This document shows positions 1 through 64,000 of a stretch of DNA of 64,000 nt, one piece after another (position 1 is the first letter of the stretch; the number at the start of each line of letters is the position of its first letter). Under the pieces are notes generated by a model. It saw nothing but the letters and a program-made list of their open reading frames with translations. It did not search any database and had not been told where the DNA came from. The stretch spans positions 207 through 64,206 of the forward strand of contig DASZKZ010000056.1 of the NCBI GenBank assembly GCA_035552595.1. Direction: 5' to 3'. A program made the position numbers and the translations under genes. Source of the stretch: Candidatus Dormiibacterota bacterium (GTDB lineage: Bacteria > Chloroflexota > Dormibacteria > Aeolococcales > Aeolococcaceae).

Positions 1-93
1 GACCGCGGTCGGGTGTACGAGTACACCATGAACCACGTGGTCGTCCCCGTCGATCCGCTCGAGCTCTTCAGGCTCGAGACGGAAGACCTCTGA
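1..93 (+). CDS. 3' end (31 codons) of a gene entering from upstream; possibly AtuA-like/DUF1446
   Basis: The frame is open from base 1 to TGA 91-93 (..EYTMNHVVVPVDPLELFRLETEDL*). The stop overlaps the next ATG (TGATG). The family guess rests only on the remembered DUF1446-DUF4387 gene pairing. Confidence 0.3.
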   Translation, partial: DRGRVYEYTMNHVVVPVDPLELFRLETEDL

Positions 94-414
94 TGGGACG
101 GCGCAGCATCGCCGATGTCGCCCGCCTGGTTCGCTCCAAGAACGCGGGACCGTTCTGGCTGACGATCGACGTCATGTTCGACGATGACGACGTGTACCGT
201 GCGGTGTGCTAGCAGCGGGTGCCCCACCACCGCCACCATGGCCCGGTTGTTCAAGCTCCCGCAGGACCAGGTGCTGGTGTTCGAGCATCCGGCGGCGCGA
301 GCTGTGAAGGTGAGCTTCCCGCGCCCAGTGCCGTCGGGATCGCCCGGTGATGCGGACGTGTTCGGCGGGCAGCAGTACGCCGGCATCCTCGAGCTCACTG
401 TCGAGCTTCCCTGA
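93..414 (+). pseudogene. DUF4387-like gene interrupted by a +1 frameshift
   Basis: ATG 93 gives MGRRSIADVARLVRSKNAGPFWLTIDVMFDDDDVYRAVC, then TAG at 210-212. The rest of the family-typical sequence ([57 protein letters not shown]) continues in the +1 frame of ORF 184..414. The two halves together are about 105 aa, the expected family length. Confidence 0.5.
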
Positions 415-1411
415 GCCCCCGCCGACCCGCGTCACCGTCGTCGGTGGTCAGCAGGTCGGCAGCGGACCACGGGTCGATGGATCGTGAGGCCACCAGCAGA
501 CGGAGCTCATCCGCGGAGCTCTGCCCGAAGCGCTGTCTGGCTCGCTCACGAAGCTGAGCCAGGGCGACGGCCTGCACCTCGTCCCACAGTCGGGCTTCCC
601 GGAGCGAGGACAGGTGGCCGTCGGATTCCAACCATGATCGGTGGCCGTCGATGGCGGCGAGGACCTCCGCCGAGCCGACATCCTCGGAGGCAACGGTTGC
701 GAGGACCGGGGGCTGCCAGCCACCCGCGCCCGGCGCCACGGCTCGCATGCTCGCCAGATCGCGCCGGGCGTGCTCTGCCCCTGGCCGGTCAGCCTTGTTG
801 ACCACGAACACGTCGGCGACCTCGAGAATCCCGGCCTTGGCGGTCTGCACATCGTCCCCCCACCCGGGATTGACGACGAGCACCGTCGTATCGGTGACCG
901 CACAGACGTCCAGCTCGACCTGGCCGACGCCGACCGTCTCGAGGAGGATCCACGAATACCCGGCGGCGTCGAGCAGACGCAAGGCGGCGGGAGCAGCCAG
1001 AGCGAGACCACCCTGCTGGCCACGCGAGGCCATGGAACGGATGAACACAGCGGGGTCACCAACGTGCTCCATGCGGACCCGATCGCCGAGGATCGCTCCT
1101 CCGGACACCGGCGACGAAGGGTCGATCGCCAGGACCGCGACGCGCTCACCTCGACCTCGGAGTGCGGTGATGAGCCGGCCGGTGAGCGTCGACTTGCCCG
1201 CGCCCGGAGGACCTGTGATCCCGACCGTGTAGGCGCCCCCACCGAGGGGGAAGGCGGCGCGTGAGACCGCCCGAGAGGACGGCCCGTCGTTCTCGAGGAG
1301 GGAGAGCAATCGACCCGTGGCGGCAAGCCGTCCCGCACGGGCCTGCTCGAGCAGCCCACGAACCCGTTCTGATTCGATCGCGTGATCCTGCTCCGCTGCC
1401 GAACCACTCAC
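395..1411 (-). CDS. meaB: MeaB/ArgK-type G-protein chaperone of B12-dependent acyl-CoA mutases
   Basis: P-loop [20 protein letters not shown] and VVNKADR motifs in 338 aa. The GTG start overlaps the stop of the B12-binding subunit (GTGA). Confidence 0.9.
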
Positions 1412-1815
1412 CGTCCGGCTGGCCCCGACGCGTCGGTCAGCCCGCGCATCGCGGTGACGATCTCGTCCAGAGGCGTCCCGGTGGGGAAGACAGCCGCGGC
1501 ACCGGCGTCGAGAAGCCCGGCAACATCCCGCTGCGGGATGGTGCCGCCCACCACGATGCGTGCCGTATCAGCCCCTGCGACCAGCAGGGCAGCCGCCACC
1601 TTCCTTGTCAGAGCCAGGTGGGCGCCACTGAGGATGCTCAGCCCGACCACCTGGACGTCCTCCTGCGCCGCTACCGCGGCAATCTCCTCAGGACGCTGGC
1701 GGATGCCCGTGTAGATCACCTCGAAGCCCGCGTCGCGCAACGCACGGGCCACCAGCTTGGCGCCACGGTCGTGGCCGTCCAGGCCTGGCTTGGCCACGAG
1801 AACCCTGGCAGTCAT
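1408..1815 (-). CDS. Acyl-CoA mutase small subunit (cobalamin-binding domain)
   Basis: 135 aa containing [33 protein letters not shown], the canonical DxHxxG B12-binding motif. Confidence 0.9.
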
Positions 1816-1818
1816 CCC

Positions 1819-2583
1819 CTACAGGGACTTGAGCGGAGTCGACGCGCCCGCCGCTGCACGCCAGTGTTCATCGCTTGTCCAGAGGAGCGCGAACTGGCGC
1901 ACCGCGTCAGCTTCAAGCTCCGGGTGGACGTGCGGCTTGGCAGCGGCGATGGACGATTTCACGGCCAGCGACGCGGCCAGAGGCAACCGTGCAAAGTCCC
2001 CGGCGAGATGGCGCCAGGCGGTGTCGAAGTCGTCGCGCCCGGTGACAACATCCACCAAACCGATGCGCTCGGCCTCTGCCGCGGACAGCTTCCCGCCCAA
2101 TCCGATGAGCAACAGCGCCTTGCTGCGCCCCACGATCTCGGTCAATCGTTCGGCTCCGCCCCACGCGGGCATGATCCCGAGGCCCACCTGCGTGAAGCCG
2201 ATCTGGACATCGTCAGCGGCCACCCTGATGTCAGCCGCCACCGCGACCTCCGCTCCACCGCCGAGCGCGTGGCCGTTGAGGGCCGCGATGACGGGCACCG
2301 GGAAACATGCAATCCTATCGAGCAAGCGGCGCACACCTCTCGCCATCTGCGAGGCACCCTCGACGTCGCGAATCAGTGCCAGCTCCTTCAGGTCACCGCC
2401 GGACACGAAGGCCCTGTCCCCCGCACCACGTATGACCAGCACCTTGGGCGGCTCGCCGACCAGATCGTCGAGGATGGTTCCGAGCTCCGCGACCGTCTGC
2501 AATCCGATGGCGTTGCGCACGTGCGGACGATCGATCGTCAGGACAGCGACGCCCTCACGGATGTCGATCGAGACCTCGCCCAC
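1819..2583 (-). CDS. Enoyl-CoA hydratase/isomerase (crotonase) family protein
   Basis: VGEVSIDIREGVAVLTIDRPHVRNAI..IRGAGDRAFVSGGDLKE..ALNGHALGGG. I trimmed the start to GTG 2583 (alternative 2589), which sits behind an AAGGGG Shine-Dalgarno. The longer ORF to 2724 would overlap the divergent mutase gene. Confidence 0.85.
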   Translation of the reverse strand: MGEVSIDIREGVAVLTIDRPHVRNAIGLQTVAELGTILDDLVGEPPKVLVIRGAGDRAFVSGGDLKELALIRDVEGASQMARGVRRLLDRIACFPVPVIAALNGHALGGGAEVAVAADIRVAADDVQIGFTQVGLGIMPAWGGAERLTEIVGRSKALLLIGLGGKLSAAEAERIGLVDVVTGRDDFDTAWRHLAGDFARLPLAASLAVKSSIAAAKPHVHPELEADAVRQFALLWTSDEHWRAAAGASTPLKSL

Positions 2584-2613
2584 GCGCACCCCTTGCCAGA
2601 GTTCGCCTCTCAA

Positions 2614-2626
2614 CGATATTGTATAT
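2614..2626. promoter_or_regulatory. AT-rich motif copy (a), CGATATTGTATAT, in the crotonase/mutase divergent promoter
   Basis: It is the only AT-rich patch in the 45-nt intergenic gap. TATTGT ends 7 nt before ATG 2629, so the mutase mRNA may be leaderless. TACAAT on the opposite strand faces the crotonase gene. Confidence 0.4.
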
Positions 2627-2628
2627 TG

Positions 2629-4236
2629 ATGACCAGCCCCGGCGCAATGGAGCCTGCGCGCGTGACCACCGACGCTGGCCTCCCGGTGGCGTCTCGGTAC
2701 GGTCCTGATGATCTCCCCGCGCACGAGACGATCGGCGAGCCGGGCGCCTTCCCCTTCACGCGCGGCAACTTTCCTGGCGGCTACCGCGACCGGCTCTGGA
2801 CGTTCCGGCAGTATTCAGGATTCGGCACCGCGGAGGAGTCGAACGCACGCTACCGGTATCTGCTCGACCGCGGCGCGACGGGGCTGTCGGTGGCGTTCGA
2901 CCTGCCCACGCAGTGCGGATACGACTCCGATGATCCAGAGGTGGAAGAGGAGGTCGGACGGGTCGGCGTCGCCATCGACACCCTGCACGACTTCGAGATC
3001 CTGTTCGACTCGATCCCCCTCGATCGCATCAGCACCAGCTTCACGATCAATGGCACCGCTGCGATCATCCTCGCCTTCTACGTCGCCGCCGGCGAGAAGC
3101 AGGGCGTGGACCGCACCGCGCTCCGCGGGACCATCCAGAACGACATCCTCAAGGAGTACGCGTCGCGAGGCACCTGGATCTGGCCGCCACGGCCCTCCAT
3201 GCGACTCATCGCTGACAGTGTGGAATTCTGTGCCGCCGAGGTGCCGCACTTCAATGCCATCTCCGTGGCCGGTGCGCACTTCCGCGACGCCGGCGCCAAC
3301 GCCGCCCAGGAGATGGCCTTCACGCTCGCCGACGGTGTCGCGTACTGCGACGAGGTCGTCTCCCGCGGACGCATCACCATCGACCGGTTCGCCCCGCAGG
3401 TGTCCTTCTTCTTCTACACGCATGGTGATTTCTTCGAGGAGGTGGCCAAATACCGCGCCGGGCGGCGACGTTGGGCGTCGATCGTGCGTGAGCGCTACGC
3501 TGCTCGAGACGACCGGTCCTGCATGTTCCGGTTTGGCGTCGTGTGCGGCGGTGCATCGCTCTATGCCCCGCAAGCTGAGAACAACGCTATTCGCGTGGCC
3601 TACGAGGCCATGGCGTCGGTCTTCGGCGGAACCCAGTCGATGTTCACCGCGGCCTGGGATGAGCCGTTCGCGCTGCCGTCGCAGCGTTCCACCACGCTGG
3701 CGCTGCGCACGCAGCAGATCCTCGCCTACGAGACGGGCGTCTCCCGGGTGGTGGATCCGCTCGGCGGCTCCTATTACGTCGAGGCGCTGACGGATGAGAT
3801 GGAGAGGATCATCACCTCGATCATGGCCGGCATCGAGGCCCAGGGCGGCATGGTCCGAGCCGTCGAGGAAGGGTACGTGCAGCGCCTCATCGCCGATTCC
3901 GCCCACGACGCGCACCGCAAGCTCGAGTCCGGAGAGCGCGCCGTGGTGGGGGTGAACCGCTTCCAGACGAACGAGGCCGCGCCTGAGGTCGAGGGCTACG
4001 CGATGGACACCACCGCGCGCCAGCGCCAGCTCGACCGGCTCGCCGAGACCAGGGGAGCTCGTGATCCAGGTCAGGTGATGAGCGCGCTCACGGCCCTCGA
4101 GGTGGGCGCGGGCGACGAATCGGCCAACCTCATGCCGCTGCTGATCGACTGTGCGCACAGCTACTGCACGGTCGGCGAGATGGTGCGCATCCTCAGGCAG
4201 GAATGGGGAACGTTTCGCCAGCCGGTGGTGTTCTGA
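2629..4236 (+). CDS. Acyl-CoA mutase large (substrate-binding) subunit, methylmalonyl-CoA-mutase-like
   Basis: FTRGNFPGGYRDRLWTFRQYSGFGTAEESNARYRYLL..GLSVAFDLPTQCGYDSD. The in-frame ATG is at 2629. The upstream 456 codons of the 991-aa ORF are Arg/Pro-rich read-through lying antisense to real genes. Confidence 0.9.
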   Translation: MTSPGAMEPARVTTDAGLPVASRYGPDDLPAHETIGEPGAFPFTRGNFPGGYRDRLWTFRQYSGFGTAEESNARYRYLLDRGATGLSVAFDLPTQCGYDSDDPEVEEEVGRVGVAIDTLHDFEILFDSIPLDRISTSFTINGTAAIILAFYVAAGEKQGVDRTALRGTIQNDILKEYASRGTWIWPPRPSMRLIADSVEFCAAEVPHFNAISVAGAHFRDAGANAAQEMAFTLADGVAYCDEVVSRGRITIDRFAPQVSFFFYTHGDFFEEVAKYRAGRRRWASIVRERYAARDDRSCMFRFGVVCGGASLYAPQAENNAIRVAYEAMASVFGGTQSMFTAAWDEPFALPSQRSTTLALRTQQILAYETGVSRVVDPLGGSYYVEALTDEMERIITSIMAGIEAQGGMVRAVEEGYVQRLIADSAHDAHRKLESGERAVVGVNRFQTNEAAPEVEGYAMDTTARQRQLDRLAETRGARDPGQVMSALTALEVGAGDESANLMPLLIDCAHSYCTVGEMVRILRQEWGTFRQPVVF

Positions 4237-4246
4237 CCATGGGCCG

Positions 4247-5467
4247 ATGAGCTCGGGCACTGGTCCCCTGACGGGTATTCGCGTCATCGAGTTTGGCCAC
4301 TTCATCGCCGGTCCCTACGCCGGGGCCATCCTCGCCGACCTCGGCGCCGACGTCATCAAGGTGGAGGATCCCGACCGCGTCGACGACGCACGGCTGACCG
4401 GGCCCCATTTCCTCGACGGTCAATCGCTGTACTTCCTCGCGCTGAACTGCGCGAAGCGATCGCTGGCAGTGCGGCTGTCCAACCCCAGCGGCCACGAGGC
4501 GGTGCTCGACCTGGTGGCGTCCGCAGACGTCGTCCTCGACAACTTCCGTCCGGGGGTGATGGCCAAGCTCGGTCTGGACGCCGACACCCTGGAGGGGGTG
4601 AACCCCCAGCTGGTCACGTGCTCCCTGACGGCCTACGGGGAGACCGGCGCCTACGCCGGCCGGCCGGGCTACGACTACACCATCCAGGCGCTTGTCGGCG
4701 CCATGAGCCTGACCGGCGAGCCCGGTGGTCCGCCGGGCAAGGCGGGCATCTCCTACATCGATCACAGCGGCGGCCTCGCCTGTGCCCTGGCAATCTGCGC
4801 AGCCCTGCTGGAACGCCACCGCTCCGGCCAGGGGCGGCACGTCGACCTGGCGCTCGTCGACACCCAGATCTCCATGCTCACCTACCTGGCCAGCTGGCTG
4901 CTCAACAGTGACGCGCAGACTGATCGGACGGCGAGCGCCTCACATCCGTCACTGGTGCCGGCGCAGAATTTTGCCACCAGGGACGGCTGGGTGTCGGTCT
5001 TCGTCGGCAACGACCGTCAATGGCATCATCTGACGCAGGCGCTCGACGATGCACGCCTTCTTGATCCAGGCTACACCACCAATGCCGCCCGCACCCGCAA
5101 CAGAGAGGCGGTGCTCGCGCTGGTGGCGGAGAACCTCGCCGTCATGTCGATGGCGGAGGCAACGGACCGCCTGGTGGCGTGGGGTGTGGCGTGCTCGCCG
5201 GTGTACACGGTCGCCGAAGCGCTCAACTGCGAGCCTGCACGTGACCGCGGCCTCGTGCAGGAGGCAAACCATGCTCGCTACGGGCGTTACCGCCACGCCT
5301 CCGGCCCCATCCCTGCGCTGGGCGGCGACGGCGCCGTGGGCGCACCCACACTCGGTGAGCACTCCGAGGCGATCCTGCACGAGCTCGGCTACGACCAGAT
5401 GAGAATCGATGCCCTGCTCGCCGGCGGTGCAATCGCCAACAGCCCGAATCCGGAGACCGTGACATGA
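4247..5467 (+). CDS. Family III CoA-transferase (CaiB/BaiF/Frc type), paralog 1
   Basis: MSSGTGPLTGIRVIEFGHFIAGPYAGAILADLGADVIKVE..NFRPGVMAKLGL. ATG at 4247 lies 11 nt after the mutase stop. Confidence 0.85.
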   Translation: MSSGTGPLTGIRVIEFGHFIAGPYAGAILADLGADVIKVEDPDRVDDARLTGPHFLDGQSLYFLALNCAKRSLAVRLSNPSGHEAVLDLVASADVVLDNFRPGVMAKLGLDADTLEGVNPQLVTCSLTAYGETGAYAGRPGYDYTIQALVGAMSLTGEPGGPPGKAGISYIDHSGGLACALAICAALLERHRSGQGRHVDLALVDTQISMLTYLASWLLNSDAQTDRTASASHPSLVPAQNFATRDGWVSVFVGNDRQWHHLTQALDDARLLDPGYTTNAARTRNREAVLALVAENLAVMSMAEATDRLVAWGVACSPVYTVAEALNCEPARDRGLVQEANHARYGRYRHASGPIPALGGDGAVGAPTLGEHSEAILHELGYDQMRIDALLAGGAIANSPNPETVT

Positions 5468-6015
5468 GACCAGAGCTGGACCTCGAGACCCTGCTGCCAG
5501 AGATCGAGAGGATCTCGGATCCCACCCTGCGTGGCGGGGTGGTCGCGGTCTGGCAGGAGATGTGGCAGGACTCCCTGTTCGAGTCACTCGAGGACGTGCC
5601 GACGTCGATCGAGATCCATTCGTCGCACCTGCGCCACTGCCGCGCCGTCCTGTCCCTGGCCCTCGCGGTGGCGGACACCTTTCAGACATTTCACGACGTG
5701 TCCGTGGACCGCGACGTGCTCCTCGCCGCGGGACTCCTCCAGGATGTCTCCAAGCTGGTTGAGTACCAACCGCACGACGGTGCGTTCGCATTGACCGACA
5801 GCGGACGCCGCTATCCGCACGGATTTCTCGGCGCCCACGCGGCATTGGCTCACGGCGTTCCCGCAGAGGTGTGCGAGATCATCGTCAGCCACAGCCCGAC
5901 GGCAGCGAGCTTCCCCGCCTCGCTGGAGGGCAAGATCCTCTACTACGCAGATCAGCTCGACGTGATCGCCATCTTTGGTGACCGTTGGAAGAAGCTGCTG
6001 CTGGTCACCAAGTGA
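5464..6015 (+). CDS. HD-domain-like protein with a degenerate (QD) signature
   Basis: 183 aa with HD-fold topology: SHLRHCRAV..LLAAGLLQDVSKL..SHSP..YYADQLD. It overlaps the CoA-transferase stop by 4 nt. Confidence 0.55.
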   Translation: MRPELDLETLLPEIERISDPTLRGGVVAVWQEMWQDSLFESLEDVPTSIEIHSSHLRHCRAVLSLALAVADTFQTFHDVSVDRDVLLAAGLLQDVSKLVEYQPHDGAFALTDSGRRYPHGFLGAHAALAHGVPAEVCEIIVSHSPTAASFPASLEGKILYYADQLDVIAIFGDRWKKLLLVTK

Positions 6016-6027
6016 TGGAGCTAACAC

Positions 6028-7218
6028 GTGATGGAGCAAGGCGTCATGAATTCTGAGGTTGGAGCACAGGCCGACGTGAGCGCGGACATGCGCATCCGAG
6101 AGGTCGAGGCCTGGGTCATCAAGAGCCAGATACCGCCGATGGTCCTCGGGGGTGGCCACTCGGCCCCGGTCACGCCCGACTCCGTGCTGGTGCGCATCAC
6201 CACCGAGGATGGACACACCGGCTTCGGCGACTCCTGGGTTCAGCAGACCGACGCCCGCATCCTCAGGGCGGGGGTGATGTACGGAGTCCGGCCCCACCTG
6301 CTGGGCCAGGACTCGCGCAACATCGCCGCCCTCTGGCGGCGGCAGTGGCAGGCGGTGCGCAACCACGGCCTGCATCCCGCCGTGAGCGCCACGGACATCG
6401 CGCTGTGGGACCTGCGGGGACGCGTGCTCGGCCAGCCCGTCTCCGGGCTCCTGGGCGGACCTCTCCGTTCCCGGGTGGAGGCGTACGCGACCATCCCCTG
6501 GCACCGCCCCGCCGAGGAGCAGGTCCGTCTCATCGAGGCCACGTCGGCTCGCGGCTTCCGCGGTGTGAAGGTGGCGGTGGGTCACGGTGTCGACGAGGAT
6601 CGCCAGCGCATCGTCACCCTGCGTGAGGCGCATCCCGACGTGCTGCTCGCCATCGACGCCAACGGTGGTTATGACGTCACCGACGCCCTCCGCGTGGGCA
6701 CCACCTGCGACGAGCTCGATGTGCGCTGGTTCGAGGAGCCCGTCCCCTACACCGATCCCCAGGGCCTGGCGGCGGTGGGGCGGCGTTTGCGCACCCCGGT
6801 CTCCGGATTCCAGTCGGACACGACGGTGTACGCCCTGCGCCGGTATCTTGACATCGACGCGCTGAGCATCTTCCAGCCCTCGCTCGACAAGTGCGGAGGG
6901 ATCACCCAGGCGCAGCGCATCGGCGCCGTCCTCGATGCGTGGGGGAAGCGGCTGGTGCCGCATTCCGCGGCGCCGCCGCTGAGCTTCCTGGCCGCCCTTC
7001 ATGTCTCCGCAACGGCGCCCACCGGCGGCCTGATGGAGTTCATGGTCCCTGAGCGGGACCCGGCCGACCCCGGCGCGTACCGCCTCGGTGCGGACCACCT
7101 TCGCGACGCGTCGATCCTCTCCATCGACCGCGAGGGCTTCGTCCGTGTCCCTGACGCTCCCGGGCTGGGGATGGAGATCGACATGGATGCGGTCGCGGAG
7201 CTGCAGCGGCGCGACTGA
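6028..7218 (+). CDS. Enolase-superfamily enzyme (mandelate racemase/muconate lactonizing family), paralog 1
   Basis: MRIREVEAWV..TDIALWDLRGRVLGQPVSGLLGG..AIDANGGY..RWFEEP..PH. GGAG lies 7-10 nt before GTG 6028/ATG 6031. Starting at ATG 6088 would give the more typical N-terminus. Confidence 0.8.
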   Translation: MMEQGVMNSEVGAQADVSADMRIREVEAWVIKSQIPPMVLGGGHSAPVTPDSVLVRITTEDGHTGFGDSWVQQTDARILRAGVMYGVRPHLLGQDSRNIAALWRRQWQAVRNHGLHPAVSATDIALWDLRGRVLGQPVSGLLGGPLRSRVEAYATIPWHRPAEEQVRLIEATSARGFRGVKVAVGHGVDEDRQRIVTLREAHPDVLLAIDANGGYDVTDALRVGTTCDELDVRWFEEPVPYTDPQGLAAVGRRLRTPVSGFQSDTTVYALRRYLDIDALSIFQPSLDKCGGITQAQRIGAVLDAWGKRLVPHSAAPPLSFLAALHVSATAPTGGLMEFMVPERDPADPGAYRLGADHLRDASILSIDREGFVRVPDAPGLGMEIDMDAVAELQRRD

Positions 7219-7224
7219 GACCGG

Positions 7225-8634
7225 CTACCGCTCACCCTGCGGACCGAGCAGGTGGGCGAGCCGGCTCACCTCGTCCGCCTCCCAGAGGTGTTCCAGCGCC
7301 GCCAGCAGGGCCTCGGCGCGCTGCGTGCCCAGGCTGGGGGCGGCCGTGGCTCGGAACTTGTCGCGATGGTCGTCGTCACTCATCGGGTTGCCCGGGCCGC
7401 CGCGCTGCGCAGGCACATCCTCGTCGAAGCGGCGTCCGTCCCTGGTCTCCAGCCTCACGCGGGCAGGAAAGCCCGTCGCGGGCATGCTGGGATCGCCGTG
7501 ACAATACACCCGGGCCGCGAGGTCGGCGATCTCCTGATCGGCCAGCACCGCGTCGGTGTAATCCTCGACCTCCGCATGACCGAGAACGGCCAGGATGGCA
7601 ACGGAGTAGGGAAGGCTGAACTTCATGTGGTACACGGTCCTGGGATGGATCTTGGCCTCTCGGGGCTCGCAGACCACGGGCAGGCACTCCTCGGGAACGG
7701 TCGTGTCGATGCGGAGAATGTCGTGGTGCTGCAGGTTCTGCGCCCGCATGATGGCGGCCACGGCGTCCATCGTGGAATGGTTCCAGGCGCCGTTGCTGTA
7801 GGGCTTGAAGGTGGTGCCGGGGAGCAGCCAGGTGTCGCCGAGACCGGCGATCACGGCGCTGAGATCCCAGGTCTCCTCGTCGTTGTGGAGCAGCACTCCG
7901 TACAGGCCCCAGGGACTCTCGAGAACCTCCTTGGGGCCCACGAAGCCGCGTTCCGCCAGGAGCGCCGCGGTGATCCCCGCCTGCACGCTCCAGGCCGGAT
8001 GCAGCCGCTTCACCCAGCTGCCGTCATGCAGCCCCACCAGGAGTCCGGCGGCCTGGCTGCCCGCCAGGCCCAGCGCGTTGGCCATTCGCTCGGGATCGAG
8101 ATCGAGAAGCCGCCCGGAGGCCACGGCCGCGGTGAAGGGACCCACCACACCAGTGGCGTGGAATCCGCGCATGTGAAAGCGGTGTGGAGCGGCAGCGCCG
8201 ATGCGCAGCCCCACCTCGGCTCCCGCCACCAGCGCGGTCAGCATGGCGGCGCCGCTGGCCCCGACCTTCTCGGCCACGGCCAGGCTGGCGGGGACCGCGA
8301 GACAACCGATGTGCACCATGGCGACGCTGTGGGTGTCGTCGTAGTCCGGGCCGTGGGCAAAGGCCGCGTTGACGAAGCCCGCGTGCGCCGCCGGCAGCCT
8401 CGTGGTCGTCCCCAGCGCGGTGGATTCCTCGACACCGCCCATGTCCGTGAAGACACCCTGGACCATCTCCGCGAAGTCCATACGGGAGCCGGCGAGAGCG
8501 ACGCCGATGGTGTCCACCAGACGCCAGGTCGCGTCCGCCTTCACGGGCTCTGGGATGGCGTCGGGCTGCAGGCCGGAGAAGTACTCCGCCAGTGCCCCGG
8601 TCAACGACAGCTCGGCTGTGATCGTGTCCATCAA
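7225..8634 (-). CDS. MmgE/PrpD-family protein, paralog 1
   Basis: 469 aa: ..LVDTIGVALAGSRMDF..FAHGPDYDDTHSVAMVHIGCL..MRGFHATGVVGPF.. Confidence 0.85.
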   Translation of the reverse strand: MMDTITAELSLTGALAEYFSGLQPDAIPEPVKADATWRLVDTIGVALAGSRMDFAEMVQGVFTDMGGVEESTALGTTTRLPAAHAGFVNAAFAHGPDYDDTHSVAMVHIGCLAVPASLAVAEKVGASGAAMLTALVAGAEVGLRIGAAAPHRFHMRGFHATGVVGPFTAAVASGRLLDLDPERMANALGLAGSQAAGLLVGLHDGSWVKRLHPAWSVQAGITAALLAERGFVGPKEVLESPWGLYGVLLHNDEETWDLSAVIAGLGDTWLLPGTTFKPYSNGAWNHSTMDAVAAIMRAQNLQHHDILRIDTTVPEECLPVVCEPREAKIHPRTVYHMKFSLPYSVAILAVLGHAEVEDYTDAVLADQEIADLAARVYCHGDPSMPATGFPARVRLETRDGRRFDEDVPAQRGGPGNPMSDDDHRDKFRATAAPSLGTQRAEALLAALEHLWEADEVSRLAHLLGPQGER

Positions 8635-9434
8635 GTTGCTCCTCCGGCCACGGCTGATAGGTCAGTGCGCACGTAGTCCTGATCGAAGCTCCCGTCCGCG
8701 CGGCGCAGCTCCACGACGGCTCGGGCTTCGACACGACGCTGAAACTCAGGAGAATCTGCCGCCGTCATCGATGACGAGTAGGCGATCGTCACCTGGCTGC
8801 GGAGCCAGCCGATCAGCGCCTCCCGGTCGGGCAGCGGCCGCCGCTGATGACGGAGCCTCACCCAGCTCTCCGCCTCCGAGAACCCGGCCGCGACCAGACG
8901 TCTCATGTAGGCGGCCGGTGTCGGGAAATACCAGACAGGGCGCACCTTCAACCCCATTCGCCGGGCCTCCTCGGCGAGGATGCGGCGCGCGCTCCTGATC
9001 TGTCCGCGGCCACCGAACTCCGCCCGAAACCTTCCCCGTGGGGCGAGGACGCCGCGAATGTTGCGGAGCACGAGCGGATGGTCTCGCGCCGGGATCCAGT
9101 GGAAGGCGGCGGTCGAGACCACCAGGTCGAAGCTGCCCAGCTCGGGGCCGAGCTGCTGCGCGGAGCCGTGCACGAAGCTGATCCCCGGATGACGCCGCGT
9201 GGCCTCGGCGACCATCGATTCCGAGACATCGAGCCCCACCACCCGGCCGTCGCCGACCATGGCGGCCAGCGTCGCGGTGAGCTCCCCGGTGCCGCAGCCG
9301 ATATCGAGGATGGAGCTGCCGGGGAGAACCTCGAGGGCCTCGAGGAACTCCGCGTCGAAGCTGCGGTGGTGGCCGCTGTGGGCGGCATACAGGGTGGCGT
9401 CCCACTCGACCGCGGAGACACTCGACGGCGTCAC
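8631..9434 (-). CDS. Class I SAM-dependent methyltransferase, trans-aconitate 2-methyltransferase (Tam)-like
   Basis: VEWDATLYAAHSGHHRSFDAEFLEAL..ILDIGCGTGELT..VGLDVSESMVAEA. This is the Tam-like N-terminal W-x3-LY element followed by the GxGxG SAM motif. GTG 9434 lies just after the upstream stop (9439). Confidence 0.7.
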   Translation of the reverse strand: MTPSSVSAVEWDATLYAAHSGHHRSFDAEFLEALEVLPGSSILDIGCGTGELTATLAAMVGDGRVVGLDVSESMVAEATRRHPGISFVHGSAQQLGPELGSFDLVVSTAAFHWIPARDHPLVLRNIRGVLAPRGRFRAEFGGRGQIRSARRILAEEARRMGLKVRPVWYFPTPAAYMRRLVAAGFSEAESWVRLRHQRRPLPDREALIGWLRSQVTIAYSSSMTAADSPEFQRRVEARAVVELRRADGSFDQDYVRTDLSAVAGGAT

Positions 9435-9438
9435 CGCG

Positions 9439-10665
9439 TCACGCCGCGTCGACGACAAAGCTCGCCAGGGCGAGCTTCCGGGCGGCGTCGAGATCGACCT
9501 CGACACCGAGACCGGGACCGCTGGGCGCGCGCACGCTCCCATCGCTGACCGAGAAACCCTCCGGGGCGCTGGCGATCGGGTCCACGTCGACGACGTTGAG
9601 ACCGAGCACGAACTCCGCGGCCAGCGGCGGCGACGCCAGCGAGGAATAGAGATGGGCGCAGGCCGCCGCCTCCAGAAGGCTGCCGTGCGCGACCCCGCCG
9701 AGCGTGGTGCCCAGGCCGGAAGCCTCCGCCAGGGTGGCCATGCGTCGGACGCCGGCAAACCCCGCGCTCTTCCACAGCTTGAGCACCAGGCCGTCGCAGC
9801 AGCCCGCCGCGATCAGGCGCTGGACGTCGGACACGTGGATGGCGCTCTCGTCGATGAGCAGCGGCGCCAGGCCCTGGGCACGGAGCAGGCGCAGGCCCAC
9901 GTGGTCGTCACGGTGCAGCGGCTGCTCCACGTAAGCGACGTGCTCCGCATCGAGCGCGCGCAGGACGCGCAGCGTGGTGGCCAGGTCGTAGCCCTCGTTG
10001 GGGTCGATGCCGATCTCGACGTGGTCACCGACCTCCGCGCGTATCCGCTTGAAGGTGGCGATGTCCTCCTCCCAGCGGGCGCTCGGTCCCATCTTCAGGC
10101 AGAGGATGCGACAGCCGAACTCCGTGACGGCTCGAACCGCCTCCTCGAGCATGTTCTCCGGGGGATTGAGCGAGATCGACCAATCCATGGGGATCGGCGT
10201 CCTGGCGCCCCCCAGAAGCGAATAGATCGGCAAGCCAAAGGTGCGCCCGACCAGGTCGTGGAGCGCGATGTCGACTCCGGTGAGGGCCACGAGGTTGCCG
10301 GGAAGCAGATGGTCGAGCCTGGGGCCGATGAGCTCACGCTCCAGCGCATCGCTGCCGATGAGCGCGGGTCCGAAGTAGTGGCGGAGCGCCGCCACCACGC
10401 TGTCGGTGGTCTCGCCGAGCCACGGTGTCGGCGGGCGCACCTGGGCGAAACCGGACACCCCGTCAGTGCTCTCGATGCGGATGAGCACGGGGTCTCCCAC
10501 CCAGGGTCGCTCGTTGTCGCCGGCCACCACCCCCTTGGAGAGCGTGCGCCGGAAGTTGAGGCGGACCTTCATCGGCAGGATCTCGACTCGACGCACGGTC
10601 ACCCTCGGCGCCACCGCGGAGCCTGGGGACGGCGCCACCGTGTGCTGATCGGGAACGACACTCAT
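9439..10665 (-). CDS. Enolase-superfamily enzyme (mandelate racemase/muconate lactonizing family), paralog 2
   Basis: ..GVDIALHDLVGRTFGLPIYSLLGG..GIDPNEGY..YVEQPL..IDES... ATG 10665 is preceded by GGGAGGA about 10 nt upstream. Confidence 0.8.
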   Translation of the reverse strand: MSVVPDQHTVAPSPGSAVAPRVTVRRVEILPMKVRLNFRRTLSKGVVAGDNERPWVGDPVLIRIESTDGVSGFAQVRPPTPWLGETTDSVVAALRHYFGPALIGSDALERELIGPRLDHLLPGNLVALTGVDIALHDLVGRTFGLPIYSLLGGARTPIPMDWSISLNPPENMLEEAVRAVTEFGCRILCLKMGPSARWEEDIATFKRIRAEVGDHVEIGIDPNEGYDLATTLRVLRALDAEHVAYVEQPLHRDDHVGLRLLRAQGLAPLLIDESAIHVSDVQRLIAAGCCDGLVLKLWKSAGFAGVRRMATLAEASGLGTTLGGVAHGSLLEAAACAHLYSSLASPPLAAEFVLGLNVVDVDPIASAPEGFSVSDGSVRAPSGPGLGVEVDLDAARKLALASFVVDAA

Positions 10666-10735
10666 CTGTCCGCGGTCCTCCCTGGTTCTGTCCTCTTCCG
10701 ACGGCATCGATCGCAGCTGGGCACGTCTCCTCCCC

Positions 10736-12028
10736 TCAGGTCGCGCTGACCACGCCGACATCCACCGCGCGAGTGGGCCGTTCGCGCACCTGTCGCATCA
10801 ACAGCGCCCCCACCACCAGGGCGGCGGCCACGCACAACCAGCCCACCCGGTAGGAACCGCTGACATCGACGAGCAGCCCGAACGCGACCGGCCCACCGAA
10901 GATGCCCACCTGGCTGATGGTCATCCCGTAGGCGACCGAACGGCCGCGCTTGTCGCTCGGCGCGATCTCCGACAGGAGGGTGATGTACACACCGTTCCAA
11001 CCGATGACCGTGGCGCCCAGCGCGAACACAAATGGGAAGAGGGCGTATTGGGGCGTGGTGACCGGCAGCCACGCCAGGATCACGAAGCCGCCCGCTGCGA
11101 GCAGGCTCACCAGGATCAAGGGGCCACGCCGGTGGCGCTTGAAGGGGTGATCGCTGACCGTGCCCCAGGCCAGCCGTCCGACCACCCCGCCGATGTTGGC
11201 GGCGACCAGGAAGAGTGACCCTTCCGCGAGCGGCAGGTGCCAGCTCTCGTACAGATAGAGGGCGATGTAGCTCACCAGGACGAACTGGCCCAGGGTCAGG
11301 AAGATCCCGGCCAGGCCTATGAAGGTGGCGTCGCGGGTGGCCACCGCTCGCAGTGATCCGCGCTCCCGGCGGAGAGGGGCGCGCCTGGTCTGCGGCGCCC
11401 CGCTGACCCACAGGAAGCCGACCACAGCGCCGAGCACGGCGAGGCCCCCCGCAACCAGCAGCGCGACCCGCCAGCCGGCGGCGATGGCGATGGGCGGGAG
11501 GATCAGCGCGGCCAGCGCACCGCCGAGCGGGATGCCTGTCTGACGGATGCTCATGATGAAGCCGCGATCGCGCGCGGCGAACGCCGAGATGATCGCGGTG
11601 CTGCCCGCCGGCGTCGGCGTGGCGCCGGCGAGGCCCACGATGATGAGCAACGGCACCAGGAGGATGAAGCTGGGTGCGAACGCCGCCACCGCCGTCACCA
11701 GGCCGGTGGCGATCCCCCCGGCGACGAGCACGCGACGGTCGCCGAGGATGTCCACCGCCCATCCGGCGGGAAGCAGGGCCAGCATGGTGCCCAGGTTGAG
11801 CACGGTCGCGAAGATCCCCACCTCCGGACGCGTCAGCCCGAGGTCGAGCTTGGCGAAGGGCGCCAGCGCCGGGAAGCCCTGGGTCACGATCGAGATGGTC
11901 AGCTGGATGAGCAGCGCGGAGCCGAGGATTCGCCAGCGGGAGCGCTGTGCGCCCGGCCTGGTCGCCGCCACCGGGGACGCGGCAGATGGGGCCGCGGCGG
12001 GCGGTCGGGGTGGCGACGGCGCGGTCAT
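10736..12028 (-). CDS. MFS transporter (12-TMS type)
   Basis: 430 aa of hydrophobic repeats with the MFS loop motif AGWAVDILGDRRVLV. It overlaps the upstream gene by 4 nt. Confidence 0.8.
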   Translation of the reverse strand: MTAPSPPRPPAAAPSAASPVAATRPGAQRSRWRILGSALLIQLTISIVTQGFPALAPFAKLDLGLTRPEVGIFATVLNLGTMLALLPAGWAVDILGDRRVLVAGGIATGLVTAVAAFAPSFILLVPLLIIVGLAGATPTPAGSTAIISAFAARDRGFIMSIRQTGIPLGGALAALILPPIAIAAGWRVALLVAGGLAVLGAVVGFLWVSGAPQTRRAPLRRERGSLRAVATRDATFIGLAGIFLTLGQFVLVSYIALYLYESWHLPLAEGSLFLVAANIGGVVGRLAWGTVSDHPFKRHRRGPLILVSLLAAGGFVILAWLPVTTPQYALFPFVFALGATVIGWNGVYITLLSEIAPSDKRGRSVAYGMTISQVGIFGGPVAFGLLVDVSGSYRVGWLCVAAALVVGALLMRQVRERPTRAVDVGVVSAT

Positions 12029-13425
12029 CGCGCGACGGCGTGCGGCTGCGCCCGGGCCGCGTGCACCCCGGCGCGCAGGCCGGTGACCAGCGCGGCGGAC
12101 AGTCCTCCCGCGTAGCCAACATTGGAGATCCGTCCGACGTCGGCGCCGGCCACGAACAGCCCCGGCACCGGCCGGCCGTCGCGGTCGAGCGCCCGCCCCT
12201 GGGGATCAACCCGAAGGCCGCCTTCGGTGAAGGTCACGCCGGGGATCACCCGCACCGCATGGTAGGGCGCCTCCCGCAGCGTGTGCAGACCCGAAGCCCG
12301 CGGCATCGGCAGGGCGCCCGCGTCGCCGCGCTCGGCGGCGGCGTCGAAGCCGACGATGGTGGCCAGCGCAACCGACTGCGGCACTCCGAAGTCGGCGAGC
12401 CGGCGGCAGAGCGCTTCACGGCTCTCCGCCTGCAGAACCGTTCCACCGGCGGCGCGGACCGCTTCCAGCGGGTCCCTGGGGAGCAGGTCCGGGATGAACG
12501 ACTCCATGACACGGTCGCGACGCCCCGCCTCGTCGAGGACGATGAACCCGGTGGCCTCCGTCTGCCTGAGAAGCTCGAGCCCGCAGACCGCGTCACCGCG
12601 ACTCTCGTCCACGAAGCGGACCCCGTGGAGGTTGAGGAGCAGGCACACCTCCACGTAGAACTGGGTCATGGGCCGGAACGCGGCCGGCTCCATGGGACCG
12701 GGCAGGGCCGGCATCACATGCGCGTACACGGCGTTGAGGCCGCCGCTGGTGGCCGCGCCCGCATCCACGGCGAGGCGGAAGCCGTCTCCTGTGCACGAGG
12801 GGCTGGCACGGAGCAGGGCGCGGTCCGACCACGGGCTCACGTGGCGGCTCATCAGCTCCACGTCTCCCTGGAATCCACCGGAGGCGACCACCACCGCGGT
12901 GGTCTTTACCGTCTCGGCTCCGCGCGGGCCTTGCACGCGGACTCCGATCACCGCACCATCACCGTCCTGCTCCAGGCCGACCACGCGCGATCGGCAGCTC
13001 ACCGTGCCGCCCCGGGCCTCGAGCGACTCCACCAGGGGGCGCACGGCACCGGACACCGGGTCCGGCTCGACCCGGTAACCGGCGCCGGCGCGATCGGGGC
13101 CGAGCTCCTGGTGGAGCGGACCGAGCCGCACCTGATGAGCGCGCAGCCACTCGATCCCGGTGTCGAAATCCTCGACCAGGGCTCGCCCCAGCGCCTGGTC
13201 GCCGTGCGGGATCAGGCGCATGTACTCATCGACCGAGGGGAGCGTCCACACGTAGCCTCCCGACAGCGCCAGCGATCCCCCGGGCTGATCGGTCTTCTCC
13301 AGCACGGTCACGCGGGCCCCGTCCTCAGCGGCGGCGAGCGCCGCGACCAGGCCTCCCATGCCCGCACCGCACACCACCACGTCCGTCTCCCACCGCGAAT
13401 CCGGGGAGCTCGCCGGGTTGGTCAT
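12025..13425 (-). CDS. FAD-dependent oxidoreductase (fumarate reductase / TcuA / KstD-like flavoprotein)
   Basis: DVVVCGAGMGGLVAALAAAEDGARVTVLEK (Rossmann fold) and a C-terminal VTFTEGGLRVD..GLFVAGADVG. Confidence 0.8.
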   Translation of the reverse strand: MTNPASSPDSRWETDVVVCGAGMGGLVAALAAAEDGARVTVLEKTDQPGGSLALSGGYVWTLPSVDEYMRLIPHGDQALGRALVEDFDTGIEWLRAHQVRLGPLHQELGPDRAGAGYRVEPDPVSGAVRPLVESLEARGGTVSCRSRVVGLEQDGDGAVIGVRVQGPRGAETVKTTAVVVASGGFQGDVELMSRHVSPWSDRALLRASPSCTGDGFRLAVDAGAATSGGLNAVYAHVMPALPGPMEPAAFRPMTQFYVEVCLLLNLHGVRFVDESRGDAVCGLELLRQTEATGFIVLDEAGRRDRVMESFIPDLLPRDPLEAVRAAGGTVLQAESREALCRRLADFGVPQSVALATIVGFDAAAERGDAGALPMPRASGLHTLREAPYHAVRVIPGVTFTEGGLRVDPQGRALDRDGRPVPGLFVAGADVGRISNVGYAGGLSAALVTGLRAGVHAARAQPHAVAR

Positions 13426-13440
13426 GCGCGCAGGTGGATA

Positions 13441-14142
13441 TCAGCCGACCAGGATGCGGGCGACTTCGTCGCTGCGACGCAGCTCCGCCGCCTTCCCCGA
13501 GGAGACATTGCGACCCTGGGCGAGCAGGTACACCGAGTCGGCGTGGTCCATGGCCATGCTGGCGTTCTGCTCCACCACGAGCAGGCCCACCCCGAGCTCG
13601 CGGATGCGGTCGATCTGCTCCCAGACGCGCTCGGCATAGAGTGGTGAGAGCCCGGCCGTGGGCTCGTCGAGGATGGCCACCTTGGGTTCGGTCATGAGCA
13701 GCCTGGCCAGCGCCAGCATCCGCTGCTGCCCGCCCGACAGGGTCCCGCTCTTCTTCTGACGGTCCTTGGCGAGATCGGGGAAGAGCTCGAGAACTGTGTC
13801 GATGCGGGCCTGCATGGTGTTGCGCAGGGTGTACCCGCCCATCTGGAGGTTTTCGAGCACCGACATCTGATCGAAGATGTTCATGAGCTGCGGCAGGTAG
13901 CCGACGCCACGCCGCACCAGCTTGTGCGGGCCCATGCCGGTGACGTCCTCGCCGTTCAGCTCGACGCGTCCTGATGAGACGGTGAGCAGGCCCATGATGG
14001 CCTTCGCCAGGGTCGACTTCCCCGCTCCGTTGGGCCCCAGGATCACGGTGGTGGCCCGTGCCTCGGCGTGGACCGTCACCCTGTCGAGGATGGGGGGGCC
14101 GTCGTATCCGGCGGTCACGTCGACGGCGCTCAGCTCAGGCAT
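13441..14142 (-). CDS. ABC transporter ATP-binding protein (LivF-like)
   Basis: Walker A GPNGAGKST, signature LSGGQQRML, Walker B ILDEP. Confidence 0.9.
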   Translation of the reverse strand: MPELSAVDVTAGYDGPPILDRVTVHAEARATTVILGPNGAGKSTLAKAIMGLLTVSSGRVELNGEDVTGMGPHKLVRRGVGYLPQLMNIFDQMSVLENLQMGGYTLRNTMQARIDTVLELFPDLAKDRQKKSGTLSGGQQRMLALARLLMTEPKVAILDEPTAGLSPLYAERVWEQIDRIRELGVGLLVVEQNASMAMDHADSVYLLAQGRNVSSGKAAELRRSDEVARILVG

Positions 14143-14952
14143 TCAGGCACTCCCGACCTGCTCGCCGAGCTCGGGGCGAGCGTTGCTGGCGCCGAGATAG
14201 GCGGCGATGACCTCCTGGTGGGTGCGGACGACCTCGAGGGGACCGCGCGTCAGCACCCTTCCCTCCGCCATGACGACCACGTCGTCAGCGACGGTGGAGA
14301 GGAATCCCATGTTGTGGGCGATGAGCAGGATGCCGACACCCTGCTTGGCGATCTCCCGCACCCTGGTGGCGATGAGACGGCTGGTCTCCGGGAAGACGCC
14401 TGCGGTCGGCTCGTCGAGGAGGAGGAGCTTGGGATGCGCCATCAGGGCGCGCGCGATCTCCATCAGCCGTCTCTGGCCGCCGCTCAGCGTGCCCGCCGGT
14501 GCCAGGAGATGATCACGGAGGCCGAGCCAGTCGAGAAGCTCGGTGGCCTCCTCGCGCAACGCCGCCTCCTGCTTCCTCCAGCTGCTCCGCCAGAAGATCG
14601 CCTTCAGCGGGCTCTCCCCGACCTGGTTCCCCGCCGCCACCATGACGTTCTCGATGACCGGAAGGCGAGGCAGGACACGGGCCGTCTGGAAGGTGCGCGC
14701 GATGCCCATCTGGGCAACGCGTGGAGGCCCGAATCCGGCCGTGTCGACGCCCTGGTAGAGGATGGAGCCACGGTGCGGGGTGAGCGTCCCGCTGAGCAGC
14801 TCGATCAGGGTCGACTTGCCCGCCCCGTTGGGGCCGATCAGCCCGGTGACCGCCCCCCGGTCGATGGTGAAGCTGGCCCCGTTGACCGCCCACACCCCAC
14901 CGTAGTGGAAGGCGAGGTCACGAATGTCGACGATCGGCTCTTCGCTGGTCAT
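14143..14952 (-). CDS. ABC transporter ATP-binding protein (LivG-like)
   Basis: GLIGPNGAGKSTL, LSGGQRRLMEIARAL, LLLDEP. Confidence 0.9.
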   Translation of the reverse strand: MTSEEPIVDIRDLAFHYGGVWAVNGASFTIDRGAVTGLIGPNGAGKSTLIELLSGTLTPHRGSILYQGVDTAGFGPPRVAQMGIARTFQTARVLPRLPVIENVMVAAGNQVGESPLKAIFWRSSWRKQEAALREEATELLDWLGLRDHLLAPAGTLSGGQRRLMEIARALMAHPKLLLLDEPTAGVFPETSRLIATRVREIAKQGVGILLIAHNMGFLSTVADDVVVMAEGRVLTRGPLEVVRTHQEVIAAYLGASNARPELGEQVGSA

Positions 14953-14967
14953 GCGTGCTCCTGCGGC

Positions 14968-15957
14968 TCAGGGAACATTTCGGCGGAGTGCGGGGAATCG
15001 TCTCACCACGTTGCCCGCTCCGACCCTGTACCAGCGCAGCCACCGCTCGGGGATGAGGCCTTCGGGACGGTAGCGCAGCACCAGGATGAGAGCGACACCG
15101 ATGACGATTGCCCGGATCGCTCCGGCGTCGGCGGGATTGCCGAACGTGGGCGAGTAGCGGGACAGTTCGGCGAGGCCCTCGATGACCACGAAGGCGCCGA
15201 GCATCGCTCCCCAGTAGTTGCCCGATCCACCGATGATCAGCGAGGAGAGGAGGAAGAAGGACTCGATGGGCAGGAATGCCCCGGGATTCCACGCTGAGAT
15301 ATAGAGGACGAAGAGGCCTCCAGCGATGCCGGCCATGAAGCTGCCGATCACGAAGATCCAGAGCTGTGGCCGCCAGGAGGCGTGGCCGAAGGCGGTGGTC
15401 ACCGCCTCGTCCTCCCTGATGCCGCGCAGCAGCCTCCCGAAGGGCGACCGGAAGATCCGCTGGGAGACCCACACGAAGAGCGCCAGGATCACCGCTGTGA
15501 CCGCCAGCATCACCAGCGAGTACCCCTCGGAGCTGATGCTCAGGTTCCCGGTGATCGGGGGGACGTTGAACAACCCGGTGCCCCCATCGAAGAGGGGGGT
15601 GAAGCTGTTGACGACGTTGAGCATGATGAAGGCCGCGGAGACCGTCACGATGGCCAGGTAGTCGCTGCGCAGGCGGCGCACGGTGAACGCGAAGATGACC
15701 ACGCTGACCGCCGCGGCGACCAGCCCACCGAGGATCAGGCCGACCCACCACGGCAGGGTCCAGCCGAAGATGTAGGTGACCCCCGGGAAGGTGGGCGATC
15801 CCATGGTGGTCACCGCCGCGATGTACGCACCGATGGCGACGTACATGTAGAACGCGAAGTTGAGCAGGCCCGCGTACCCGTAGTGGAGGTTGAGGCCGAC
15901 GACCATGATGGCGTTGATGCATCCCAGGACGAGCAGGTCGGTGAAGAAGAACAGCAT
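14968..15957 (-). CDS. ABC transporter permease (LivM-like)
   Basis: The hydrophobic protein begins MLFFFTDLLVLGCINAIMVVGLNL. ATG 15957 shares one base with the LivH-like stop (TGATG). The upstream 112 codons of the ORF are an artefact. Confidence 0.85.
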   Translation of the reverse strand: MLFFFTDLLVLGCINAIMVVGLNLHYGYAGLLNFAFYMYVAIGAYIAAVTTMGSPTFPGVTYIFGWTLPWWVGLILGGLVAAAVSVVIFAFTVRRLRSDYLAIVTVSAAFIMLNVVNSFTPLFDGGTGLFNVPPITGNLSISSEGYSLVMLAVTAVILALFVWVSQRIFRSPFGRLLRGIREDEAVTTAFGHASWRPQLWIFVIGSFMAGIAGGLFVLYISAWNPGAFLPIESFFLLSSLIIGGSGNYWGAMLGAFVVIEGLAELSRYSPTFGNPADAGAIRAIVIGVALILVLRYRPEGLIPERWLRWYRVGAGNVVRRFPALRRNVP

Positions 15958-16832
15958 CAGCTCGTCTTCGAGCTTCCGGCGAAGAGGCCCTGGGGACGGA
16001 ACAGGAGCAGGATGATGACCACCGCGAAGGCGATCGACGTCTTGTAGGCGGAGTTGACGTACATGCCCGAGACCTCCGTGAGAACGCCCACCACCAGCGC
16101 TCCGAGCATGGCGCCGTAGGGCTTGCCGATGCCTCCCAGGATGACGGCGCCGAAGATGATGAACAGCTCCACGAATCCGGTGGTCGGATCCAGCGTGCCC
16201 TCCTGGAGCACCAGCCCGACGCCGGCCACGGCGGTGAGCAGGCCGGCCAGGAACCAGGTGATGGTGATGACCCGATCGGAGTCGATGCCACATGCCTGGG
16301 CCAGGTCGATGTTGTTGGAGGTGGCCCGCAGGGACTTGCCGAACCTCGTGTAGCTGAGCATGACGTGGAGCAGGGCCAGGAGCCCGACCGCGGCGCCGAT
16401 CATCAGGAGGTCGCCGGGGGTGAACACCAACGGCCCGATGTTGAACGAGTTCCCCAGCGTGACGTTGAACCGCACCGGCTCTGTGCTCCAGATCAGGGTG
16501 ATGCCGTTCTGCACGATGAACGACAGGCCGACACCGGCGATCAGGAGCGTCACCGTGCGGACGCGGCGACGCATGAACGGCCGGAAGATGAACACGTTGG
16601 CGGCTATCCCCAGCAGGCCGGTGGCCACGCCACCGAGCAGGACCGCCAGGAAGATGTTGACCCCGTGCTGTGCCGTCGTCCAGGCGATGTAGGCACCGAA
16701 GGTGAGGAAGTCACCGTAGGCGAAGTTGATGAAGTTGGTGACGCTCACCTGCAGGGAGACGGCCACCGCGGCCAGCGCCAGGATCGACGCCGTGACCAGC
16801 CCGAATCCGACTGCCTCGATCAGCCGAGCCAT
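15957..16832 (-). CDS. ABC transporter permease (LivH-like)
   Basis: 291-aa polytopic membrane protein; GGAGG lies 8 nt upstream of the ATG. Confidence 0.85.
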   Translation of the reverse strand: MARLIEAVGFGLVTASILALAAVAVSLQVSVTNFINFAYGDFLTFGAYIAWTTAQHGVNIFLAVLLGGVATGLLGIAANVFIFRPFMRRRVRTVTLLIAGVGLSFIVQNGITLIWSTEPVRFNVTLGNSFNIGPLVFTPGDLLMIGAAVGLLALLHVMLSYTRFGKSLRATSNNIDLAQACGIDSDRVITITWFLAGLLTAVAGVGLVLQEGTLDPTTGFVELFIIFGAVILGGIGKPYGAMLGALVVGVLTEVSGMYVNSAYKTSIAFAVVIILLLFRPQGLFAGSSKTS

Positions 16833-16833
16833 C

Positions 16834-16859
16834 GGCGCGCCCTCCTTCGAGTGCGCGCC
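16834..16859 (-). promoter_or_regulatory. Intercistronic stem-loop enclosing the permease Shine-Dalgarno
   Basis: GGCGCGC (16834-16840) and GCGCGCC (16853-16859) form 7-bp arms. The 12-nt loop carries the complement of GGAGG, 8 nt before ATG 16832. Confidence 0.3.
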
Positions 16860-16901
16860 GATGTCCGGCCCGGTGTGATGGATGCCATTGCCCTGACCCT
16901 C

Positions 16902-18173
16902 TCAGATACCGAGAGCCTTCTGGATCTGCTGCGGGGTGAGCGTCCCGACCGAGGTGGAGGACCCGTCCGCGTTGTAATGGATGATGTCGAAGGGGCCAAA
17001 GACGTTGTGATGGGCGTCGAAGTCGACGCTGCTCGCCGCCCCACCGAAGTTGATCGACTTGCCCGACTTGAGGAGAGCGAGGCACGTCGGGTAGTCGAAG
17101 CACGCCGTGCCCGGACCGTTGGCCACCTTGAGGATGCCCTGCTCGACCCCCGGTGAGCTGGTGGTGCCGGCCTGCTGCACGCCCAGTGCCCACACGGTCA
17201 CCGCGTCGTAGAGGTAGGTCTCACCATTGTTGACCGAGGTGGCGCCGGTGTACTTCTTGAGGGCGGCGGCGAAGTTGGGGTAGCCCGCATTCTCGCTACC
17301 GGAGTTGGCGATGTACACGGCTCCGGCCGCAACGGAGGGGCCGACCGTGGTGGGGAACTCGGCTGCGAACCAGAGGTTGCTGGCCACCCACGGGGTGCTC
17401 AGCAGATTCTGCTGCTTGAGCTCGCTGAACATGGTGCCGGTGGAGGGGATGTCGAACTGCGCCAGGATGGCCTGCGGCTGCTGGGAGAAGAGCTGCTGGA
17501 TCTCGCTGCGGAAGCTGGTCGCCCCGATGGCGACGGTCACCTGGTTGGTGATGGTCATGCCCAGCTTGGAGGCCGCCGCCTGGATGCCCGGGACCAGCGA
17601 CTGGTCCGCGGAGGTGTTGCCGATGGCCAGGGCCACCTTGTTCCACCCCTTGCTGTGCGCGTACACCGCCATCGCGTAGGCCTGCTCGGTATCGGAGGGC
17701 GACATGCGGAAGAAGTGCGAATCGGTCTCGTTGTCGAAGGCACCCCCGCCCCCCCACATGAGATTGGGGATGTTGGCCTTGGCCGCGAGCGGGAGGACGA
17801 CCGAGTCGGTCAGCGAGGTCGGTCCCACGATGCCGACGACGTTGTCCGAGTTGATCTCCTTCTGGGTTGCGGGCACGGCGTCACCGGGGTCCGCCGCATC
17901 GTCCTGGACCACCAGGTTGAGCTTGCCACCGAGGACTCCGCCGTTGGCATTGATGACGTCGACGGCGACGTTGGCGCCCGTGACCATGCCCTGTCCCACG
18001 GTGGCTCGCGCTCCCGTCAGAGGACCGACCAAACCGAGGTTCACCGGGCTGCCCCCACTGGAGGACCCACCGCCCGTCGACGACGAACCACACGCCGCGA
18101 CCACGAGCAAACTGGCGGCCACGGCTGCGGTGCTGACCACCCGCCGGGTTCCAATTCTTGCCACTGTGCACAC
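16902..18173 (-). CDS. ABC transporter substrate-binding lipoprotein (Leu/Ile/Val-binding-protein family; ligand unknown)
   Basis: Signal peptide with lipobox LLVVAAC-GSSS followed by a type-I periplasmic-binding fold. The true start may be GTG 18164, which is 9 nt after GGGAG. Confidence 0.85.
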   Translation of the reverse strand: MCTVARIGTRRVVSTAAVAASLLVVAACGSSSTGGGSSSGGSPVNLGLVGPLTGARATVGQGMVTGANVAVDVINANGGVLGGKLNLVVQDDAADPGDAVPATQKEINSDNVVGIVGPTSLTDSVVLPLAAKANIPNLMWGGGGAFDNETDSHFFRMSPSDTEQAYAMAVYAHSKGWNKVALAIGNTSADQSLVPGIQAAASKLGMTITNQVTVAIGATSFRSEIQQLFSQQPQAILAQFDIPSTGTMFSELKQQNLLSTPWVASNLWFAAEFPTTVGPSVAAGAVYIANSGSENAGYPNFAAALKKYTGATSVNNGETYLYDAVTVWALGVQQAGTTSSPGVEQGILKVANGPGTACFDYPTCLALLKSGKSINFGGAASSVDFDAHHNVFGPFDIIHYNADGSSTSVGTLTPQQIQKALGI

Positions 18174-18287
18174 TCCCTCACGCCGGAACCGGCGTCACAC
18201 TTGGCGGACATCCCTGGAAGGTTTCGAGCACCGGAGCCAGTCCCCCAACCCGGGCCCAGGAGCACCCCGTGGGAAGATCAGGAGCGC

Positions 18288-18316
18288 AGGATAGGCAGTC
18301 GTGGGGCCACTGTCAA
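18288..18316 (-). promoter_or_regulatory. Sigma-70-like promoter candidate for the ABC importer operon
   Basis: On the minus strand TTGACA (18316-18311), a 17-nt spacer, then TATCCT (18293-18288). This implies a leader of about 110 nt. Confidence 0.35.
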
Positions 18317-18323
18317 GACTTCT

Positions 18324-18337
18324 CGATAGAATATATG
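18324..18337. promoter_or_regulatory. AT-rich motif copy (b), CGATAGAATATATG, upstream of the ABC importer operon
   Basis: The reverse complement contains TATATTCTATCG, identical over 12 nt to copy (d). It lies 8 nt upstream of a TTGACA -35 box. Confidence 0.4.
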
Positions 18338-18353
18338 TGGTGGTCATGCGCAC

Positions 18354-19394
18354 TCAGCCCGGGAGGGCGCGGATGACCGCGTCAGCGACCTCGTCGGTGC
18401 TCGCCGAACCGCCCAGGTCGGGGGTCAGGGCCCTGCCCTGGGCGGTCACCTCCGCCACCGCCTGCTCCACATTGAGGGCGGCCTGGGACTCACCCAGATG
18501 CTCCAGCAACATGGCGCCGCTGAGGATCGCCCCCAGGGGGTTGGCGATGCCCCGCCCCGCGATGTCGGGCGCGGACCCGTGGACAGGCTCGAAGAGCGAG
18601 GGATGGCGGCGGCTGGGGTCGAGGTTGGCGCTGGCCGCCAGTCCCAGACTGCCCTGGAGGGCCGCGCCGAGGTCGGTGAGGATGTCGGCGAACAGGTTCG
18701 AGCCGACCACCACGTCGATGCCGTCCGGATGGAGCACCATGCGCGCGGCCATGGCATCGACGAGCACCCGCTCCACGCTCACATCGGGGTAATCGCGGTG
18801 CACGCTGTCGACCACGTCGTCCCAGAGGACGTAGGCGTAGCGGCTGGCGTTGGACTTGGTGACGCTGATCAGCCGGCCACGACGCTCACGGGCGCGATCG
18901 AACGCGAAGCGAACGGCCCGCTCGACCGCCGTCCAGGTGAAGACGGGGACCTCGACGGCGAGCTCCAGCGGTGTGCCGGTGTGGACGCGGCCGCCGGTGC
19001 CCGAGTATTCGCCCTCGGTGTTCTCGCGGATGAAGAGCATGTCGATGTCCGCCGCGCCCCGCCCGGCCAGGGGACCGCGCACGCCGGGGAGCAGCTTGAC
19101 CGGTCGCACGTTGACGTAGAGCTCGAAGGCCTTGCGAATCGGCAGCAGCAACCCCCAGAGCGTGATGTGGTCCGGAACCTCCGGCGCTCCCACCGCCCCC
19201 AGGAAGATGGCGTCGAATTCGTCCAGCGTCCTGAGGCCGTCAGCGGGCATCATCGCCCCGGTCCGCAGGTGGTGATCGGCGCCCCATGGCAGCTCGTGGA
19301 AATCGAGGCGGCAGGCGGCGGAGAGCACCCGCATCCCCGCGGGGATGACCTCCTTGCCGACGCCGTCGCCGGCGATCACCGCGATTCGATGCAT
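18354..19394 (-). CDS. Tartrate dehydrogenase/decarboxylase / D-malate dehydrogenase-like enzyme (IDH/IPMDH family)
   Basis: MHRIAVIAGDGVGKEV..MMPADGL..DAIFLGAVGAPEVPDHITLWGL..IRENTEGEYSG..GSAPDIAGRGIANP. Confidence 0.85.
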   Translation of the reverse strand: MHRIAVIAGDGVGKEVIPAGMRVLSAACRLDFHELPWGADHHLRTGAMMPADGLRTLDEFDAIFLGAVGAPEVPDHITLWGLLLPIRKAFELYVNVRPVKLLPGVRGPLAGRGAADIDMLFIRENTEGEYSGTGGRVHTGTPLELAVEVPVFTWTAVERAVRFAFDRARERRGRLISVTKSNASRYAYVLWDDVVDSVHRDYPDVSVERVLVDAMAARMVLHPDGIDVVVGSNLFADILTDLGAALQGSLGLAASANLDPSRRHPSLFEPVHGSAPDIAGRGIANPLGAILSGAMLLEHLGESQAALNVEQAVAEVTAQGRALTPDLGGSASTDEVADAVIRALPG

Positions 19395-19477
19395 ATCCGC
19401 CGACCCGCCCTGTCACGTCCGGTTGATGGCACCCGGCCCCTCGGCCGCGGAGCCCGAAAGACATACCTCCCGGTCGC

Positions 19478-19505
19478 GTATAGTATATAGACTTGGTTCT
19501 ATCGA
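19478..19505. promoter_or_regulatory. AT-rich motif copy (c), CGTATAGTATATA-N7-TTCTATCG, in the tartrate-DH/FAH divergent promoter
   Basis: Two inverted half-sites (CGtATAG / CTATCG) are nested in the GGTCG...CGACC inverted repeat at 19472-19507. Confidence 0.4.
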
Positions 19506-19527
19506 CCGCCTACATCCTCCGATCCTG

Positions 19528-20382
19528 ATGAAGATAGTCACCTTCCGCCAAGAGCCCGGGCCGGTGTGCCTCGGCGTTCTCAGTGGCGACGAGGTGGTCA
19601 CCATCACGGGCGCGGTCGACCTCGAGACCGCGCTGCTCTCCGGCGGAGGCGTCGACGCCCTCGCAGGCTCGGCGCGCGGGGCCCGCCTGCCCCTGGCCGG
19701 CGCAGCGCTGCTGGCCCCGCTGAGCCGCCCGTCCAAGGTGATCTGCGTCGGCCGGAACTACCGGGAGCACGCCAACGAGACCGGGTCCGAGGTGCCCTCG
19801 GAGCCGATCTTCTTCGCCAAGTTCCCCTCGGCGATCACCGGTCCCACGGATCCGATCGTGATCCCGGCGGCGGCACCGCGTCGCGTCGACTACGAGGCCG
19901 AGCTGGTGGTGGTGATCGGACGGGCCGGGCACGACATCGCCGAGGCCAGCGCGATCGACCACGTCGCGGGCTTCATGGCCGGCAACGACGTCACCGCACG
20001 CGACTGGCAGCTCAAGAAGAACGGTGGCCAGTGGCTGCTGGGCAAGACCTTCGACACCTTCCTCCCCCTGGGGCCCGCCCTGGTCACCCGCGACGAGGTC
20101 GAGTCCCTCGACGCCGTGCGCGTGCGCTGCCGCGTGGACGGTGACGAGGTCCAGAACGACGTGGTGGCGAGCATGATCTTCTCGATCCCGGAGCTGATCG
20201 CCTACATATCACGGGTGGTCACGCTTCTCCCCGGCGACCTGCTCCTCACCGGGACGCCGGCGGGGGTGGGGATGTCCCAGTCGCCGCCGCGCTGGCTGCA
20301 GCCCGGCCAGGTCGTGGAGACCATCATCGAGGGGATCGGCGTGCTCACCAACCCGGTGCGAGCTGCCGGCGACCCCTGGTGA
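19528..20382 (+). CDS. Fumarylacetoacetate hydrolase (FAH) family protein
   Basis: MKIVTFRQ..KVICVGRNYREHANE..IFFAKFPSA..DYEAELVVVIG..TGTPAGVG. Confidence 0.85.
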   Translation: MKIVTFRQEPGPVCLGVLSGDEVVTITGAVDLETALLSGGGVDALAGSARGARLPLAGAALLAPLSRPSKVICVGRNYREHANETGSEVPSEPIFFAKFPSAITGPTDPIVIPAAAPRRVDYEAELVVVIGRAGHDIAEASAIDHVAGFMAGNDVTARDWQLKKNGGQWLLGKTFDTFLPLGPALVTRDEVESLDAVRVRCRVDGDEVQNDVVASMIFSIPELIAYISRVVTLLPGDLLLTGTPAGVGMSQSPPRWLQPGQVVETIIEGIGVLTNPVRAAGDPW

Positions 20383-22433
20383 GCTGGCGCATCGCTGTCG
20401 ACATCGGGGGCACGTTCACCGACCTGGTCGCCTGGAACCAGGACGGCGGAGCCCTGGTGCGCAGCAAGGTGCTGACCGTTCCCGACGATCCCGTGGCGGG
20501 TGTGGCGCAGGCCATCGACCACGCCGCTCTCCACCTCCCTGACGCCACCGAGTTCGTGCACGGGTCCACCATCGCCATCAACGCCGTCCTCGAAGAGCGG
20601 GGCGCGCGGACGGCGTTGATCACCACCCGCGGCTTTCGCGACGTCCTCGAGATGGGTCGCAAGAGCCGGCCCGACATGTACAACCTCTTCTTCCGGCCGC
20701 GCACCTGCCCGGTGCCGCGCGGTCTGCGCCTCGAGGTCGGAGAGCGGATGGCGCACACCGGTGAGGCGCTCACCCCGCTCGACCCGGGCGAGGTCGACGC
20801 CGCCATCGCCGCGCTGCCCGCCGACGTCGAGGCGGTGGCCGTCTGCTTGCTCCACTCCTACGCGAACCCGGAGCACGAGCAGCGTGTCGCCGCCTCGCTC
20901 CGCGAGCAGCGCCCCGAGCTGTACGTGAGCGCGTCGACGGACCTCTCGCGCGAGGCCAAGGAGTACGAGCGGACCTGCACCGCGGTTGTCAACGCCTACG
21001 TGGGCCCGCTGGTCGCCGGCTACGTGGGCCGGCTGCGCGCTCACCTCACCGACCGCCAATGCAGCGCACCGCTGCTGATCACTCAATCCAACGGCGGGGT
21101 GATGACCGCCGAGGTCGCGGAACGCGAGCCCGTCCGCACCATGGAGTCGGGCCCGGCCGCCGGAGTGACCGGCGCCGCCTGGATCGGCCGCCCGCTCGAC
21201 TTCGGCGACCTGATCGCCTTCGACATGGGCGGCACCAGCGCCAAGGCGTGCGTCATCGCGGGGGGCGTGCCGGAGGTCGCCGCCGAGTACCACATCGGCG
21301 GACGGGTGAGCGGCCTACCGGTGCAGGTGCCGTTCCTCGAGATCGTCGAGGTGGGCGCGGGCGGAGGCAGCGTCGCGCACCTCGACGCCGGTGGTGGGCT
21401 TCGGGTGGGGCCGCGCAGCGCCGGCTCCATCCCCGGACCGGCGGCGTATGGGCGGGGCGGGGTCGAGCCCACCATCACCGACGCCAACGTGGTGGCCGGG
21501 CGTATCGACCCCGACTACTTCCTGGGCGGGGAGATGCGCCTCGACGCCGGTCTCGCGCACGCGGCACTGGCGCGCATCGCCGAACCGCTGGGCATCAGCA
21601 TCGAGCACTGCGCCAACGCGGTCATCCGAATCGCCGACACCATCATGGCCGAGGCCATCCGCGCAGTGACGGTCGAGCGCGGTCGCGATCCGCGCGACTT
21701 CACACTGGTGGCCTACGGTGGCGCCGGGCCGGTGCACGCCACCTCACTCGCCGCCGAGCTGCAGATCCCCCGGGTGCTCATCCCAGCAGGCCCGGGAACC
21801 TTCGCCGCCTACGGCATGCTGGTCACCGACCTCCGCCACGACCTGGCCCGCACCCTCACCGGGGTTCTCGACAGCATCGATCCGACGACCGTCGCCAATC
21901 GCTTCAACGAGCTCGAGCACGAGGCGAGCGCGTACGTCCGCTCCCGGCTGGAGGGTGGTCGGGAGGCGTCGATCCGCTTCGTACGCCGGGTCGATCTCCG
22001 CTACGTGGGCCAGTTCCACCCGCTCACCATGACCGTTTCCGGCGACGTCGACTCTGACTTCGCGGCGGTGACCGCCCGGCGTTTCCACGTGGCCCACGCG
22101 GAGCGCTACGGCCACAGCGCGCCGGAGGAGCTGGTCGAGGTGGGCGCGCTCCGCGTCACCGCCATCGCCGATGTGCGCAAGCCGCCGGCCGAACAGACCA
22201 GCGCGGCGGAATCGGGCGGCGGCCGGGTATCCGTGTCGCGCCGAGTCCTCTACGGGGACGGCCGCTGGCGCAGCGCCGCCGTGCACCGCCGCGATCAGCT
22301 CCGCGTCGGCGACACCGTCGCCGGCCCCGCGGTCATCGACGACCCCGCCAGCAGCGTGGTCATCGACGAGGGCGACCGCGCCACGGTGATGGACGGTGCC
22401 CACCTGCTCATCACCGTGGGCGCGGCGGCATGA
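20379..22433 (+). CDS. Hydantoinase/oxoprolinase A subunit (HyuA family)
   Basis: WRIAVDIGGTFTDLVAW..FDMGGTSAKA in 684 aa. GTGA overlap with the FAH gene. Confidence 0.9.
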   Translation: MSWRIAVDIGGTFTDLVAWNQDGGALVRSKVLTVPDDPVAGVAQAIDHAALHLPDATEFVHGSTIAINAVLEERGARTALITTRGFRDVLEMGRKSRPDMYNLFFRPRTCPVPRGLRLEVGERMAHTGEALTPLDPGEVDAAIAALPADVEAVAVCLLHSYANPEHEQRVAASLREQRPELYVSASTDLSREAKEYERTCTAVVNAYVGPLVAGYVGRLRAHLTDRQCSAPLLITQSNGGVMTAEVAEREPVRTMESGPAAGVTGAAWIGRPLDFGDLIAFDMGGTSAKACVIAGGVPEVAAEYHIGGRVSGLPVQVPFLEIVEVGAGGGSVAHLDAGGGLRVGPRSAGSIPGPAAYGRGGVEPTITDANVVAGRIDPDYFLGGEMRLDAGLAHAALARIAEPLGISIEHCANAVIRIADTIMAEAIRAVTVERGRDPRDFTLVAYGGAGPVHATSLAAELQIPRVLIPAGPGTFAAYGMLVTDLRHDLARTLTGVLDSIDPTTVANRFNELEHEASAYVRSRLEGGREASIRFVRRVDLRYVGQFHPLTMTVSGDVDSDFAAVTARRFHVAHAERYGHSAPEELVEVGALRVTAIADVRKPPAEQTSAAESGGGRVSVSRRVLYGDGRWRSAAVHRRDQLRVGDTVAGPAVIDDPASSVVIDEGDRATVMDGAHLLITVGAAA

Positions 22434-24154
22434 CCGCCGCGGCCGTGCTGCCCGATCTGGCCACCATCGCTTACGTCCGCCACGCCCTGGTGGCGGCGGC
22501 CGGCGAGATGATGATCAACGTCAAACGGGCCGCGTACAGCCCCAGCATCCACCAGATCCAGGACGTCTGCGTCGGCGTGGTCGACGTCGAGGGCAGCATC
22601 CTGGCGTGCGCGCCCGGTCTTCCCATGTTCCTCGCCGACATGGGCGAGGTGGTGCGCGACGGCTACGACACGCTGGGCCGCGACGTCTTCGAGCCCGGCG
22701 ATGTGTACATGAGCAACGACCCCTTCACCATCGGCACGCACATCAACAACATCGCCACCTACTCTCCCATCTTCTTCGAGGGCGCGCTGGCCGGTTTCGC
22801 GGTGGTGCGCGGGCACATGGTCGACCTCGGCGGTGCCGTGCCGGGCTCGCGGTCGACGCGCCTCACCGAGATCTACCAGGAGGGGCTGCGGGTACGCCAG
22901 CTGCGGCTCTACCGGGCGGGCGAGCCCGACCCGGCGATGATGCGGTTGATCGGCGACAACTCACGCATGCCCGAGGCCGTCCTCGGCGACCTTCGCGCCC
23001 AGGTGGCAGCGTGCCGCACCGGGGAGAGGCGGGTTCAGGCACTGCTTGGCAAATACGGCCGCCCCAGCTTCGAGCACGCCGCACGCGAGATCCTCGCGCA
23101 CGGCGACCGGCTCGCCCGCGCCGCCGTTCGCGCCATCCCCGACGGCACCTACTCGGCCGAGTCCTTTCTCGACGACGACGGCGTCGACCTCGACACCCCG
23201 GTGCCGATCCGGGTCACCGTGGTGGTCGAGGGCGAGGGCATGACCATCGACTTCAGCGAGTTCGCGGAGCAGACTCGCGGCGCCATCAACACCGGTCCGG
23301 CGGGCGCGGTGGCGATCGCGCGCAACGCCTTCAAGTGCGTCACCACCCCCCACGAGCCGGCCAATGAGGGCCACTTCCGCCCCCTGACGGTGATCGCCCC
23401 GCCCGGCAAGGTGATCAGCGCCCGGCCGCCGGCCGCCTGCGGCTACTGGGCGCGCACCACGAGCACCACGGTGGACACCATCTTCCGGGCCCTCTCACCG
23501 GCCATGCCCGCGGCCATCCCGGCGGGTCATTTCGGCGACATCCCCATGTGCCTGATCAACGGCTACGACAGCAACGGCCGTCGCTTCGTCTTCTTCGAGC
23601 CGGTGCCGGGCGGCCACGGCGGCCGTCCCCACGAGGACGGCGTCAGCGCCACGGTGTGCTTCCACGAAGGCGACACCCCCGACGTCCCGGTCGAGGTGCA
23701 GGAGGCGCTTCTGCCCATCGTGGTCGAGGAGTCGGCGCTCGACGAGGACAGCGCCGGCGCGGGCCGCTTCCGCGGCGGCCTCGGCTACCGTCGTGTCTTC
23801 CGCCTGCTCGGCTCGTCGGCCTCGATGCAGATCAACGTCGACCGCCATCGCTGCCTCCCCTGGGGGCTGCACGGCGGCGCGTCCGGCAGGCCCAACCGAG
23901 CCGCCATCCAAGCGGGGCCGGGCGCGCCGTGGCAGCCCGTTCTCAAGCAGGACGACATCCGTCTCGGGCCCGGAGCGCGGGTGATGCTGGTCGGTGGCGG
24001 AGGGGGCGGCTGGGGTGAACCGGCCGAGCGCAGCCGTGCCGCCATCGCGGCCGATGTGGAGGCGGGCTACGTCAGCGCCATGGCGGCGCGCCGTGATTAC
24101 CCGGGGACGGTCGACGGCGCCGACCCCACCACCGAGGACGGCCATGCAGACTGA
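22430..24154 (+). CDS. Hydantoinase B/oxoprolinase subunit (HyuB family)
   Basis: 574 aa: ..MSNDPFTIGTHINNIA..GRFRGGLGY... 4-nt overlap with HyuA. Confidence 0.9.
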   Translation: MTAAAVLPDLATIAYVRHALVAAAGEMMINVKRAAYSPSIHQIQDVCVGVVDVEGSILACAPGLPMFLADMGEVVRDGYDTLGRDVFEPGDVYMSNDPFTIGTHINNIATYSPIFFEGALAGFAVVRGHMVDLGGAVPGSRSTRLTEIYQEGLRVRQLRLYRAGEPDPAMMRLIGDNSRMPEAVLGDLRAQVAACRTGERRVQALLGKYGRPSFEHAAREILAHGDRLARAAVRAIPDGTYSAESFLDDDGVDLDTPVPIRVTVVVEGEGMTIDFSEFAEQTRGAINTGPAGAVAIARNAFKCVTTPHEPANEGHFRPLTVIAPPGKVISARPPAACGYWARTTSTTVDTIFRALSPAMPAAIPAGHFGDIPMCLINGYDSNGRRFVFFEPVPGGHGGRPHEDGVSATVCFHEGDTPDVPVEVQEALLPIVVEESALDEDSAGAGRFRGGLGYRRVFRLLGSSASMQINVDRHRCLPWGLHGGASGRPNRAAIQAGPGAPWQPVLKQDDIRLGPGARVMLVGGGGGGWGEPAERSRAAIAADVEAGYVSAMAARRDYPGTVDGADPTTEDGHAD

Positions 24155-25406
24155 GCAGCTGAGCCCGATGCCGGATCACCCTGCGCTCGTCGAGCGCGCG
24201 CGCGCCCAACAGGCGGCGGTGATGCGCCGCACCGAGTCGATGCGCGCGGACCTCCCCCTTCGCTACCTGCGCCAGCAGGCGCACCTCACGGCGCCGGCCT
24301 CCGAGTACCGGCTCGCCGAGAAGGCGCTGTCGGGCGCGTACGCGATCGCCACCCGGCTGCTGCAGCGATACGCGATCACGCCGGGCCAGCTCGCCGACCG
24401 CCTCGGGGTCGACGTCGCAATCGTCGCCGCGGCGCTCGAGGAGAGTGCCGCACCACTGGTGCTCATCGATCTGGAGGACGGGGTGGCCCCATCCATGGTC
24501 GCCGAGGCCCGCGCCAACGCGGTGCGGCTTCTCCGCGACGTGGATCGGGGGCCCGCGCTCTGCTTTGTGCGCCCTGTCGGCGTCACCAATCCGCGCTGCG
24601 CCGACGACCTGGTCGAGCTCCTCATCGGCGCCGGCGGCGGTCTCCCCCCCGACGCCTATCCGCTCGACGGCATCGTGCTGCCCAAGGTGCGCCATGTCCA
24701 CGAGGTGGAGTGGGTCGACTCGCTTCTCGGCTCCGTGGAGGAGGCGCTCGGGCTGCCTCGCAACCGCATCCGGGTCAGCTTCCAGGTGGAGACCGGCTGG
24801 GGGGTGCTGAACCTGCCCGCGCTGGTGGCCGCGGGGCTGGCCCGCCTCTCCGGCGTGATCCTCGGCACCGTCGACCTCAGCGCCGATGTCATGCTGCCCA
24901 GCGTCCGCTACCGCCACCCCGTCTGCGAGTGGGCGCGAACCATGATCGTGCTGGCCGCGGGGAGCGCGGGAGTTCCGGCCATCGATGGCATGACCCTGGA
25001 CTTTCCGGTGGGCCTGCCCGGCCTCGACGCCGCCCAGAACCACGACCTGGTGCTGGATCGCATGAGGGCGAACTTCGACGACGCCATGCACTCGATCGAC
25101 CACGGTATGTCGGGACGGTGGGTCGGCCACCCCCTCCAGCTGGTGGCCACCGCGATCGCCTTCCGTCACAGCTTCTCGCCGGCGACGATCGAGCGGGACG
25201 TGGCCACGGTGGAGAGCTTCGCGCAGAGCCTGAGCGCTGACCGCGGCGCCGCCGCCGGCGGCGGTGGCGAGCTCCTCGACGTCGGCACCGACCGGCACGT
25301 CCGCCAGCTGCTGCGCCGCGCCACCGCATGGGGGCTGCTGACCCCGGAGCGCGCGGCCGGCCTCGGCATCGTCGACGCGCGCGAGGCGGAGGCTCTGCCG
25401 GCGTGA
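24144..25406 (+). CDS. HpcH/HpaI aldolase / citrate-lyase-beta (CitE)-like acyl-CoA lyase family protein, long form
   Basis: LVLIDLEDGVAP..CFVRPVGV..DGIVLPKVRHVHEV..FQVETGWGV..LGTVDLSADV. ATG 24144 overlaps the HyuB 3' end by 11 nt. The protein has an N-terminal extension of about 110 aa. Confidence 0.7.
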   Translation: MQTEQLSPMPDHPALVERARAQQAAVMRRTESMRADLPLRYLRQQAHLTAPASEYRLAEKALSGAYAIATRLLQRYAITPGQLADRLGVDVAIVAAALEESAAPLVLIDLEDGVAPSMVAEARANAVRLLRDVDRGPALCFVRPVGVTNPRCADDLVELLIGAGGGLPPDAYPLDGIVLPKVRHVHEVEWVDSLLGSVEEALGLPRNRIRVSFQVETGWGVLNLPALVAAGLARLSGVILGTVDLSADVMLPSVRYRHPVCEWARTMIVLAAGSAGVPAIDGMTLDFPVGLPGLDAAQNHDLVLDRMRANFDDAMHSIDHGMSGRWVGHPLQLVATAIAFRHSFSPATIERDVATVESFAQSLSADRGAAAGGGGELLDVGTDRHVRQLLRRATAWGLLTPERAAGLGIVDAREAEALPA

Positions 25407-26647
25407 CCACCTCCACCACCGGCGGCACGCCCCGAACCACGGCGGCTGCGCAGCCGGACACCCGTCCCCTGGCCAATGTCCGGGTCCTGGACATCGCCTC
25501 GTTCATGGCCGCTCCCATGGCCGCCATGTGGCTCGCCGACTTCGGCGCTCAGGTGGTCAAGGTCGAGCACCCTCGCGGCGACATGATGCGTTCGTGGGGC
25601 AGCGTCAAGGATGGCACTCCCCTCTTCTGGAAGATGGTCGGCCGCAACAAGCGGTCGGTCACCATCGACCTGCACCATCCCGACGGACAGGAGCTGCTCC
25701 GCCGCATGGCCGCCAAAGCCGACGTCGTCGTCGAGAACTTCCGCCCCGGCACGCTGGCCGGCTGGGGCCTCGATTACGAGCGTCTCTCGGCGATCAATCC
25801 GCGCCTGGTGATGCTGAGCGTCTCGGGCTTCGGGCAGACCGGGCCGTACAGCCCGCGGGCCGGGTTCGGCACCCTGGCGGAGGCGATGAGCGGGTACGCA
25901 TTCTCGACCGGCGATCCCGACGGACCGCCGACCCTGCCCTCGTTCGGGCTGGCGGACAGTGTCACCGGTCTCTGCGGCGCCTACGCCGTGCTGCTCGCCC
26001 TCCACGAACGCGACACTGTCAGCAACCGCGGGCAGAGCATCGACCTCGCCATCTACGAGCCCATGATGGTGATGATGGGTCATCAGTTCGTCGAGTACGA
26101 CCAGCTCGGCATCGTGGCCCAGCGGCTCGGCTCACGCTTGCCCTTCGCGGCCCCGCGCAACGTGTTTCTGACGCGCGACAAGCGCTGGGTGGCGATGTCG
26201 TGCAGCGCGCAGAGCGTCTTCGAGCGGGCCTGCTCCGCGATCGGCCATCCCGAGCTGGTCCACGATGCGCGCTTCACCGACAATCGCGCCCGGACCGAGA
26301 ATTACAAGGCGCTCGACGACATCTTCGGCGAGTGGATCGCCGCCCGTCCCGCCGAGGAGGTGCTGACCACGCTCAACGACGCGGGGGGGGCCGCGGCCCC
26401 CATCTACGACGTCGCCGACGTCTTCGCCGATCCGCACTTCCAGTTCCGCGAGAACCTGGCCTCCGTTGCCGACGAAGACCTCGGCGTGGTGCGCATGCAG
26501 AACGTCGCGCCCAAGCTCTCGCGCACGCCCGGTCGGATCGATTGGACCGGTCCCGCGCTCGGTGCTCACACAGCGGAGGTGCTCGATGAATGGATCGGAA
26601 TGGGCGAGGACGAGGTCTCCACTCTGCGTGCGCAGGGTGTGATATAG
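25403..26647 (+). CDS. Family III CoA-transferase, paralog 2
   Basis: LANVRVLDIASFMAAPMAAMWLADFGAQVVKVEHP..NFRPGTLAGWGL. GTGA overlap with the CitE-like gene. Confidence 0.85.
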   Translation: MTTSTTGGTPRTTAAAQPDTRPLANVRVLDIASFMAAPMAAMWLADFGAQVVKVEHPRGDMMRSWGSVKDGTPLFWKMVGRNKRSVTIDLHHPDGQELLRRMAAKADVVVENFRPGTLAGWGLDYERLSAINPRLVMLSVSGFGQTGPYSPRAGFGTLAEAMSGYAFSTGDPDGPPTLPSFGLADSVTGLCGAYAVLLALHERDTVSNRGQSIDLAIYEPMMVMMGHQFVEYDQLGIVAQRLGSRLPFAAPRNVFLTRDKRWVAMSCSAQSVFERACSAIGHPELVHDARFTDNRARTENYKALDDIFGEWIAARPAEEVLTTLNDAGGAAAPIYDVADVFADPHFQFRENLASVADEDLGVVRMQNVAPKLSRTPGRIDWTGPALGAHTAEVLDEWIGMGEDEVSTLRAQGVI

Positions 26648-26726
26648 CACGAGGCGCGCGGAGGGTTGCCCTTCTGGGGAGCTCTGACCGGCCGACGCCA
26701 CCGACACTGGTCATGGGAGGAGACGC

Positions 26727-27506
26727 ATGGCGGCGAGCCGCAAGGGGGGCGGGCTGTCGAAGTCTGTGGCGACGACGGACAGGACGGGCCAGCGCGCGAC
26801 GACGGCCGGTGCCCGCGCCCGGCAGTCGCGCGACTCCGATGGCGCCCTGGCGCCGACCACGGTCAGCGATTACGTCACCAACCGGATCAGGGACGCCATC
26901 CTCGAGGGGACGTTCGCGCTCGGCTCCCGTCTCGATCAGCAGCAGATCGCTGAGGAGATGGGGGTCAGCACCATCCCCATCCGCGAAGCCCTGCGACGGC
27001 TCGAGGCCAACGGGCTGGTGCACATCCACCCGCGTCGAGGCGCGTTCGTCGCGGAGTTCTCCCAGAAGGAACTGATCGACATCAAGCGCATCCGCGAGAT
27101 GCTCGAGGAGCTGGCCACGCGCCTGGCCGCGCCCCGACTCGATGCCGACCAGCTGGACCGGCTGACCGCGCTCAACACGCGCATGGCCAAGCTCACCGCC
27201 GGCGCCAAGGCGGCGACGTGGAGCGAGCTGAACCGTGAGTGGCACTTCATGCTGTACTCGGCATCCGACTCGCCGATCCTGATCGAGATGATCAAGACCC
27301 TGTGGGATCGATCCAGCCTGTACCGCCACGTGTACGGCGGCTCCTCGGGGCATCGTCAACACTCGGTGGCCGAGCACGCCGAGGCCATCGCCCAGATCCG
27401 CGCCGGCAAGAGTGCGGCGGCGGCGCGAACCATCCGCAACCACATCTTCGGGGCCAGCGCGCGGTCCTTCATCCCCGCCGACGGGGAGCCGAGCGCCGCC
27501 CGGTGA
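26727..27506 (+). CDS. GntR-family transcriptional regulator (FadR/FCD subfamily)
   Basis: Winged helix-turn-helix LDQQQIAEEMGVSTIPIREALRRLEANGLVHIHPRRGAFV plus a helical FCD-like C-terminus. GGGAGGAG precedes the ATG. Confidence 0.85.
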   Translation: MAASRKGGGLSKSVATTDRTGQRATTAGARARQSRDSDGALAPTTVSDYVTNRIRDAILEGTFALGSRLDQQQIAEEMGVSTIPIREALRRLEANGLVHIHPRRGAFVAEFSQKELIDIKRIREMLEELATRLAAPRLDADQLDRLTALNTRMAKLTAGAKAATWSELNREWHFMLYSASDSPILIEMIKTLWDRSSLYRHVYGGSSGHRQHSVAEHAEAIAQIRAGKSAAAARTIRNHIFGASARSFIPADGEPSAAR

Positions 27507-28876
27507 GCATCGCGCCCACCCACCGCGCTCTCGAAGCCGGCGCCGGAGCCGGCACCACCGGCCGCCTGACAGCGCAGCTCGACCTGCTCACGCCGTCGGA
27601 ATCCCAACTGAGCCCGCGGCTCACCGACCTCGTGGTCGACGCGCTCGGCGTCGCCGTCGCCGGGCGTGGCCAACCGGTGTCCGTCGCCGCCGCGAGCATC
27701 GTCGGATCGAGCCGTACGCTGTGGGACCGGGCGTGGCTGCACGGTGTGCAGATGCATGCCCTCGATTTCGACGACACCCACGAAGCGTCGCTGTGTCACA
27801 CCGCCGTGGCCCTGCTCCCGGGACTGCTGGCCGCGGCGCTGGAGCGCTCCCTGCCCGCCACCCGGCTGCTCCAGGCCCACCTCTTCGGCGTCCGCGTGGT
27901 CGACTTCCTGGCGCCCCTGGGACCGCGCTTCAACGAGATGGGGCTGCACTCGACCGGCCTGGTCGGCACCCTGGCGGCCGCCGCGGCATCGTCGTGGCTG
28001 CTCGACGGCGACCCCGGCGTGAGCGCGGCGGCGATGGAGTTCGCCGCCCTGACCGCCTCCGGCCTGGGGGCCGCCTTCGGCACCGACGCCAAGCCGATCC
28101 AGGCGGCCCGGACGACCGAGGCGGGCCTGCGCGCCGCGCTGCTCGCGGGTGCCGGGGTGGGCCCGCCCCACGGGGCGGCGCTTGGGCCCCGGGGCCTGGT
28201 CGCGCTCTGGCTCGGTGAGGAGGTGATCGACACGCTGCCCTGGGAGACCATGGCGCCAGAGGCGGTCAGCCAGGTGGCGCTGAAGCCCTATCCCTCGTGC
28301 TTCCTCACCCACTCCACCATCGACGCGATCCTCTGGATCCGCGACCAGCTGGGCATCCGCGATGTCGCCGACGTGGCCCTCGTCGAGGTGGTCGCGCACC
28401 CCGTCGCCATCGCGCTCGCCGACAAGACGGCGCTGCGCACCGCGACCGACGCCAAGTTCAGCCTGCGCTACTGTGCCCGCGAGGCGCTCCTCCGCGGGGT
28501 TCCGGTGGTGGGCAGCTTCGCCGACCACGTCTGGCGCGAGGTCATGGCCGACCGGGAGGGATGGAGCCGCTGGGTGGATCGCGTGGAGGTCCGCGCCGAC
28601 CGCGACCTGCCCAGGGTGGGCGCTCGCGTGGTGCTCCGCACCGTCGACGGCCGCACCTGTGCGCGCGAGGTGATGGCGCCCCATGGCAGCGCCGCCGACC
28701 CGCTGACCGCCACCGAGGTCGACGACAAGTTCCGCGCCAACTGCGCCGGAGCGATGAGCGACGCCCAGGTGGAGGCGGCTCTGGCCGGGGTGCGAGGCCT
28801 CGCCGGCGTCGCCGACCTGGGGGACCTCACCGTGTTCTGCGAGCTGCTGCCGCAGGTGGAGCAGCCCACCCCCTGA
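27503..28876 (+). CDS. MmgE/PrpD-family protein, paralog 2
   Basis: ..VVDALGVAVAG..HALDFDDTHEASLCHTAVALLP..MGLHSTGLVGTL... GTG 27503 overlaps the GntR stop (GTGA). Confidence 0.8.
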   Translation: MSIAPTHRALEAGAGAGTTGRLTAQLDLLTPSESQLSPRLTDLVVDALGVAVAGRGQPVSVAAASIVGSSRTLWDRAWLHGVQMHALDFDDTHEASLCHTAVALLPGLLAAALERSLPATRLLQAHLFGVRVVDFLAPLGPRFNEMGLHSTGLVGTLAAAAASSWLLDGDPGVSAAAMEFAALTASGLGAAFGTDAKPIQAARTTEAGLRAALLAGAGVGPPHGAALGPRGLVALWLGEEVIDTLPWETMAPEAVSQVALKPYPSCFLTHSTIDAILWIRDQLGIRDVADVALVEVVAHPVAIALADKTALRTATDAKFSLRYCAREALLRGVPVVGSFADHVWREVMADREGWSRWVDRVEVRADRDLPRVGARVVLRTVDGRTCAREVMAPHGSAADPLTATEVDDKFRANCAGAMSDAQVEAALAGVRGLAGVADLGDLTVFCELLPQVEQPTP

Positions 28877-28885
28877 TCGCCACGG

Positions 28886-30247
28886 TCAGGTGGCTTGCGC
28901 GCCCCCGACCCGCACCGCGATCTCGCGGATCTCGTCGTCGCTGACCACACGCCGGCGCACCAGCCCCTCGTCGACGATGGCCTGCCAGACCTCGCGCATG
29001 CGCTCGCGCTCGACGCGCAGGCCGAGCTGGTCGAGCTTGTCCTGCAGCGACCACATCCCGCTGGTGCGGTTGATGATCCACTGCTTCTCGCCGCCCACCA
29101 CCGACGGCTCGTACACCCAGTGCAGCAGTGGCTCCACCTTGAGCTCCTGGACCACGATCTCGGTCCCGCCCCAGTTGTGCACCGCCCTGCCGGTCACCGC
29201 ATGGGAGTCGGCGACGCGCACCCCGGAGATGTCCTCGACCAGGCGCGACAGAGAGGTCATCTTCTCCAGCCGGATCCCGGTGCTGACGCCGTAGAGCGCC
29301 TCCAGGGCCAGCGCCATCTGCGCCAGATCGACCTGGCCCGCGGTCGCCGAGATGCCGTTGACGGACACCTCGGTGACCTCGACCCCGGCGTGAACGGCCG
29401 CCAGCGCGTTGGCCACGCCCAAACCGAAGGCGTTGCGGATGTAGGTGCCGATGCGCTGCTTGGGCGCGTACCTGCGGACCATGCCCACGATGTGGTTCCA
29501 GCCCTCGGGGGCGATCCCGGCGGCACCGTCGGAGAGCCAGATCTCGTCGATCTCCGCCTCCGCCATGGCGGTGCAGAACCGTTCCAGGTGCTCGTCGTCG
29601 ACCAGAGTCAACAGGTTGATCCCGGCGCTGCAGCGCAGCCCGTGGCCCTTGATGCGCTCGATGAGCCGGCGCGCGCGCGCGATCTCCTCGTCGAGGGACA
29701 TGGGGACGCCCAGCTCACGCCAGTCGCCGCCCTCCCAGGCCACCCGGTACGCCTCCGACCAGTAGATCGGCGTGATCTCGGGCAGCGACGGCAGCCAGAA
29801 CTCGGCCAGGGTGACCCCCACCTCGGCGGCGATGTCGACCATGCGCTCGGTCATCGTCGCCCCCATCTTGACCTGGAGATCGGGACGCATGGAGCGCAGG
29901 TGGGCCACCTCCTCGCGGAGGTCGGACGTGCTCATCCCCCAGCCGTGCGCGGACACCTCCATGTCGGATACGCCGGCGTCGAGCAGGGCCTCGCCGAGCC
30001 GCCGGCGCTGGCCGCGGTCGAGGGTCACGCCGGGGGTCTGCTCGATGACGCGCAGGGTGATGTCGCGCAGCGTCGTGGACTGCGGGTAGTGGTCGGGGAA
30101 GGGCGCCCCCAGCACCGCGGGATCGCGGTTGTAGGGGCTCACCGCCCACCGACCCGGCTGGTAGCTCCCGGGGCGGCGCCGGCGCGCGAACGCCTCGCGC
30201 ATGAGGCGCGCCTCCTCGGCGGTCAGATGGGGAGGATCGGTGCTCAC
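28886..30247 (-). CDS. DRE-TIM metallolyase-fold protein (IPMS/homocitrate synthase/HMG-CoA-lyase-like) with substituted metal ligands
   Basis: LRDITLRVIEQTPGVTLDRGQRRRLGEALLDAGVSDMEV aligns to DxTLRDGEQ...L..aGv..iEv. IGTYIRNAFGLGVANALAAVHAGV aligns to lHxHNDxGlAvAN. The GTG start overlaps the IPMDH-like stop (GTGA). Confidence 0.6.
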   Translation of the reverse strand: MSTDPPHLTAEEARLMREAFARRRRPGSYQPGRWAVSPYNRDPAVLGAPFPDHYPQSTTLRDITLRVIEQTPGVTLDRGQRRRLGEALLDAGVSDMEVSAHGWGMSTSDLREEVAHLRSMRPDLQVKMGATMTERMVDIAAEVGVTLAEFWLPSLPEITPIYWSEAYRVAWEGGDWRELGVPMSLDEEIARARRLIERIKGHGLRCSAGINLLTLVDDEHLERFCTAMAEAEIDEIWLSDGAAGIAPEGWNHIVGMVRRYAPKQRIGTYIRNAFGLGVANALAAVHAGVEVTEVSVNGISATAGQVDLAQMALALEALYGVSTGIRLEKMTSLSRLVEDISGVRVADSHAVTGRAVHNWGGTEIVVQELKVEPLLHWVYEPSVVGGEKQWIINRTSGMWSLQDKLDQLGLRVERERMREVWQAIVDEGLVRRRVVSDDEIREIAVRVGGAQAT

Positions 30248-31356
30248 GCAGTCGCCGCCTCGGTGGCGCCGCTGTCCAGCTGCGTGACGATGGAGGCGGT
30301 GAGGGCGGTGGTGCTCGCCGTCCCGCCCAGGTCCGGCGTGAGCCGGTCGCGCGCCGACAGGACGCGCGCCACCGCCGCGTCGATGTCGTGGCCGGCGTCG
30401 CGAAGCGCGCCCAGGCCGGCGCCGCGCCCCAGCCACCCGAAGAGCAGGGCCCCGGAGAGGATCTCCGCGATGGGGTTGGCGATGCCGCGCCCGCTGATGT
30501 CGGGCGCCGAACCGTGCACCGCCTGGGCCATGGCGTGGTCCTCGCCGATGTTGAGCCCGGGGGCCAGCCCCAGACCGCCGACCAGGCCGGCCGACGCGTC
30601 GGAGAGGATGTCGCCGAACATGTTGGTGGTGACGATGACGTCGTGCTCCGCGGGACGCGTGATCAAGCGCATCGCGAAGGCGTCGACCAGGAAGTCGTCG
30701 AGCTTGATGTCGGAGTACTCGGCGGCCACTTCGCGGCAGCAGGCGAGAAAGAGCCCGTCACCGCGGCGGAGCACGTTGGCCTTGTGCACCGCCGTGACCT
30801 TGCGGTGCCGGCCTCGATACCGGGCCAGCTCGAAGGCCTGCCGGGCGACGCGCATCGACGCGCGCCGGGTCACCACGCGCAGCGAGATCACCATGTCCTC
30901 GTCGGGCCGGAACTCGCCGTTGCCGTCGAGCACGTTGCGGTCGGCATAGAAGCCCTCGGTGTTCTCGCGCACGATCACCAGGTCGACGGCGTCGGAGACC
31001 GAGGCCACACCTGGCCACGACCTCGAGGGCCGCACATTGGAGTACAGCTCGAAGTTCTTGCGCAGATACCCGCTGGGATTGCGGAAGCGCAGGTCGCCCA
31101 TGGGATAGGCGTGATGGCCGACGGGGCCGAGGATCCAGCCAGGGATCTCGCGCAGCCGGGCCACCACCGCGTCGGGCAGCGTCGAGCCGTGCTCGCGCAC
31201 CGCCGCGGTGCCGGAGGGAAGCCACTCCCAGTCGATGGCCACGCCCCGGATGCGCGCCGCCTGCTCGAGGACCTCGACGGTGGCGGCGACCACCTCGGGC
31301 CCGATGTCGTCGCCCTCGAGCACAGCGATGGTGACCCGCTGGGCGGCGGCGGTCAC
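30244..31356 (-). CDS. Isocitrate/3-isopropylmalate dehydrogenase family protein
   Basis: VTIAVLEGDDIGPEV..VIVRENTEGFYA..NMFGDILSDASAGLVGGLGLAPG..HGSAPDISGRGIANP. Confidence 0.85.
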   Translation of the reverse strand: MTAAAQRVTIAVLEGDDIGPEVVAATVEVLEQAARIRGVAIDWEWLPSGTAAVREHGSTLPDAVVARLREIPGWILGPVGHHAYPMGDLRFRNPSGYLRKNFELYSNVRPSRSWPGVASVSDAVDLVIVRENTEGFYADRNVLDGNGEFRPDEDMVISLRVVTRRASMRVARQAFELARYRGRHRKVTAVHKANVLRRGDGLFLACCREVAAEYSDIKLDDFLVDAFAMRLITRPAEHDVIVTTNMFGDILSDASAGLVGGLGLAPGLNIGEDHAMAQAVHGSAPDISGRGIANPIAEILSGALLFGWLGRGAGLGALRDAGHDIDAAVARVLSARDRLTPDLGGTASTTALTASIVTQLDSGATEAATA

Positions 31357-32315
31357 CGTGACCGCGCCCCGGCGGGATGGCTGGCGCCCGCGGGCCGCGC
31401 GGCGGCCGCCAGCGCGCGGCTGTTGACCACGGTCACTGTGTGCACCTCGTCATCGCTGAAGCCCGCCTCGAGCAGCCGGTCTGCCATGAGCGCGAGCGCG
31501 TCCTCCACCGGCGGGTTGTGGGGCTGGCCGAGGTCGCCGGACACGACCGAGCTGGCCACGCCCGCCTCGCGGATGTTGGCGAACATCACCCCCCACGGGA
31601 TCCTGCCGGCGTACGGGGTGCCGAAGCAGCGCTCCAGCAGGCAGCCGCGCTCGGCGAGCCGCCGCTGCGCCTCCACGGCGAATCGCTGCGAGGGAAAGTC
31701 GGGATGGGTGATCACGATCCGCTCGACACCCTCCTGCCGGGCGGCCTCGACGACAGCGAGCACCTCGTCGGCGTCGAGGTGGCCGGTGCAGAGCACCATC
31801 CGGTGCTCCGCGATGACGCGAAGCACGGCGCGGACGGCCGGCAGCACCTCGCCACCCTCACCGAGCACCGCCACCGGACCGGCGGCGACGCCCCTGGCCT
31901 CGAGCTCCGACTTCAGCACCGCCCACGCGGGTGGGGTTCCGGTGGCGGTGACGTTGTTCACGGATGTCGCCTCGTTGACGGAGTCGAAGGTGGGCAGCCA
32001 GACGAAGCGGCCTCCGGCGCGCGCGAAGACCTCGACCGCCATGGGGTTGATCCCGCCCACCGACGAGTTGAGGGTGACCGCACCGAGCACGTCCACCCCG
32101 GTGGCGGCGCGGACCACGGCGGCGCGCTCCGCTGTCGGTGCGTAGTGCGACTTGAGCACGAACCCGCCGAGTCCGACCTCGCGCACCCGTGCGGCGAGGT
32201 CGAGGTCGCTGATCCGCCGCGGGAAGACGTCCGGCATGACGTGAACATGGAGGTCGTAGCCGCCCGCCACCAGCTCGCGAGCGCGCCGCGTCGGCTCCGG
32301 ATGTGCGGCGCTCAC
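31353..32315 (-). CDS. Amidohydrolase-superfamily-like TIM-barrel protein of unknown function
   Basis: DLHVHV (HxH) near the N-terminus, then TGH (about aa 179), ITHPD (about aa 204) and SGDLG (about aa 261). This is an HxH..H..H..D metal-ligand pattern. 4-nt overlaps on both sides. Confidence 0.55.
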   Translation of the reverse strand: MSAAHPEPTRRARELVAGGYDLHVHVMPDVFPRRISDLDLAARVREVGLGGFVLKSHYAPTAERAAVVRAATGVDVLGAVTLNSSVGGINPMAVEVFARAGGRFVWLPTFDSVNEATSVNNVTATGTPPAWAVLKSELEARGVAAGPVAVLGEGGEVLPAVRAVLRVIAEHRMVLCTGHLDADEVLAVVEAARQEGVERIVITHPDFPSQRFAVEAQRRLAERGCLLERCFGTPYAGRIPWGVMFANIREAGVASSVVSGDLGQPHNPPVEDALALMADRLLEAGFSDDEVHTVTVVNSRALAAAARPAGASHPAGARSR

Positions 32316-33721
32316 TCAGCCGGGTCCGCCACCGTCAGCTGCATCAGCGCGGCCACGTCGGGAGCATCCCAGCCGTTCTCGAGCCGGGTGAGAAGCTGCT
32401 CGGTGCGCTCCACCCCGAGGGTGCGCTGCACGTTGCCACGGAACTTGCGGCGGTGGTCGTCGGGCGTGAAGGGGTTGGCCGAGTTGCCTCGCTGCGCCGG
32501 CACGTCCTCGAGGAACGTGCGGCCCTCTCGGGTGGTGATCTCCACCCGCGCCGGGAAGCGGTCGGGCTCCATGCGCGCATCGACATGGGCGTGCACGCGC
32601 TCGGCCAGGTCGGTGATGCGCGAATCGGCGAGCACCTCGTCGGTGAAGTCGTCCACCTCCACGGTGCCGCGCACCAGCAGCATGGCGACCGCGTACTGCA
32701 CGCCGAACTTCATGTGGTACGCGGAGGCGGGACGGACCTTGGCCTCCCGGGGCTCGGCGATGATGGGCACGGCGCGCTCGGGGAGGTGCACGTCGATGCG
32801 CTCGATGTCGGCGACGGCGAGGTGCTCGCGACGCACGATCTCGGCAGCGCCATCCATCGACGCATGATTCCACACGCCGTTGGGCCATGGCTTGTACGTG
32901 GTCTCGGGGAGCATCCACCGCTCACCGAGGCCGGCGTCGATGCGATCCAGATCGAAGGTCGCCTCGTCCCCGTGGAGCAGCGCGTTGTAGAACCCGAACC
33001 TCCCCTCGATGACCTCGGCGGGGCCGGTGTATCCCTCGGCGGCCAGCAGGGCGCAGGTGAGACCGCCCTCCACGCCCCAGCCGGGGTGGAGGCGCTTGAC
33101 CCAGCTCCCGTCCACCAGGGTCTGCATCAGCCCGGAGGAGCGGCTGCCCGCCATCCCCAGCGCCATGGTGGTGTGACCGCCATCGAGCCCGAGCAGCCGC
33201 GAGCCGATCCCGGCGGCGGCGAACGGTCCGGCGACCCCGGTGCCGTGCAGGCCACGCTGGTGGAACTGATGCGGTGGCGCGCCCGTGTTGATGCGCAGCG
33301 CCACCTCAGCGCCCAGCACCATGGCGAGAAGGCACTGCGCGCCGGTCGCGCCGGTGGACTCGGCGGCCGCCAGCGCGGCGGGCACCGCCACGGAGCTGAT
33401 GTGCACCGCGGCCACGCCGTTCATGTCGTCGTAGTCGGGACCGTGGCCCACCGCGCCGTTCACGAAACCGGCGAGCGGGGCGGGGAGATGCTGCCCGAAT
33501 CCCATGGTGGTGGCCTGTGGGGTGCCGCCGAAGCGGCCCGCCACGCGCGCCACGATGACGGCGCTCTGCTCGCGCGTTCCCGCGATGCACACGCCCACCT
33601 GGTCGACGAGGCGCCAGCGGGCGTCGTCGACCACGGCGTCGGGCAGTTGTTCGAGCCTGGTGTCGGCGATCCATCGACCGAGGCGTTGCGAGATCGTTGA
33701 CAATCCGGTGGCGGTGGTCAC
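32312..33721 (-). CDS. MmgE/PrpD-family protein, paralog 3
   Basis: ..LVDQVGVCIAGTREQS..GHGPDYDDMNGVAAVHISSV..QRGLHGTGVAGPF... I trimmed the start to GTG 33721, behind AGAGGG. Confidence 0.85.
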   Translation of the reverse strand: MTTATGLSTISQRLGRWIADTRLEQLPDAVVDDARWRLVDQVGVCIAGTREQSAVIVARVAGRFGGTPQATTMGFGQHLPAPLAGFVNGAVGHGPDYDDMNGVAAVHISSVAVPAALAAAESTGATGAQCLLAMVLGAEVALRINTGAPPHQFHQRGLHGTGVAGPFAAAGIGSRLLGLDGGHTTMALGMAGSRSSGLMQTLVDGSWVKRLHPGWGVEGGLTCALLAAEGYTGPAEVIEGRFGFYNALLHGDEATFDLDRIDAGLGERWMLPETTYKPWPNGVWNHASMDGAAEIVRREHLAVADIERIDVHLPERAVPIIAEPREAKVRPASAYHMKFGVQYAVAMLLVRGTVEVDDFTDEVLADSRITDLAERVHAHVDARMEPDRFPARVEITTREGRTFLEDVPAQRGNSANPFTPDDHRRKFRGNVQRTLGVERTEQLLTRLENGWDAPDVAALMQLTVADPAE

Positions 33722-33756
33722 GTGGCCCTCTGCGCGGCGGTGGCTCTCACAGAAAC

Positions 33757-33768
33757 TATATTCTATCG
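33757..33768. promoter_or_regulatory. AT-rich motif copy (d), TATATTCTATCG, between the divergent PrpD paralogs 3 and 4
   Basis: It lies 26 nt upstream of ATG 33795 and 36 nt upstream of GTG 33721. It contains TATATT on the + strand and TAGAAT on the - strand, both -10-like hexamers. Confidence 0.4.
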
Positions 33769-33794
33769 TATCCACGTGTGTACCGAGGAGCCGC

Positions 33795-35195
33795 ATGGCC
33801 GCCGCTGAGCTGACCGACGACCTCAGTCACTTCGTCACCACCGTGCGCCTCGCCGATGTCCCGGATGCGGTGCTCGACGCCGCCAAGCGATCGATCATGG
33901 ACGGGCTGGGGCTCGCCGTCGCAGGTTCGCGAACCGCCGCCGCCCACCTGGCGCGCGAGGAGCTGGAGGCGTACGGATGCGGGGTGGCCGAGGCCACCGC
34001 GCTGGGCACCACGCTGCGGCTGCCGAGCCGGTTCGCCGCCTTCCTCAACGGCCTGGCCATCCACGCCGACGACTACGACGACACCCAGCTCGCCGTGCTC
34101 CCTGACCGCGTCTACGGCCTGCTCACCCACCCCACCGCTCCGGTGCTGCCGGCGGCCCTGGCCATCGCCGAACAGCGCGGCGCGTCGGGCGCCGACCTGG
34201 TGACGGCGTACCTCGCCGGCGTCGAGGTGGAGACCAAGATCGCCGAGGCGATCGCGCCCCGGCACTACGACGACGGATTCCACTCCACCGGCACCGCCGG
34301 AGCCATCGGCGCCGCCGCCGCCGCCGCGCGCATGCTCGGCCTCGACGCCGCTGGGGTGGCCGTGAGCCTGGGCATCGGCGCCTCCCTGGCGGCGGGGCTG
34401 CGCGAGAACTTCGGCACCATGACCAAGCCGCTGCATGCCGGCCGTGCCGCGGAGAGCGGCGTGCTGGCGGCACGTCTGGCACAGCGCGGGTTCACCGCGG
34501 CGCACGACGTGCTCGAAGCCCGGCGCGGCTTCTTCAACGCCGCCGGCGGTGGCTACGACGCGACCATGATCGCGGGGCGCGCCGGCAACCCCTGGACCTT
34601 CGCCGAGCCCGGCGTCTCCATCAAGCCGCATCCCTCCGGCTCGCTCACCCATCCCGCCATGGCCGCGCTCGCCGAGCTCATCGCAGAGCACGACATCGCT
34701 CCCGAGCGGGTGGTGCGGGTCACGGTGGGGACCAACCGGCACATGCCCAACGCGCTCATCCACCACCTGCCCACCGACGAGCTGGCCGCCAAGTTCAGCA
34801 TGGAGTTCTGCATGGCGATCCTGCTGCTGCGGCGGCGCGCCGGGCTCGCCGAGTTCACCGATGAGGTGGTCACCAGCCGGGATGCACAGGCGATGCTGGG
34901 GCGCGTGGAGTTCGGGGTCGATCCCGAAGCGGAGGCGGCCGGCTACAACACCATGACCAGCATCGTCAGGGTCCACCTCGACGACGGCCGCACCCTCGAG
35001 GCCCGCGCCGGCTTCGGCCTGGGCAGCCCGCAGCGCCCCATGGACTCCCAGCGTCTGCTGGCCAAGTTCCTGGAGTGCACGGAGGCGGGCGGGATCTCCG
35101 AGGCGGTCGCGCGAGAGGCGGCCGAGCGCGTCGCCCAGCTGGAGACGGAGGCCAGCCTGGAGCCCATCGTCGCCGCGCTCAGCGCTTCAGCCTGA
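33795..35195 (+). CDS. MmgE/PrpD-family protein, paralog 4
   Basis: MAAAELTDDLSHFV..IMDGLGLAVAGSRT..HADDYDDTQL..DDGFHSTGTAGAIG. GAGGAG lies 5 nt before the ATG. Confidence 0.85.
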   Translation: MAAAELTDDLSHFVTTVRLADVPDAVLDAAKRSIMDGLGLAVAGSRTAAAHLAREELEAYGCGVAEATALGTTLRLPSRFAAFLNGLAIHADDYDDTQLAVLPDRVYGLLTHPTAPVLPAALAIAEQRGASGADLVTAYLAGVEVETKIAEAIAPRHYDDGFHSTGTAGAIGAAAAAARMLGLDAAGVAVSLGIGASLAAGLRENFGTMTKPLHAGRAAESGVLAARLAQRGFTAAHDVLEARRGFFNAAGGGYDATMIAGRAGNPWTFAEPGVSIKPHPSGSLTHPAMAALAELIAEHDIAPERVVRVTVGTNRHMPNALIHHLPTDELAAKFSMEFCMAILLLRRRAGLAEFTDEVVTSRDAQAMLGRVEFGVDPEAEAAGYNTMTSIVRVHLDDGRTLEARAGFGLGSPQRPMDSQRLLAKFLECTEAGGISEAVAREAAERVAQLETEASLEPIVAALSASA

Positions 35196-35212
35196 GCCGG
35201 GCCGCTCCCGGC
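35196..35212. terminator. GC-rich hairpin between convergent genes (possible bidirectional terminator)
   Basis: GCCGGG-ccgct-CCCGGC fills most of the 22-nt gap between the PrpD paralog 4 stop and the MFS stop. There is no U-tract. Confidence 0.3.
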
Positions 35213-35217
35213 GCGGG

Positions 35218-36798
35218 TCAGTCGTGGGTGGTGCGCAGCGGCATCTCGGGCAGCCGGCTGCCCACAGCCACCGCCAGCACCGCGACCACGAGCCCGAACC
35301 AGAAGGCGGCGTCGAGGCCGGCGCCGAGGCTGTCGTGGAGCAGCCTGCTGGCACCGCTGACCACGCCTCCGGGGAGGTGGTCGAGGGTCGACGCCAGCGC
35401 CGCCTGGCCGCGGCTGGAGAGCAGACCCTGGGTGGCCCCCCGGTCGACGGCGTGGCTCACCGCCGCGCTGGCGGGCAGGCGCGAGGCCAGCTCCGAGGTG
35501 AACCTGCCGATGGTCAGCGTGGTCATCACCGAGATGCCGATGACCTGACCGAGATTGTCGAAGAACTGCCGCGAGGAGTTGGCCGCGCCCAGCATGCTGT
35601 AGGGGAAGGCGCTCTGCACCACCGTCGAAGCCAGCGGGAACACCGTGCCCACGCCCAGCCCCAGCAGGGCCATGGCCCCGTACGCGCTGGCCAGGCTCGA
35701 GGCCGGCGTCAGGGTGACCGCCACCGCCATGCCGGCGACCACGATGACCGGGCCGATGACCGCGTTCCAGTGGTAATGGCCGGTGCGGCTGATGGTCTGC
35801 CCGCTGACCACGTTGCCGACCACGAAGGCGGCCATCAGCGGGAGCAGCTGGAGGCCGGCGTCCTGCGCGGTCTCCCCGCGCACCCCCTGGAGGTAGAGCG
35901 GGAAGAAGGTGAGCAGGCCGAAGAAGACCATGCGGATCAGGAAGCTGAGCCCCACCGCATGGAGGAAGACCGAGTTGCGAAAGAGGTGGGGGGACATCAG
36001 CGGTTCGCGCGTCCTCAGCTGGTGGGCGGCGAAGACGGCGAGCATGACCACGCCGAAGAGCCCGGTGACGATCACCTGCGCGGAGAGCCAGGGCAGGCTG
36101 ACGCCGCCCACCGTCAGGGCGATCAGCGCGCCCAGCAGGCCCAGGCTGAGCAGCGCGATGCCCAGCCAGTCCACCGTCGGCTTGCCGGGACGCCGCACCC
36201 GGGGCAGGACCGCGCCCAGGACGAACAGCGCCAGCACGGCGAGCGGGACCGTCACCAGGAACGTCCAGCGCCAGCCGAACTGGTCGGCGATGACCCCGCC
36301 GACGATCGGCCCCATCATGCTGCCGATCCCGTAGTTGGTCATGATCAGGCCCATCCACTTGGCCCGTTCGCGGGGCGGAAAGATGTCGCCGATGGTGGCC
36401 CCGGTGAGCGCCAGCATGGCGCCGCCACCAGCGCCCGTCACCACCCGCCCCGCGATCAGCTCGGGCATGTTCTGCGCCGCCGCGCAGCCCACCGAGCCGG
36501 CGATGAAGGCCACCAGCCCGATCAGGTAGAAGATGCGCCGCCCCAGCAGGTCGGACAGCTTGCCCACCACCGGCACGCAGATGGTGGCCGCGAGCGTGAA
36601 GCTGGCGAACACCCAGGCGTAGAGGTTGACGCCGTGGAGCTCGTCCACCATGGTCGGCGCGGAGTTGGCCACGATGGTGCTGGCCAGCACCGAGATGAAC
36701 ATCACCAGCATGACCCCGGCCAGAGCCCAGGCGCGCCGGCTGCCGGTGATCTGGTGCGAGAGGAGCGCGGTCGGCGCCGCGCCCGGACTGGGGTTCAC
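35218..36798 (-). CDS. MFS transporter (14-TMS DHA2/EmrB-like)
   Basis: 526 aa, about 14 hydrophobic segments, motif GKLSDLLGRRIFY. Confidence 0.8.
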   Translation of the reverse strand: MNPSPGAAPTALLSHQITGSRRAWALAGVMLVMFISVLASTIVANSAPTMVDELHGVNLYAWVFASFTLAATICVPVVGKLSDLLGRRIFYLIGLVAFIAGSVGCAAAQNMPELIAGRVVTGAGGGAMLALTGATIGDIFPPRERAKWMGLIMTNYGIGSMMGPIVGGVIADQFGWRWTFLVTVPLAVLALFVLGAVLPRVRRPGKPTVDWLGIALLSLGLLGALIALTVGGVSLPWLSAQVIVTGLFGVVMLAVFAAHQLRTREPLMSPHLFRNSVFLHAVGLSFLIRMVFFGLLTFFPLYLQGVRGETAQDAGLQLLPLMAAFVVGNVVSGQTISRTGHYHWNAVIGPVIVVAGMAVAVTLTPASSLASAYGAMALLGLGVGTVFPLASTVVQSAFPYSMLGAANSSRQFFDNLGQVIGISVMTTLTIGRFTSELASRLPASAAVSHAVDRGATQGLLSSRGQAALASTLDHLPGGVVSGASRLLHDSLGAGLDAAFWFGLVVAVLAVAVGSRLPEMPLRTTHD

Positions 36799-37949
36799 GC
36801 GTTCAGGCCACCCCGCTCGACGAGCTGCTGCGCGATGACGTTGCGCTGCAGCTCGTTGGTGCCCTCGCCGACGATCATCAGCGGCGCGTCACGGAAGTAG
36901 CGCTCGATGTCGTACTCCGTCGAGTAGCCGTTGCCGCCGTGGACGCGCAGCGCGTCGAGAGCGATCGACATGGCCGCCTCCGACGCGAAGAGCTTGGCCA
37001 TGCCCGCCTCCAGGTCGCTGCGCTCTCCTGACTGGTAGCGCTCGGCGGCGAACTGGAGCAGCTGGCGCGCGGCGGTCAGCCGCGTGGCCATGTCGGCGAG
37101 CAGGTTGCCGACCGACTGATGCTTCCAGATGGGCTTGCCGAAGGCCTCGCGCTGCTGGGCGTAGGCGAGGGCGTCCTCGAAGGCGGCGCGGCCCACACCC
37201 ACGGCGCGCGCGGCCACCTGGATGCGGCCGATCTCGAGCCCCTTCATCATCTGGGCGAAGCCGCGACCCTCCTCGCCGCCCAGCAGCGTGTCCGCGGGCA
37301 CGCGGAAGTTGTCGAAGGCGAGCTCACAGCTCTCCACCCCCTTGTAGCCGAGCTTGGGGAGATCGCGCGACACGGTCAGGCCGGGGCCGTGCTCGACGAG
37401 CAGGATGCTGATGCCGCGGTGGCGCGGCTGCGCCGCGGGGTCGGTCTTGCACAGCAGCGCGATGAGCTGCGATCGGCGCGCGTTGGTGATCCACGTCTTG
37501 GAGCCGTTGACCACGTACCCCTCGCCGTCGCTGCGGGCGCTGGTGAGCATCGCCTGGAGATCGGAGCCGCCGCCGGGCTCGGTCAGCGCCATGGTGGCGC
37601 GCACCTCGCCGGTGGCCATGCGCGGCAGCCAGCGGCGGCGCTGCTCCTTGGTGCCGAAGCGGGCCAGCAGCATGGCCACCACCGAGTGGCCGCCCATGGC
37701 GCCGGCCAGGCTCATCCAGCCACGCGCCAGCTCCTCGGTGACCAGCGCGTAGCACGGCGCCGACACCGCGCCCTCACCGTAGGGCGCGGGCACCGCCAGT
37801 CCGAAGATGCCGATGCGCTTCATCTGTTCGATGAGCCGCTCCGGATACACGTTGCCGTGCTCCAGCTCGCGAGCCGCGGGGCGCACCTCGCGGTCGACGA
37901 AGTCGCGCACCGTGCGCACCACGGCGAGCTCCTCCGCAGCGAGCGTCAT
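36795..37949 (-). CDS. Acyl-CoA dehydrogenase
   Basis: ..ALTEPGGGSDL..NGSKTWITNA..YAQQREAFGKPI..VHGGNGYSTEYDIERYFRDA..EGTNE. Confidence 0.9.
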   Translation of the reverse strand: MTLAAEELAVVRTVRDFVDREVRPAARELEHGNVYPERLIEQMKRIGIFGLAVPAPYGEGAVSAPCYALVTEELARGWMSLAGAMGGHSVVAMLLARFGTKEQRRRWLPRMATGEVRATMALTEPGGGSDLQAMLTSARSDGEGYVVNGSKTWITNARRSQLIALLCKTDPAAQPRHRGISILLVEHGPGLTVSRDLPKLGYKGVESCELAFDNFRVPADTLLGGEEGRGFAQMMKGLEIGRIQVAARAVGVGRAAFEDALAYAQQREAFGKPIWKHQSVGNLLADMATRLTAARQLLQFAAERYQSGERSDLEAGMAKLFASEAAMSIALDALRVHGGNGYSTEYDIERYFRDAPLMIVGEGTNELQRNVIAQQLVERGGLNA

Positions 37950-39106
37950 GCCACGGATCCGGCATCGGCGAGACCGAGCTCGCGAAGGATGCTCTCGGTG
38001 TGCTCGCCCAGCGCCGGCACCGGGTCCATGCGCGCCTCCCTGCCCCGCGGCGTGGCCGGGGGCAGGAGGGCGTCGACGGGACCGCCTGGTGTCTGCACCT
38101 CGCGCCAGCGGTCGCGCTCGCGGAGCACGGGGTGATCGAGGAATTGCGCCACCGAGTTGACCCGTGCGCTGGCCAGCCCGGCGGAGTCGAGAAGCTCGAG
38201 CACCTCGGGCGTGGTCAGTGCGGCGAAGCGGCGGGCGATGATGTCGCTGAGCTCCGCCCGGTTGGCCACCCTGGCGGGGTTGGTGAGGAACCGCTCGTCG
38301 CCGGCCAGCGACGGGTCACCGAGCACGCGTGTGCAGAACGCCGTCCACTCCACCTGGGTCTGAACGGCGATGACCACCGTGCCGCCGTCACCGACCGGCA
38401 CCGGACCGTAGGGTGCGATGGTCGCGTGCTGCGCGCCGCTCCGCTCGGGCTGGCGTCCGCTGTAGCGCGTGTAGTAGGCGGGGGCGCCCATCCACTCGGC
38501 GAGGGCCTCGAACAGGGACACCTCGACGTGCGCACCCTCTCCGTGGCGGGCGCGCTCGTAGAGAGCGGTGAGGATGCCGGTGAAGGCGTACATGCCGGCG
38601 GCGATGTCCGCCACCGAGATGCCCACCTTGGCGACTCCCTGGGGCGAGCCGGTGAGCGCCACCAGCGCCGTCTCGCACTGCACCAGCAGGTCGTACGCCT
38701 TGCGCTGCGCCCAGGGTCCGTCGCCGCCGTACCCGGAGATGTCGCAGACGATCAGCCGCGGGAACCGCCGGCGCAGGCTGGCCGCGTCCAGCCCCAGCCG
38801 GGCGGTGGCCCCGGGACCGAGGTTCTGCACCAGCACGTCGAGGCGGGGAAGCAGGCGTTCGATGACGTCGCGCCCCCGGGGCGACTTCAGGTCCAGGGCC
38901 AGGGACTCCTTGGATCGGTTCAGCCAGACGAAGTATCCCGACTGTCCCAGCACCGACGATTCGTAGCCGCGGGCGAAGTCTCCGCCCTCGGGGCGCTCCA
39001 CCTTGATCACCCGCGCTCCCAGGTCGGCGAGCTGGCGGGTGGCGAACGGCGCGGCCACGGCCTGCTCGAGGCCGAGCACGGTCAGTCCCTCCAGGGGCAG
39101 GGTCAC
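37946..39106 (-). CDS. Family III CoA-transferase, paralog 3
   Basis: LEGLTVLGLEQAVAAPFATRQLADLGARVIKVERP..NLGPGATARLGL. Confidence 0.85.
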   Translation of the reverse strand: MTLPLEGLTVLGLEQAVAAPFATRQLADLGARVIKVERPEGGDFARGYESSVLGQSGYFVWLNRSKESLALDLKSPRGRDVIERLLPRLDVLVQNLGPGATARLGLDAASLRRRFPRLIVCDISGYGGDGPWAQRKAYDLLVQCETALVALTGSPQGVAKVGISVADIAAGMYAFTGILTALYERARHGEGAHVEVSLFEALAEWMGAPAYYTRYSGRQPERSGAQHATIAPYGPVPVGDGGTVVIAVQTQVEWTAFCTRVLGDPSLAGDERFLTNPARVANRAELSDIIARRFAALTTPEVLELLDSAGLASARVNSVAQFLDHPVLRERDRWREVQTPGGPVDALLPPATPRGREARMDPVPALGEHTESILRELGLADAGSVA

Positions 39107-40326
39107 GAGGCGGCCGCCGAGGACGGCAGCTGGCGGCGGAGCAGCGCCGCCGCCGCTCCCCAGGAGAGTCCCTCGAGCAGGCCGGGCACGTCCTCGCCGC
39201 AGGCAGCCAGCTTGGCCTGGAGCTGGTCGGGAGTGGGCGGCTGCGACGGTGATCCGGGCGGCAGCGCCAGGCGCGCTGCCCGGACGGTGCCGTCGCGCAG
39301 CCGCACCTCCACCTCCAGCTCACCGTCGAGCAGACCCGCTCCGCCCGGAGAGGTGATCACCTCCACCGTTTCGACGAGCTCCCGGGCCGAGGGGCGCCGC
39401 ACCGCCGCATCCTCGAAGCTGGCGAAGCCGGGGTAGCCGTCGAGAAGCGTCGCCGCCAGCGCGTACTCGAGGCTGAACTTGCCCTCCAGCCCGGTCGAGG
39501 GCCGGTGATGGATCAGAGGCTGCACGGTCCCCTCCGGGGTGCGCACCACCACGCCCGCCACCTCGCCGGGATCCGCGGTGATGCCCTGCATGGCCGCGAT
39601 CGGCCGCTGCAGCGCGTAGCAGCAGGGGTAGAGCTTGATGGCGAGGCCGCCGGGGACCGCCGGGCCGGCCGCCGCGACCTGCGCCGCTGTCCCACCCACC
39701 AGCGCCAGCCAGTCGTCGAGCGCTGCCGGGTCCGCGCCCGCGCCGGCGGCGGCGAGGCGGGCGGCGCGCAGCCCGGCAGCGGCGGCGAAGCCCACCTGGA
39801 GTGGTTTGGCGGTGGTACCGAAGGCGCGCTGCACACCTCCCGCCGCAGGGACGGCGAGGGCCATGGCGCGGGCCGTCACCTCGGGGTCCAGCCCCATGGC
39901 CACGCATGCGGCCACCGCCGCCGCGGGTGCGCCAGCCGTGCAGGTGGCGTGCCAGCCGCGGGCGTAGTGGCTCCAGCCCAGAGCGCTGCCGAGCCGGGCC
40001 ATGACCCCGGCGCCGGCCAGGTAGGCGCGCGCGTCGCCACCGGCGGCGAGCGTGGCCGCCACGCAGACCACGCTGATGTGCGCCGTCGACTCCATGTGGA
40101 GGTCGTCGAAGTCGAGCACGTGGCCCATCGCCGCCCAGTTGGCGGCCTCGGGCAGAAGGGCGGCGATGGGTCGCAGCGGGTGGGCGCGCGCCGCCAGCGC
40201 CACCGCCACGGTGTCGAGCAGGGAGCGCTCGGCGAGGACGAGGTCGGCGGCGTCGGGGTCCAACGCGGTGGCCCAGGAGGCAAGCTGACCGGCCAGCGTT
40301 GCCGGCCTGACCGCCGCGGCGGTCAC
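39103..40326 (-). CDS. MmgE/PrpD-family protein, paralog 5 (short, 407 aa)
   Basis: ..LLDTVAVALAA..HVLDFDDLHMESTAHISVV..ARGWHATCTAGAPA.. Confidence 0.75.
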   Translation of the reverse strand: MTAAAVRPATLAGQLASWATALDPDAADLVLAERSLLDTVAVALAARAHPLRPIAALLPEAANWAAMGHVLDFDDLHMESTAHISVVCVAATLAAGGDARAYLAGAGVMARLGSALGWSHYARGWHATCTAGAPAAAVAACVAMGLDPEVTARAMALAVPAAGGVQRAFGTTAKPLQVGFAAAAGLRAARLAAAGAGADPAALDDWLALVGGTAAQVAAAGPAVPGGLAIKLYPCCYALQRPIAAMQGITADPGEVAGVVVRTPEGTVQPLIHHRPSTGLEGKFSLEYALAATLLDGYPGFASFEDAAVRRPSARELVETVEVITSPGGAGLLDGELEVEVRLRDGTVRAARLALPPGSPSQPPTPDQLQAKLAACGEDVPGLLEGLSWGAAAALLRRQLPSSAAAS

Positions 40327-41951
40327 CGCGCCCCCCGGATGGCGTCGAGGATCTGCGGGTAGGACGAGGGGTCGACACGCACGTCGACCAGCAGGGGCCC
40401 GCTCGCGCCCATCGATCGCTGGACGGCGGCGGTGACCTCGGCGCCGCCAGCCGCGTGAACCGCCTCCATGCCGAAGCCGGCGGCGATGGCCGCGAAGTCG
40501 CTGTCGCGGTAGCGCACCGCCCCGGCGCCGCCGTGCCCCTGGGGGCGCTGCTTGATGGCGATCAGGCTCAGGGTGCTGTCGTTGAAGACCACCACCGTGA
40601 TCGGCAGTCGCAGGCGGACCGCGGTCTCCAGCTCGGCGAGCTGCATCTCCAGGCCGCCGTCGCCGGTCAGGCAGACGGTGCGCCGGCCGGGCGCCGCCAG
40701 CGCCGAGGCGATCGCCGCCGGCAGAGCGAACCCCATGGTGGCCAGGCCGCTGGAGACGAGCAGCTCGCCGGGCGCCTCGGCGTCCCAGAGCGGCATCGCC
40801 ACCAGCATGTGGGCGCCGGCGTCGACGGTGGCGGGGCTCCCGGGGGGAGCGCCCCGGCGAGCGCCCTCCACCACCTCGTACGGGCTCGCCCCGCCGCTCG
40901 GGGACTCCGCGCCGGCCCTCTCCAGCCGGGCGGCGACCTCGAGCCGGGCCATCCGCCCGCTCTCCTCCGGCCAGTCCTCGCGGAGATGGGCGGCGAGCTC
41001 ACCGAGCCGCGCGCCCGTCTCCCCGACCAGCTCGCAGGCGGGCTCGAAGTAGGGGTGATCCTCGGGCCACTCGCCGAGGGACAGCACCGCCGCGGGGTAC
41101 GGCCAGGGGTTGGGGATGAGCTCGACGGCGTCGACGCCGACCGCCACGATGAGATCGGCGGCGCGCAGGACCCCGGCCTCCGCGGTGGCGCCGGTCAGCA
41201 ACCCGGCCGCGTTGGGCCACGAGTCGGGCACCACCCCCTTGGCCTTGTAGGTCATCAGCACGGGCACCTGGGTGCCGCGCACCAGGGCGCGCAGCGCAGC
41301 CTCGAAGGGGCGGGCGCCGACGCCGGCGAGGAGCACCGGGCGGTGGGCGCGGGCCAGCAACGCCGCCGCCGCCGCCATGTCGCCGCTGCTCGGCAGGGGC
41401 GCGGGCGGCGCGGGCGCCGGGCCGCTCGCGCCGGGGTCGAAATCGAGATGGACGGGGCCGGGACGGGGCTGCCGGGCCACCGCGAGGGCGGTCCGCACCG
41501 TCTCCTCGGGGCAGTCCCCGCCCAGCACCGCGCTCCACTTGGTGACCCCGCCGAGCAGCGCCGGCTGGTCGAGCTGCTGATGCGAGATGCGCACGCGGTC
41601 GGCCGCGCCCACTGTGTCGGTCACCACCAGCAGCGGCTGGCGGTCGAGCAGGGCATGGGCCACGCCGTTGACCACGCTGGCGGCCCCCGGGCCGCGCGTC
41701 ACCACGCAGGCGCTGGGCACCCCGGTCAGCTCCGCGTATGTCGCCGCCATGATCGCCGCGGCGCCCTCGCCGTGGGCGAGCACGAAGCGCAGTCCCGCCG
41801 CCTCGGCCGCGCCCACCAGCTCCAGGTTGTTGCCGCCCCCGGGCACCCCGAAGACGGTGCCCGAGCCCGCCTCGGCCAGGCCGGCTGCGACGGCGCGGGC
41901 CAGCTCCGCGGCGGTGCCAGCGGTGCGCAGCGACGCCCGCGGCGCGCTCAC
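40323..41951 (-). CDS. Thiamine-diphosphate-dependent enzyme (acetolactate synthase / oxalyl-CoA decarboxylase / 2-hydroxyacyl-CoA lyase superfamily)
   Basis: ..VFGVPGGGN..VTRGPGAASVVNGVAHA.. and the C-terminal TPP motif CLTGDGGLEM..VVFNDS. Confidence 0.85.
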   Translation of the reverse strand: MSAPRASLRTAGTAAELARAVAAGLAEAGSGTVFGVPGGGNNLELVGAAEAAGLRFVLAHGEGAAAIMAATYAELTGVPSACVVTRGPGAASVVNGVAHALLDRQPLLVVTDTVGAADRVRISHQQLDQPALLGGVTKWSAVLGGDCPEETVRTALAVARQPRPGPVHLDFDPGASGPAPAPPAPLPSSGDMAAAAALLARAHRPVLLAGVGARPFEAALRALVRGTQVPVLMTYKAKGVVPDSWPNAAGLLTGATAEAGVLRAADLIVAVGVDAVELIPNPWPYPAAVLSLGEWPEDHPYFEPACELVGETGARLGELAAHLREDWPEESGRMARLEVAARLERAGAESPSGGASPYEVVEGARRGAPPGSPATVDAGAHMLVAMPLWDAEAPGELLVSSGLATMGFALPAAIASALAAPGRRTVCLTGDGGLEMQLAELETAVRLRLPITVVVFNDSTLSLIAIKQRPQGHGGAGAVRYRDSDFAAIAAGFGMEAVHAAGGAEVTAAVQRSMGASGPLLVDVRVDPSSYPQILDAIRGAR

Positions 41952-42697
41952 GACCCGCTCCGGTGGAGGCGGACGCGGTAGGAGTAGTGCTCGGGCAGGA
42001 AGTTGCTGATGCCCAGCTCCACCGCGCTGCCGTGGGTGTCGAAGTAGAGCCGGTCCACCCGCAGCGTGGGCGCGCCCACCTCGCAGCCGAGCTGCCTCGC
42101 CACCGACGGTGGCGCCGCCGCGACCGTGATGCTCTGGTCCGCCTCGGCGATGGGATGCTCGATGCGGGTGTCGAGCAGGCCGATCACCGTGGCCGAGCTG
42201 ATCAGCCCGGCCTGGCTCAGCTCCGGGGCGGCCGAGAGCCGGCCGGCGAGGGCGGGCGGCAGGTACACCGTGGTCATGCAGAAGGGGGTGCCGCGATGGA
42301 GGCGCCGGAAGCTGAGGGTGTGGACCACGTCGGTGGCCAGGCGGAGCCGTCCCGCCGCGTCGACGTCGACGGCCCGGCGCAGGGGGGTGACGATCTGCAT
42401 CTCGGTGTCGATGGAGAGCCCCATGAGGTCGTCGACGGAGCCGAACTGGCGGAGGTAGGTGCCCTGGGGGGCGCGCGCGAACGTGCCCCGGCCGGGGATC
42501 CGCTCCACCATCCCCTCGCTGACCAGGTCCTGGAAGGCGCGCCGCACAGTCTGGCGGCTGACCTGGTGGAGCACGGCCAGCTCGGCTTCGGTGGGCAGCT
42601 GGCGACCTCCCGCATAGCGGTTGCGGAGGATGTCGCCGCGCAGCTCACGGGCGAGCACCCGGTAGGCCGCCTCGCCGGCGCGGGCCGCGACCGTCAT
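41948..42697 (-). CDS. GntR-family transcriptional regulator (HutC subfamily, UTRA effector domain)
   Basis: LPTEAELAVLHQVSRQTVRRAFQDLVSEGMVERIPGRGTFA. ATG 42697 forms an ATGA overlap with the aldehyde dehydrogenase stop. Confidence 0.85.
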   Translation of the reverse strand: MTVAARAGEAAYRVLARELRGDILRNRYAGGRQLPTEAELAVLHQVSRQTVRRAFQDLVSEGMVERIPGRGTFARAPQGTYLRQFGSVDDLMGLSIDTEMQIVTPLRRAVDVDAAGRLRLATDVVHTLSFRRLHRGTPFCMTTVYLPPALAGRLSAAPELSQAGLISSATVIGLLDTRIEHPIAEADQSITVAAAPPSVARQLGCEVGAPTLRVDRLYFDTHGSAVELGISNFLPEHYSYRVRLHRSGS

Positions 42698-44145
42698 CGG
42701 AGGGCGACGCACACGTTCTTGACCTGGGTGTACTGGAGCGCTCCCTCGACCCCCTTGAGCCGTCCGAAGCCGCTCCTCCGGTAGCCGCCGAAGGGCAGCT
42801 CCACGCCACCACCGACCCCGTAGTTGTTGACGAACACCTGCCCGGCGGAGACGGCTGCGGCGACGCGGTGGGCGCGGCTCACGTCGCCGGTCCAGATTCC
42901 CGCCACCAGGCCGTACTCGCTGCCGTTGACGATCGCCACCGCCCCGTTCTCACCGGCGAAGGGGAGCACGGTGAGCACCGGCCCGAAGATCTCCTCGCGC
43001 ACCGCCGTCGCCGCGGTGCCCGCCGCACGGAGCAGCGTGGGGGTGACGAAGAACCCGGACGCCTCGGTCGTGGGGGTGCCGCCGGCCAGCACCTCGGCGC
43101 CCTCCTCGCCGGCCGCCTCGATCGCCGCCAGGATGCGGTCGCGCTGCTGCGCTGTGATCACCGGCCCGACGTCGGGGTCACCGGCCGCGGGGCCGACGCG
43201 GAGCGCGGCGACCAGCGTGGCCAGGCGCTCCATCAGGGGAGCGGCCACCGCCTCCTCGACGAGGATCAGGGTGCCCGCCGAGCAGGCCTGCCCGGCGGTG
43301 CGCAGCGCCGAGCTGACGATGGTGGACGCGGCCGCATCCAGGTCGGCGTCGGCGAACACCAGCTGGGGGGACTTGCCGCCGAGCTCGAGGATCACCGGGA
43401 CCACCCGCGCGGCGGCGGCGGCCATGATCCGCCGGCCGGTGCCCAGCGAGCCGGTGAAGGTGATGTGGTCGATGAGGCGGTGGCCAACCAGCCGCTGCCC
43501 GGCGGCGCCCGTGCCGGTGACGGCGTTGACCACCCCGGGCGGGGCGCCGGCCAGCGCGCAGCGCCGCGCCATCTCCAGAGGTGCCAGGGGCGCCTGCTCG
43601 GCGGGCTTGAGCACCACCACGTTGCCGGCGATCAGCGCCGGCGCGAGGCTGCGCGCGGCCATCTGCATGGGCACGTTGAAGGGCAGCACCGCGGCGCACA
43701 CACCCCAGGGCTCGCGCACCGTGTAGTCGATGAAACCGGGACCGAGCGGGATGGTGTCGCCCTGGAGCTTGTCGGCGAGCCCTGCGTAGTACTCGAAGTA
43801 CCGGGCCGCGGTCTCCACATCACGGCGGGCCATGCTCACCGGCAGGCCGGCGTCGCGCACCACCAGGTCGGCGAGCGATTCGACATCGTCGAGAAGGGCG
43901 GCGGCGACGCGCGAGCAGAGCCGGCCGCGGTCGAGCGGTGTCCAGCCCGCCCACTCCCCCATCCGCGCGGCGGCGGCGGCCTCGACGGCCGCGTCCACGT
44001 CCGGCGGGCCCGCGGCGGGGAACTCCACCAGGCGACGGCCGCTCGAGGGGTCGAGCACCTCGAGGGGCTCGCCGGTCCCGTCACGGGCGGCGTTGCCCAC
44101 CCAGACCGCGGTGGCCGGGTCGGCGCTCAGCGCTGCCATGGCCAC
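42694..44145 (-). CDS. NAD(P)-dependent aldehyde dehydrogenase
   Basis: ..VVLKPAEQAPL..FTGSLGTG..LELGGKSP..GQACSAGT..EEIFGPV.. Confidence 0.9.
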   Translation of the reverse strand: MAMAALSADPATAVWVGNAARDGTGEPLEVLDPSSGRRLVEFPAAGPPDVDAAVEAAAAARMGEWAGWTPLDRGRLCSRVAAALLDDVESLADLVVRDAGLPVSMARRDVETAARYFEYYAGLADKLQGDTIPLGPGFIDYTVREPWGVCAAVLPFNVPMQMAARSLAPALIAGNVVVLKPAEQAPLAPLEMARRCALAGAPPGVVNAVTGTGAAGQRLVGHRLIDHITFTGSLGTGRRIMAAAAARVVPVILELGGKSPQLVFADADLDAAASTIVSSALRTAGQACSAGTLILVEEAVAAPLMERLATLVAALRVGPAAGDPDVGPVITAQQRDRILAAIEAAGEEGAEVLAGGTPTTEASGFFVTPTLLRAAGTAATAVREEIFGPVLTVLPFAGENGAVAIVNGSEYGLVAGIWTGDVSRAHRVAAAVSAGQVFVNNYGVGGGVELPFGGYRRSGFGRLKGVEGALQYTQVKNVCVALR

Positions 44146-44255
44146 CTCCGTGCGGGTCCGTCCGGGGCGCCCCCGCCACCCGCGGGCTGGGCCACCGCCA
44201 CCAAATGTACGGCCATATTAGGCGTCCTCTCCGATCGTCCAGTCAAGCCGCCTTT

Positions 44256-44265
44256 CCGTATACCG
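44256..44265. promoter_or_regulatory. Candidate HutC/GntR operator (CCGTATACCG, GTATAC core)
   Basis: A near-palindrome in the 217-nt divergent region upstream of the ALDH-GntR(HutC) operon. HutC-type operators commonly have a GT-N-TA-N-AC core. Confidence 0.3.
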
Positions 44266-44362
44266 TGGTGGGATCGTACGCCGCGGTTGACATGCCTCGA
44301 GAGGGGCAGGCAGACTTCGCCGAGCCGTATTGGCCGTATCAATGGACAGATGGAGGGCCACG

Positions 44363-45397
44363 GTGGCGGATGAGCAGGATCCCCCCGGCGCTGCCGGCTC
44401 GCGGCGGACCGTGGAGGGCCCCTACTTCGAGGACCTGGCGCGCGGCGACGTCTACTCCGGCTCGCCGGCGCTGACGCTCACCGCCGGCCACGCGGCCGTG
44501 CATCAGGCGGTCACCGGCGATCGCCTCCGCCTCTGTCACGACCACCAGCTCTCGCGCCAGGTCACCGGCGAGGCCGAGCCGCTCCTGCACCCGGCGCTGG
44601 TGTGGGACACCGCCATCGGCCAGTCCAGCGAGGTGACCCGCAACGTCGTGGCCAACCTCTTCTACCGGGGGCTCGCCTTCCGCCGCTTTCCCCATCAGGG
44701 CGACACGCTGCACACCCGCACCGAGGTGGTGGGGCTGCGCCAGAACCGCGCTCGCCCCGGACGCAGCCCCACCGGGCTGGCCCTGCTGCGCATCCGCACC
44801 GTCGACCAGCAGCAGCGCGAGGTGCTCGACTTCCGGCGCTGCGCCATGCTTCCGCTGCGCAGCCCCGAGGCCGTCACCGGTCACGACGACGACCTCGAGG
44901 CGGCGGCGGGGATCGCGGACGGCGACGGCCGCGGCGCCGCCTCCGGCTGGCGGCTCGACGGCTTCCGCGATGTCGCGGGCGGCGCGCACTTCGCGGAGAT
45001 GCGCGCCGGCACGGCGTTCGATGTGGCTGCCGGCGACGTGGTGTCGTCCGCGCCCGAGCTCGCCCGTCTGACCCTCAACATCGCCGCCGTGCACCACGAC
45101 GCCGGCTCGTCCCAGCCGCGCCTGGTGTACGGGGGTCACACCGTGGCCCTGGCCCTCGCCCAGGCCACCAGGGCGATCCCCAACCTGGTGACGGTGCTCG
45201 CCTGGCAGGGCTGTGATCACCTCGCCCCGGTGCGCGAGGGCGACACCCTGCGCAGCGAGGTCACCGTCGAGAGCGTCGAGGGCCTGCCGGCGGGAGGGGG
45301 GCTGATGCGGCTGCGCTCACGCGTTCGCGCGCGCCCGCCGGCCTCGCCCGCCGAGACGCCGGTGCTCGACTGGCGGTTCACCGCCCTGATGGCCTGA
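44363..45397 (+). CDS. MaoC-like (double hot-dog) acyl-CoA hydratase/dehydratase, itaconyl-/mesaconyl-CoA-hydratase-like
   Basis: GPYFEDLARGDVYSGSPALTLTAGHAAVHQAVTGDRLRL.. plus a second hot-dog half. GTG 44363 lies 5 nt after GGAGGG (TTG 44330 and ATG 44342 are alternatives). Confidence 0.7.
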   Translation: MADEQDPPGAAGSRRTVEGPYFEDLARGDVYSGSPALTLTAGHAAVHQAVTGDRLRLCHDHQLSRQVTGEAEPLLHPALVWDTAIGQSSEVTRNVVANLFYRGLAFRRFPHQGDTLHTRTEVVGLRQNRARPGRSPTGLALLRIRTVDQQQREVLDFRRCAMLPLRSPEAVTGHDDDLEAAAGIADGDGRGAASGWRLDGFRDVAGGAHFAEMRAGTAFDVAAGDVVSSAPELARLTLNIAAVHHDAGSSQPRLVYGGHTVALALAQATRAIPNLVTVLAWQGCDHLAPVREGDTLRSEVTVESVEGLPAGGGLMRLRSRVRARPPASPAETPVLDWRFTALMA

Positions 45398-45402
45398 CCC
45401 GG

Positions 45403-46350
45403 ATGCGGGTGGCCGTTCTCGACGACTACCAGCGCGCCGCCGCCTTCGCGGTCGACTGGGCGGGCGGGCTGCCCGGCCACGAGCTCACCTTCGTGCACGA
45501 GCACCTCGAGGGTGCGGCCCTGGTCGACGCGCTCCGCGACGTGGAGGCGGTGGTGGCCATGCGCGAGCGCACCGGCTTCCCCGCGGCGCTGATCGCGCGC
45601 CTGCCCAGGCTGCGCCTGCTGGTCACCACGGGGATGCACAACGCCGCCATCGATGTGGCCGCCGCCACCAGGGCGGGGATCACCGTGTGCGGCACCGGGG
45701 GCTACACCCACTCCGCGGCGGAGCTGACCTGGGGCCTGCTCCTGGCGGTGGCGCGCAGCATCACAGTCGAGGACGCGGACGTGCGCGCCGGGGGCTGGCA
45801 GCGCACCGTCGGCCTCGATCTGGCGGGCAGGACGCTGGCGGTGGTGGGCCTGGGCCGGGTGGGCTCCCGCGTCGCCGCCTACGGCACCGCCTTCGGGATG
45901 CGCGTGGTGGCCTGGAGCCCGCATCTCACCGCCGAGCGGGCCGGCGAGCACGGCGCTGAGCTGGTCTCCCGCGAGGAGGCGTTCGCGAGCGCCGACGCCG
46001 TCTCGCTCCATCTCGTGCTCGGCCGCACCACGCGCGGCCTGATCGGCGAATCCGACCTGCGCCGCATGAAGCGGTCGGGCATCCTGATCAACACTGCGCG
46101 GGGACCGATCATCGAGGAGGCCGCGCTGGTCAGGGCGTTGCGCGAGGGCTGGATCGCCGGCGCCGGGCTCGACGTCTTCGACACCGAGCCGTTGCCCGCG
46201 GGACACGTGCTGCGCAGCCTGCCGCGCACCGTCCTCACCCCCCACCTCGGCTATGTCACGCGCGACACCTACGCGGCGTTCTTCGGTGAGGCGCTCGAGG
46301 ACATCCAGGCATTCCTGGCGGGAACGCCACTGCGGCGGCTGGAACGCTGA
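45403..46350 (+). CDS. D-isomer-specific 2-hydroxyacid dehydrogenase
   Basis: LAGRTLAVVGLGRVGSRVA..LINTARGPIIEE..GAGLDVFDTEP..TPHLGY. Confidence 0.85.
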   Translation: MRVAVLDDYQRAAAFAVDWAGGLPGHELTFVHEHLEGAALVDALRDVEAVVAMRERTGFPAALIARLPRLRLLVTTGMHNAAIDVAAATRAGITVCGTGGYTHSAAELTWGLLLAVARSITVEDADVRAGGWQRTVGLDLAGRTLAVVGLGRVGSRVAAYGTAFGMRVVAWSPHLTAERAGEHGAELVSREEAFASADAVSLHLVLGRTTRGLIGESDLRRMKRSGILINTARGPIIEEAALVRALREGWIAGAGLDVFDTEPLPAGHVLRSLPRTVLTPHLGYVTRDTYAAFFGEALEDIQAFLAGTPLRRLER

Positions 46351-46354
46351 GAGC

Positions 46355-47278
46355 ATGAGCACAGCGCAGCAGCGTCGCGTCCGTCTCCGCGAGCTGATCG
46401 GCGGCCCCGGCATCGTGATGGTGCCCGGCGTGGCCACCGCGCTCAACGCGCGGCTGGCGGAGCAGGCGGGTTTCGAGGTCGTCTTCGCCACCGGTTCGGG
46501 CATGGCCAACACCATCTTCGGGCTCCCCGACCTCGGCCTGGTGAGCATGCGCGAGGTGGTCGACCTCACCCGCCTGATCGTCGACGCGACCGACCTGCCG
46601 GTGATCGCCGACGCCGACACCGGCTACGGCAACCACCTCAACGTGGTCCGCACCACGCGCGAGATGGAGGCCGCCGGCGTCGCCGCGATGGTGCTCGAGG
46701 ACCAGGTCACGCCCAAGCGGTGCGGGCACTTCGCCGGCAAGGCGGTGGTCTCGGCGCGGGAGATGGTCGAGAAGCTGGTCGCGGCCGTGCGGGCGCGCCG
46801 CGACCCCGAGATGGTGATCGTGGCGCGCACCGATGCCATCGCCGTCGAAGGCCTGGCGGGCGCCCTCGACCGCGCCCGCCTCTACGTGACGGCGGGCGCC
46901 GACGTGGTCTTCGTGGAGGCGCCCCGGACGCTCGACGAGGTGCGCGAGATCCCCCGTGCCGTCCCGGCGCCCTGCCTGATCAACATCGTCGAGGGCGGAC
47001 GCACGCCGCTGCTGCCGGCCGCCGAGCTGGAGGAGGCGGGCTATCGCTTCGCCCTCTACGCCAACGTGGCCCTGCGGGCCGGCTCGAAGAGCGTGGAGGA
47101 CGCGTTCGCGGCACTGCGGCGTGACGGTGGCACGGCGGCGCTGATCGACCGCATGCAGGGGTGGGCGCGGCGTCAGGAATCGGTCGACCTGCCCGGCTGG
47201 GAGGAGCTGGACACCAGCATCGGCGAGGCGGCTCGGCGGATCGTGGGAGACGACGGCGAGGTCAGAGGAGGCAGCTGA
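46355..47278 (+). CDS. Isocitrate lyase/PEP mutase family lyase (methylisocitrate-lyase / dimethylmalate-lyase / oxaloacetate-decarboxylase-like)
   Basis: PVIADADTGYGN..EDQVTPKRCGHFAGK..IVARTDA..VFVEAP. Confidence 0.85.
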   Translation: MSTAQQRRVRLRELIGGPGIVMVPGVATALNARLAEQAGFEVVFATGSGMANTIFGLPDLGLVSMREVVDLTRLIVDATDLPVIADADTGYGNHLNVVRTTREMEAAGVAAMVLEDQVTPKRCGHFAGKAVVSAREMVEKLVAAVRARRDPEMVIVARTDAIAVEGLAGALDRARLYVTAGADVVFVEAPRTLDEVREIPRAVPAPCLINIVEGGRTPLLPAAELEEAGYRFALYANVALRAGSKSVEDAFAALRRDGGTAALIDRMQGWARRQESVDLPGWEELDTSIGEAARRIVGDDGEVRGGS

Positions 47279-48066
47279 TGGGATCGCTCGATGGAAGAGT
47301 CGCAATCGTCACCGGGGCCGGCTCGGTGGGCAGCGGGGTGGGCAACGGCCGCGCCATCGCCGTGCTCCTCGCCCGCCAGGGAGCCAGGCTGGGGTTGATC
47401 GACAGCCAGGCCGAGCCGGCCGCGGAGACGGCGCGGCTGGTCGAGCGCGAGGGCGGGGCCGCGGTGGTGCACCTCGCCGACGTCGGCGACGCCACCGGCT
47501 GCCACGACGCTGTCGACGCGGTGACCGGCGCCTTCGGCGGCCTGCACATTCTGGTCAACAACGTCGGTATCACGGGCGCGCGCGGCACCGCCGTGGATGT
47601 CGACCCCGACGGCTGGGACGAGGTGATGCGCGTCAATGTCAAGTCGATCATGCTGATGGCCAAGTTCGCGGTGCCCGAGATCACCGCGTCCGGCGGAGGG
47701 GCGATCGTCAACATCGCGTCCATCGCGGGGCTCCGCGGCGGCCACCCCAGCCTCGCCTATCCGACCTCGAAGGGCGCGGTGGTCAACATGACTCGCGCCA
47801 TGGCCTCACATCACGCCGGCGCCGCCATCAGGGTGAACTGCGTCGCCCCGGGGCTGATCCACACACCACGCGTGGAGGCACGCGGCGGTGGCGAGGTGCG
47901 CGAGGCGCGGCGGCTGGCCGCGCCGCTGAAGACCGAGGGCACCGCGTGGGACGTCGCCGAGGCGGTCCTCTACCTGGTCAGCGACGCCTCGCGATGGATC
48001 ACCGGGCAGATCCTCACCGTCGACGCGGGACTGCTCTCCACCAGCGGCGCGGTGGGGGCGCACTGA
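47278..48066 (+). CDS. Short-chain dehydrogenase/reductase (SDR)
   Basis: RVAIVTGAGSVGSGVG..NNVG..S..YPTSKGAV. The ATG shares one base with the preceding stop (TGATG). Confidence 0.9.
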   Translation: MGSLDGRVAIVTGAGSVGSGVGNGRAIAVLLARQGARLGLIDSQAEPAAETARLVEREGGAAVVHLADVGDATGCHDAVDAVTGAFGGLHILVNNVGITGARGTAVDVDPDGWDEVMRVNVKSIMLMAKFAVPEITASGGGAIVNIASIAGLRGGHPSLAYPTSKGAVVNMTRAMASHHAGAAIRVNCVAPGLIHTPRVEARGGGEVREARRLAAPLKTEGTAWDVAEAVLYLVSDASRWITGQILTVDAGLLSTSGAVGAH

Positions 48067-48085
48067 GCGCATCACAGCGGGTCGT

Positions 48086-48517
48086 TCAGCCGTCGACGCG
48101 TGCCGCTCTGCGATCGCCGCTGGAGAGATGCTCGACCGTCTCCCCGGTCGCACAGATGGTGCGGGTCACCCTGCGGCCGCCGTACACCCAGTAGATGCGC
48201 AACTCGCCGGCGCCGCGGTTGGCGAAGGCATGCGGCACGCCCGCGCTCACCCACGTGGCCCAGCCCGTGCTCACCTCGAGACGCTCCTCGCCGATGGTCA
48301 CGGACGCCTCGCCGCTGAGCACCAGCACCGTCTCCTCGACATTGTGGGTGTGCAGGGGGATGGCGGTTCCGGGAGCGAAGATGGTGACCCCGGTGGTGAC
48401 CGTGGTGGTCGTGGAGTTCCAGGCGCCCACGTAGGGAAGGGTGATCACGCCGCTGCCACGGTCGAACGGCAGGATCGCCCCGGGGTCGACGACGATCCTC
48501 TCGTCCGTCTCCGGCAT
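48086..48517 (-). CDS. Cupin-domain protein
   Basis: 143 aa: ..GTAIPLHTHNVEETVLVLSGEASV..VSAGVPHAFAN. The ORF's upstream 143 codons were discarded. Confidence 0.7.
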   Translation of the reverse strand: MPETDERIVVDPGAILPFDRGSGVITLPYVGAWNSTTTTVTTGVTIFAPGTAIPLHTHNVEETVLVLSGEASVTIGEERLEVSTGWATWVSAGVPHAFANRGAGELRIYWVYGGRRVTRTICATGETVEHLSSGDRRAARVDG

Positions 48518-48561
48518 GCGCCGATTATCCGTGCTCAGCTCACCAGGGTGAGGGGAGCGCG

Positions 48562-49644
48562 TCACGAACGCGTCCGAGACCCCTTGGCGTGCGGCAGGTA
48601 GCTGCGATCCCCGATCCACTGAGCGGGGCGGATCGCCATCCGGCGGGCCAGCTGGTTGAGGGGCAGGGCATAGCGGCTGCGCAGAGCCACGAACTCCTCC
48701 CATGCGTCCTCGCCGCCGCGGCAGTGATATCCCGCGCTCTTGAGACGTCCGCGGGCCTCGTCGAACTCGTGCCTCTCCACCACCGCCGACGGTGACTTCT
48801 CCAGGCGGAAATACCAGCCCAGGTCCTCGACCAGATGGTTGCCGACCTTCATGAGGAGTTGCGCCGAGCCCTCCAGCGCCTCGGCCTCGACGCTGCTGAT
48901 CACCAGGGTGGCGGCGTCCATCACAGCACCGAACGAGTTGAGCCACGCCTCGTTGTCATGGCTGGAGCGGAAGTAGATGAGGATGGGATAGGCCAGATGG
49001 CTCTCCAGCACGGCCGCCGACCACCGTCGCCACTCGTCGAACGTGGTGCTCACCGTGTCGGGCATGTGGTACCTGGCCGCCACCTCGAGGATCTGGACGC
49101 CCGACGGCGGTGCTCCCGCCAGCGCGTCGAGGGTGACCACCAGCTCTTCGCGGTCCTGGAACGACCGGTACAGCGAGAACAGGAGGCTGATCACCAGAGC
49201 GATCAGCGCCAGGCCGGTGGCGGCCTCGGCGATGGTGATGGCCCGCGCACCCCCGCCCAGAGGCAGGATGTCGCCGTAGCTGAGGGGAAAGAGCGTGGCC
49301 GCGGAGATGTAGACCGAGGTCCAGAGGTCGGCCGGAGCCGGCTGGAGCTGGTCGCGCACCCCGTCGATGAGCAGCCCGTAGCCGAGGATCAGGCCGAGCA
49401 CCCACATTCCCAGCACGACGAGGACCGCCACCGGACCGAAGGTGGCCAGCCAGTTCTCCCGGCGTTCGGTGCGACGCCGGCGAGCACCCACCCAGCGCCA
49501 GCCCGCCCAGAGCGGCCGCAGGGTGAGCTCAGAGAGACGCCACCGCCCCACCGACGGCCGCGGCAGCACGACCGATTGGAAGAGGTCGTGGAGGATGGCG
49601 ATGAGGATGAAAAGTCCCAACGCCAGCTCGGCGGGTCGGAGCAT
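48562..49644 (-). CDS. Potassium-channel-like (two-TM pore domain) membrane protein with a non-canonical filter
   Basis: TM segments flank a pore-helix-like LWTSVYISAATLFPLSYGDILP. The C-terminal soluble domain of about 190 aa has unknown function. Confidence 0.55.
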   Translation of the reverse strand: MLRPAELALGLFILIAILHDLFQSVVLPRPSVGRWRLSELTLRPLWAGWRWVGARRRRTERRENWLATFGPVAVLVVLGMWVLGLILGYGLLIDGVRDQLQPAPADLWTSVYISAATLFPLSYGDILPLGGGARAITIAEAATGLALIALVISLLFSLYRSFQDREELVVTLDALAGAPPSGVQILEVAARYHMPDTVSTTFDEWRRWSAAVLESHLAYPILIYFRSSHDNEAWLNSFGAVMDAATLVISSVEAEALEGSAQLLMKVGNHLVEDLGWYFRLEKSPSAVVERHEFDEARGRLKSAGYHCRGGEDAWEEFVALRSRYALPLNQLARRMAIRPAQWIGDRSYLPHAKGSRTRS

Positions 49645-49695
49645 GTGCGAGGACAGTAGCGACCGCGGTCCCGTCTCGTCGCGGCCGGCGTGCCG

Positions 49696-50631
49696 CTACC
49701 TGCGTGCCGCGGCCACTCCTGCCCCACCAGGTGCCGGCGGGACCGCCACCGCGGTGAGCTCCGGGTCCCAGCTCATCAGGCTGGCTGCGGCCGCGTAGCT
49801 GCTCCGAGCGAAGTCGAGGATGTCCTGCTCGGGGTCGGAGGCGGAGCGAGCCGTCTCGTAGGGCAGGAGGAACTCACCCGCGGCCCGGTTCCACTCCGCG
49901 CCGGGGGGCGCGATCCTCGCCTCATGCAAGCCCGTGGGCTTGGGGAACCCATAGGCGTAGAAGGCAGGGTATGGGACCCGCTCGTCACCTGGCCACCAGC
50001 CCGTGCAGATGGCCTCGGCGTCGCCACCGAAACGTGCGATGACGCCGGCTCCCGGCGGCGGCGTCACCGCCCGCCCCGAGTAGCGCATCAGCGCGAGGTC
50101 GAAGGTGCCCCAGAAGAACTGCACCGGAGTGCTGCGTCCGCGGAACGCCGCCCTGTGCTCCTTGAAGATGAGGTCAATCATGGACAGAACATGGAAGAAA
50201 CGCTCCACCTGCCGCGTATCGTAGGTGGCGTGCTCACGGTCATCGGGAAACGGGATCGGATCGGCAACCTCGGACGGCAGCACCGAGATGGTGACGTCGA
50301 CCTGCAAGCGTGTCAGCGCACCGACCACGTCCGAGTAGAGATCCGCCACCGCACCGCCGAGGGGGAGGCGCTCGACGCGGCCGTCGCTGCTGCGCAGCAC
50401 CAGAACGTGCTCGATGAGGTCGAGATCGGCGTCGACGGCTCGCAACCCGACCGGCATGGGCGAGGTGGTCAAACCGCGCGCCGTGAGGTAGAGGGGGACG
50501 TTCCCCCACTCCGGCTCGAACGGGCTCAGCGCGAGGCGCAGCTTGCCGAGCACCTGGGTGTACATGTGCAGGGTGTCGCGGGTGGCCCGCCACTCCTCAT
50601 ACGGAAGTGCCGGCCAGCCGTTCTCGATCAC
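49696..50631 (-). CDS. Conserved hypothetical protein, DUF5996-like
   Basis: VIENGWPALPYEEWRATRDTLHMYTQVLGKLRLAL.. matches my recollection of DUF5996 N-termini. GTG 50631 forms a GTGA overlap with the upstream ORF. Confidence 0.5.
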   Translation of the reverse strand: MIENGWPALPYEEWRATRDTLHMYTQVLGKLRLALSPFEPEWGNVPLYLTARGLTTSPMPVGLRAVDADLDLIEHVLVLRSSDGRVERLPLGGAVADLYSDVVGALTRLQVDVTISVLPSEVADPIPFPDDREHATYDTRQVERFFHVLSMIDLIFKEHRAAFRGRSTPVQFFWGTFDLALMRYSGRAVTPPPGAGVIARFGGDAEAICTGWWPGDERVPYPAFYAYGFPKPTGLHEARIAPPGAEWNRAAGEFLLPYETARSASDPEQDILDFARSSYAAAASLMSWDPELTAVAVPPAPGGAGVAAARR

Positions 50632-51056
50632 GGGTGGGCCGCGGCGGTGAGCAGCCACGGCAGTGCCGATGCCATGGGTGTGACCAGCGTCTCGGCGCGG
50701 CGCGCGTCGAGCTCCGGCCGGGCGAGGAGTGCGAGCGCGGCGCCGAGAAGAGCGTCCTCCGCGCTGTGCCCCACGTCGCCGTGCTCCGCACGCCACGCCA
50801 GCAGCGGGACGCCGCGTTCGGTGAGGCCGAGGAGACGGTTGCGCAGGTCGTCCCACTGGGCGCCACGCCCGGTGCTCTCCAGAACCTCGAGAGCAGCCCG
50901 CTCCGCCTCGCGGTGGACGTCAGGGACGCGCTGCTCCCAGCCCGCCGCGATCCGCTCGATGCCGGAGGGGCCGAGGGTGCGGCAGTCCTCGAGCAGGCGA
51001 TCCAGCGGCGTCTGGCCAGGACGCTGTCCGTATCCGTCGTTGTCCACCAGACCCAC
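50628..51056 (-). CDS. Hypothetical protein (142 aa), translationally coupled to the DUF5996-like gene
   Basis: The composition looks like coding sequence and the stop overlaps the downstream start. I recognise no family. Confidence 0.4.
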   Translation of the reverse strand: MGLVDNDGYGQRPGQTPLDRLLEDCRTLGPSGIERIAAGWEQRVPDVHREAERAALEVLESTGRGAQWDDLRNRLLGLTERGVPLLAWRAEHGDVGHSAEDALLGAALALLARPELDARRAETLVTPMASALPWLLTAAAHP

Positions 51057-51086
51057 CTCCTCGAGCGTTCCGCGACGTCCTCAAGT

Positions 51087-51108
51087 GTGACGCAGGCGGG
51101 CGCGTCAC
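51087..51108 (-). terminator. Hairpin downstream of the ABC-2 exporter operon
   Basis: GTGACGC-aggcgggc-GCGTCAC (7-bp arms) in the 84-nt gap after the permease stop. The U-tract is weak or absent. Confidence 0.25.
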
Positions 51109-51140
51109 CGCGGACCTGAGGCGCGCGTCGAGTTGGTTCA

Positions 51141-52040
51141 TCAGTCGCGGTGGCGGAAGGAGCGCATGGCCACGCTCAGCGTCAGGGCGCTGAACACCAG
51201 CAGGATGCCGACGTCGACCATGATCGGCACCACATAGCTGCCAATGGTCACCGAGGTGAGCCGGTCGACCGCGGCCTGGGGCACCCCCGAGCCGCCCAGG
51301 ATCGCGGACCGGACGGGGGCGATCCCGTAGGCGACCGGATCGAAGCGGGTCAGCGCAGTCATCCAACCCGGCAGCCCGCTCAGCGGGAAGAGAGCTCCGC
51401 TGAGAAAGAACATCGGCATCATCAGGAAGTTCATCACCACCTGGAAGCCCTGCATGGTCTTGATGCGGGCGGAGATCGCCACCCCCAAACAGGTGAGAGA
51501 GAAGGCCAGCACGAAGAGAAGCGGGATGACCTCGATGACGGAGACGACGGTGAGGTGGACGCCGACGAACGGCGCGAACACCAGCATCACCACGCCCTGC
51601 ACCGCCGCCTGGGTGGCGCCTCCCAGGGCCTTGCCGATGGCCACCGCAGAGCGGCTGATGGGCGCCACCAGAATCTCGCGCAGGAAGCCGAACTCGCGGT
51701 CCCAGACCACCGACATGGCGCTGAAGATGGCGGTGAAGAGGACCGCCATGCCGAGCACCCCGGGATAGAGGAACTGGATGTAGCTGAACGAGGACGGCAA
51801 CCCGCGGCCGATCGACCCAGCGCGACCGAGTGACGAGCTCAGCCCCACCCCGAAGATGGCCAGGTACAGCACCGGCTGTGCCAGGGACATGACCAGGCGC
51901 ACGCGGTCGCGCCAGAAACGGATGACGTCGCGGTACCAGATGATGGACACCGCCTGCGTGAGCGGCACGGTCACCCGGCGGGGCGCGCTGCTGAGCGTGG
52001 CGGGAGGAGCCGCCTGGTCGGCGACGGTCTCGACTGTCAC
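51141..52040 (-). CDS. ABC-2 type transporter permease
   Basis: 299 aa with six hydrophobic segments; 4-nt overlap with the ATPase gene. Confidence 0.8.
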   Translation of the reverse strand: MTVETVADQAAPPATLSSAPRRVTVPLTQAVSIIWYRDVIRFWRDRVRLVMSLAQPVLYLAIFGVGLSSSLGRAGSIGRGLPSSFSYIQFLYPGVLGMAVLFTAIFSAMSVVWDREFGFLREILVAPISRSAVAIGKALGGATQAAVQGVVMLVFAPFVGVHLTVVSVIEVIPLLFVLAFSLTCLGVAISARIKTMQGFQVVMNFLMMPMFFLSGALFPLSGLPGWMTALTRFDPVAYGIAPVRSAILGGSGVPQAAVDRLTSVTIGSYVVPIMVDVGILLVFSALTLSVAMRSFRHRD

Positions 52041-53065
52041 CGGCGGCCTCGCGCGGCGAACGCTCGCATCATCGAGGTCCGGCCCTCGGCCTCGGCGTCG
52101 CGGATGGCGCGGCCGGTGAGCTTCAGGAAGACGTCGTCCAGGCTGGGCCGGCGGACGGTGACCGTCCTCACCGGCACAGAGAGCGCGGTGACCAGGAGCG
52201 GCACGAACTGGGCGCCGTCCTGGACCTCGACTCGGAGCGTGTCGCCATCCTGGACGGGGCTGACCCCGAGCTTGGCCTCGATCTCCCCGGCGGCGCGGGC
52301 GTCGTCAGCGGTGCTGACCACCACGATGTCCCCGCCGACCTGTGCCTTGAGCTCGTCGGGCGTTCCCTGGGCCACGATGGTGCCGTGGTCGATGATGGCG
52401 ATTCGGTCGCAGAACTCGGCCTCCTCCATGTAGTGCGTGGTCATGAAGATGGTCAGCCCGGTGGTCGCGCGGATCCTGCCGAGGTGCTCCCAGACGTTGG
52501 CGCGGGTCTGCGGATCCAGGCCCTGGGTGGGCTCGTCGAGGAAGAGCACCTCCGGTGCGTGGAGGATGCCGCGGGCGATCTCCAGCCTCCGCTTCATCCC
52601 CCCCGAGAAGGTGCTCACCAGGGCGCCGGCGCGGTCGGAGAGGTCGACGGTGGCCAGCGCGGCGCTGATCCGATCCCGGCGCTGCTGGCGCGGCACCCCG
52701 TACACCATGGCGTGGAAGAGCAGGTTCTCGCGGGCGGTCAGCTGGACGTCCAGCGAGGGATCTTGAAACACCAGGCCGATGCGCGCCCGCACGCCGTCGG
52801 GGTCGCGGCTGACGTCGACACCGGCCACCGATGCGGTCCCCGAGGTCGGCTTCAGGAGCGTGCAGAGCACCGAGATGGTGGTCGACTTGCCGGCGCCGTT
52901 GGGACCGAGGAAGCCGAAGATCTCGCCACGGCGCACCGCGAGGTCGATGCCCCCCACCGCCTCGACCGAGCCGTACCTCTTGACCAGGGCGGTGACGGCG
53001 ATGACCACGGACGGGTCCTCGGCGGCGGCGGGCAGCGGGCTCTCATCGACAGCGACGGCAGGCAT
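52037..53065 (-). CDS. ABC transporter ATP-binding protein (DrrA/ABC-2 exporter type)
   Basis: FGFLGPNGAGKSTT, FSGGMKRRLEIARG, LFLDEPTQGLD. Start taken at Met21 of the ORF (MPAVAVDES..). Confidence 0.9.
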   Translation of the reverse strand: MPAVAVDESPLPAAAEDPSVVIAVTALVKRYGSVEAVGGIDLAVRRGEIFGFLGPNGAGKSTTISVLCTLLKPTSGTASVAGVDVSRDPDGVRARIGLVFQDPSLDVQLTARENLLFHAMVYGVPRQQRRDRISAALATVDLSDRAGALVSTFSGGMKRRLEIARGILHAPEVLFLDEPTQGLDPQTRANVWEHLGRIRATTGLTIFMTTHYMEEAEFCDRIAIIDHGTIVAQGTPDELKAQVGGDIVVVSTADDARAAGEIEAKLGVSPVQDGDTLRVEVQDGAQFVPLLVTALSVPVRTVTVRRPSLDDVFLKLTGRAIRDAEAEGRTSMMRAFAARGRR

Positions 53066-53211
53066 GCCGCCAGTTTGCCGCCTCGCGGCCGGATGGGCAC
53101 GCCCGCGCCGCTGTCGCCCTTCCATCCGCGTCAGGAGCCGGTGCCGGCGCGCTAAGGTGCGCCCCCGTGGCCCGCATGCCGTCGATGCTCGCCCCCACCG
53201 CGCACTGAGCC

Positions 53212-53952
53212 GTGCTCACTGTCGACTTCGCCCGACTCCGCCTCCAGCCGGGCATGCGGGTGCTCGACGTCGGCTGTGGCAGCGGCCGCCACGCGTTCGA
53301 AGCGCTCCGCCGCGGTGCCGACGTGATCGCCGCCGACCTCGACTCCGCTGCCCTCGCCGGCGTGGGGGACATGGCGGCGGCGATGGCGGCGGCGGGTGAG
53401 GTGGCCGGGGGGGGCGGGCTGCGCACGGTCGTCGCCGACGCGCGCACCCTGCCGTTCGAGGACGAGGCGTTCGACGTGGTCATCGCCGCCGAGGTGCTCG
53501 AGCACATCCGAGAGGACCGGGCCGCCATCGCCGAGCTCTGCCGCGTCCTCCGACCGGGTGGGGTGCTGGCGGTCACGGTGCCGCGATGGTGGCCCGAGAG
53601 GGTGTGCTGGGCGCTCTCCAGCGAGTACCACGACATCCCCGGCGGCCACGTGCGCATCTACCGGCGCTCCGACCTGGTCCGCCGCCTGCGCGGGTCGGGC
53701 CTGGTCGTCGCCCCATCTCACCATCACGCCCACGCCCTCCACTCGCCCTACTGGTGGCTGCGCTGTGCCCTGGGGATGTCTCGCGAGCAGGCCCTGGCCG
53801 CGCGGCTGTACCACCGCTTCCTGGTCTACGACCTGATGCGCCGCCCGCGCTGGACGCGCAGCCTGGAGCGCGCCCTCAACCCCGTGCTCGGCAAGAGCAT
53901 GGTGGTCTACGCGCGGCGGCCGGAGCCGGCCGGCGCCGTCGCCCGCTCATGA
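53212..53952 (+). CDS. Class I SAM-dependent methyltransferase
   Basis: RVLDVGCGSGRHAFEAL..DVVIAAEVLEHI..LRPGGVLAVTVP. Confidence 0.8.
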   Translation: MLTVDFARLRLQPGMRVLDVGCGSGRHAFEALRRGADVIAADLDSAALAGVGDMAAAMAAAGEVAGGGGLRTVVADARTLPFEDEAFDVVIAAEVLEHIREDRAAIAELCRVLRPGGVLAVTVPRWWPERVCWALSSEYHDIPGGHVRIYRRSDLVRRLRGSGLVVAPSHHHAHALHSPYWWLRCALGMSREQALAARLYHRFLVYDLMRRPRWTRSLERALNPVLGKSMVVYARRPEPAGAVARS

Positions 53953-54947
53953 TCGGCAGCTCGCTGAGCCGCAGCGACGTCGGCGCCACCGTTGACGCCA
54001 TCGCCCGGGTGCAGCGGCCCGACGGCAGCATCCCCTGGTACGCGGGTGGCCAGGTGGATCCCTGGAACCACGTCGAGGCCGCCATGGCGCTCGATATCGG
54101 AGGCCGCCACGAGGAGGCGTCGCGAGCCTACGCGTGGCTCGCCGCCATGCAGCGTGACGACGGCTCCTGGCATGCCGCCTACCGCGATGCGGAGGTGGTC
54201 GACGCCACGATGGACACCAACCTCTGCGCCTACATCGCCGCCGGCGTCTGGCTGCGCATGCTCTGCGGGGCGCCGGACGCGGAGCTGCGCCGGCTGTTCG
54301 CCCACGTGGAGCGTGCGCTCGGCTTCGTGCTCTCGCTGCAGGGCGAGGACGGCGCTGTGTGGTGGGCGTGCGACGCCAACGGGCGTCCCTGGCGGCGGGG
54401 GCTGGTGACCGGGTCGTCGTGCGTGCACCTCAGCCTGGCCTGCGCCGTGCGCCTGGGAGACGCGCTCGGCCTCCCCCACCCGGAGTGGCACGCGGCGCGC
54501 GACCGTCTCCGAGGGGCGCTGCTGGGCTCGCCACACAGCTTCAAGGACAAGCGACGCTGGGCCATGGACTGGTACTACCCGGTGCTCTGCGGGGTTGTCG
54601 GCGGGGACGACGCGCTGGCCCGACTGGCCGCGCGCTGGGACGACTTCGTGGTCCCCGAGCGCGGCGTCCGCTGCGTGTCGGATCGTCCCTGGATCACCGC
54701 CGCCGAGACCTGCGAGCTGGCCCTGGCGCTGGTGCGGTGCGGCGACCGGGCTCGCGCCACCGAGCTGCTGGAGTGGGCGCAGCACCTCCGCGGCGACGAC
54801 GCCGCCTACTGGACGGGCGCCAACTTCACCGACGGGCGCATCTTCCCCCCCGACGAGCAGCCCACCTGGACCTCGGCGGCGGTGGTGCTCGCGGACAGCG
54901 CCATCAACGGCGGAGCGGCCGCCGAGCTGCTCGAGACCACCCGCTGA
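53949..54947 (+). CDS. Prenyltransferase/squalene-cyclase-repeat (alpha/alpha-toroid) protein
   Basis: Three QW-like repeats: VQRPDGSIPW, MQRDDGSWH, LQGEDGAVWW. ATGA overlap with the upstream methyltransferase. Confidence 0.65.
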   Translation: MIGSSLSRSDVGATVDAIARVQRPDGSIPWYAGGQVDPWNHVEAAMALDIGGRHEEASRAYAWLAAMQRDDGSWHAAYRDAEVVDATMDTNLCAYIAAGVWLRMLCGAPDAELRRLFAHVERALGFVLSLQGEDGAVWWACDANGRPWRRGLVTGSSCVHLSLACAVRLGDALGLPHPEWHAARDRLRGALLGSPHSFKDKRRWAMDWYYPVLCGVVGGDDALARLAARWDDFVVPERGVRCVSDRPWITAAETCELALALVRCGDRARATELLEWAQHLRGDDAAYWTGANFTDGRIFPPDEQPTWTSAAVVLADSAINGGAAAELLETTR

Positions 54948-54969
54948 GCCAGCCTCAGCCAGCGCCGGG

Positions 54970-55629
54970 TCAGCGGACGAGCACCCTCAGGCTGCCCAGG
55001 GCCACGAGGTCGCGGAAGCCCTCGTCGAGGGCGCGGCGGTAGACACGAAACGGGGCCTGGCCACCGTCGGCGGGGTCGGGGAAGACGTCGTGGATGACCA
55101 GCAGCCCGTCGCCGTCGAGATGGGGGCCGAACCCCGAGTAGTCGGCCTGGGCCGCCTCCTCGGTGTGGCCGCCGTCGATGAAGAGAAGCGACATCGGGGC
55201 CCGCCACCACCGCGCCACCGAGGCCGACGCCCCCACCACGGCGATGACCACGTCCTCGAGTCCCGCCGCCGCGACGGTGCGCCGGAAGTGGGGCAGCGAG
55301 TCCACCCTGCCGGTGGCGCGGTCGATCACGGCGGGATCGCAGTAGAGCTGACCAGGCTGATTCTCCTCCGAGCCGCGGTGGTGGTCGACGCTGAAGAGGA
55401 CGCCGCCCCGCTCGCGAGCCGCGCTGCCCAGGTAGATCGCCGACTTTCCGCAGTAGCCGCCGACCTCGAGCATGGGACCGCGGGCGGCGGCGGCGAGCGC
55501 GGCGCGGTGGAGCAGCACTCCCTCGGCATCGGGCATGAAGCCGCGCGCCGCGCGCGCCGCCTCACCGTCGGCAGGGGTCATCGCCGGGGCGGGCAGCGCG
55601 GAGTCGGCTTCGATCACGACGCAGACCAT
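54970..55629 (-). CDS. Class I SAM-dependent methyltransferase (Methyltransf_24 / O-methyltransferase-3-like)
   Basis: MLEVGGYCGKSAIYLG..LFSVDHHRGSEE..LLFIDGGH. Start taken at Met28 of the ORF. Confidence 0.7.
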   Translation of the reverse strand: MVCVVIEADSALPAPAMTPADGEAARAARGFMPDAEGVLLHRAALAAAARGPMLEVGGYCGKSAIYLGSAARERGGVLFSVDHHRGSEENQPGQLYCDPAVIDRATGRVDSLPHFRRTVAAAGLEDVVIAVVGASASVARWWRAPMSLLFIDGGHTEEAAQADYSGFGPHLDGDGLLVIHDVFPDPADGGQAPFRVYRRALDEGFRDLVALGSLRVLVR

Positions 55630-55684
55630 ACCGGCAGGCACGGCCACGCCCGGCCGACGGGACCAAGCCCTAGCATCGCCGCCC

Positions 55685-56941
55685 GTGCCCGCTCCCCCGT
55701 CGTTGCGCATCGCGCTGCTCAGCTACCGCGGCAATCCCTACTCGGGCGGCCAGGGTGTCTACGTCCGGCACCTCTCGGCCGCGCTGGCGCGGCTCGGCCA
55801 CGCGGTCACCGTCTTCTCCGGCCAGCCCTACCCTGAGCTGGTCGACGGCGTGGAGCTGGTGAGAGTGCCGAGCCTGGACCTCTACCGCGCCGACGACCCG
55901 TTTCGCACCCCTCGGCCGGGTGAGTTCCGCGATTGGATCGACGCGCTCGAGTTCGCCACCCTCTGCACCGCCGGTTTTCCTGAGCCCCTCACCTTCAGCC
56001 TTCGCGTCCGCCGGCTCCTGCTCGCCGACCGCGCCGGCTTCGACATCGTCCACGACAACCAGGGTCTGGGCTGGGGCCTGGTCAGCCTGGAGCGCGCCGG
56101 CATCCCCATGGTGGCGAGCGTGCACCACGCGGTGGTCTTCGATCGCGACCTCGAGCTGCTCCGGGCGCGCAGCCCCGGCCGCCGCATGGTGCTGCGCCGC
56201 TGGTACCACTTCCACCGCATGCAGGATCGCGTGGCCCGGCGCATGCCGCTGGTGATCACCGTCAGCGAGCAGTCGCGCCACGACATCGTCAGCCGCATGC
56301 GGATCGACCCGGCCCGGATCCGGGTGGTGCCCGTGGCCGTGGACGAGACGGTGTTCGCCCCCCAGCCGGCGGTGGCGCGCGTGCCCGGCCGGATCTTCGC
56401 CGTGGCCAGCGCCGACGTCCCTCTCAAGGGCGTCGTCCCCCTGCTGCATGCACTGTCCCGGCTCCGTCGCAGCCGGGAGGTGGAGCTGGTGCTGCTCGGC
56501 GAGGCGCGGCCGGGCGGGGCCGTCGAGCGCACCGTGCGCGATCTCGAGCTGAACGGCAGCGTGCGTTTCGTCCGGGGCATCGACGATCTCGAGGTCGCCC
56601 GCCACTACGCTGAGGCGGAGGTGGCGGTGGTCCCGTCGCTCTACGAGGGCTTCTCGATCCCGGCGCTGCAGGCGATGTTCTGCGCGGTGCCGCTGGTGGC
56701 GACCACCGCGGGCGCTCTTCCCGAGGTGGCCGGCCGGGATGGGGAGACGGCGCTGCTGGTCCCGCCCGGCAACGCCGTGGCGCTGGCGCGGGCGATCGGC
56801 CGGCTGCTCGACGACGCCCCGCTGCGCGCCCGCCTCAGCGAGGCTGCGCTGCGGCGCTCCCGGGAGCGCTACAGCTGGGCGGCGTCGGCGCGTGCCACCG
56901 CTGAGGTGTACCGAGAGGTGCTCGCCCGCCGCGCCGGCTAG
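55685..56941 (+). CDS. GT-B glycosyltransferase (family 4/1)
   Basis: LRIALLSYRGNPYSGGQGVYVRHLSAALARLGHAVTVF.. and C-terminal VVPSLYEGFSIPALQAM (E-x7-E region). GTG start at 55685. Confidence 0.85.
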   Translation: MPAPPSLRIALLSYRGNPYSGGQGVYVRHLSAALARLGHAVTVFSGQPYPELVDGVELVRVPSLDLYRADDPFRTPRPGEFRDWIDALEFATLCTAGFPEPLTFSLRVRRLLLADRAGFDIVHDNQGLGWGLVSLERAGIPMVASVHHAVVFDRDLELLRARSPGRRMVLRRWYHFHRMQDRVARRMPLVITVSEQSRHDIVSRMRIDPARIRVVPVAVDETVFAPQPAVARVPGRIFAVASADVPLKGVVPLLHALSRLRRSREVELVLLGEARPGGAVERTVRDLELNGSVRFVRGIDDLEVARHYAEAEVAVVPSLYEGFSIPALQAMFCAVPLVATTAGALPEVAGRDGETALLVPPGNAVALARAIGRLLDDAPLRARLSEAALRRSRERYSWAASARATAEVYREVLARRAG

Positions 56942-57144
56942 GGCTGGGGGCGCGCCACCAGGAGGCGGAGAGCCAGCACCGGGCACTTGGCCACGGCCTG
57001 ACGGGCGTGGTCGAGCAACTCGCCGGGAACGGGTCCGGGCTCGAGGATCGGATAGCCCCAGTCGTCGAGGCGGATCATCTCCGGGAGCAGCTCGGCGCAG
57101 AGGCCGTGGCCGTCGCAGCGGATGCGGTCGAACTGCAGGCTCAC
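56938..57144 (-). CDS. Small ferredoxin (single Fe-S cluster type)
   Basis: VSLQFDRIRCDGHGLCAELLPE..AVAKCP. GTGA overlap with the NuoF-like stop. The upstream 119 codons of the ORF were discarded. Confidence 0.6.
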   Translation of the reverse strand: MSLQFDRIRCDGHGLCAELLPEMIRLDDWGYPILEPGPVPGELLDHARQAVAKCPVLALRLLVARPQP

Positions 57145-58376
57145 GACGTCCAACGCGTGCTCCCCTGGGGAGGCGGCGGCCAGGCGCAGCCGCGCTGCTG
57201 CGTGTGCCGGGCGAACTCCTCTTCGAAGACGTCGAGGGCGGAGAGCACCAAGCCGGCGGCCCCGTCGGGGTGGTGGCAGGCGCCGCGCCCGCGCACCTCT
57301 GTGGCCCAGGTCCGCAAGCGGGCCAGCTCGTGGGGCTGCGACCGGCAGGCGCTGATCCGTCCCAGCGCCTCTGCGATGGCGCGCAGCCCGAAGACGCAGG
57401 GGCCGCACTGCTGGGCGCTCTGCTCGCCGAGGAACGCGGCGATCTCGGCGGTGACCCGCACTCCGCACTCGTCGGCGCCGAGCAGTCCGACGACCCCGCA
57501 TCCCAGCGACCGTCCCGCGCCCCGGAGCGCGACGCTGTCGAGGCGAAGGCCCCAGGCTTCGGCAGCTCCGACCCAGCTGCCGAAGAAGCCGCCGAGCAGC
57601 ACCGCGGCGACACCGTCGGTGGGGCGACCCACGGCCGCCACCACCTCGGCGACACGGGCTCCACGGGGCACCTCGAGCACCCTCCCCCAGGACGCACCCG
57701 CGCTCACGGTGACCAGGGCCGTCCCGCCCGCCCCATCGGGTCCGGTGCCGCGGAACCAGGCGTCGCCGTGACGGGCGATCAGGCCCACCTGGGCCAGGGT
57801 CTCGACGTTCTGCACCAATGTGGGCCGGCCGCCGACGCCGCGCTGGTAGGGACGGGGAGGAGTCGTCTGAGGCAGGGCGATGGCGTCGTTGACCGAATGC
57901 ACCGCCGCACTCTCCTCACCGGCCACGTAGCGCGGTGGCGCGCTGACCAGGCGCGCCGGTGCCGGCGCATCGGCTCGCTCAGCCAGCGCCCGCCTGATGG
58001 CGTCGCCCGCGGCAACGTGGCTCTCCCCGATGTAGAACACGATCTCGCGGGCCCGGAGCGCCGACGCGGCAAGGAAGGCGCCGTCGATGACCAGGTGGGG
58101 ACGGGACTGCATGAGCAGGCGGTCCTTGCCGCTCAGCGGCTCGCCCTCCGCCCCGTTGGCCAGCACCACAGGGGACCGCCGCGAGCCGGCGATCGACCGC
58201 CATTTCGACCCCACCGGGTAGGACGCCCCTCCCCGCCCGCGCAGCCCGCTGCGATCGAGGACGTCGATGAGATGCGTGTCGACCTGCGGCAGGGGGCCGA
58301 GGCGCGCCAGGTGGGAGGCGGCAGTCTCCACGCCGAGGCCGGGGTCGGGTCCCCCGAGAAGCGCGGAGTTGATCAC
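57141..58376 (-). CDS. NuoF-like flavoprotein (NADH dehydrogenase 51-kDa-subunit-like, SLBB plus Fe-S region)
   Basis: GLRGRGGASYPVGSKW and NGAEGEPLSGKDRLLM match the NuoF FMN/NADH motifs. The C-terminal cysteines read QCGPC..C..C. GTG 58376 overlaps the upstream stop. Confidence 0.75.
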   Translation of the reverse strand: MINSALLGGPDPGLGVETAASHLARLGPLPQVDTHLIDVLDRSGLRGRGGASYPVGSKWRSIAGSRRSPVVLANGAEGEPLSGKDRLLMQSRPHLVIDGAFLAASALRAREIVFYIGESHVAAGDAIRRALAERADAPAPARLVSAPPRYVAGEESAAVHSVNDAIALPQTTPPRPYQRGVGGRPTLVQNVETLAQVGLIARHGDAWFRGTGPDGAGGTALVTVSAGASWGRVLEVPRGARVAEVVAAVGRPTDGVAAVLLGGFFGSWVGAAEAWGLRLDSVALRGAGRSLGCGVVGLLGADECGVRVTAEIAAFLGEQSAQQCGPCVFGLRAIAEALGRISACRSQPHELARLRTWATEVRGRGACHHPDGAAGLVLSALDVFEEEFARHTQQRGCAWPPPPQGSTRWTS

Positions 58377-58957
58377 GACCCCGACACCCGGTGGCGCTGA
58401 GCCGCAAAGCGGCGGACGTTGCGGAGCGGGTCCAGCGGCGCGGAGAGCAGACGCCAGAGCGTGACCACGGCCACGGCGGCCACGCAGACCCCGGTCACCC
58501 CCAGCATCCACGCCGAGGTGGAGTCGGTGCCCGTGCCGAGGCCGTGGACGACGGCGATCGGCCAGGCGGCGTACGCGAGCCAGTGGATCGCCCGCCAGAC
58601 CCTGAACCCGACGCGCGCGCGCAGCAGGCTGGTGGCGATCAGCGCCACGATGAGCTCGAAGGCCACCGTGCCGAGGCCGAGCCAGAAGCGCCGGTACGAC
58701 GAGCCGAAGGGCAGCACCACCGGGGCCACACCGAGGCTGGTGAACGGATCGACCACCGCGGTGACGATGTGGATGGCCAGGAACACCAGGCTGAGCAGCG
58801 CCAGGTTGCGGTGGAGGTCGACGGTGAGGAAGCGCGGCCAGCCGGCGGACTGGACTCGCAGCCGGGCCAGCTGACCCATCACCACCACGGCGGTGAGCAG
58901 GAGCAGCGAGACCGCGCCGGCGGCGCGGGTGGCGAACCACAGCGCCTGGCTGCTCAT
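58373..58957 (-). CDS. Ferric-reductase-like / MsrQ-like transmembrane protein
   Basis: 194 aa with about 6 TM segments. Paired histidines lie inside TM helices (LHRNLALLSLVFLAIHIV, AIHWLAYAAWPIAVVHGL). Confidence 0.65.
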   Translation of the reverse strand: MSSQALWFATRAAGAVSLLLLTAVVVMGQLARLRVQSAGWPRFLTVDLHRNLALLSLVFLAIHIVTAVVDPFTSLGVAPVVLPFGSSYRRFWLGLGTVAFELIVALIATSLLRARVGFRVWRAIHWLAYAAWPIAVVHGLGTGTDSTSAWMLGVTGVCVAAVAVVTLWRLLSAPLDPLRNVRRFAAQRHRVSGS

Positions 58958-59238
58958 GAACCGCCGGACACAGCCACCGGGGTGGCGCTCGGTGTCGCCG
59001 CCGCCACCCCGGTGCTCGTGCTCGTGCTCGGTGAGGTCGGCGTCGCCACCGAACCGTTGGAGGTGGTGGTCGCGGTCGTTGCGCTGGTCGCGGCTGAGCC
59101 GGCTGTGCTGGCCCGAGCCGTGGTGCCGACGCCGATGGCGATCACCGCCGTTGTGGCGGCCGCGCCCAGGGCCGTCGCGGCGGTGATCCGGCGCAGGCGG
59201 CGTTGGGCGCGCTCGCGGCGGTGCGGGGTGTGTGTCAT
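58954..59238 (-). CDS. Small secreted Ala/Thr/Ser-rich protein with an Arg-rich signal-like N-terminus
   Basis: MTHTPHRRERAQRRLRRITAATALGAAATTAVIAIG, then a T/S/A low-complexity tail. ATGA overlap with the downstream TM gene. This is only the last 94 codons of a 437-aa ORF. Confidence 0.4.
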   Translation of the reverse strand: MTHTPHRRERAQRRLRRITAATALGAAATTAVIAIGVGTTARASTAGSAATSATTATTTSNGSVATPTSPSTSTSTGVAAATPSATPVAVSGGS

Positions 59239-59451
59239 GTGATGGCCTCGAGGAGTGGCGTGCGTTGCCATCAGGGTGGGCGGCCAGCCTGGGCGCCTCA
59301 TGAGGCCTCTCTGGGAGCCTCCTGGGAGTCCGCGGGGCACCGGTACAGCCGGTGCATCATGTTTGCTGAGCAGCGACCACTCAGCACCGATGACCAGGCC
59401 CGGTCCGAGGGACTGTCCCGCGCTGCTCAGGGCGCCGGCAAGGAGATGAAC

Positions 59452-61245
59452 ATGGCGGAGACGGTGGGCGACGACCTGGTGGCGCGGCTGCAGGAATGGG
59501 GCATCGCGCGTGTCTACGGGTATCCCGGAGATGGCATCAACGGGATCCTCGGATCGCTTCGCAAGAGTGGCGACCGGCCGCGCTTCATCCAGACCCGCCA
59601 CGAGGAGATGGCCGCGTTCATGGCGTGTGCCCACGCCAAGTTCACCGGAGAGGTGGGCGTCTGCCTGGCCACGTCCGGGCCGGGCGCCATCCATCTGCTC
59701 AACGGCCTCTACGACGCCAAGCTCGACCATCAGCCGGTGGTCGCCATCATGGGACAGACGTTCGCCAGCGTCATGGGCGGCGATCAGCAGCAGGAGGTGG
59801 ACCTGCTCAGCCTGTTCAAGGACGTGGCCAGCGCCTACGTGCAGCAGGTCAACGTTCCATCCGCGCTGCATCACTGCATCGACCGGGCTCTGCGCATCGC
59901 CGCCGCGGAGCGGACGGTGACCGCGGTGATCATCCCCGCCGATGTCCAGGACATGAAGGCGGCGCGGCAGCCTCAGTCGATCAAGTCGGTGCACACCGGG
60001 GTGGGCTTCGTCCGCGACCGCGGCCTGCCGCTCGATGCGGACCTCCACCGCGCCGCCGACGTGCTCAACGCGGGCGCCAAGGTGGCCATGCTGGTCGGGG
60101 CCGGCGCCCTGGACGCCACCGACGAGGTGCTGGCGGTGGCCGACACCCTCGGCGCGGGCATCGCCAAGGCCTTGCTCGGCAAGGCCGCCGTCCCCGATGA
60201 CATCCCCTACTGCACCAACTCCATCGGCTTGCTGGGAACCAAGCCGAGCTGGGAGATGATGCAGCACGCCGACACCCTGCTGGTGGTGGGAAGCTCCTTC
60301 CCCTACGCCAACTTCCTTCCGCCCATCGGGCGCGCCCGCGGTGTGCAGATCGATCGCTCAGCGAGGATGCTCAGCCTGCGCTACCCGATGGAGGTGAACC
60401 TGCTCGGCGACAGCCGGGCCACGCTCCGCGAGCTCCTGCCGCTGCTGCGCCGCAATCCCGACCGATCGTTCCAGGAGACCATCGTCAAGGATGTCGCCGA
60501 CTGGTGGCGTCTGATGGATGATCGCGGCCAGCCCGAGGATCGCGAGGGCAACCGGATCCGTCCCCAGGCCCTCTTCTCGGCACTCTCGCGCCATCTCCCC
60601 GACCACGCGATCGTCAGCAGCGACTCCGGCTCGGCGGCCAACTGGTTCGCGCGTCATGTGCGCATCCGGCGGGGCATGAAGGCATCTCTCTCCGGGAACC
60701 TCGCCACCATGGTGCCGGGTGTTCCCTACGCCATCGCGGCCAAGTTCGCGTACCCCGACCGGGTCGCCGTGGGCACCATCGGGGACGGAGCCATGCAGAT
60801 GGGCGGGATGGCCGAGCTGATCACCGCGGCCAAGTACTACCGCACCTGGAGCGACCCCCGGATGGTGGTGCTGGTGCTCAACAACGAGGACCTCAACCAG
60901 GTGACCTGGGAGCAGCGTGTCATGGAGGGCGACGCCCGTTTCGACGCGTCGCAGAGCATCCCCTACGTCGCATTCCATGAATTCGCTCGACTGATCGGTC
61001 TGGGCAGCGCCAGGGTGGACCACGCCTCGCAGATCGAGGACGCCATGCGCGAGGCGTTCGCGGCGGACCGTCCCTTCGTCATCGATGCCATGACCGACCC
61101 CGAGGAGCCGCCGCTGCCACCTCACATCACGCTGGAGCAGGCCGAGGGCCTCACCAAGTCGTTTCTTGCCGATCCCTCCGATGGCGTCCCCGGCCTCGTC
61201 AACGCGATGCGCGAGAAGGTGGATGAATTTCTCCCGGGACGCTGA
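59452..61245 (+). CDS. Pyruvate oxidase / pyruvate:quinone oxidoreductase (PoxB)-like TPP-FAD enzyme
   Basis: GIARVYGYPGDGINGIL..HEEMAAFMACAHAKFTGEVGVCLATSGPGAIHLLNGLYDA..GDGAMQM..VLNNEDLNQVTWEQ. GGAG lies 6 nt before ATG 59452. Confidence 0.85.
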   Translation: MAETVGDDLVARLQEWGIARVYGYPGDGINGILGSLRKSGDRPRFIQTRHEEMAAFMACAHAKFTGEVGVCLATSGPGAIHLLNGLYDAKLDHQPVVAIMGQTFASVMGGDQQQEVDLLSLFKDVASAYVQQVNVPSALHHCIDRALRIAAAERTVTAVIIPADVQDMKAARQPQSIKSVHTGVGFVRDRGLPLDADLHRAADVLNAGAKVAMLVGAGALDATDEVLAVADTLGAGIAKALLGKAAVPDDIPYCTNSIGLLGTKPSWEMMQHADTLLVVGSSFPYANFLPPIGRARGVQIDRSARMLSLRYPMEVNLLGDSRATLRELLPLLRRNPDRSFQETIVKDVADWWRLMDDRGQPEDREGNRIRPQALFSALSRHLPDHAIVSSDSGSAANWFARHVRIRRGMKASLSGNLATMVPGVPYAIAAKFAYPDRVAVGTIGDGAMQMGGMAELITAAKYYRTWSDPRMVVLVLNNEDLNQVTWEQRVMEGDARFDASQSIPYVAFHEFARLIGLGSARVDHASQIEDAMREAFAADRPFVIDAMTDPEEPPLPPHITLEQAEGLTKSFLADPSDGVPGLVNAMREKVDEFLPGR

Positions 61246-61246
61246 G

Positions 61247-61711
61247 GTGCCCAGCATCCGCCGGCCGTCTCGCGACCGACCCGAGCACCTCATCGACCGG
61301 ATGCTCCGCAATGTCGAGCACGGGCGTTTCGAGCGCTCTCTCTCCGCGCTCACCGCGCTGGGCGCGCTGGTGACCACCACGGAGATCTACTTCGAGCACT
61401 ACAAGGGCAGCTTCGGCAACAAGATGATGTGGGCGCCGATCGTGGTCACCCCTCCCGTGGTGGTGGCCGGGATCGGCGGCGTGTTCAGCCGGCGGTGGGC
61501 CAAGACGTGGTTGCCGTTGACCGCCGGCATCTACACGCTCAATGGCGTCGCCGGCGAGTACTACCACGCCCGGGGCGTGGCGCGAAAGCCCGGGGGCTGG
61601 CGCCTGGCCTCGTACAACGTCCCGATGGGCCCGCCGATCGCGGCGCCGGGCCTGATGACCATCGTGGGCGGAATGGGCCTGCTCGCGGCGGTGCTGCGCC
61701 GGGAGCGTTGA
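61247..61711 (+). CDS. Small integral membrane protein (about 4 TM), function unknown
   Basis: Hydrophobic segments LTALGALVTTTEIYF, APIVVTPPVVVAGIGGVF, LPLTAGIYTLNGVAG and GLMTIVGGMGLLAAVL. The start is uncertain (GTG 61247 or an internal ATG). Confidence 0.45.
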   Translation: MPSIRRPSRDRPEHLIDRMLRNVEHGRFERSLSALTALGALVTTTEIYFEHYKGSFGNKMMWAPIVVTPPVVVAGIGGVFSRRWAKTWLPLTAGIYTLNGVAGEYYHARGVARKPGGWRLASYNVPMGPPIAAPGLMTIVGGMGLLAAVLRRER

Positions 61712-61715
61712 GCGG

Positions 61716-62450
61716 GTGGCCGACCTCTCCACGCCGCACCACCTTCCCAACCACCGGCCTGACCGGCAGCCGGCCGACACGTCGTGGCTGCCGAGGCAGC
61801 GCCGCGGGACCTCGCCGCAGATGATCGGACGGTATCCCGACTACGACGTGTTCGACGCCGAGGGCACCTGGGACGACGCCACCCGACAGGTGATCGGCAA
61901 GCGGATGGGGATGGGCACCCGGCGCCTGGCGTTCTTCGACGCCGCAGAGGAGGCCACCCTGCGCGCCTTCTGCGACGTCGTCCTGGCGCAGGACGGAGAA
62001 CCGCGTGTGCCCGTCGCGGAGATGGTCGACGAAACCCTCTGCGCGGGACGCCTCGATGGCTACCAGTACGCCGGCATGCCCGACGACCGCGAGACCTGGC
62101 ACCTGGTGCTGCGGGGGCTCGACGAGACGGCGCGCCGTCGCCACGGCGCGGAGAGCTTCGCGGCGCTCGACGACCAGGCACGCCAGGCTCTGGTCGGACA
62201 GCTCGCCGGCGGCACGCTGCACGGTGGCAGCTGGGACGCGCTCCATGTCAAGCGCGCCTTCTCGGTGTGCATGCGCGCCACCCTCTCGGCCTTCTACTCG
62301 CACCCGTGGGCGTGGAACGAGATCGGCTTCGGCGGGCCGGCCTACCCGCGCGGATACATGCGCCTGGGCCCGCTGGCGGTGCGCGAGCCGTACGAGAGGC
62401 GCGGGGCCACCGATGAGGACCCGGTCGGCTTCGCCGGCGAGCAGAGCTGA
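61716..62450 (+). CDS. Gluconate 2-dehydrogenase subunit-3-like protein
   Basis: ..FFDAAEEATLRAFCDVVL..LDDQARQALVGQL..FYSHPWAWNEIGFGGPAYPRGY resembles the small subunit of FAD-dependent sugar-acid dehydrogenases. The start is uncertain (ATG 61821 is an alternative). Confidence 0.65.
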   Translation: MADLSTPHHLPNHRPDRQPADTSWLPRQRRGTSPQMIGRYPDYDVFDAEGTWDDATRQVIGKRMGMGTRRLAFFDAAEEATLRAFCDVVLAQDGEPRVPVAEMVDETLCAGRLDGYQYAGMPDDRETWHLVLRGLDETARRRHGAESFAALDDQARQALVGQLAGGTLHGGSWDALHVKRAFSVCMRATLSAFYSHPWAWNEIGFGGPAYPRGYMRLGPLAVREPYERRGATDEDPVGFAGEQS

Positions 62451-64000
62451 TGGCGGCGAACCTCTTCAAGGGTTCGCGGGGCCCCGTCGCCAACGACTCC
62501 CGATTCCTTCTCGATGTCCATCGTCGCGACCTGCCCGGTGAGGACACCATGCGCCGCTTCGACGACAGCGATGAGGTCGATCTCTGCATCGTCGGCGCCG
62601 GCGCCGGTGGTTCGGTGCTTGGGCAGCGCCTGGCGCGGCGCGGCTGGCGCATCGTCATCCTCGAGGCCGGGCCCTTCTGGCACCCCGACGAGGATTGGGT
62701 CAGCGACGAGGCCGGGTCACACCACCTCTACTGGACCGAGAAACGAATCATCGGGGGCGCCGACCCGATCGAGCTCGGCAAGAACAACAGCGGTCGCGGG
62801 GTGGGCGGCTCGATGGTCCACTACGCGGGCTACACCCCGCGCTTCCACCCATCGGACTTCGAGACCCAGCGACGCGACGGGGTCGGTGCCGACTGGCCGC
62901 TGAGCTACTCCGAGCTGCGCGACCACTACCAGCGGGTGGAGCGTGAGCTCCCCGTGGCCGGGCAGAGCTGGCCATGGGGCGATCCGCACACCTATCCGTT
63001 CTCGCCGCATCCGGTCAGCGGAGCCGCCTCGGCGATCTGGAAGGGTGCCCTGGCCTGCGGCATCGAGATGCGCGCCGGTCCGGTCGGAATCGTCAACGGC
63101 ACCTTCGGCAACCGTCCCCACTGCATCTACCGCGGCTACTGCCTGCAGGGCTGCAAGGTCAACGCCAAGGCCAGCCCCTATGTGACCCATCTTCCCGACG
63201 CGCTCGAGCACGGTGTCGAGGTGCGCGCCGGCAGCATGGCGCTGCGCGTGGAGATCGACGATGCCACCGGGCTGGCGCTGGGTGTGGTGTACGCGGGCGA
63301 GGACGGTGGCGGCGAGCGCCTGCAGCGCTCCCGGTTGGTGGCGGTGTGCGGGTACTCGATCGAGACGCCGCGCCTGCTGCTCAACTCCGTGTCACGGCGG
63401 TTTCCCCGCGGCCTCTGCAACACCGAGGACCAGGTGGGCCGCTACGTGATGGTGCAGGGCGCGACCCAGACCGCGGGACGCTACCCCGACGAGATGCGCA
63501 TGTACAAGGCGCCGCCGCCGGAGGTGTCCTCAGAGGTGTTCTACGAGACCGACCACTCCCGCGGCTTCGCCCGTGGCTTCAGCATCCAGACGGTGTCACC
63601 GCTGCCCATCGGCTGGGCTGAGCATGTGCTCGCCGAGGGCCATTGGGGTCGCGCCCTCCGGGAGTACATGCGCGACTACAACCATTGGGCCACGGTGGGC
63701 GTGCTCAACGAGCTGCTCGCCCTCCCCGACAACCGGGTCACGCTGGCCGAGGAGAGCGACCGCCATGGCATGCCCATCGCCCGCTTCGACTACACGCTCT
63801 GTGACAACGACCGGGCCAACATCGCCTACTCGGCGCGGGTGATCCACGACATCGTGCTCGCCTCCGGAGCGCAGGACGTGCTCAGCATCCAGCGCTTCGC
63901 CCACCTCATCGGCGGATGCCGCATGGGCACCGGCCCCGAGAACAGCGTGGTGTCCAGGGATCACCAGTCATGGGCGGTCCCCAACCTGTTCGTGTCCGAC
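62450..64000 (+). CDS. GMC-family flavoprotein oxidoreductase (gluconate 2-dehydrogenase alpha-like), 3'-truncated by the window edge
   Basis: This frame is absent from the ORF track because it has no stop. My hand translation gives MAANLFKG..DLCIVGAGAGGSVLGQRLARRGWRIVILEAGPFW..CIYRGYCLQGCKVNAKAS... The ATG shares one base with the upstream stop (TGATG). The frame stays open to base 64000. Confidence 0.8.
   Translation, partial: MAANLFKGSRGPVANDSRFLLDVHRRDLPGEDTMRRFDDSDEVDLCIVGAGAGGSVLGQRLARRGWRIVILEAGPFWHPDEDWVSDEAGSHHLYWTEKRIIGGADPIELGKNNSGRGVGGSMVHYAGYTPRFHPSDFETQRRDGVGADWPLSYSELRDHYQRVERELPVAGQSWPWGDPHTYPFSPHPVSGAASAIWKGALACGIEMRAGPVGIVNGTFGNRPHCIYRGYCLQGCKVNAKASPYVTHLPDALEHGVEVRAGSMALRVEIDDATGLALGVVYAGEDGGGERLQRSRLVAVCGYSIETPRLLLNSVSRRFPRGLCNTEDQVGRYVMVQGATQTAGRYPDEMRMYKAPPPEVSSEVFYETDHSRGFARGFSIQTVSPLPIGWAEHVLAEGHWGRALREYMRDYNHWATVGVLNELLALPDNRVTLAEESDRHGMPIARFDYTLCDNDRANIAYSARVIHDIVLASGAQDVLSIQRFAHLIGGCRMGTGPENSVVSRDHQSWAVPNLFVSD

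Follow-up and report, generated by a model that had tools for sequence, protein, structure and literature searches.

Five diverged MmgE/PrpD paralogs in a putative organic-acid catabolic island of a Candidatus Dormiibacterota bacterium

[quoted passage not shown] The stretch of DNA analysed here (64,000 nucleotides, referred to as the window) derives from a Candidatus Dormiibacterota bacterium, a small organism of soil that is uncultured and belongs to the class Dormibacteria (Chloroflexota in GTDB). It contains MmgE/PrpD genes at positions 7225-8634 (minus strand, PrpD1), 27503-28876 (plus strand, PrpD2), 32312-33721 (minus strand, PrpD3), 33795-35195 (plus strand, PrpD4), and 39103-40326 (minus strand, PrpD5), and genes for family-III CoA-transferases at 4247-5467 (plus strand, CoAT1), 25403-26647 (plus strand, CoAT2), and 37946-39106 (minus strand, CoAT3). 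An earlier, sequence-only reading had proposed exactly this inventory, which Pfam searches confirmed. Both PF03972 and PF19305 exceeded the gathering cut-off of 32.1 bits in all five PrpD proteins, with 67-219 bits for the N-domain and 74-113 bits for the C-domain. The CoA-transferases matched PF02515 over the whole model with 362-409 bits (cut-off, 23.3 bits). A search of the whole 2.01-Mb assembly, which is only 88% complete, returned five PF03972 matches, every one inside this cluster. By a rough estimate, the probability that five randomly placed genes fall within 33 kb is ~4e-7. Because the assembly holds only these five matches and random placement is so improbable, the clustering is not due to chance. 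High copy numbers also occur elsewhere in this GTDB phylum, where several further genomes contain four to six or more PrpD copies, which are often partly clustered.

The five proteins are strongly diverged. PrpD1 and PrpD3 share 51.5% identity, the remaining pairs only 24-35%, and identity to characterised family members does not exceed 33% for any of the five. In an IQ-TREE quick tree, each fell into its own well-supported orthogroup, with SH-aLRT values of 98% for the PrpD1 clade, 95% for PrpD3, and 100% for both PrpD2 and PrpD5. The PrpD2 and PrpD5 clades have long stems (1.88 and 1.78, respectively). The former is small, as only ~35 database proteins are more than 40% identical to PrpD2; the latter consists mainly of proteins from Actinomycetota and Dormibacteria, Ca. 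Dormiibacter included. PrpD5 itself is short (407 aa), and the nearest relative of PrpD1, at 71% identity, resides in an unrelated gene context. None of the five grouped with PrpD or cis-aconitate decarboxylase (CAD), either in this tree or in a FastTree phylogeny of 195 rows. Judged by their sequences, the paralogs are ancient rather than recent duplicates, and none matches an enzyme of known function. The proposal of diverged copies in different operon contexts has thus held up, since the copies are old and none clusters with 2-methylcitrate dehydratase, CAD, or iminodisuccinate (IDS) epimerase.

To compare the active sites, we used the residues H85, D/E88, H99, H150, K198, and K266 in the numbering of IDS epimerase as the reference set. 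The dicarboxylate-binding residues and the catalytic His are kept in all five PrpDs and in every aligned ortholog; across 66 aligned rows, the six residues are invariant except in two references, E. coli PrpD and the Cupriavidus protein. What differs is the second acid/base residue (position 145), which is clade specific. It is His in 20 of 21 PrpD1/3-type rows, Asn in all eight PrpD2 rows, and Tyr in all PrpD4 (4/4) and PrpD5 (15/15) rows. The complete patterns, including this position, are H94, D97, H108, H154, H159, K209, and K277 in PrpD1; H93, D96, H107, H154, H159, K209, and K277 in PrpD3; H85, D88, H99, N144, H149, K197, and K261 in PrpD2; H90, D93, H112, Y158, H163, K211, and K277 in PrpD4; and H69, D72, H83, Y121, H126, K174, and K231 in PrpD5. 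What a His or an Asn signifies at this site we infer from only three or four characterised enzymes.

The IDS epimerase of Agrobacterium tumefaciens BY6 (PDB 2HP0/2HP3) is the top solved relative of PrpD4 with 187 bits and 32% identity. Its residues H85, D88, H99, Y145, H150, K198, and K266 are all kept in PrpD4 and PrpD5. However, these two are only 30-32% identical to the epimerase and are its sister in neither tree, a C-N lyase partner is missing here, and PrpD1, PrpD2, and PrpD3 lack the Tyr. The top solved match of PrpD1, PrpD2, and PrpD5 (105-121 bits) is the 'IRG1' homolog of Bacillus subtilis (PDB 7BRA), for which no activity has been demonstrated. This protein and CAD (IRG1/ACOD1) share the binding residues with the five PrpDs, but Met takes the place of the second base in CAD, which is only 25-29% identical to them.

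The gene neighborhoods, assigned with Pfam and NCBIfam models, differ from copy to copy. CoAT1 (PF02515, 361.6 bits) lies downstream of the catalytic gene of a B12-dependent acyl-CoA mutase and heads a plus-strand group with genes for an HD-domain protein (5464-6015) and an MR_MLE enzyme of the enolase superfamily (6028-7218). B12 mutase/MeaB genes for propionyl-CoA-type metabolism are present in the window. PrpD1 is the final gene of a long minus-strand unit, in which it is preceded by genes for a SAM methyltransferase (8631 to about 9446, with an inferred start), a second MR_MLE enzyme (9439-10761), an MFS transporter (10736-12028), and a TcuA-like FAD flavoprotein (12025-13425), with overlaps of 4-26 nt. 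On the same strand, a Liv-type ABC transporter with two ATPases, two permeases, and a binding protein is encoded within 13441-19394, as is an Iso_dh protein of the tartrate dehydrogenase type (18354-19394; TIGR02089, 481.8 bits versus a cut-off of 470.4). The plus strand then carries genes for an FAH-family hydrolase (ORF from 19345, with a likely true start near 19528), hydantoinase A (20379-22433), hydantoinase B (22430-24154), and a long CitE/HpcH-DUF6986 lyase (about 24144-25406), followed by CoAT2; the series shows ATGA/GTGA overlaps. Another CitE-type lyase of this genome is encoded on contig C82. CoAT2 is followed by a GntR/FCD regulator gene (26727-27506), the end of which shares 4 nt (GTGA) with the beginning of PrpD2.

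PrpD3 leads a four-gene minus-strand operon, coupled by GTGA overlaps, with genes for a DUF6282 protein of amidohydrolase fold (31353-32315), a dehydrogenase of the Iso_dh family (30244-31356), and a DRE-TIM/HMGL-like protein (28886-30247). The predicted model of the DUF6282 protein (pLDDT 89.8) matched amidohydrolase/lactonase-like folds. The DRE-TIM protein lacks all three metal ligands required for Claisen condensation, and the same is true of the four orthologs checked. PrpD4 stands alone as a one-gene unit, transcribed away from PrpD3 with 73 nt between them. The PrpD5 operon on the minus strand starts with genes for an aldehyde dehydrogenase (42694-44145), a GntR/UTRA regulator (41948-42712), and an acetolactate-synthase-type ThDP enzyme (40323-41951). 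PrpD5 and CoAT3 follow with a GTGA overlap at 39103-39106; CoAT3 in turn overlaps by 4 nt with an acyl-CoA dehydrogenase gene (ACAD, 36795-37949), and an MFS transporter gene (35218-36798) ends the operon. Both the 4-nt overlap of PrpD5 with CoAT3 and the order CoAT2, GntR, PrpD2, on which the sequence-only reading had relied, are real. A divergent plus-strand unit (44330-48066) encodes a double hot-dog hydratase of the MaoC type (44330-45397), a D-2-hydroxyacid dehydrogenase, a PrpB-like lyase of the ICL/PEP-mutase family (within 46088-47278; 300 bits versus a cut-off of 354), and an SDR (within 47125-48066).

The multi-module island was found again in four other metagenomic lineages (L088, L089, L090/L091, and L092), one of them a named Ca. 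Dormiibacterota MAG, with PrpD orthologs that are 49-82% identical. L089 has the order FAD flavoprotein, MFS, MR_MLE, PrpD1 as in the window, without the methyltransferase. The order from the FAH hydrolase through hydantoinase A/B and the CitE lyase to CoAT2 is common to L088, L090, and L092, and the order CoAT2, GntR, PrpD2 is conserved in the contigs examined. The PrpD3-DUF6282-Iso_dh-DRE-TIM operon and its divergent pairing with PrpD4 are both kept in L088, L089, L090, and L092. In L091, a sibling population, the PrpD4 ortholog has decayed. The seven-gene order of the PrpD5 operon is retained in L088.

The surroundings of PrpD5 vary over a wider range of taxa. Among 58 loci with a PrpD5 ortholog, ACAD occurs in 27 (20 directly adjacent), CoAT3 in 26, and GntR/UTRA in 22, and 27 of the 58 have no CoA module. 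The ortholog of Solirubrobacterales sits after a molybdenum-hydroxylase subunit instead. ACAD orthologs with 73-81% identity adjoin PrpD5 orthologs in Actinomycetota, and MaoC orthologs with 58-60% identity lie beside them in Amycolatopsis and Planosporangium. The ThDP enzyme and the aldehyde dehydrogenase of the window are outside this actinobacterial core. Proximity to a CoA-transferase is conserved in roughly half of the PrpD5 orthologs and, within the contigs examined, for PrpD2; PrpD1, PrpD3, and PrpD4 do not share this association.

CoAT1, CoAT2, and CoAT3 represent three of the four family-III CoA-transferases in the genome. None reached the NCBIfam equivalog cut-off of a named enzyme (succinate-glutarate, mesaconate, formyl-CoA, carnitine, and others). 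The top model was that of succinate-glutarate CoA-transferase, with 250-279 bits (CoAT1, 279) versus a cut-off of 750. CoAT3 resembles dicarboxylate CoA-transferases, and its closest solved relatives include succinate-hydroxymethylglutarate CoA-transferase (203 bits).

The sequence-only reading had counted 2-methylcitrate dehydratase, CAD, and IDS epimerase as the characterised functions of the family. This list is outdated, as it misses an (S)-(R)-methylsuccinate isomerase (Msi) of the MmgE/PrpD fold, represented by PA0881, C. necator Q0K3E6, and Bxe_B2582. The Pseudomonas/Cupriavidus methylsuccinate route was characterised in 2023-2025, and in its gene cluster ich-mcd-mmgE-ict-ccl the PrpD gene is joined by those of an acyl-CoA dehydrogenase, CoA-transferase, hydratase, and lyase. 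Purified Msi uses the free acid only, is inactive with methylsuccinyl-CoA, and precedes a stereoselective CoA-transferase. Its gene is always located beside that of methylsuccinyl-CoA dehydrogenase, a His/Tyr pair is catalytic, the pattern in P. aeruginosa is H88/E91/H102/Y148/H152/K202/K266, and 96% of the published isomerases are from Pseudomonadota (PMC9875883; PMC12290011).

Two of the five paralogs share the His/Tyr pair with Msi, namely PrpD4 (H112/Y158) and PrpD5 (H83/Y121), whereas PrpD1 and PrpD3 have His and PrpD2 has Asn instead of the Tyr. Only PrpD5 also has a comparable neighborhood. It is grouped with an acyl-CoA dehydrogenase, one gene off in the window with CoAT3 intervening, and a hot-dog hydratase is encoded nearby. 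In Amycolatopsis L003, a CitE-type lyase and a MaoC hydratase are encoded directly upstream of the PrpD5 module, so that all five ich-mcd-mmgE-ict-ccl functions are present there. In its set of functions, the PrpD5-CoAT3-ACAD module with the nearby MaoC matches the Pseudomonas/Cupriavidus methylsuccinate route.

The two systems also differ. All five PrpDs have Asp where P. aeruginosa Msi has E91, whereas the ACAD-adjacent Cupriavidus reference has Glu and exactly the spacing of the published pattern. PrpD5 is 27% identical to this reference, and its clade belongs mainly to Actinomycetota and Dormibacteria. The operon in the window additionally contains the ThDP enzyme and the aldehyde dehydrogenase, and half of the PrpD5 orthologs occur without the CoA module. 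The ACAD of the window shares 35% identity with that of Cupriavidus and gives generic NCBIfam matches, and none of the three CoA-transferases matched the Cupriavidus methylsuccinate locus. The IQ-TREE quick tree did not join PrpD5 with the single, long-branched Msi reference, and an AU test based on the same reference did not reject a PrpD5+Msi clade (p = 0.58). In the FastTree phylogeny, the reference and the His-class PrpD1/3 superclade were sister groups (support 94), so the placement of PrpD5 relative to Msi depends on the method.

With moderate confidence, we propose that the region from 0.4 to 48 kb is a conserved organic-acid catabolic island, in which the five PrpDs act on different free succinate-type di- or tricarboxylic acids. 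They probably prepare different small acids of this kind for degradation. The island comprises five or more tightly coupled operons, each with a transporter and/or a GntR regulator and its own PrpD. All five PrpDs have kept the His, Asp, His, His, Lys, and Lys residues with which the family binds a free 1,4-dicarboxylate and stabilises the enolate, and each would deprotonate its own substituted succinate-type acid at C2. PrpD4 and PrpD5, with their His/Tyr pair, may work by two-base epimerisation or racemisation, as do IDS epimerase and Msi. PrpD5 would turn the 'wrong' enantiomer of a 2-alkylsuccinate-like acid into the form that CoAT3 can activate, whereupon the acyl-CoA dehydrogenase would desaturate, MaoC hydrate, and a CitE-type lyase cleave the product. 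Such a path would be a non-orthologous counterpart of the Pseudomonas/Cupriavidus route. PrpD2 (Asn) as well as PrpD1 and PrpD3 (His) probably catalyse reactions of another kind, for example dehydration, decarboxylation, or a His/His epimerisation. PrpD3 would cooperate with the lactonase-like amidohydrolase-fold protein, the beta-decarboxylating dehydrogenase, and the DRE-TIM protein devoid of metal ligands.

The same PrpD3 operon invites a biosynthetic interpretation of the island, or at least of this part of it. DRE-TIM protein, PrpD, and beta-decarboxylating dehydrogenase mirror the homocitrate and isopropylmalate pathways, and the four-gene set is conserved with strict coupling. PrpD and an amidohydrolase-fold hydratase could then replace the aconitase-type isomerase in a process resembling 2-oxoacid chain elongation. 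We regard this as unlikely: the DRE-TIM proteins lack the ligands for the condensation in all orthologs checked, importers and GntR regulators are abundant, and the island is missing from the majority of genomes in the genus, 13 of the 18 lacking any PrpD-family gene, as predicted for accessory catabolism. Slightly less probable still is a known role for at least one copy, either as 2-methylcitrate dehydratase together with the PrpB-like lyase in a methylcitrate cycle for propionate or as CAD producing itaconate. The two-domain fold is shared with PrpD/MmgE, the lyase and the B12 mutase/MeaB genes are close by, the Asn position of PrpD2 aligns with an Asn in E. coli PrpD, and the assembly holds no further PF03972 gene to serve as PrpD. 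However, the equivalog models TIGR02330, NF006943, and NF042438 gave at best 25-50 bits versus cut-offs of 458-950 and no match for PrpD2 and PrpD5. Identity to E. coli PrpD, in which Arg and Asp replace two of the His residues, is at most 24%, the paralogs group with neither PrpD nor CAD, and the island contains no gene of the citrate/methylcitrate synthase family (PrpC).

The sequence-only reading had suggested that at least some PrpDs act on CoA esters or on the acids released from them. Acyl-CoA epimerases or dehydratases beside the CoA-transferases would fit the translational coupling of PrpD5 and CoAT3 and the conserved order CoAT2, GntR, PrpD2, and De Witt et al. first listed methylsuccinyl-CoA isomerase as an alternative role for PA0881. 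Nevertheless, we consider action on CoA thioesters improbable, more so than a known role, because Msi works on the free acid and all five paralogs keep the residues that hold both free carboxylates; moreover, no characterised MmgE/PrpD member takes a CoA ester. For acids released from CoA esters, the order would be the reverse of that in the Msi route, where the isomerase acts before the CoA-transferase. Finally, the five copies could be redundant isozymes or decaying duplicates devoid of distinct roles, for which the decayed PrpD4 ortholog of L091 might be cited. This we deem highly improbable, since the paralogs share only 24-51% identity, reading frames and catalytic residues are intact in all five, and their orthogroups are conserved across phyla, each with its own operon partners.

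Because the window has a G+C content of ~70%, real genes were picked out by codon-position G+C, followed by family searches. All five MmgE/PrpD-family genes proposed by the sequence-only reading were recovered, namely PrpD1 (7225-8634, minus strand), PrpD2 (27503-28876, plus strand), PrpD3 (32312-33721, minus strand), PrpD4 (33795-35195, plus strand) and PrpD5 (39103-40326, minus strand), and in each of them both MmgE/PrpD domains scored above the Pfam cut-off. Likewise, the three CoA-transferases, CoAT1 (4247-5467, plus strand), CoAT2 (25403-26647, plus strand) and CoAT3 (37946-39106, minus strand), proved to be full-length family-III enzymes. The 4-base overlap between PrpD5 and CoAT3 is real (GTGA), as is the GntR gene between CoAT2 and PrpD2, which encodes a GntR/FCD regulator and whose stop overlaps the PrpD2 start. 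The assembly is a MAG of 2.01 Mb in 96 contigs, 88% complete. A whole-genome search revealed exactly five genes of the PrpD family (PF03972), all inside the window, and four of the family-III CoA-transferases (PF02515), three of which lie in the window. The chance that five randomly placed genes fall within 33 kb is, as a rough estimate, ~4e-7.

The five paralogs are strongly diverged. PrpD1 and PrpD3 share 51.5% identity; the remaining pairs share 24-35%, often over part of their length only. In searches with the NCBIfam 2-methylcitrate dehydratase equivalogs, scores reached no more than 25-50 bits versus cut-offs of 458-950, and PrpD2 and PrpD5 did not match these models at all. Among solved structures, all five score higher with iminodisuccinate (IDS) epimerase, the Bacillus subtilis "IRG1" homolog and cis-aconitate decarboxylase than with true PrpD; even the best of these matches are weak (105-187 bits), and none of the five exceeds 33% identity to a reference enzyme. 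We calculated a maximum-likelihood tree of 66 sequences, comprising the five paralogs, their orthologs from other contigs and reference enzymes including PrpD of E. coli K-12. Each paralog fell into its own supported orthogroup (SH-aLRT 98 for PrpD1, 100 for PrpD2, 95 for PrpD3, 99 for PrpD4 and 100 for PrpD5), with PrpD1 and PrpD3 as sisters in a joint clade (100) and long stems for PrpD2 (1.88) and PrpD5 (1.78). In this tree, no paralog grouped with a characterised enzyme. Judged by these sequence comparisons, the five copies are old and recent duplication is excluded. Thus, neither of the two outcomes that had been named as speaking against the sequence-only reading, recent duplication and placement within functionally defined clades, applies, and its main claim of several diverged, uncharacterised activities in different operons is borne out by separate orthogroups with different operon partners. 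The MmgE/PrpD superfamily is very large, with 19,736 clusters (50% identity) matching PrpD4 at E ≤ 0.001, and to our knowledge just four of its reactions have been identified. As the family is so large and mostly unstudied, new orthogroups of unknown function are expected rather than surprising; its members occur in 19% of prokaryotic species (PMC12290011).

The functions listed previously for this family (2-methylcitrate dehydratase, cis-aconitate decarboxylase and iminodisuccinate epimerase) are out of date, since a fourth, methylsuccinate isomerase, was missing. PA0881, Q0K3E6 and Bxe_B2582 from the itaconate cluster of Pseudomonas and Cupriavidus are (S)-(R)-methylsuccinate isomerases, which catalyse the reaction via a His/Tyr pair and whose gene always adjoins that of methylsuccinyl-CoA dehydrogenase (PMC9875883, PMC12290011). 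Their substrate is the free acid, and methylsuccinyl-CoA is not turned over (PMC9875883, PMC12290011), so the earlier suggestion that some of the PrpD proteins act on CoA esters is probably wrong. A search of a plasmid collection with PrpD5 yielded only weak matches (≤38% identity) and led to a Cupriavidus replicon carrying a PrpD gene adjacent to an acyl-CoA dehydrogenase (ACAD) gene. The residues H91/E94/H105/Y151/H155/K205/K269 of its product match those published for P. aeruginosa, each shifted by +3, and the protein was taken as a valid isomerase reference.

An alignment with this reference and IDS epimerase showed that six binding and enolate-stabilising residues are kept in the five paralogs and all their orthologs. 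The position of the second acid/base residue, Tyr145 in IDS epimerase, is constant inside each clade and different between clades: it is Tyr in the PrpD4 (4/4 rows) and PrpD5 (15/15) clades, His in the PrpD1/3 superclade (20/21) and Asn in the PrpD2 clade (8/8). Among 129 diverse family representatives, position 145 is again the variable one, with Tyr as the commonest residue and Phe, Ser, Ile, His, Ala, Asn, Val and Trp also present. By analogy with the few characterised enzymes, PrpD4 and PrpD5 may be two-base epimerases or racemases, and PrpD1, PrpD2 and PrpD3 would employ a different proton-transfer chemistry. The second acid/base residue could serve as a simple sequence marker that sorts family members into mechanistic classes.

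Based on Pfam and NCBIfam annotation of the neighbouring genes and on junction analysis, we defined five units, A to E, organised as coupled operons in the island (~0.4-48 kb), beyond which the window carries unrelated genes. Unit A (plus strand) comprises the catalytic gene of a B12-dependent acyl-CoA mutase, CoAT1, an HD protein and an enolase-superfamily enzyme. The mutase system (395-4236) is seemingly split across the strands, with MeaB on the minus and the catalytic gene on the plus strand, and CoAT1 lies just downstream; the catalytic domain fills only the C-terminal half of the 991-aa plus-strand ORF, and translation therefore probably starts near 2629. Unit B (minus strand) encodes a tartrate-dehydrogenase-type enzyme, a Liv-type ABC importer, a TcuA-like flavoprotein, an MFS transporter, an enolase-superfamily enzyme, a SAM methyltransferase and PrpD1. 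Its Iso_dh-family gene (18354-19394, minus strand) matches the tartrate dehydrogenase equivalog with 481.8 bits versus a cut-off of 470.4 and is the sole enzyme of the island whose assignment is both specific and curated. Unit C (plus strand) consists of a FAH-family hydrolase, hydantoinases A and B, a long CitE-like lyase, CoAT2, the GntR/FCD regulator and PrpD2. The CitE/HpcH-type lyase (24144-25406, plus strand) is unusually long (~420 aa), matches DUF6986 and has an N-terminal extension. Unit D (minus strand) contains PrpD3, a DUF6282 protein, an Iso_dh-family dehydrogenase and an HMGL-like protein; 73 nt separate it from PrpD4, a single gene transcribed divergently. Unit E (minus strand) encodes an aldehyde dehydrogenase, a GntR/UTRA regulator, a ThDP enzyme, PrpD5, CoAT3, an ACAD and an MFS transporter; divergent from it is a plus-strand unit with a MaoC hydratase, a D-2-hydroxyacid dehydrogenase, a PrpB-like lyase and an SDR.

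This arrangement is not peculiar to the present genome. The farmland contig L088, with a PrpD3 ortholog of 82% identity, retains the order of E, D, PrpD4 and C; on the JGI contig L089, PrpD4 and unit D occur together with the end of unit B; and the wood-metagenome contigs L090 and L091 as well as L092, a Candidatus Dormiibacterota MAG, contain unit C, PrpD4 and unit D together with an RraA-like gene. The long CitE/HpcH-type lyase is kept beside hydantoinases A/B and a family-III CoA-transferase in L088, L090 and L092. The island is accessory, given that 13 of the 18 genomes of the genus have no PrpD-family gene. Across the wider GTDB phylum, the family is present in 155 of 401 genomes, about 18 of which have five or more copies, the counts for the largest expansions being lower bounds (at least 6 per genome). 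Partial clustering is common in the phylum, as in one genome with 4/5 copies within 17 kb (G225) and another with 3/3 within 11.5 kb (G006), and the five clustered copies therefore represent the dense end of a pattern rather than a unique case. No relevant account of multi-PrpD clusters from Chloroflexi or Dormibacterota came up in literature searches.

Orthologs of PrpD5 (58-68% identity) are widespread in Actinomycetota (Amycolatopsis, Saccharopolyspora, Streptosporangiaceae, Solirubrobacterales and Acidimicrobiia), and one occurs in Candidatus Dormiibacter. Among 58 orthologous loci with full flanks, 27 carry an orthologous ACAD gene (73-81% identity), directly adjoining in 20 of them; a CoAT3 ortholog is found at 26, the GntR/UTRA regulator at 22 and a MaoC hydratase at 7, and, as an important caveat, the CoA module is missing from 27. 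In Amycolatopsis rhabdoformis, a CitE/HpcH lyase and a MaoC-type hydratase lie directly upstream, on the opposite strand, so that this locus has all five ich-mcd-mmgE-ict-ccl functions. The nearest solved relatives of CoAT3 include a dicarboxylate enzyme, succinate-hydroxymethylglutarate CoA-transferase, and a further CitE-type lyase is encoded on another contig of the window's genome. These data support a module that would work like the methylsuccinate route, a claim limited to likeness of mechanism: PrpD5 would racemise the free acid, the accepted enantiomer would then be CoA-activated, and the activated product would be desaturated, hydrated and cleaved.

Could PrpD5 simply be an ortholog of the published isomerase? 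An AU test did not reject a clade of PrpD5 and the isomerase (p = 0.58, with a single isomerase reference). The identity of PrpD5 to the reference is, however, only 27%, and the signature Glu of the isomerase is replaced by Asp, so that neither speaks for orthology; a larger FastTree phylogeny, again with a single isomerase reference, placed the latter beside the His-class PrpD1/3 superclade. In a published survey, the isomerases were almost confined to Pseudomonadota, with just 14 in Actinomycetota, all from Rubrobacterales. A functional resemblance is the reading we retain, and it suggests that methylsuccinate-type logic, racemisation of the free acid followed by CoA activation, reaches Actinomycetota and Dormibacteria, well past Pseudomonadota, by way of non-orthologous parts. 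A second, unexplained context of the orthogroup is a molybdenum-hydroxylase setting: in Solirubrobacterales (L009, 5684-9194; L039, 5507-9197), PrpD5 orthologs directly follow the molybdopterin-binding large subunit of a xanthine-dehydrogenase/aldehyde-oxidase family enzyme instead of the ACAD/CoA-transferase module.

The operon partners of PrpD3 are strictly conserved. The DUF6282 protein (31353-32315, minus strand) shows an invariant amidohydrolase metal-site pattern (D21-x-H23-x-H25, H57, H179, H204, D261). Sequence search found no solved relative. In a fold search, its confident AF2 model (pLDDT 89.8) lay nearest to phosphotriesterase-like lactonases and renal-type dipeptidases with modest TM scores of 0.5-0.6; the modelled protein is of the amidohydrolase fold, with a general amidohydrolase/lactonase-like match only. 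The DUF6282 family has more than 4,500 homologs and does not always travel with PrpD, as copies in Streptomyces and Amycolatopsis sit with GntR/FCD, PIG-L, RraA-like and NMT1-type ABC genes. The DRE-TIM/HMGL-like protein (28886-30247, minus strand) can be aligned with homocitrate synthase, yet none of the three metal ligands is kept (TLRVIEQ versus TLREGEQ in the synthase, YIRN versus HAHN). The same changes occur in all four orthologs checked (L088, L089, L090 and L092). A standard condensing enzyme of the homocitrate or isopropylmalate synthase type can therefore be ruled out, and the protein probably represents a conserved non-canonical member of the fold. PrpD4 is always divergent from PrpD3, which suggests that it may be an epimerase supplying the PrpD3 operon with the right stereoisomer. 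The 73-nt intergenic region between both genes (33722-33794) contains an AT-rich stretch, AACTATATTCTATCGTATCC, in a genome of 70% G+C, and is probably a shared promoter/operator region. In L091, a near-identical sibling of L090, all that is left of the PrpD4 ortholog is a C-terminal fragment of 128 aa and small ORFs (8450-9983), in an otherwise intact island; PrpD4 may be dispensable in that population.

A reading that joins these elements, and that we regard as rather unlikely, is that the island performs a modular "stereochemical editing and funnelling" of chiral polycarboxylic acids from soil organic matter. Of the five PrpD orthogroups, four would then be undescribed activities set apart by the second acid/base residue (Tyr, His or Asn), and the strictly conserved operon of PrpD3, DUF6282 amidohydrolase, Iso_dh and metal-ligand-less DRE-TIM protein, co-regulated with the divergent epimerase-type PrpD4, would process a hydroxy- or lactone-forming tricarboxylate along an aconitase-independent route that is entirely undescribed. 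The findings are a set of good leads that overturn nothing. One small genome offers five intact, mutually distant PrpD members, and the conserved operon partners narrow the substrate search; together with clean clade-specific catalytic signatures, they make five enzyme functions directly testable. The PrpD5 module bears on the use of small branched or substituted organic acids by slow-growing soil bacteria.

The PrpD2 clade is small, with ~35 proteins above 40% identity, and keeps its HydA-HydB-CitE-like-CoAT-GntR company in three lineages. In Aeromicrobium wangtongii (L093, 6336-10302), a PrpD2-clade gene follows genes for a FAD_binding_2 flavoprotein and an arylmalonate-decarboxylase/Asp-Glu-racemase-family protein, and is divergent from a CoA-transferase-crotonase-ACAD-SDR-3HCDH operon. 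This organism is cultured and could serve the study of the Asn-class enzymes. The company of PrpD1 is conserved in L089; the nearest relative of PrpD1, at 71% identity, is a lone gene in unrelated surroundings. The SAM methyltransferase gene (8631-9446, minus strand) separates PrpD1 from the enolase-superfamily gene, an insertion that is missing from the L089 operon, which is equivalent in other respects.

Follow-up and report, generated by a model that had tools for sequence, protein, structure and literature searches.

We analyzed a 64,000-nt stretch of DNA (contig DASZKZ010000056.1 of assembly GCA_035552595.1, positions 207 to 64,206 of the forward strand; hereafter the window) from a soil bacterium of the candidate phylum Dormibacterota. 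Four overlapping minus-strand genes lie in the operon order D-C-B-A, and a fifth gene, E, is divergent from D. All five gene models were backed by GC3 frame analysis and Pfam. The features of the locus are:

28886-30247, minus strand: A, 453 aa, Pfam HMGL-like (PF00682, 8.8e-29), last gene of the operon
30244-31356, minus strand: B, 370 aa, Pfam Iso_dh (3.2e-89)
31353-32315, minus strand: C, 320 aa, Pfam DUF6282 (PF19799, 9.7e-65)
32312-33721, minus strand: D, 469 aa, Pfam MmgE_PrpD_N and MmgE_PrpD_C, first gene of the operon
33722-33794: D/E spacer, a divergent control region of 73 nt with an AT-rich element
33795-35195, plus strand: E, 466 aa, Pfam MmgE_PrpD_N and MmgE_PrpD_C, divergent from D

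The coding strand reads GTGA at all three operon junctions (30244-30247, 31353-31356, and 32312-32315), so that a GTG start overlaps a TGA stop at each. The spacer holds a sigma-70-like promoter match on the minus strand, with a −10 of TATAGT facing the D operon, and this was the only such match in positions 28700-35400 (6.7 kb; 1 found against 0.1 expected). TATATT on the opposite strand overlaps this −10, and the AT-rich element is kept at the equivalent place in loci L001, L014, L019, L020, and L022 (described below). Shine-Dalgarno-like AGAGGG precedes D and GAGGAG precedes E, and the GTG start of D at 33721 agrees with the N-termini of its orthologs. An earlier, sequence-only reading had described four coupled minus-strand genes with 4-nt overlaps, a 73-nt divergent spacer leading to a second MmgE/PrpD gene, and the families of all five genes; each of these points was confirmed, and the signature of co-transcription is present. 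It had counted two PrpD-family genes, D and E, and both belong there, but the whole window holds five MmgE/PrpD paralogs, along with two Iso_dh genes, two CoA-transferase genes, and several lyases.

The same reading had asked whether the gene set is conserved beyond this genome, and a survey of gene neighborhoods showed that it is. The E<>D-C-B-A block is syntenic in seven further contigs from about five metagenomic lineages (L001/L019, L014/L015/L020, L022, and, in part, L021), and the block proteins share 62-78% amino-acid identity across these loci. E diverges from D at every type-1 locus. Relative to its flank, the whole block is inverted in the window. A rearranged operon, D-B-PF04909-A, occurs in L002 and L023. 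In one lineage (L024/L025), A is kept with E-like and PrpD4-like genes while D, C, and B are absent, so the role of A may belong to the wider island and not to the operon. All members of the conserved set come from uncultured organisms.

The flank of the operon contains the following genes, assigned by Pfam:

12025-13440, minus strand: TcuA-like FAD flavoprotein (best NCBIfam match TcuA, 171 bits against a cut-off of 369)
13441-18194, minus strand: LIV-type ABC importer, with its binding protein at 16902-18194
23994-25406, plus strand: HpcH/CitE-like acyl-CoA lyase (weak NCBIfam match to malyl-CoA lyase/RipC)
25328-26647, plus strand: family III CoA-transferase (weak NCBIfam match to mesaconate/succinate CoA-transferase)
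26727-27506, plus strand: GntR/FCD regulator
27503-28876, plus strand: fourth MmgE/PrpD paralog

The regulator and fourth paralog keep synteny with the operon at every type-1 locus. Their orthologs (47-57% identity) adjoin the block in L001, L019, L020, L022, and L024, where orthologs of the lyase and CoA-transferase are also syntenic (58-71% identity), and GntR/FCD regulators occur in every arrangement. In the window, 10 kb separates the importer and flavoprotein from the operon; in L001, L014, L019, and L020, they were not found within 10 kb of it. Binding-protein orthologs (61-64% identity) adjoin the operon in other loci, upstream in L002 and L023 and downstream in L021 and L022, and flavoproteins of the same family stand beside them. 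The L021 flavoprotein is an ortholog with 61% identity; those of L002 and L023 are only ~33% identical to that of the window and so may not be orthologous. The island also holds tartrate dehydrogenase and methylisocitrate-lyase-like genes. The recurrence of the ABC importer, the flavoprotein, and the GntR/FCD regulators points to catabolism rather than biosynthesis. As a counterpoint to import, a DHA2-type MFS efflux gene adjoins E in the window and could suggest export; it is not conserved beside the block at other loci.

None of the five proteins reached the cut-off of any NCBIfam equivalog model, and all fell far below, which places none of them in a characterized orthologous group. Closest to D in the PDB were iminodisuccinate (IDS) epimerase (4e-29) and cis-aconitate decarboxylase (CAD; 9e-29), with true PrpD at 6e-5. 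IDS epimerase was the best match of E (5e-54), and true PrpD was missing among the PDB matches of E. Against the NCBIfam PrpD model, D and E scored 50 and 32 bits (cut-off, 950). A residue-by-residue alignment of E with the epimerase matched H85, D88, H99, Y145, H150, K198, and K266. D has the conserved His/Asp/Lys set, with His at the position equivalent to Tyr145, and the second-base Tyr is found again in the paralog at 39103-40326. These alignments place D and E in the epimerase/decarboxylase branch of MmgE/PrpD, apart from true PrpD; E carries a complete two-base epimerase residue set, and D is of a one-base type. Characterized MmgE/PrpD enzymes all use an enolate on C2/C3-substituted 1,4-dicarboxylates (PMC12290011).

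The best PDB matches of B were small NAD-isocitrate dehydrogenases (IDHs; 1.5e-80), followed by Thermus homoisocitrate dehydrogenase (HICDH; 4e-66), and its best NCBIfam match was again NAD-isocitrate dehydrogenase (316 bits; cut-off, 510). In the alignment, B keeps the conserved family motifs, which we read as holding the catalytic Arg, Tyr, Lys, and Asp. The specificity loop, FRNPSGYLR, has neither the S-x-N motif of IDH nor Arg85 of HICDH. B is probably a catalytically complete beta-decarboxylating dehydrogenase.

Protein C had no sequence homolog in the PDB, and we found no mention of DUF6282 in the literature searched. Its AlphaFold2 (AF2) model (pLDDT 89.7) has a (beta/alpha)8 fold, for which amidohydrolase-superfamily structures made up the top 32 Foldseek matches and the majority of those below (TM 0.5-0.6); the amidohydrolase fold assigned to C from sequence was therefore correct. 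H23, H25, H179, H204, and D261 are invariant, and the HxH/H/H/D metal-ligand pattern is kept. In L002 and L023, the slot of C is filled by a non-homologous PF04909 (Amidohydro_2) protein, whose only detectable characterized relatives are fuconolactonase, 4-sulfomuconolactone hydrolase, and a putative PDC hydrolase. At E-values of 2e-6 to 2e-4, these relatives lend a little weight to the earlier idea of a lactonase. C is a candidate lactonase or hydratase, predicted to be a distant member of the amidohydrolase superfamily. An RraA-like gene flanks DUF6282 in most genomes. The Streptomyces copy scored just over the cut-off of one NCBIfam 4-carboxy-4-hydroxy-2-oxoadipate aldolase model (182 against 179) and below that of TIGR02798 (159 against 304.5). 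In L001, L014, L019, and L020, an RraA-like gene is found two genes away from D; the 64-kb window has none.

Protein A, annotated by PGAP as a "hypothetical protein", aligns to HMGL-like at profile positions 105-260 only, and its NCBIfam scores are 3- to 10-fold under every cut-off. Its AF2 model (pLDDT 94.3) matched Sulfolobus acidocaldarius homocitrate synthase (6ktq) with a Foldseek TM of 0.74-0.83. The sequence-only reading had called A a DRE-TIM protein without ligands, rightly so: the strand-1 motif is DITLRVIEQ, against D[TI]TLRDGEQ in relatives, and the second metal motif is YIRNAFG, against HxH[ND]DFG, such that the metal Asp has become Val and the two metal His have become Tyr269 and Arg271. 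The catalytic Glu of the strand-5 "ED" motif aligns with Ile210/Asn211, the 2-oxoacid-binding Thr position is Gly241, and the catalytic His position is Glu363. Kept are the Arg and Glu-Gln of the strand-1 motif, Asp240, and Asn297. A family-specific insertion of ~20 residues carries W-x-G-x-D-W-R, and A has no regulatory LeuA_dimer domain. As the metal ligands and the residues aligned to the catalytic Glu and His of Claisen condensation are all missing, a role for A as a canonical condensing enzyme was ruled out.

The A clade forms one 50%-identity cluster among 1.84 billion representatives. Its clade-specific invariant residues are H101, K127, E149, N211, Y269, and R271; Y-x-R is invariant in 28 of the 28 clade-I clusters covering the motif, and a sister-lineage relative (46% identity) has Y-x-K. 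Invariant polar residues lie at or just past the C-terminal ends of all eight barrel strands in the model. Within the operon, dN is also lowest for A (0.157 compared with 0.25-0.29 for the other genes against L001, and 0.31 compared with 0.46-0.56 against L002), values meaningful only relative to one another since dS is close to saturation and skewed by 90% GC3. Low dN, the invariant motif, and the polar barrel mouth together indicate that A is functional, and the alignments and model describe not a decayed pseudogene but a homocitrate-synthase fold with a re-engineered active site.

A could still function as a non-catalytic pseudoenzyme, for example as a scaffold or chaperone-like subunit, or by partnering B, C, or D in substrate binding or regulation, while the MmgE/PrpD, amidohydrolase-fold, and Iso_dh proteins do the chemistry. 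The loss of every metal-binding, catalytic, and 2-oxoacid-binding residue listed above would suit this, translational coupling suggests stoichiometric co-production, and strong conservation is also compatible with a protein that has several interaction surfaces. We consider it unlikely, though the strongest of the alternatives: the residues that took over the ligand positions are invariant in their turn (Tyr269, and Arg271 or Lys), and so are the newly fixed His101, Lys127, Glu149, and Asn211; the invariant residues line the barrel mouth in the pattern of a live active site; and A persists without B, C, and D in L024/L025.

We favor, with a probability of about one in two, a catabolic module, conserved and linked to import, whose substrate would be a branched polycarboxylic acid built on a succinate or malate backbone, likely a substituted succinate, a hydroxy-tricarboxylate, or its lactone. 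The family assignments are observed; from them we infer the substrate and the following order of steps. The LIV-type ABC system would import the acid, and the GntR/FCD repressor would sense it and control the divergent promoter. C would open a lactone or hydrate a double bond, with the lactonase-clade PF04909 protein taking this slot in other lineages. The MmgE/PrpD enzymes would share enolate chemistry on the 1,4-dicarboxylate backbone, E as a two-base epimerase setting a stereocenter and D as a one-base dehydratase, hydratase, or decarboxylase. The outcome would be a (2R,3S)-3-substituted malate, which B would oxidize and decarboxylate to a 2-oxoacid with NAD(P)+. The TcuA-like flavoprotein, where present, may supply or remove a C=C bond. 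A might cleave or form a C-C bond without a metal, or carry out a hydro-lyase step, with a hydroxy- or oxo-polycarboxylate as substrate.

The sequence-only reading was right on families, coupling, and novelty, but the parallel it drew with 2-oxoacid chain elongation, in which PrpD would replace LeuCD, did not hold. In a biosynthetic route of this or an alkylcitrate type, A would condense acetyl-CoA with a 2-oxoacid, D and C would isomerize, B would decarboxylate, and the product would be exported. The family composition does mirror LeuA/isomerase/LeuB logic, the fold of A has the C-terminal subdomains found in homocitrate and isopropylmalate synthases, and the MFS gene could serve efflux. Such a route is improbable, however, given that A has lost all residues needed for Claisen condensation and that the nearest relatives of D and E are an epimerase and a decarboxylase rather than dehydratases. 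Moreover, importers and GntR/FCD regulators are conserved beside the block elsewhere and the MFS gene is not, and the flanks are catabolic, with CoA-transferases, acyl-CoA lyase, tartrate dehydrogenase, and the methylisocitrate-lyase-like protein.

Slightly more doubtful is a variant of known tricarballylate/aconitate use, in which the TcuA-like protein would oxidize tricarballylate to cis-aconitate, D would hydrate it, and B would yield 2-oxoglutarate. The best matches of the flavoprotein and B point this way, as does the 1,4-dicarboxylate backbone of tricarballylate, of the kind used by MmgE/PrpD enzymes. Yet both scores fall well short of their cut-offs, the B loop lacks the isocitrate motif, housekeeping aconitase and IDH would already suffice, and C, E, and the most conserved gene, A, are left without a role. 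That the genes are mere neighbors is very unlikely: adjacency of such families is locally likely in so paralog-rich an organic-acid island, but the three start/stop overlaps, the inversion of the block as a unit, and the recurrence in L002 and L023 of the same four functions, differently ordered and with a non-homologous amidohydrolase, all argue against it.

We compared the favored catabolic module with known systems. From LeuA and homocitrate and citramalate synthases (the DRE-TIM Claisen branch), A shares the TIM barrel and C-terminal subdomains, with HMGL-like above the gathering score, and differs in its lost metal and catalytic residues, missing LeuA_dimer, and W-x-G-x-D-W-R insertion. 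The methylcitrate cycle (PrpC, PrpD, aconitase, PrpB) and LeuA-LeuCD-LeuB/homocitrate modules have a common logic with the locus, rearrangement of a succinate/malate backbone followed by cleavage or oxidative decarboxylation, and they share an MmgE/PrpD member, an Iso_dh member, and, in the island, a methylisocitrate-lyase-like gene. Unlike them, the locus lacks aconitase, LeuCD, and any condensing enzyme of the citrate-synthase type or competent LeuA type; neither D nor E is a PrpD ortholog, an amidohydrolase-fold enzyme is integral, and an importer is linked. LigI-LigJ-LigK of protocatechuate 4,5-cleavage are a lactonase, a hydratase, and an RraA-like aldolase acting on tricarboxylates. The likeness here is an amidohydrolase-fold enzyme near an RraA-like gene, in most DUF6282 genomes and in L001, L014, L019, and L020. 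In contrast, there are no ring-cleavage genes nearby, C is not PF04909, the window has no RraA-like gene, and that pathway has nothing corresponding to the Iso_dh, MmgE/PrpD, and LeuA-like proteins. In the itaconate/methylsuccinate cluster (ict, ich, ccl, mcd, mmgE), a free branched dicarboxylate is the substrate of an MmgE/PrpD epimerase, and the cluster also employs a family III CoA-transferase, a MaoC hydratase, and an HpcH/CitE lyase (PMC12290011). All its named families are found in the window flanks, and E and the 39103-40326 paralog have the second-base Tyr, but the core operon lacks a CoA-dependent enzyme and adds Iso_dh, DUF6282, and the LeuA-like protein.

No description of such a gene cluster was found in the literature searched, nor any characterized pathway of this composition, as had been claimed from sequence. 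The locus is a novel gene combination assembled from known enzyme superfamilies.

The gene set was chosen over many spurious long ORFs, in a window of ~71% G+C, by third-position GC periodicity together with Pfam matches. It consists of a coupled minus-strand operon with D as its first gene and A as its last, and a divergent partner, E:

28886-30247, minus strand, gene A, Pfam HMGL-like
30244-31356, minus strand, gene B, Pfam Iso_dh
31353-32315, minus strand, gene C, Pfam DUF6282
32312-33721, minus strand, gene D, Pfam MmgE/PrpD
33795-35195, plus strand, gene E, Pfam MmgE/PrpD

All three junctions from A to D read GTGA on the coding strand, a GTG start overlapping a TGA stop, and the spacer between D and E is exactly 73 nt, which confirms the four-gene overlap chain and the divergent spacer described in the sequence-only reading. 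The spacer contains a sigma-70-like promoter match on the minus strand (-35 TACACA, -10 TATAGT), the sole one in 6.7 kb, where 0.1 were expected, and Shine-Dalgarno-like sequences lie upstream of both D and E. Also between D and E is a nearly pure A+T stretch of 15-20 nt (33749-33770; ACGATAGAATATAGTTTC when read on the D strand), the position of which is kept in five orthologous loci on other contigs (L001, L014, L019, L020, and L022; TTTAATATAGGATATATTGC in L001). This AT-rich element probably holds overlapping divergent -10 boxes and may double as the GntR/FCD regulator's operator. A start for D at the upstream ATG (33796) was rejected, as that stretch is AT-rich with non-coding composition and the N-termini of orthologues fit the GTG at 33721. 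Rfam searches detected neither riboswitches nor other RNAs in the window. Beyond E, a 22-nt gap (35196-35217) separates its stop from the convergent stop of a DHA2-type MFS gene; this gap contains an inverted repeat, GCCGGG...CCCGGC, that is rich in G+C and lacks a T-run, and a simple terminator scan did not report it.

Homologues of A are scarce (58 clusters at E <= 1e-10 in a 5.8-billion-protein collection), and neighbourhoods were retrieved for a range of them. Locus scans gave only eight loci with C as query (genome contigs) and only four with A (metagenome), since single-protein queries pick up close pattern matches only. Type-1 loci (L001/L019, L014/L015/L020, L022, and the partial L021) carry the same divergent E and D-C-B-A block as the window, at identities of 74-78% for A, 67-74% for B, 62-70% for C, 69-71% for D, and 64-67% for E. 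Their flank encodes an HpcH/CitE-like lyase, a family III CoA-transferase, a GntR/FCD regulator, and a further MmgE/PrpD protein, and relative to this flank the window's five-gene block is inverted as one unit. The RraA-like gene of L001/L019 and L014/L015/L020 was absent from the window by tblastn. In type-2 loci (L002 and L023), A is 61% identical to that of the window, and the gene order is FAD_binding_2 flavoprotein, GntR/FCD regulator, five-gene LIV-type ABC transporter, D-like, B-like, PF04909 (Amidohydro_2), and A. Here a non-homologous amidohydrolase-fold protein occupies the DUF6282 slot and the same four functions appear in a different order; of all the observations, this re-assembly speaks most strongly for a single functional unit. 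Type-3 loci (L024/L025) have A (64% identical) with E-like, GntR, CoA-transferase, and PrpD4-like genes, PrpD4 being the fourth MmgE/PrpD paralogue of the window; D, C, and B are absent from them, which counts as a caveat to our conclusions. In L024 (1-7654) and L025, A is located after an IclR regulator and a glyoxalase/cupin protein. Conservation of the gene set beyond this genome, to be expected if the sequence-only reading of a coupled metabolic unit were right, is borne out by the type-1 and type-2 loci.

Protein A (HWF57930.1 at 100% identity, labelled "hypothetical protein" by PGAP) scores 101 bits against PF00682 (HMGL-like), for which the gathering score is 29. Its AF2 model (pLDDT 94.3, pTM 0.92) shows eight strands and complete barrel and C-terminal subdomains, with homocitrate, methylthioalkylmalate (MAM), and isopropylmalate synthases as the best Foldseek matches (TM up to 0.83). 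By this predicted fold, a (beta/alpha)8 barrel with C-terminal subdomains of the homocitrate/isopropylmalate synthase type, A belongs to the LeuA/homocitrate synthase branch of the DRE-TIM metallolyase superfamily. The divalent-metal site of that superfamily, made up of the Asp/Glu of R-D-G-x-Q and both His of H-x-H, is not found in A, which carries R-V-I-E-Q and Y-I-R in place of these motifs. Alignment with canonical relatives shows that the metal Asp is gone from the whole A family (R-D-G-E-Q to R-[VT]-x-E-Q). Y-x-R stands instead of H-x-H in 28 of the 28 clade-I clusters that cover the motif (57-100% identity to A), clade II lacks the Asp and retains H-x-H, and canonical relatives have both.

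When 1.84 billion 50%-identity representatives were searched exhaustively with phmmer, no more than 49 proteins matched A at E <= 1e-30, and the Y-x-R clade is a single full-length representative among them all. P0306, a relative from the representative library with 46% identity to A, represents a sister lineage that is likewise free of the metal ligands: its motif where His-x-His once stood is Y-x-K, and His101 and Lys127 are both present. This Y-x-K suggests that a cation is needed at the former second-His position. Relatives of A with H-x-H (33-44% identity) lie in unrelated gene contexts, so that loss of the His pair coincides with recruitment to the operon gene set. The contexts of two relatives with canonical motifs (P0054 and P0057) and of four clade-II members (L003, L016, L017, and L018) were heterogeneous and gave no hint of A's ancestral role.

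Among the operon genes, A has the lowest non-synonymous divergence. It retains Arg66, Glu69, Glu97, Asp240, and Asn297, and has clade-specific invariant polar residues at His101, Lys127, Glu149, Asn211, Ser239, Tyr269, and Arg271. The model places both sets at or just past the C-terminal ends of the eight strands, the predicted active-site face of the TIM barrel; judging from strand positions only, Tyr269, Arg271, Lys127, and His101 may cluster in space. That A is a decaying pseudogene was rejected on the grounds of its invariant replacement motif, lowest dN, and invariant polar residues. It is not a relic but a re-engineered protein that is probably independent of metal. Literature searches on DRE-TIM proteins found nothing relevant.

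We take the Glu after strand 5 and the His of S-G-I-H to be the acid/base pair of Claisen chemistry, and the Thr of D-T-x-G to bind the 2-oxoacid. In a pairwise alignment of A with Sulfolobus acidocaldarius homocitrate synthase (6ktq), A-E-D-A-T corresponds to G-I-N-L-L, D-T-V-G to D-G-A-A, and G-V-H to G-T-E. This alignment would put Ile/Asn, Gly, and Glu in A where 6ktq has the catalytic Glu, the substrate-binding Thr, and the catalytic His, and A thus appears to lack both the Claisen catalytic pair and the 2-oxoacid-binding Thr.

The two MmgE/PrpD domains of D (Pfam E-values 1e-59 and 1e-32) and of E (2e-60 and 3e-31) are clear matches to the family, and orthology of either protein to PrpD was rejected on scores of 50 bits (D) and 32 bits (E) against NF042438, with its cut-off of 950. 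The closest solved relatives of both are iminodisuccinate (IDS) epimerase and cis-aconitate decarboxylase (E-values 1e-29 to 1e-54); true PrpD in the PDB matches D at 6e-5 and does not match E. The sequence-only reading had likened the operon to 2-oxoacid chain elongation, with PrpD as the dehydratase and the DRE-TIM protein as the condensing enzyme. This analogy does not hold, D and E not being PrpD and A appearing to be without the condensing residues. Four MmgE/PrpD reactions are known, namely 2-methylcitrate dehydration, cis-aconitate decarboxylation, iminodisuccinate epimerisation, and methylsuccinate isomerisation, and all have been argued to act on a substituted 1,4-dicarboxylate via an enolate (PMC12290011, 2025). 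The family's carboxylate-binding/catalytic set (His, Asp, His, His, Lys, Lys; PMC12290011) is present in both D and E; H90, D93, H112, H163, K211, and K277 (E numbering) are invariant in eight paralogues/orthologues and align with IDS-epimerase residues. Epimerases of the family, namely IDS epimerase and methylsuccinate isomerase, use an additional Tyr as second base (PMC12290011), located 4-5 residues ahead of a conserved His (Tyr145/His150 in 2HP0). E has this Tyr (H-Y-D-D-G-F-H aligned with H-Y-L-A-G-W-H) and matches the whole epimerase set residue by residue, so that its best reading is as a predicted epimerase. D and its orthologues have His at this position, with Leu in the L002 orthologue, and D is therefore predicted to be a one-base enzyme (dehydratase, hydratase, or decarboxylase). 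The window has five MmgE/PrpD paralogues within 33 kb (7225-8661, 27503-28876, 32312-33721, 33795-35195, and 39103-40326), none of which matched an NCBIfam equivalog. The paralogue at 7225-8661 is one of D, 50-54% identical to D orthologues, and the epimerase Tyr is present in E and in the paralogue at 39103-40326.

Protein B (HWF57931.1) scores 300 bits against PF00180 (Iso_dh). Alignments to 6m3s, 6lky, and 3asj show conservation of the motifs LR, NVRP, VRENTEG.Y, HKAN, VD, and GDILSD, which we presume to bear the family's catalytic residues (three Arg, Tyr, Lys, and three Asp). B is nearest to small NAD-isocitrate and homoisocitrate dehydrogenases, with top equivalog scores of 316, 314, and 238 bits against cut-offs of 510, 540, and 393. 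Substrate-loop signatures in this family are S-x-N in IDH, Arg85 in Thermus homoisocitrate dehydrogenase (HICDH), and Glu/Leu-Leu in IPMDH. The loop of B, F-R-N-P-S-G-Y-L-R, has neither S-x-N nor Arg85. Assignments of B as IDH, HICDH, or IPMDH were rejected, as its scores fall below the equivalog cut-offs and its loop is without the isocitrate or homoisocitrate signatures.

For protein C (HWF57932.1), the PDB held no sequence homologue, the search giving only spurious de novo TIM barrels, and no paper on DUF6282 was found in the literature. The AF2 model (pLDDT 89.7) is a (beta/alpha)8 fold, and amidohydrolase superfamily structures fill the top 32 places of its Foldseek list and most of the places below (TM 0.5-0.6, 10-17% identity). 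H23, H25, H179, H204, and D261 are invariant in 41 sequences; in the model, the H-x-H follows strand 1, the two further His strands 5 and 6, and the Asp strand 8. C is accordingly placed by its predicted structure in the amidohydrolase superfamily, with the classical putative metal ligands H-x-H, His, His, and Asp kept. In type-2 loci, the PF04909 protein in C's slot has only lactonases as detectable characterised relatives, and these weakly.

DUF6282 occurs widely, forming at least 4,590 clusters at 90% identity, and the nearest C homologues lie on the same contigs as A and D homologues. Eight DUF6282 loci outside the operon had no PrpD, Iso_dh, or HMGL gene within 10 kb, indicating that the operon recruited one DUF6282 sub-clade. 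In these loci (L006-L013, e.g., L012:6248-9307), the gene immediately after DUF6282 is usually PIG-L/LmbE-like (58-65% identity), with an RraA-like gene (34-56% identity) next to or near the two and, often, a GntR/FCD regulator upstream. The hosts are Streptomyces, Ktedonobacteraceae, Solirubrobacteraceae, Anaerolineae, and Actinomycetota MAGs. The DUF6282/PIG-L/RraA-like set is a widespread second uncharacterised module, and its placement of DUF6282 near an RraA-like gene recalls the LigJ/LigK pairing of hydratase and aldolase. The Streptomyces RraA-like copy barely passes one NCBIfam model for 4-carboxy-4-hydroxy-2-oxoadipate aldolase/oxaloacetate decarboxylase (182 vs 179) and is under the TIGR02798 cut-off of 304.5.

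The ABC binding protein of the window (16902-18194) has orthologues of 61-64% identity directly beside the operon in L002, L021, L022, and L023, and the TcuA-like flavoprotein (12025-13440), which scores 171 bits against a cut-off of 369 for TcuA of the tricarballylate utilisation system TcuABC, has a 61% orthologue in L021. In the PDB, the binding protein had matches at E 5e-13 or weaker, and the flavoprotein matched fumarate reductase, ketosteroid dehydrogenase, and urocanate reductase; neither result narrowed the substrate. At 18354-24154, a tartrate-dehydrogenase-type Iso_dh that passes the TIGR02089 cut-off adjoins a fumarylacetoacetate-hydrolase-family gene and hydantoinase/oxoprolinase A and B subunits; in L001, L014, L019, and L020, this Iso_dh (78% identity) is directly downstream of A and convergent with it. 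A minus-strand chain at 36795-41951 encodes an acyl-CoA dehydrogenase, a family III CoA-transferase, the Tyr-bearing MmgE/PrpD protein, and a TPP (acetolactate-synthase-like) enzyme, with a MaoC hydratase (44291-45397, plus strand) and an HpcH/CitE lyase (23994-25406, plus strand) nearby. Apart from the TPP enzyme, this set resembles a methylsuccinate/itaconate utilisation cluster (PMC12290011). The window also encodes a methylisocitrate-lyase-like protein and two enolase-superfamily proteins, in addition to the MaoC hydratase and TPP enzyme, and the surroundings of the operon are an organic-acid catabolic neighbourhood.

Collectively, the operon is real and conserved, and the site of A has been remodelled under strong constraint. 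The operon proteins belong to four known superfamilies and to no characterised orthologous group, which supports the proposal of an undescribed metabolic system; literature searches for this combination of families found nothing relevant. We infer that the operon is a module for breaking down an imported polycarboxylate built on a succinate or malate backbone. C would carry out ring-opening or hydration, E and D an enolate-based epimerisation and then an elimination or addition, and B an oxidative decarboxylation after these steps, with A contributing a further step, possibly of the C-C lyase type. The succinate-to-oxaloacetate segment of the TCA cycle and the methylcitrate cycle follow a similar logic, although the enzyme at each step differs. 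Candidate substrates are hydroxy-tricarboxylates and their lactones, tricarballylate-like acids, and lignin-derived tricarboxylates. More tentatively, at a probability of roughly 0.3, A and its relatives could be the first members of the DRE-TIM "metallolyase" fold that do not depend on a metal, and the operon built around A an undescribed CoA-independent route of hydroxy-tricarboxylate/lactone catabolism. Tyr and a cationic Arg/Lys, with His101 and Lys127, would then take the place of the divalent cation and polarise a hydroxy- or oxo-polycarboxylate, perhaps a stereoisomer of isocitrate, homocitrate, or hydroxycitrate or a lignin-derived tricarboxylate, and the route would be at work in abundant uncultured soil lineages.

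Little is known about the carbon sources of the abundant Dormibacterota and related uncultured soil actinomycete-like lineages. A conserved import-linked operon without a match to described pathways is a concrete target for substrate discovery, and the locus would bring first functions to DUF6282, to an unassigned branch of beta-decarboxylating dehydrogenases, and to two more MmgE/PrpD subfamilies. The main interest for enzymology is A, whose fold is defined by its metal site and whose active site has nonetheless been replaced, with strong purifying selection acting on the protein: A either shows a metallolyase barrel working without metal or is a well-conserved pseudoenzyme subunit.
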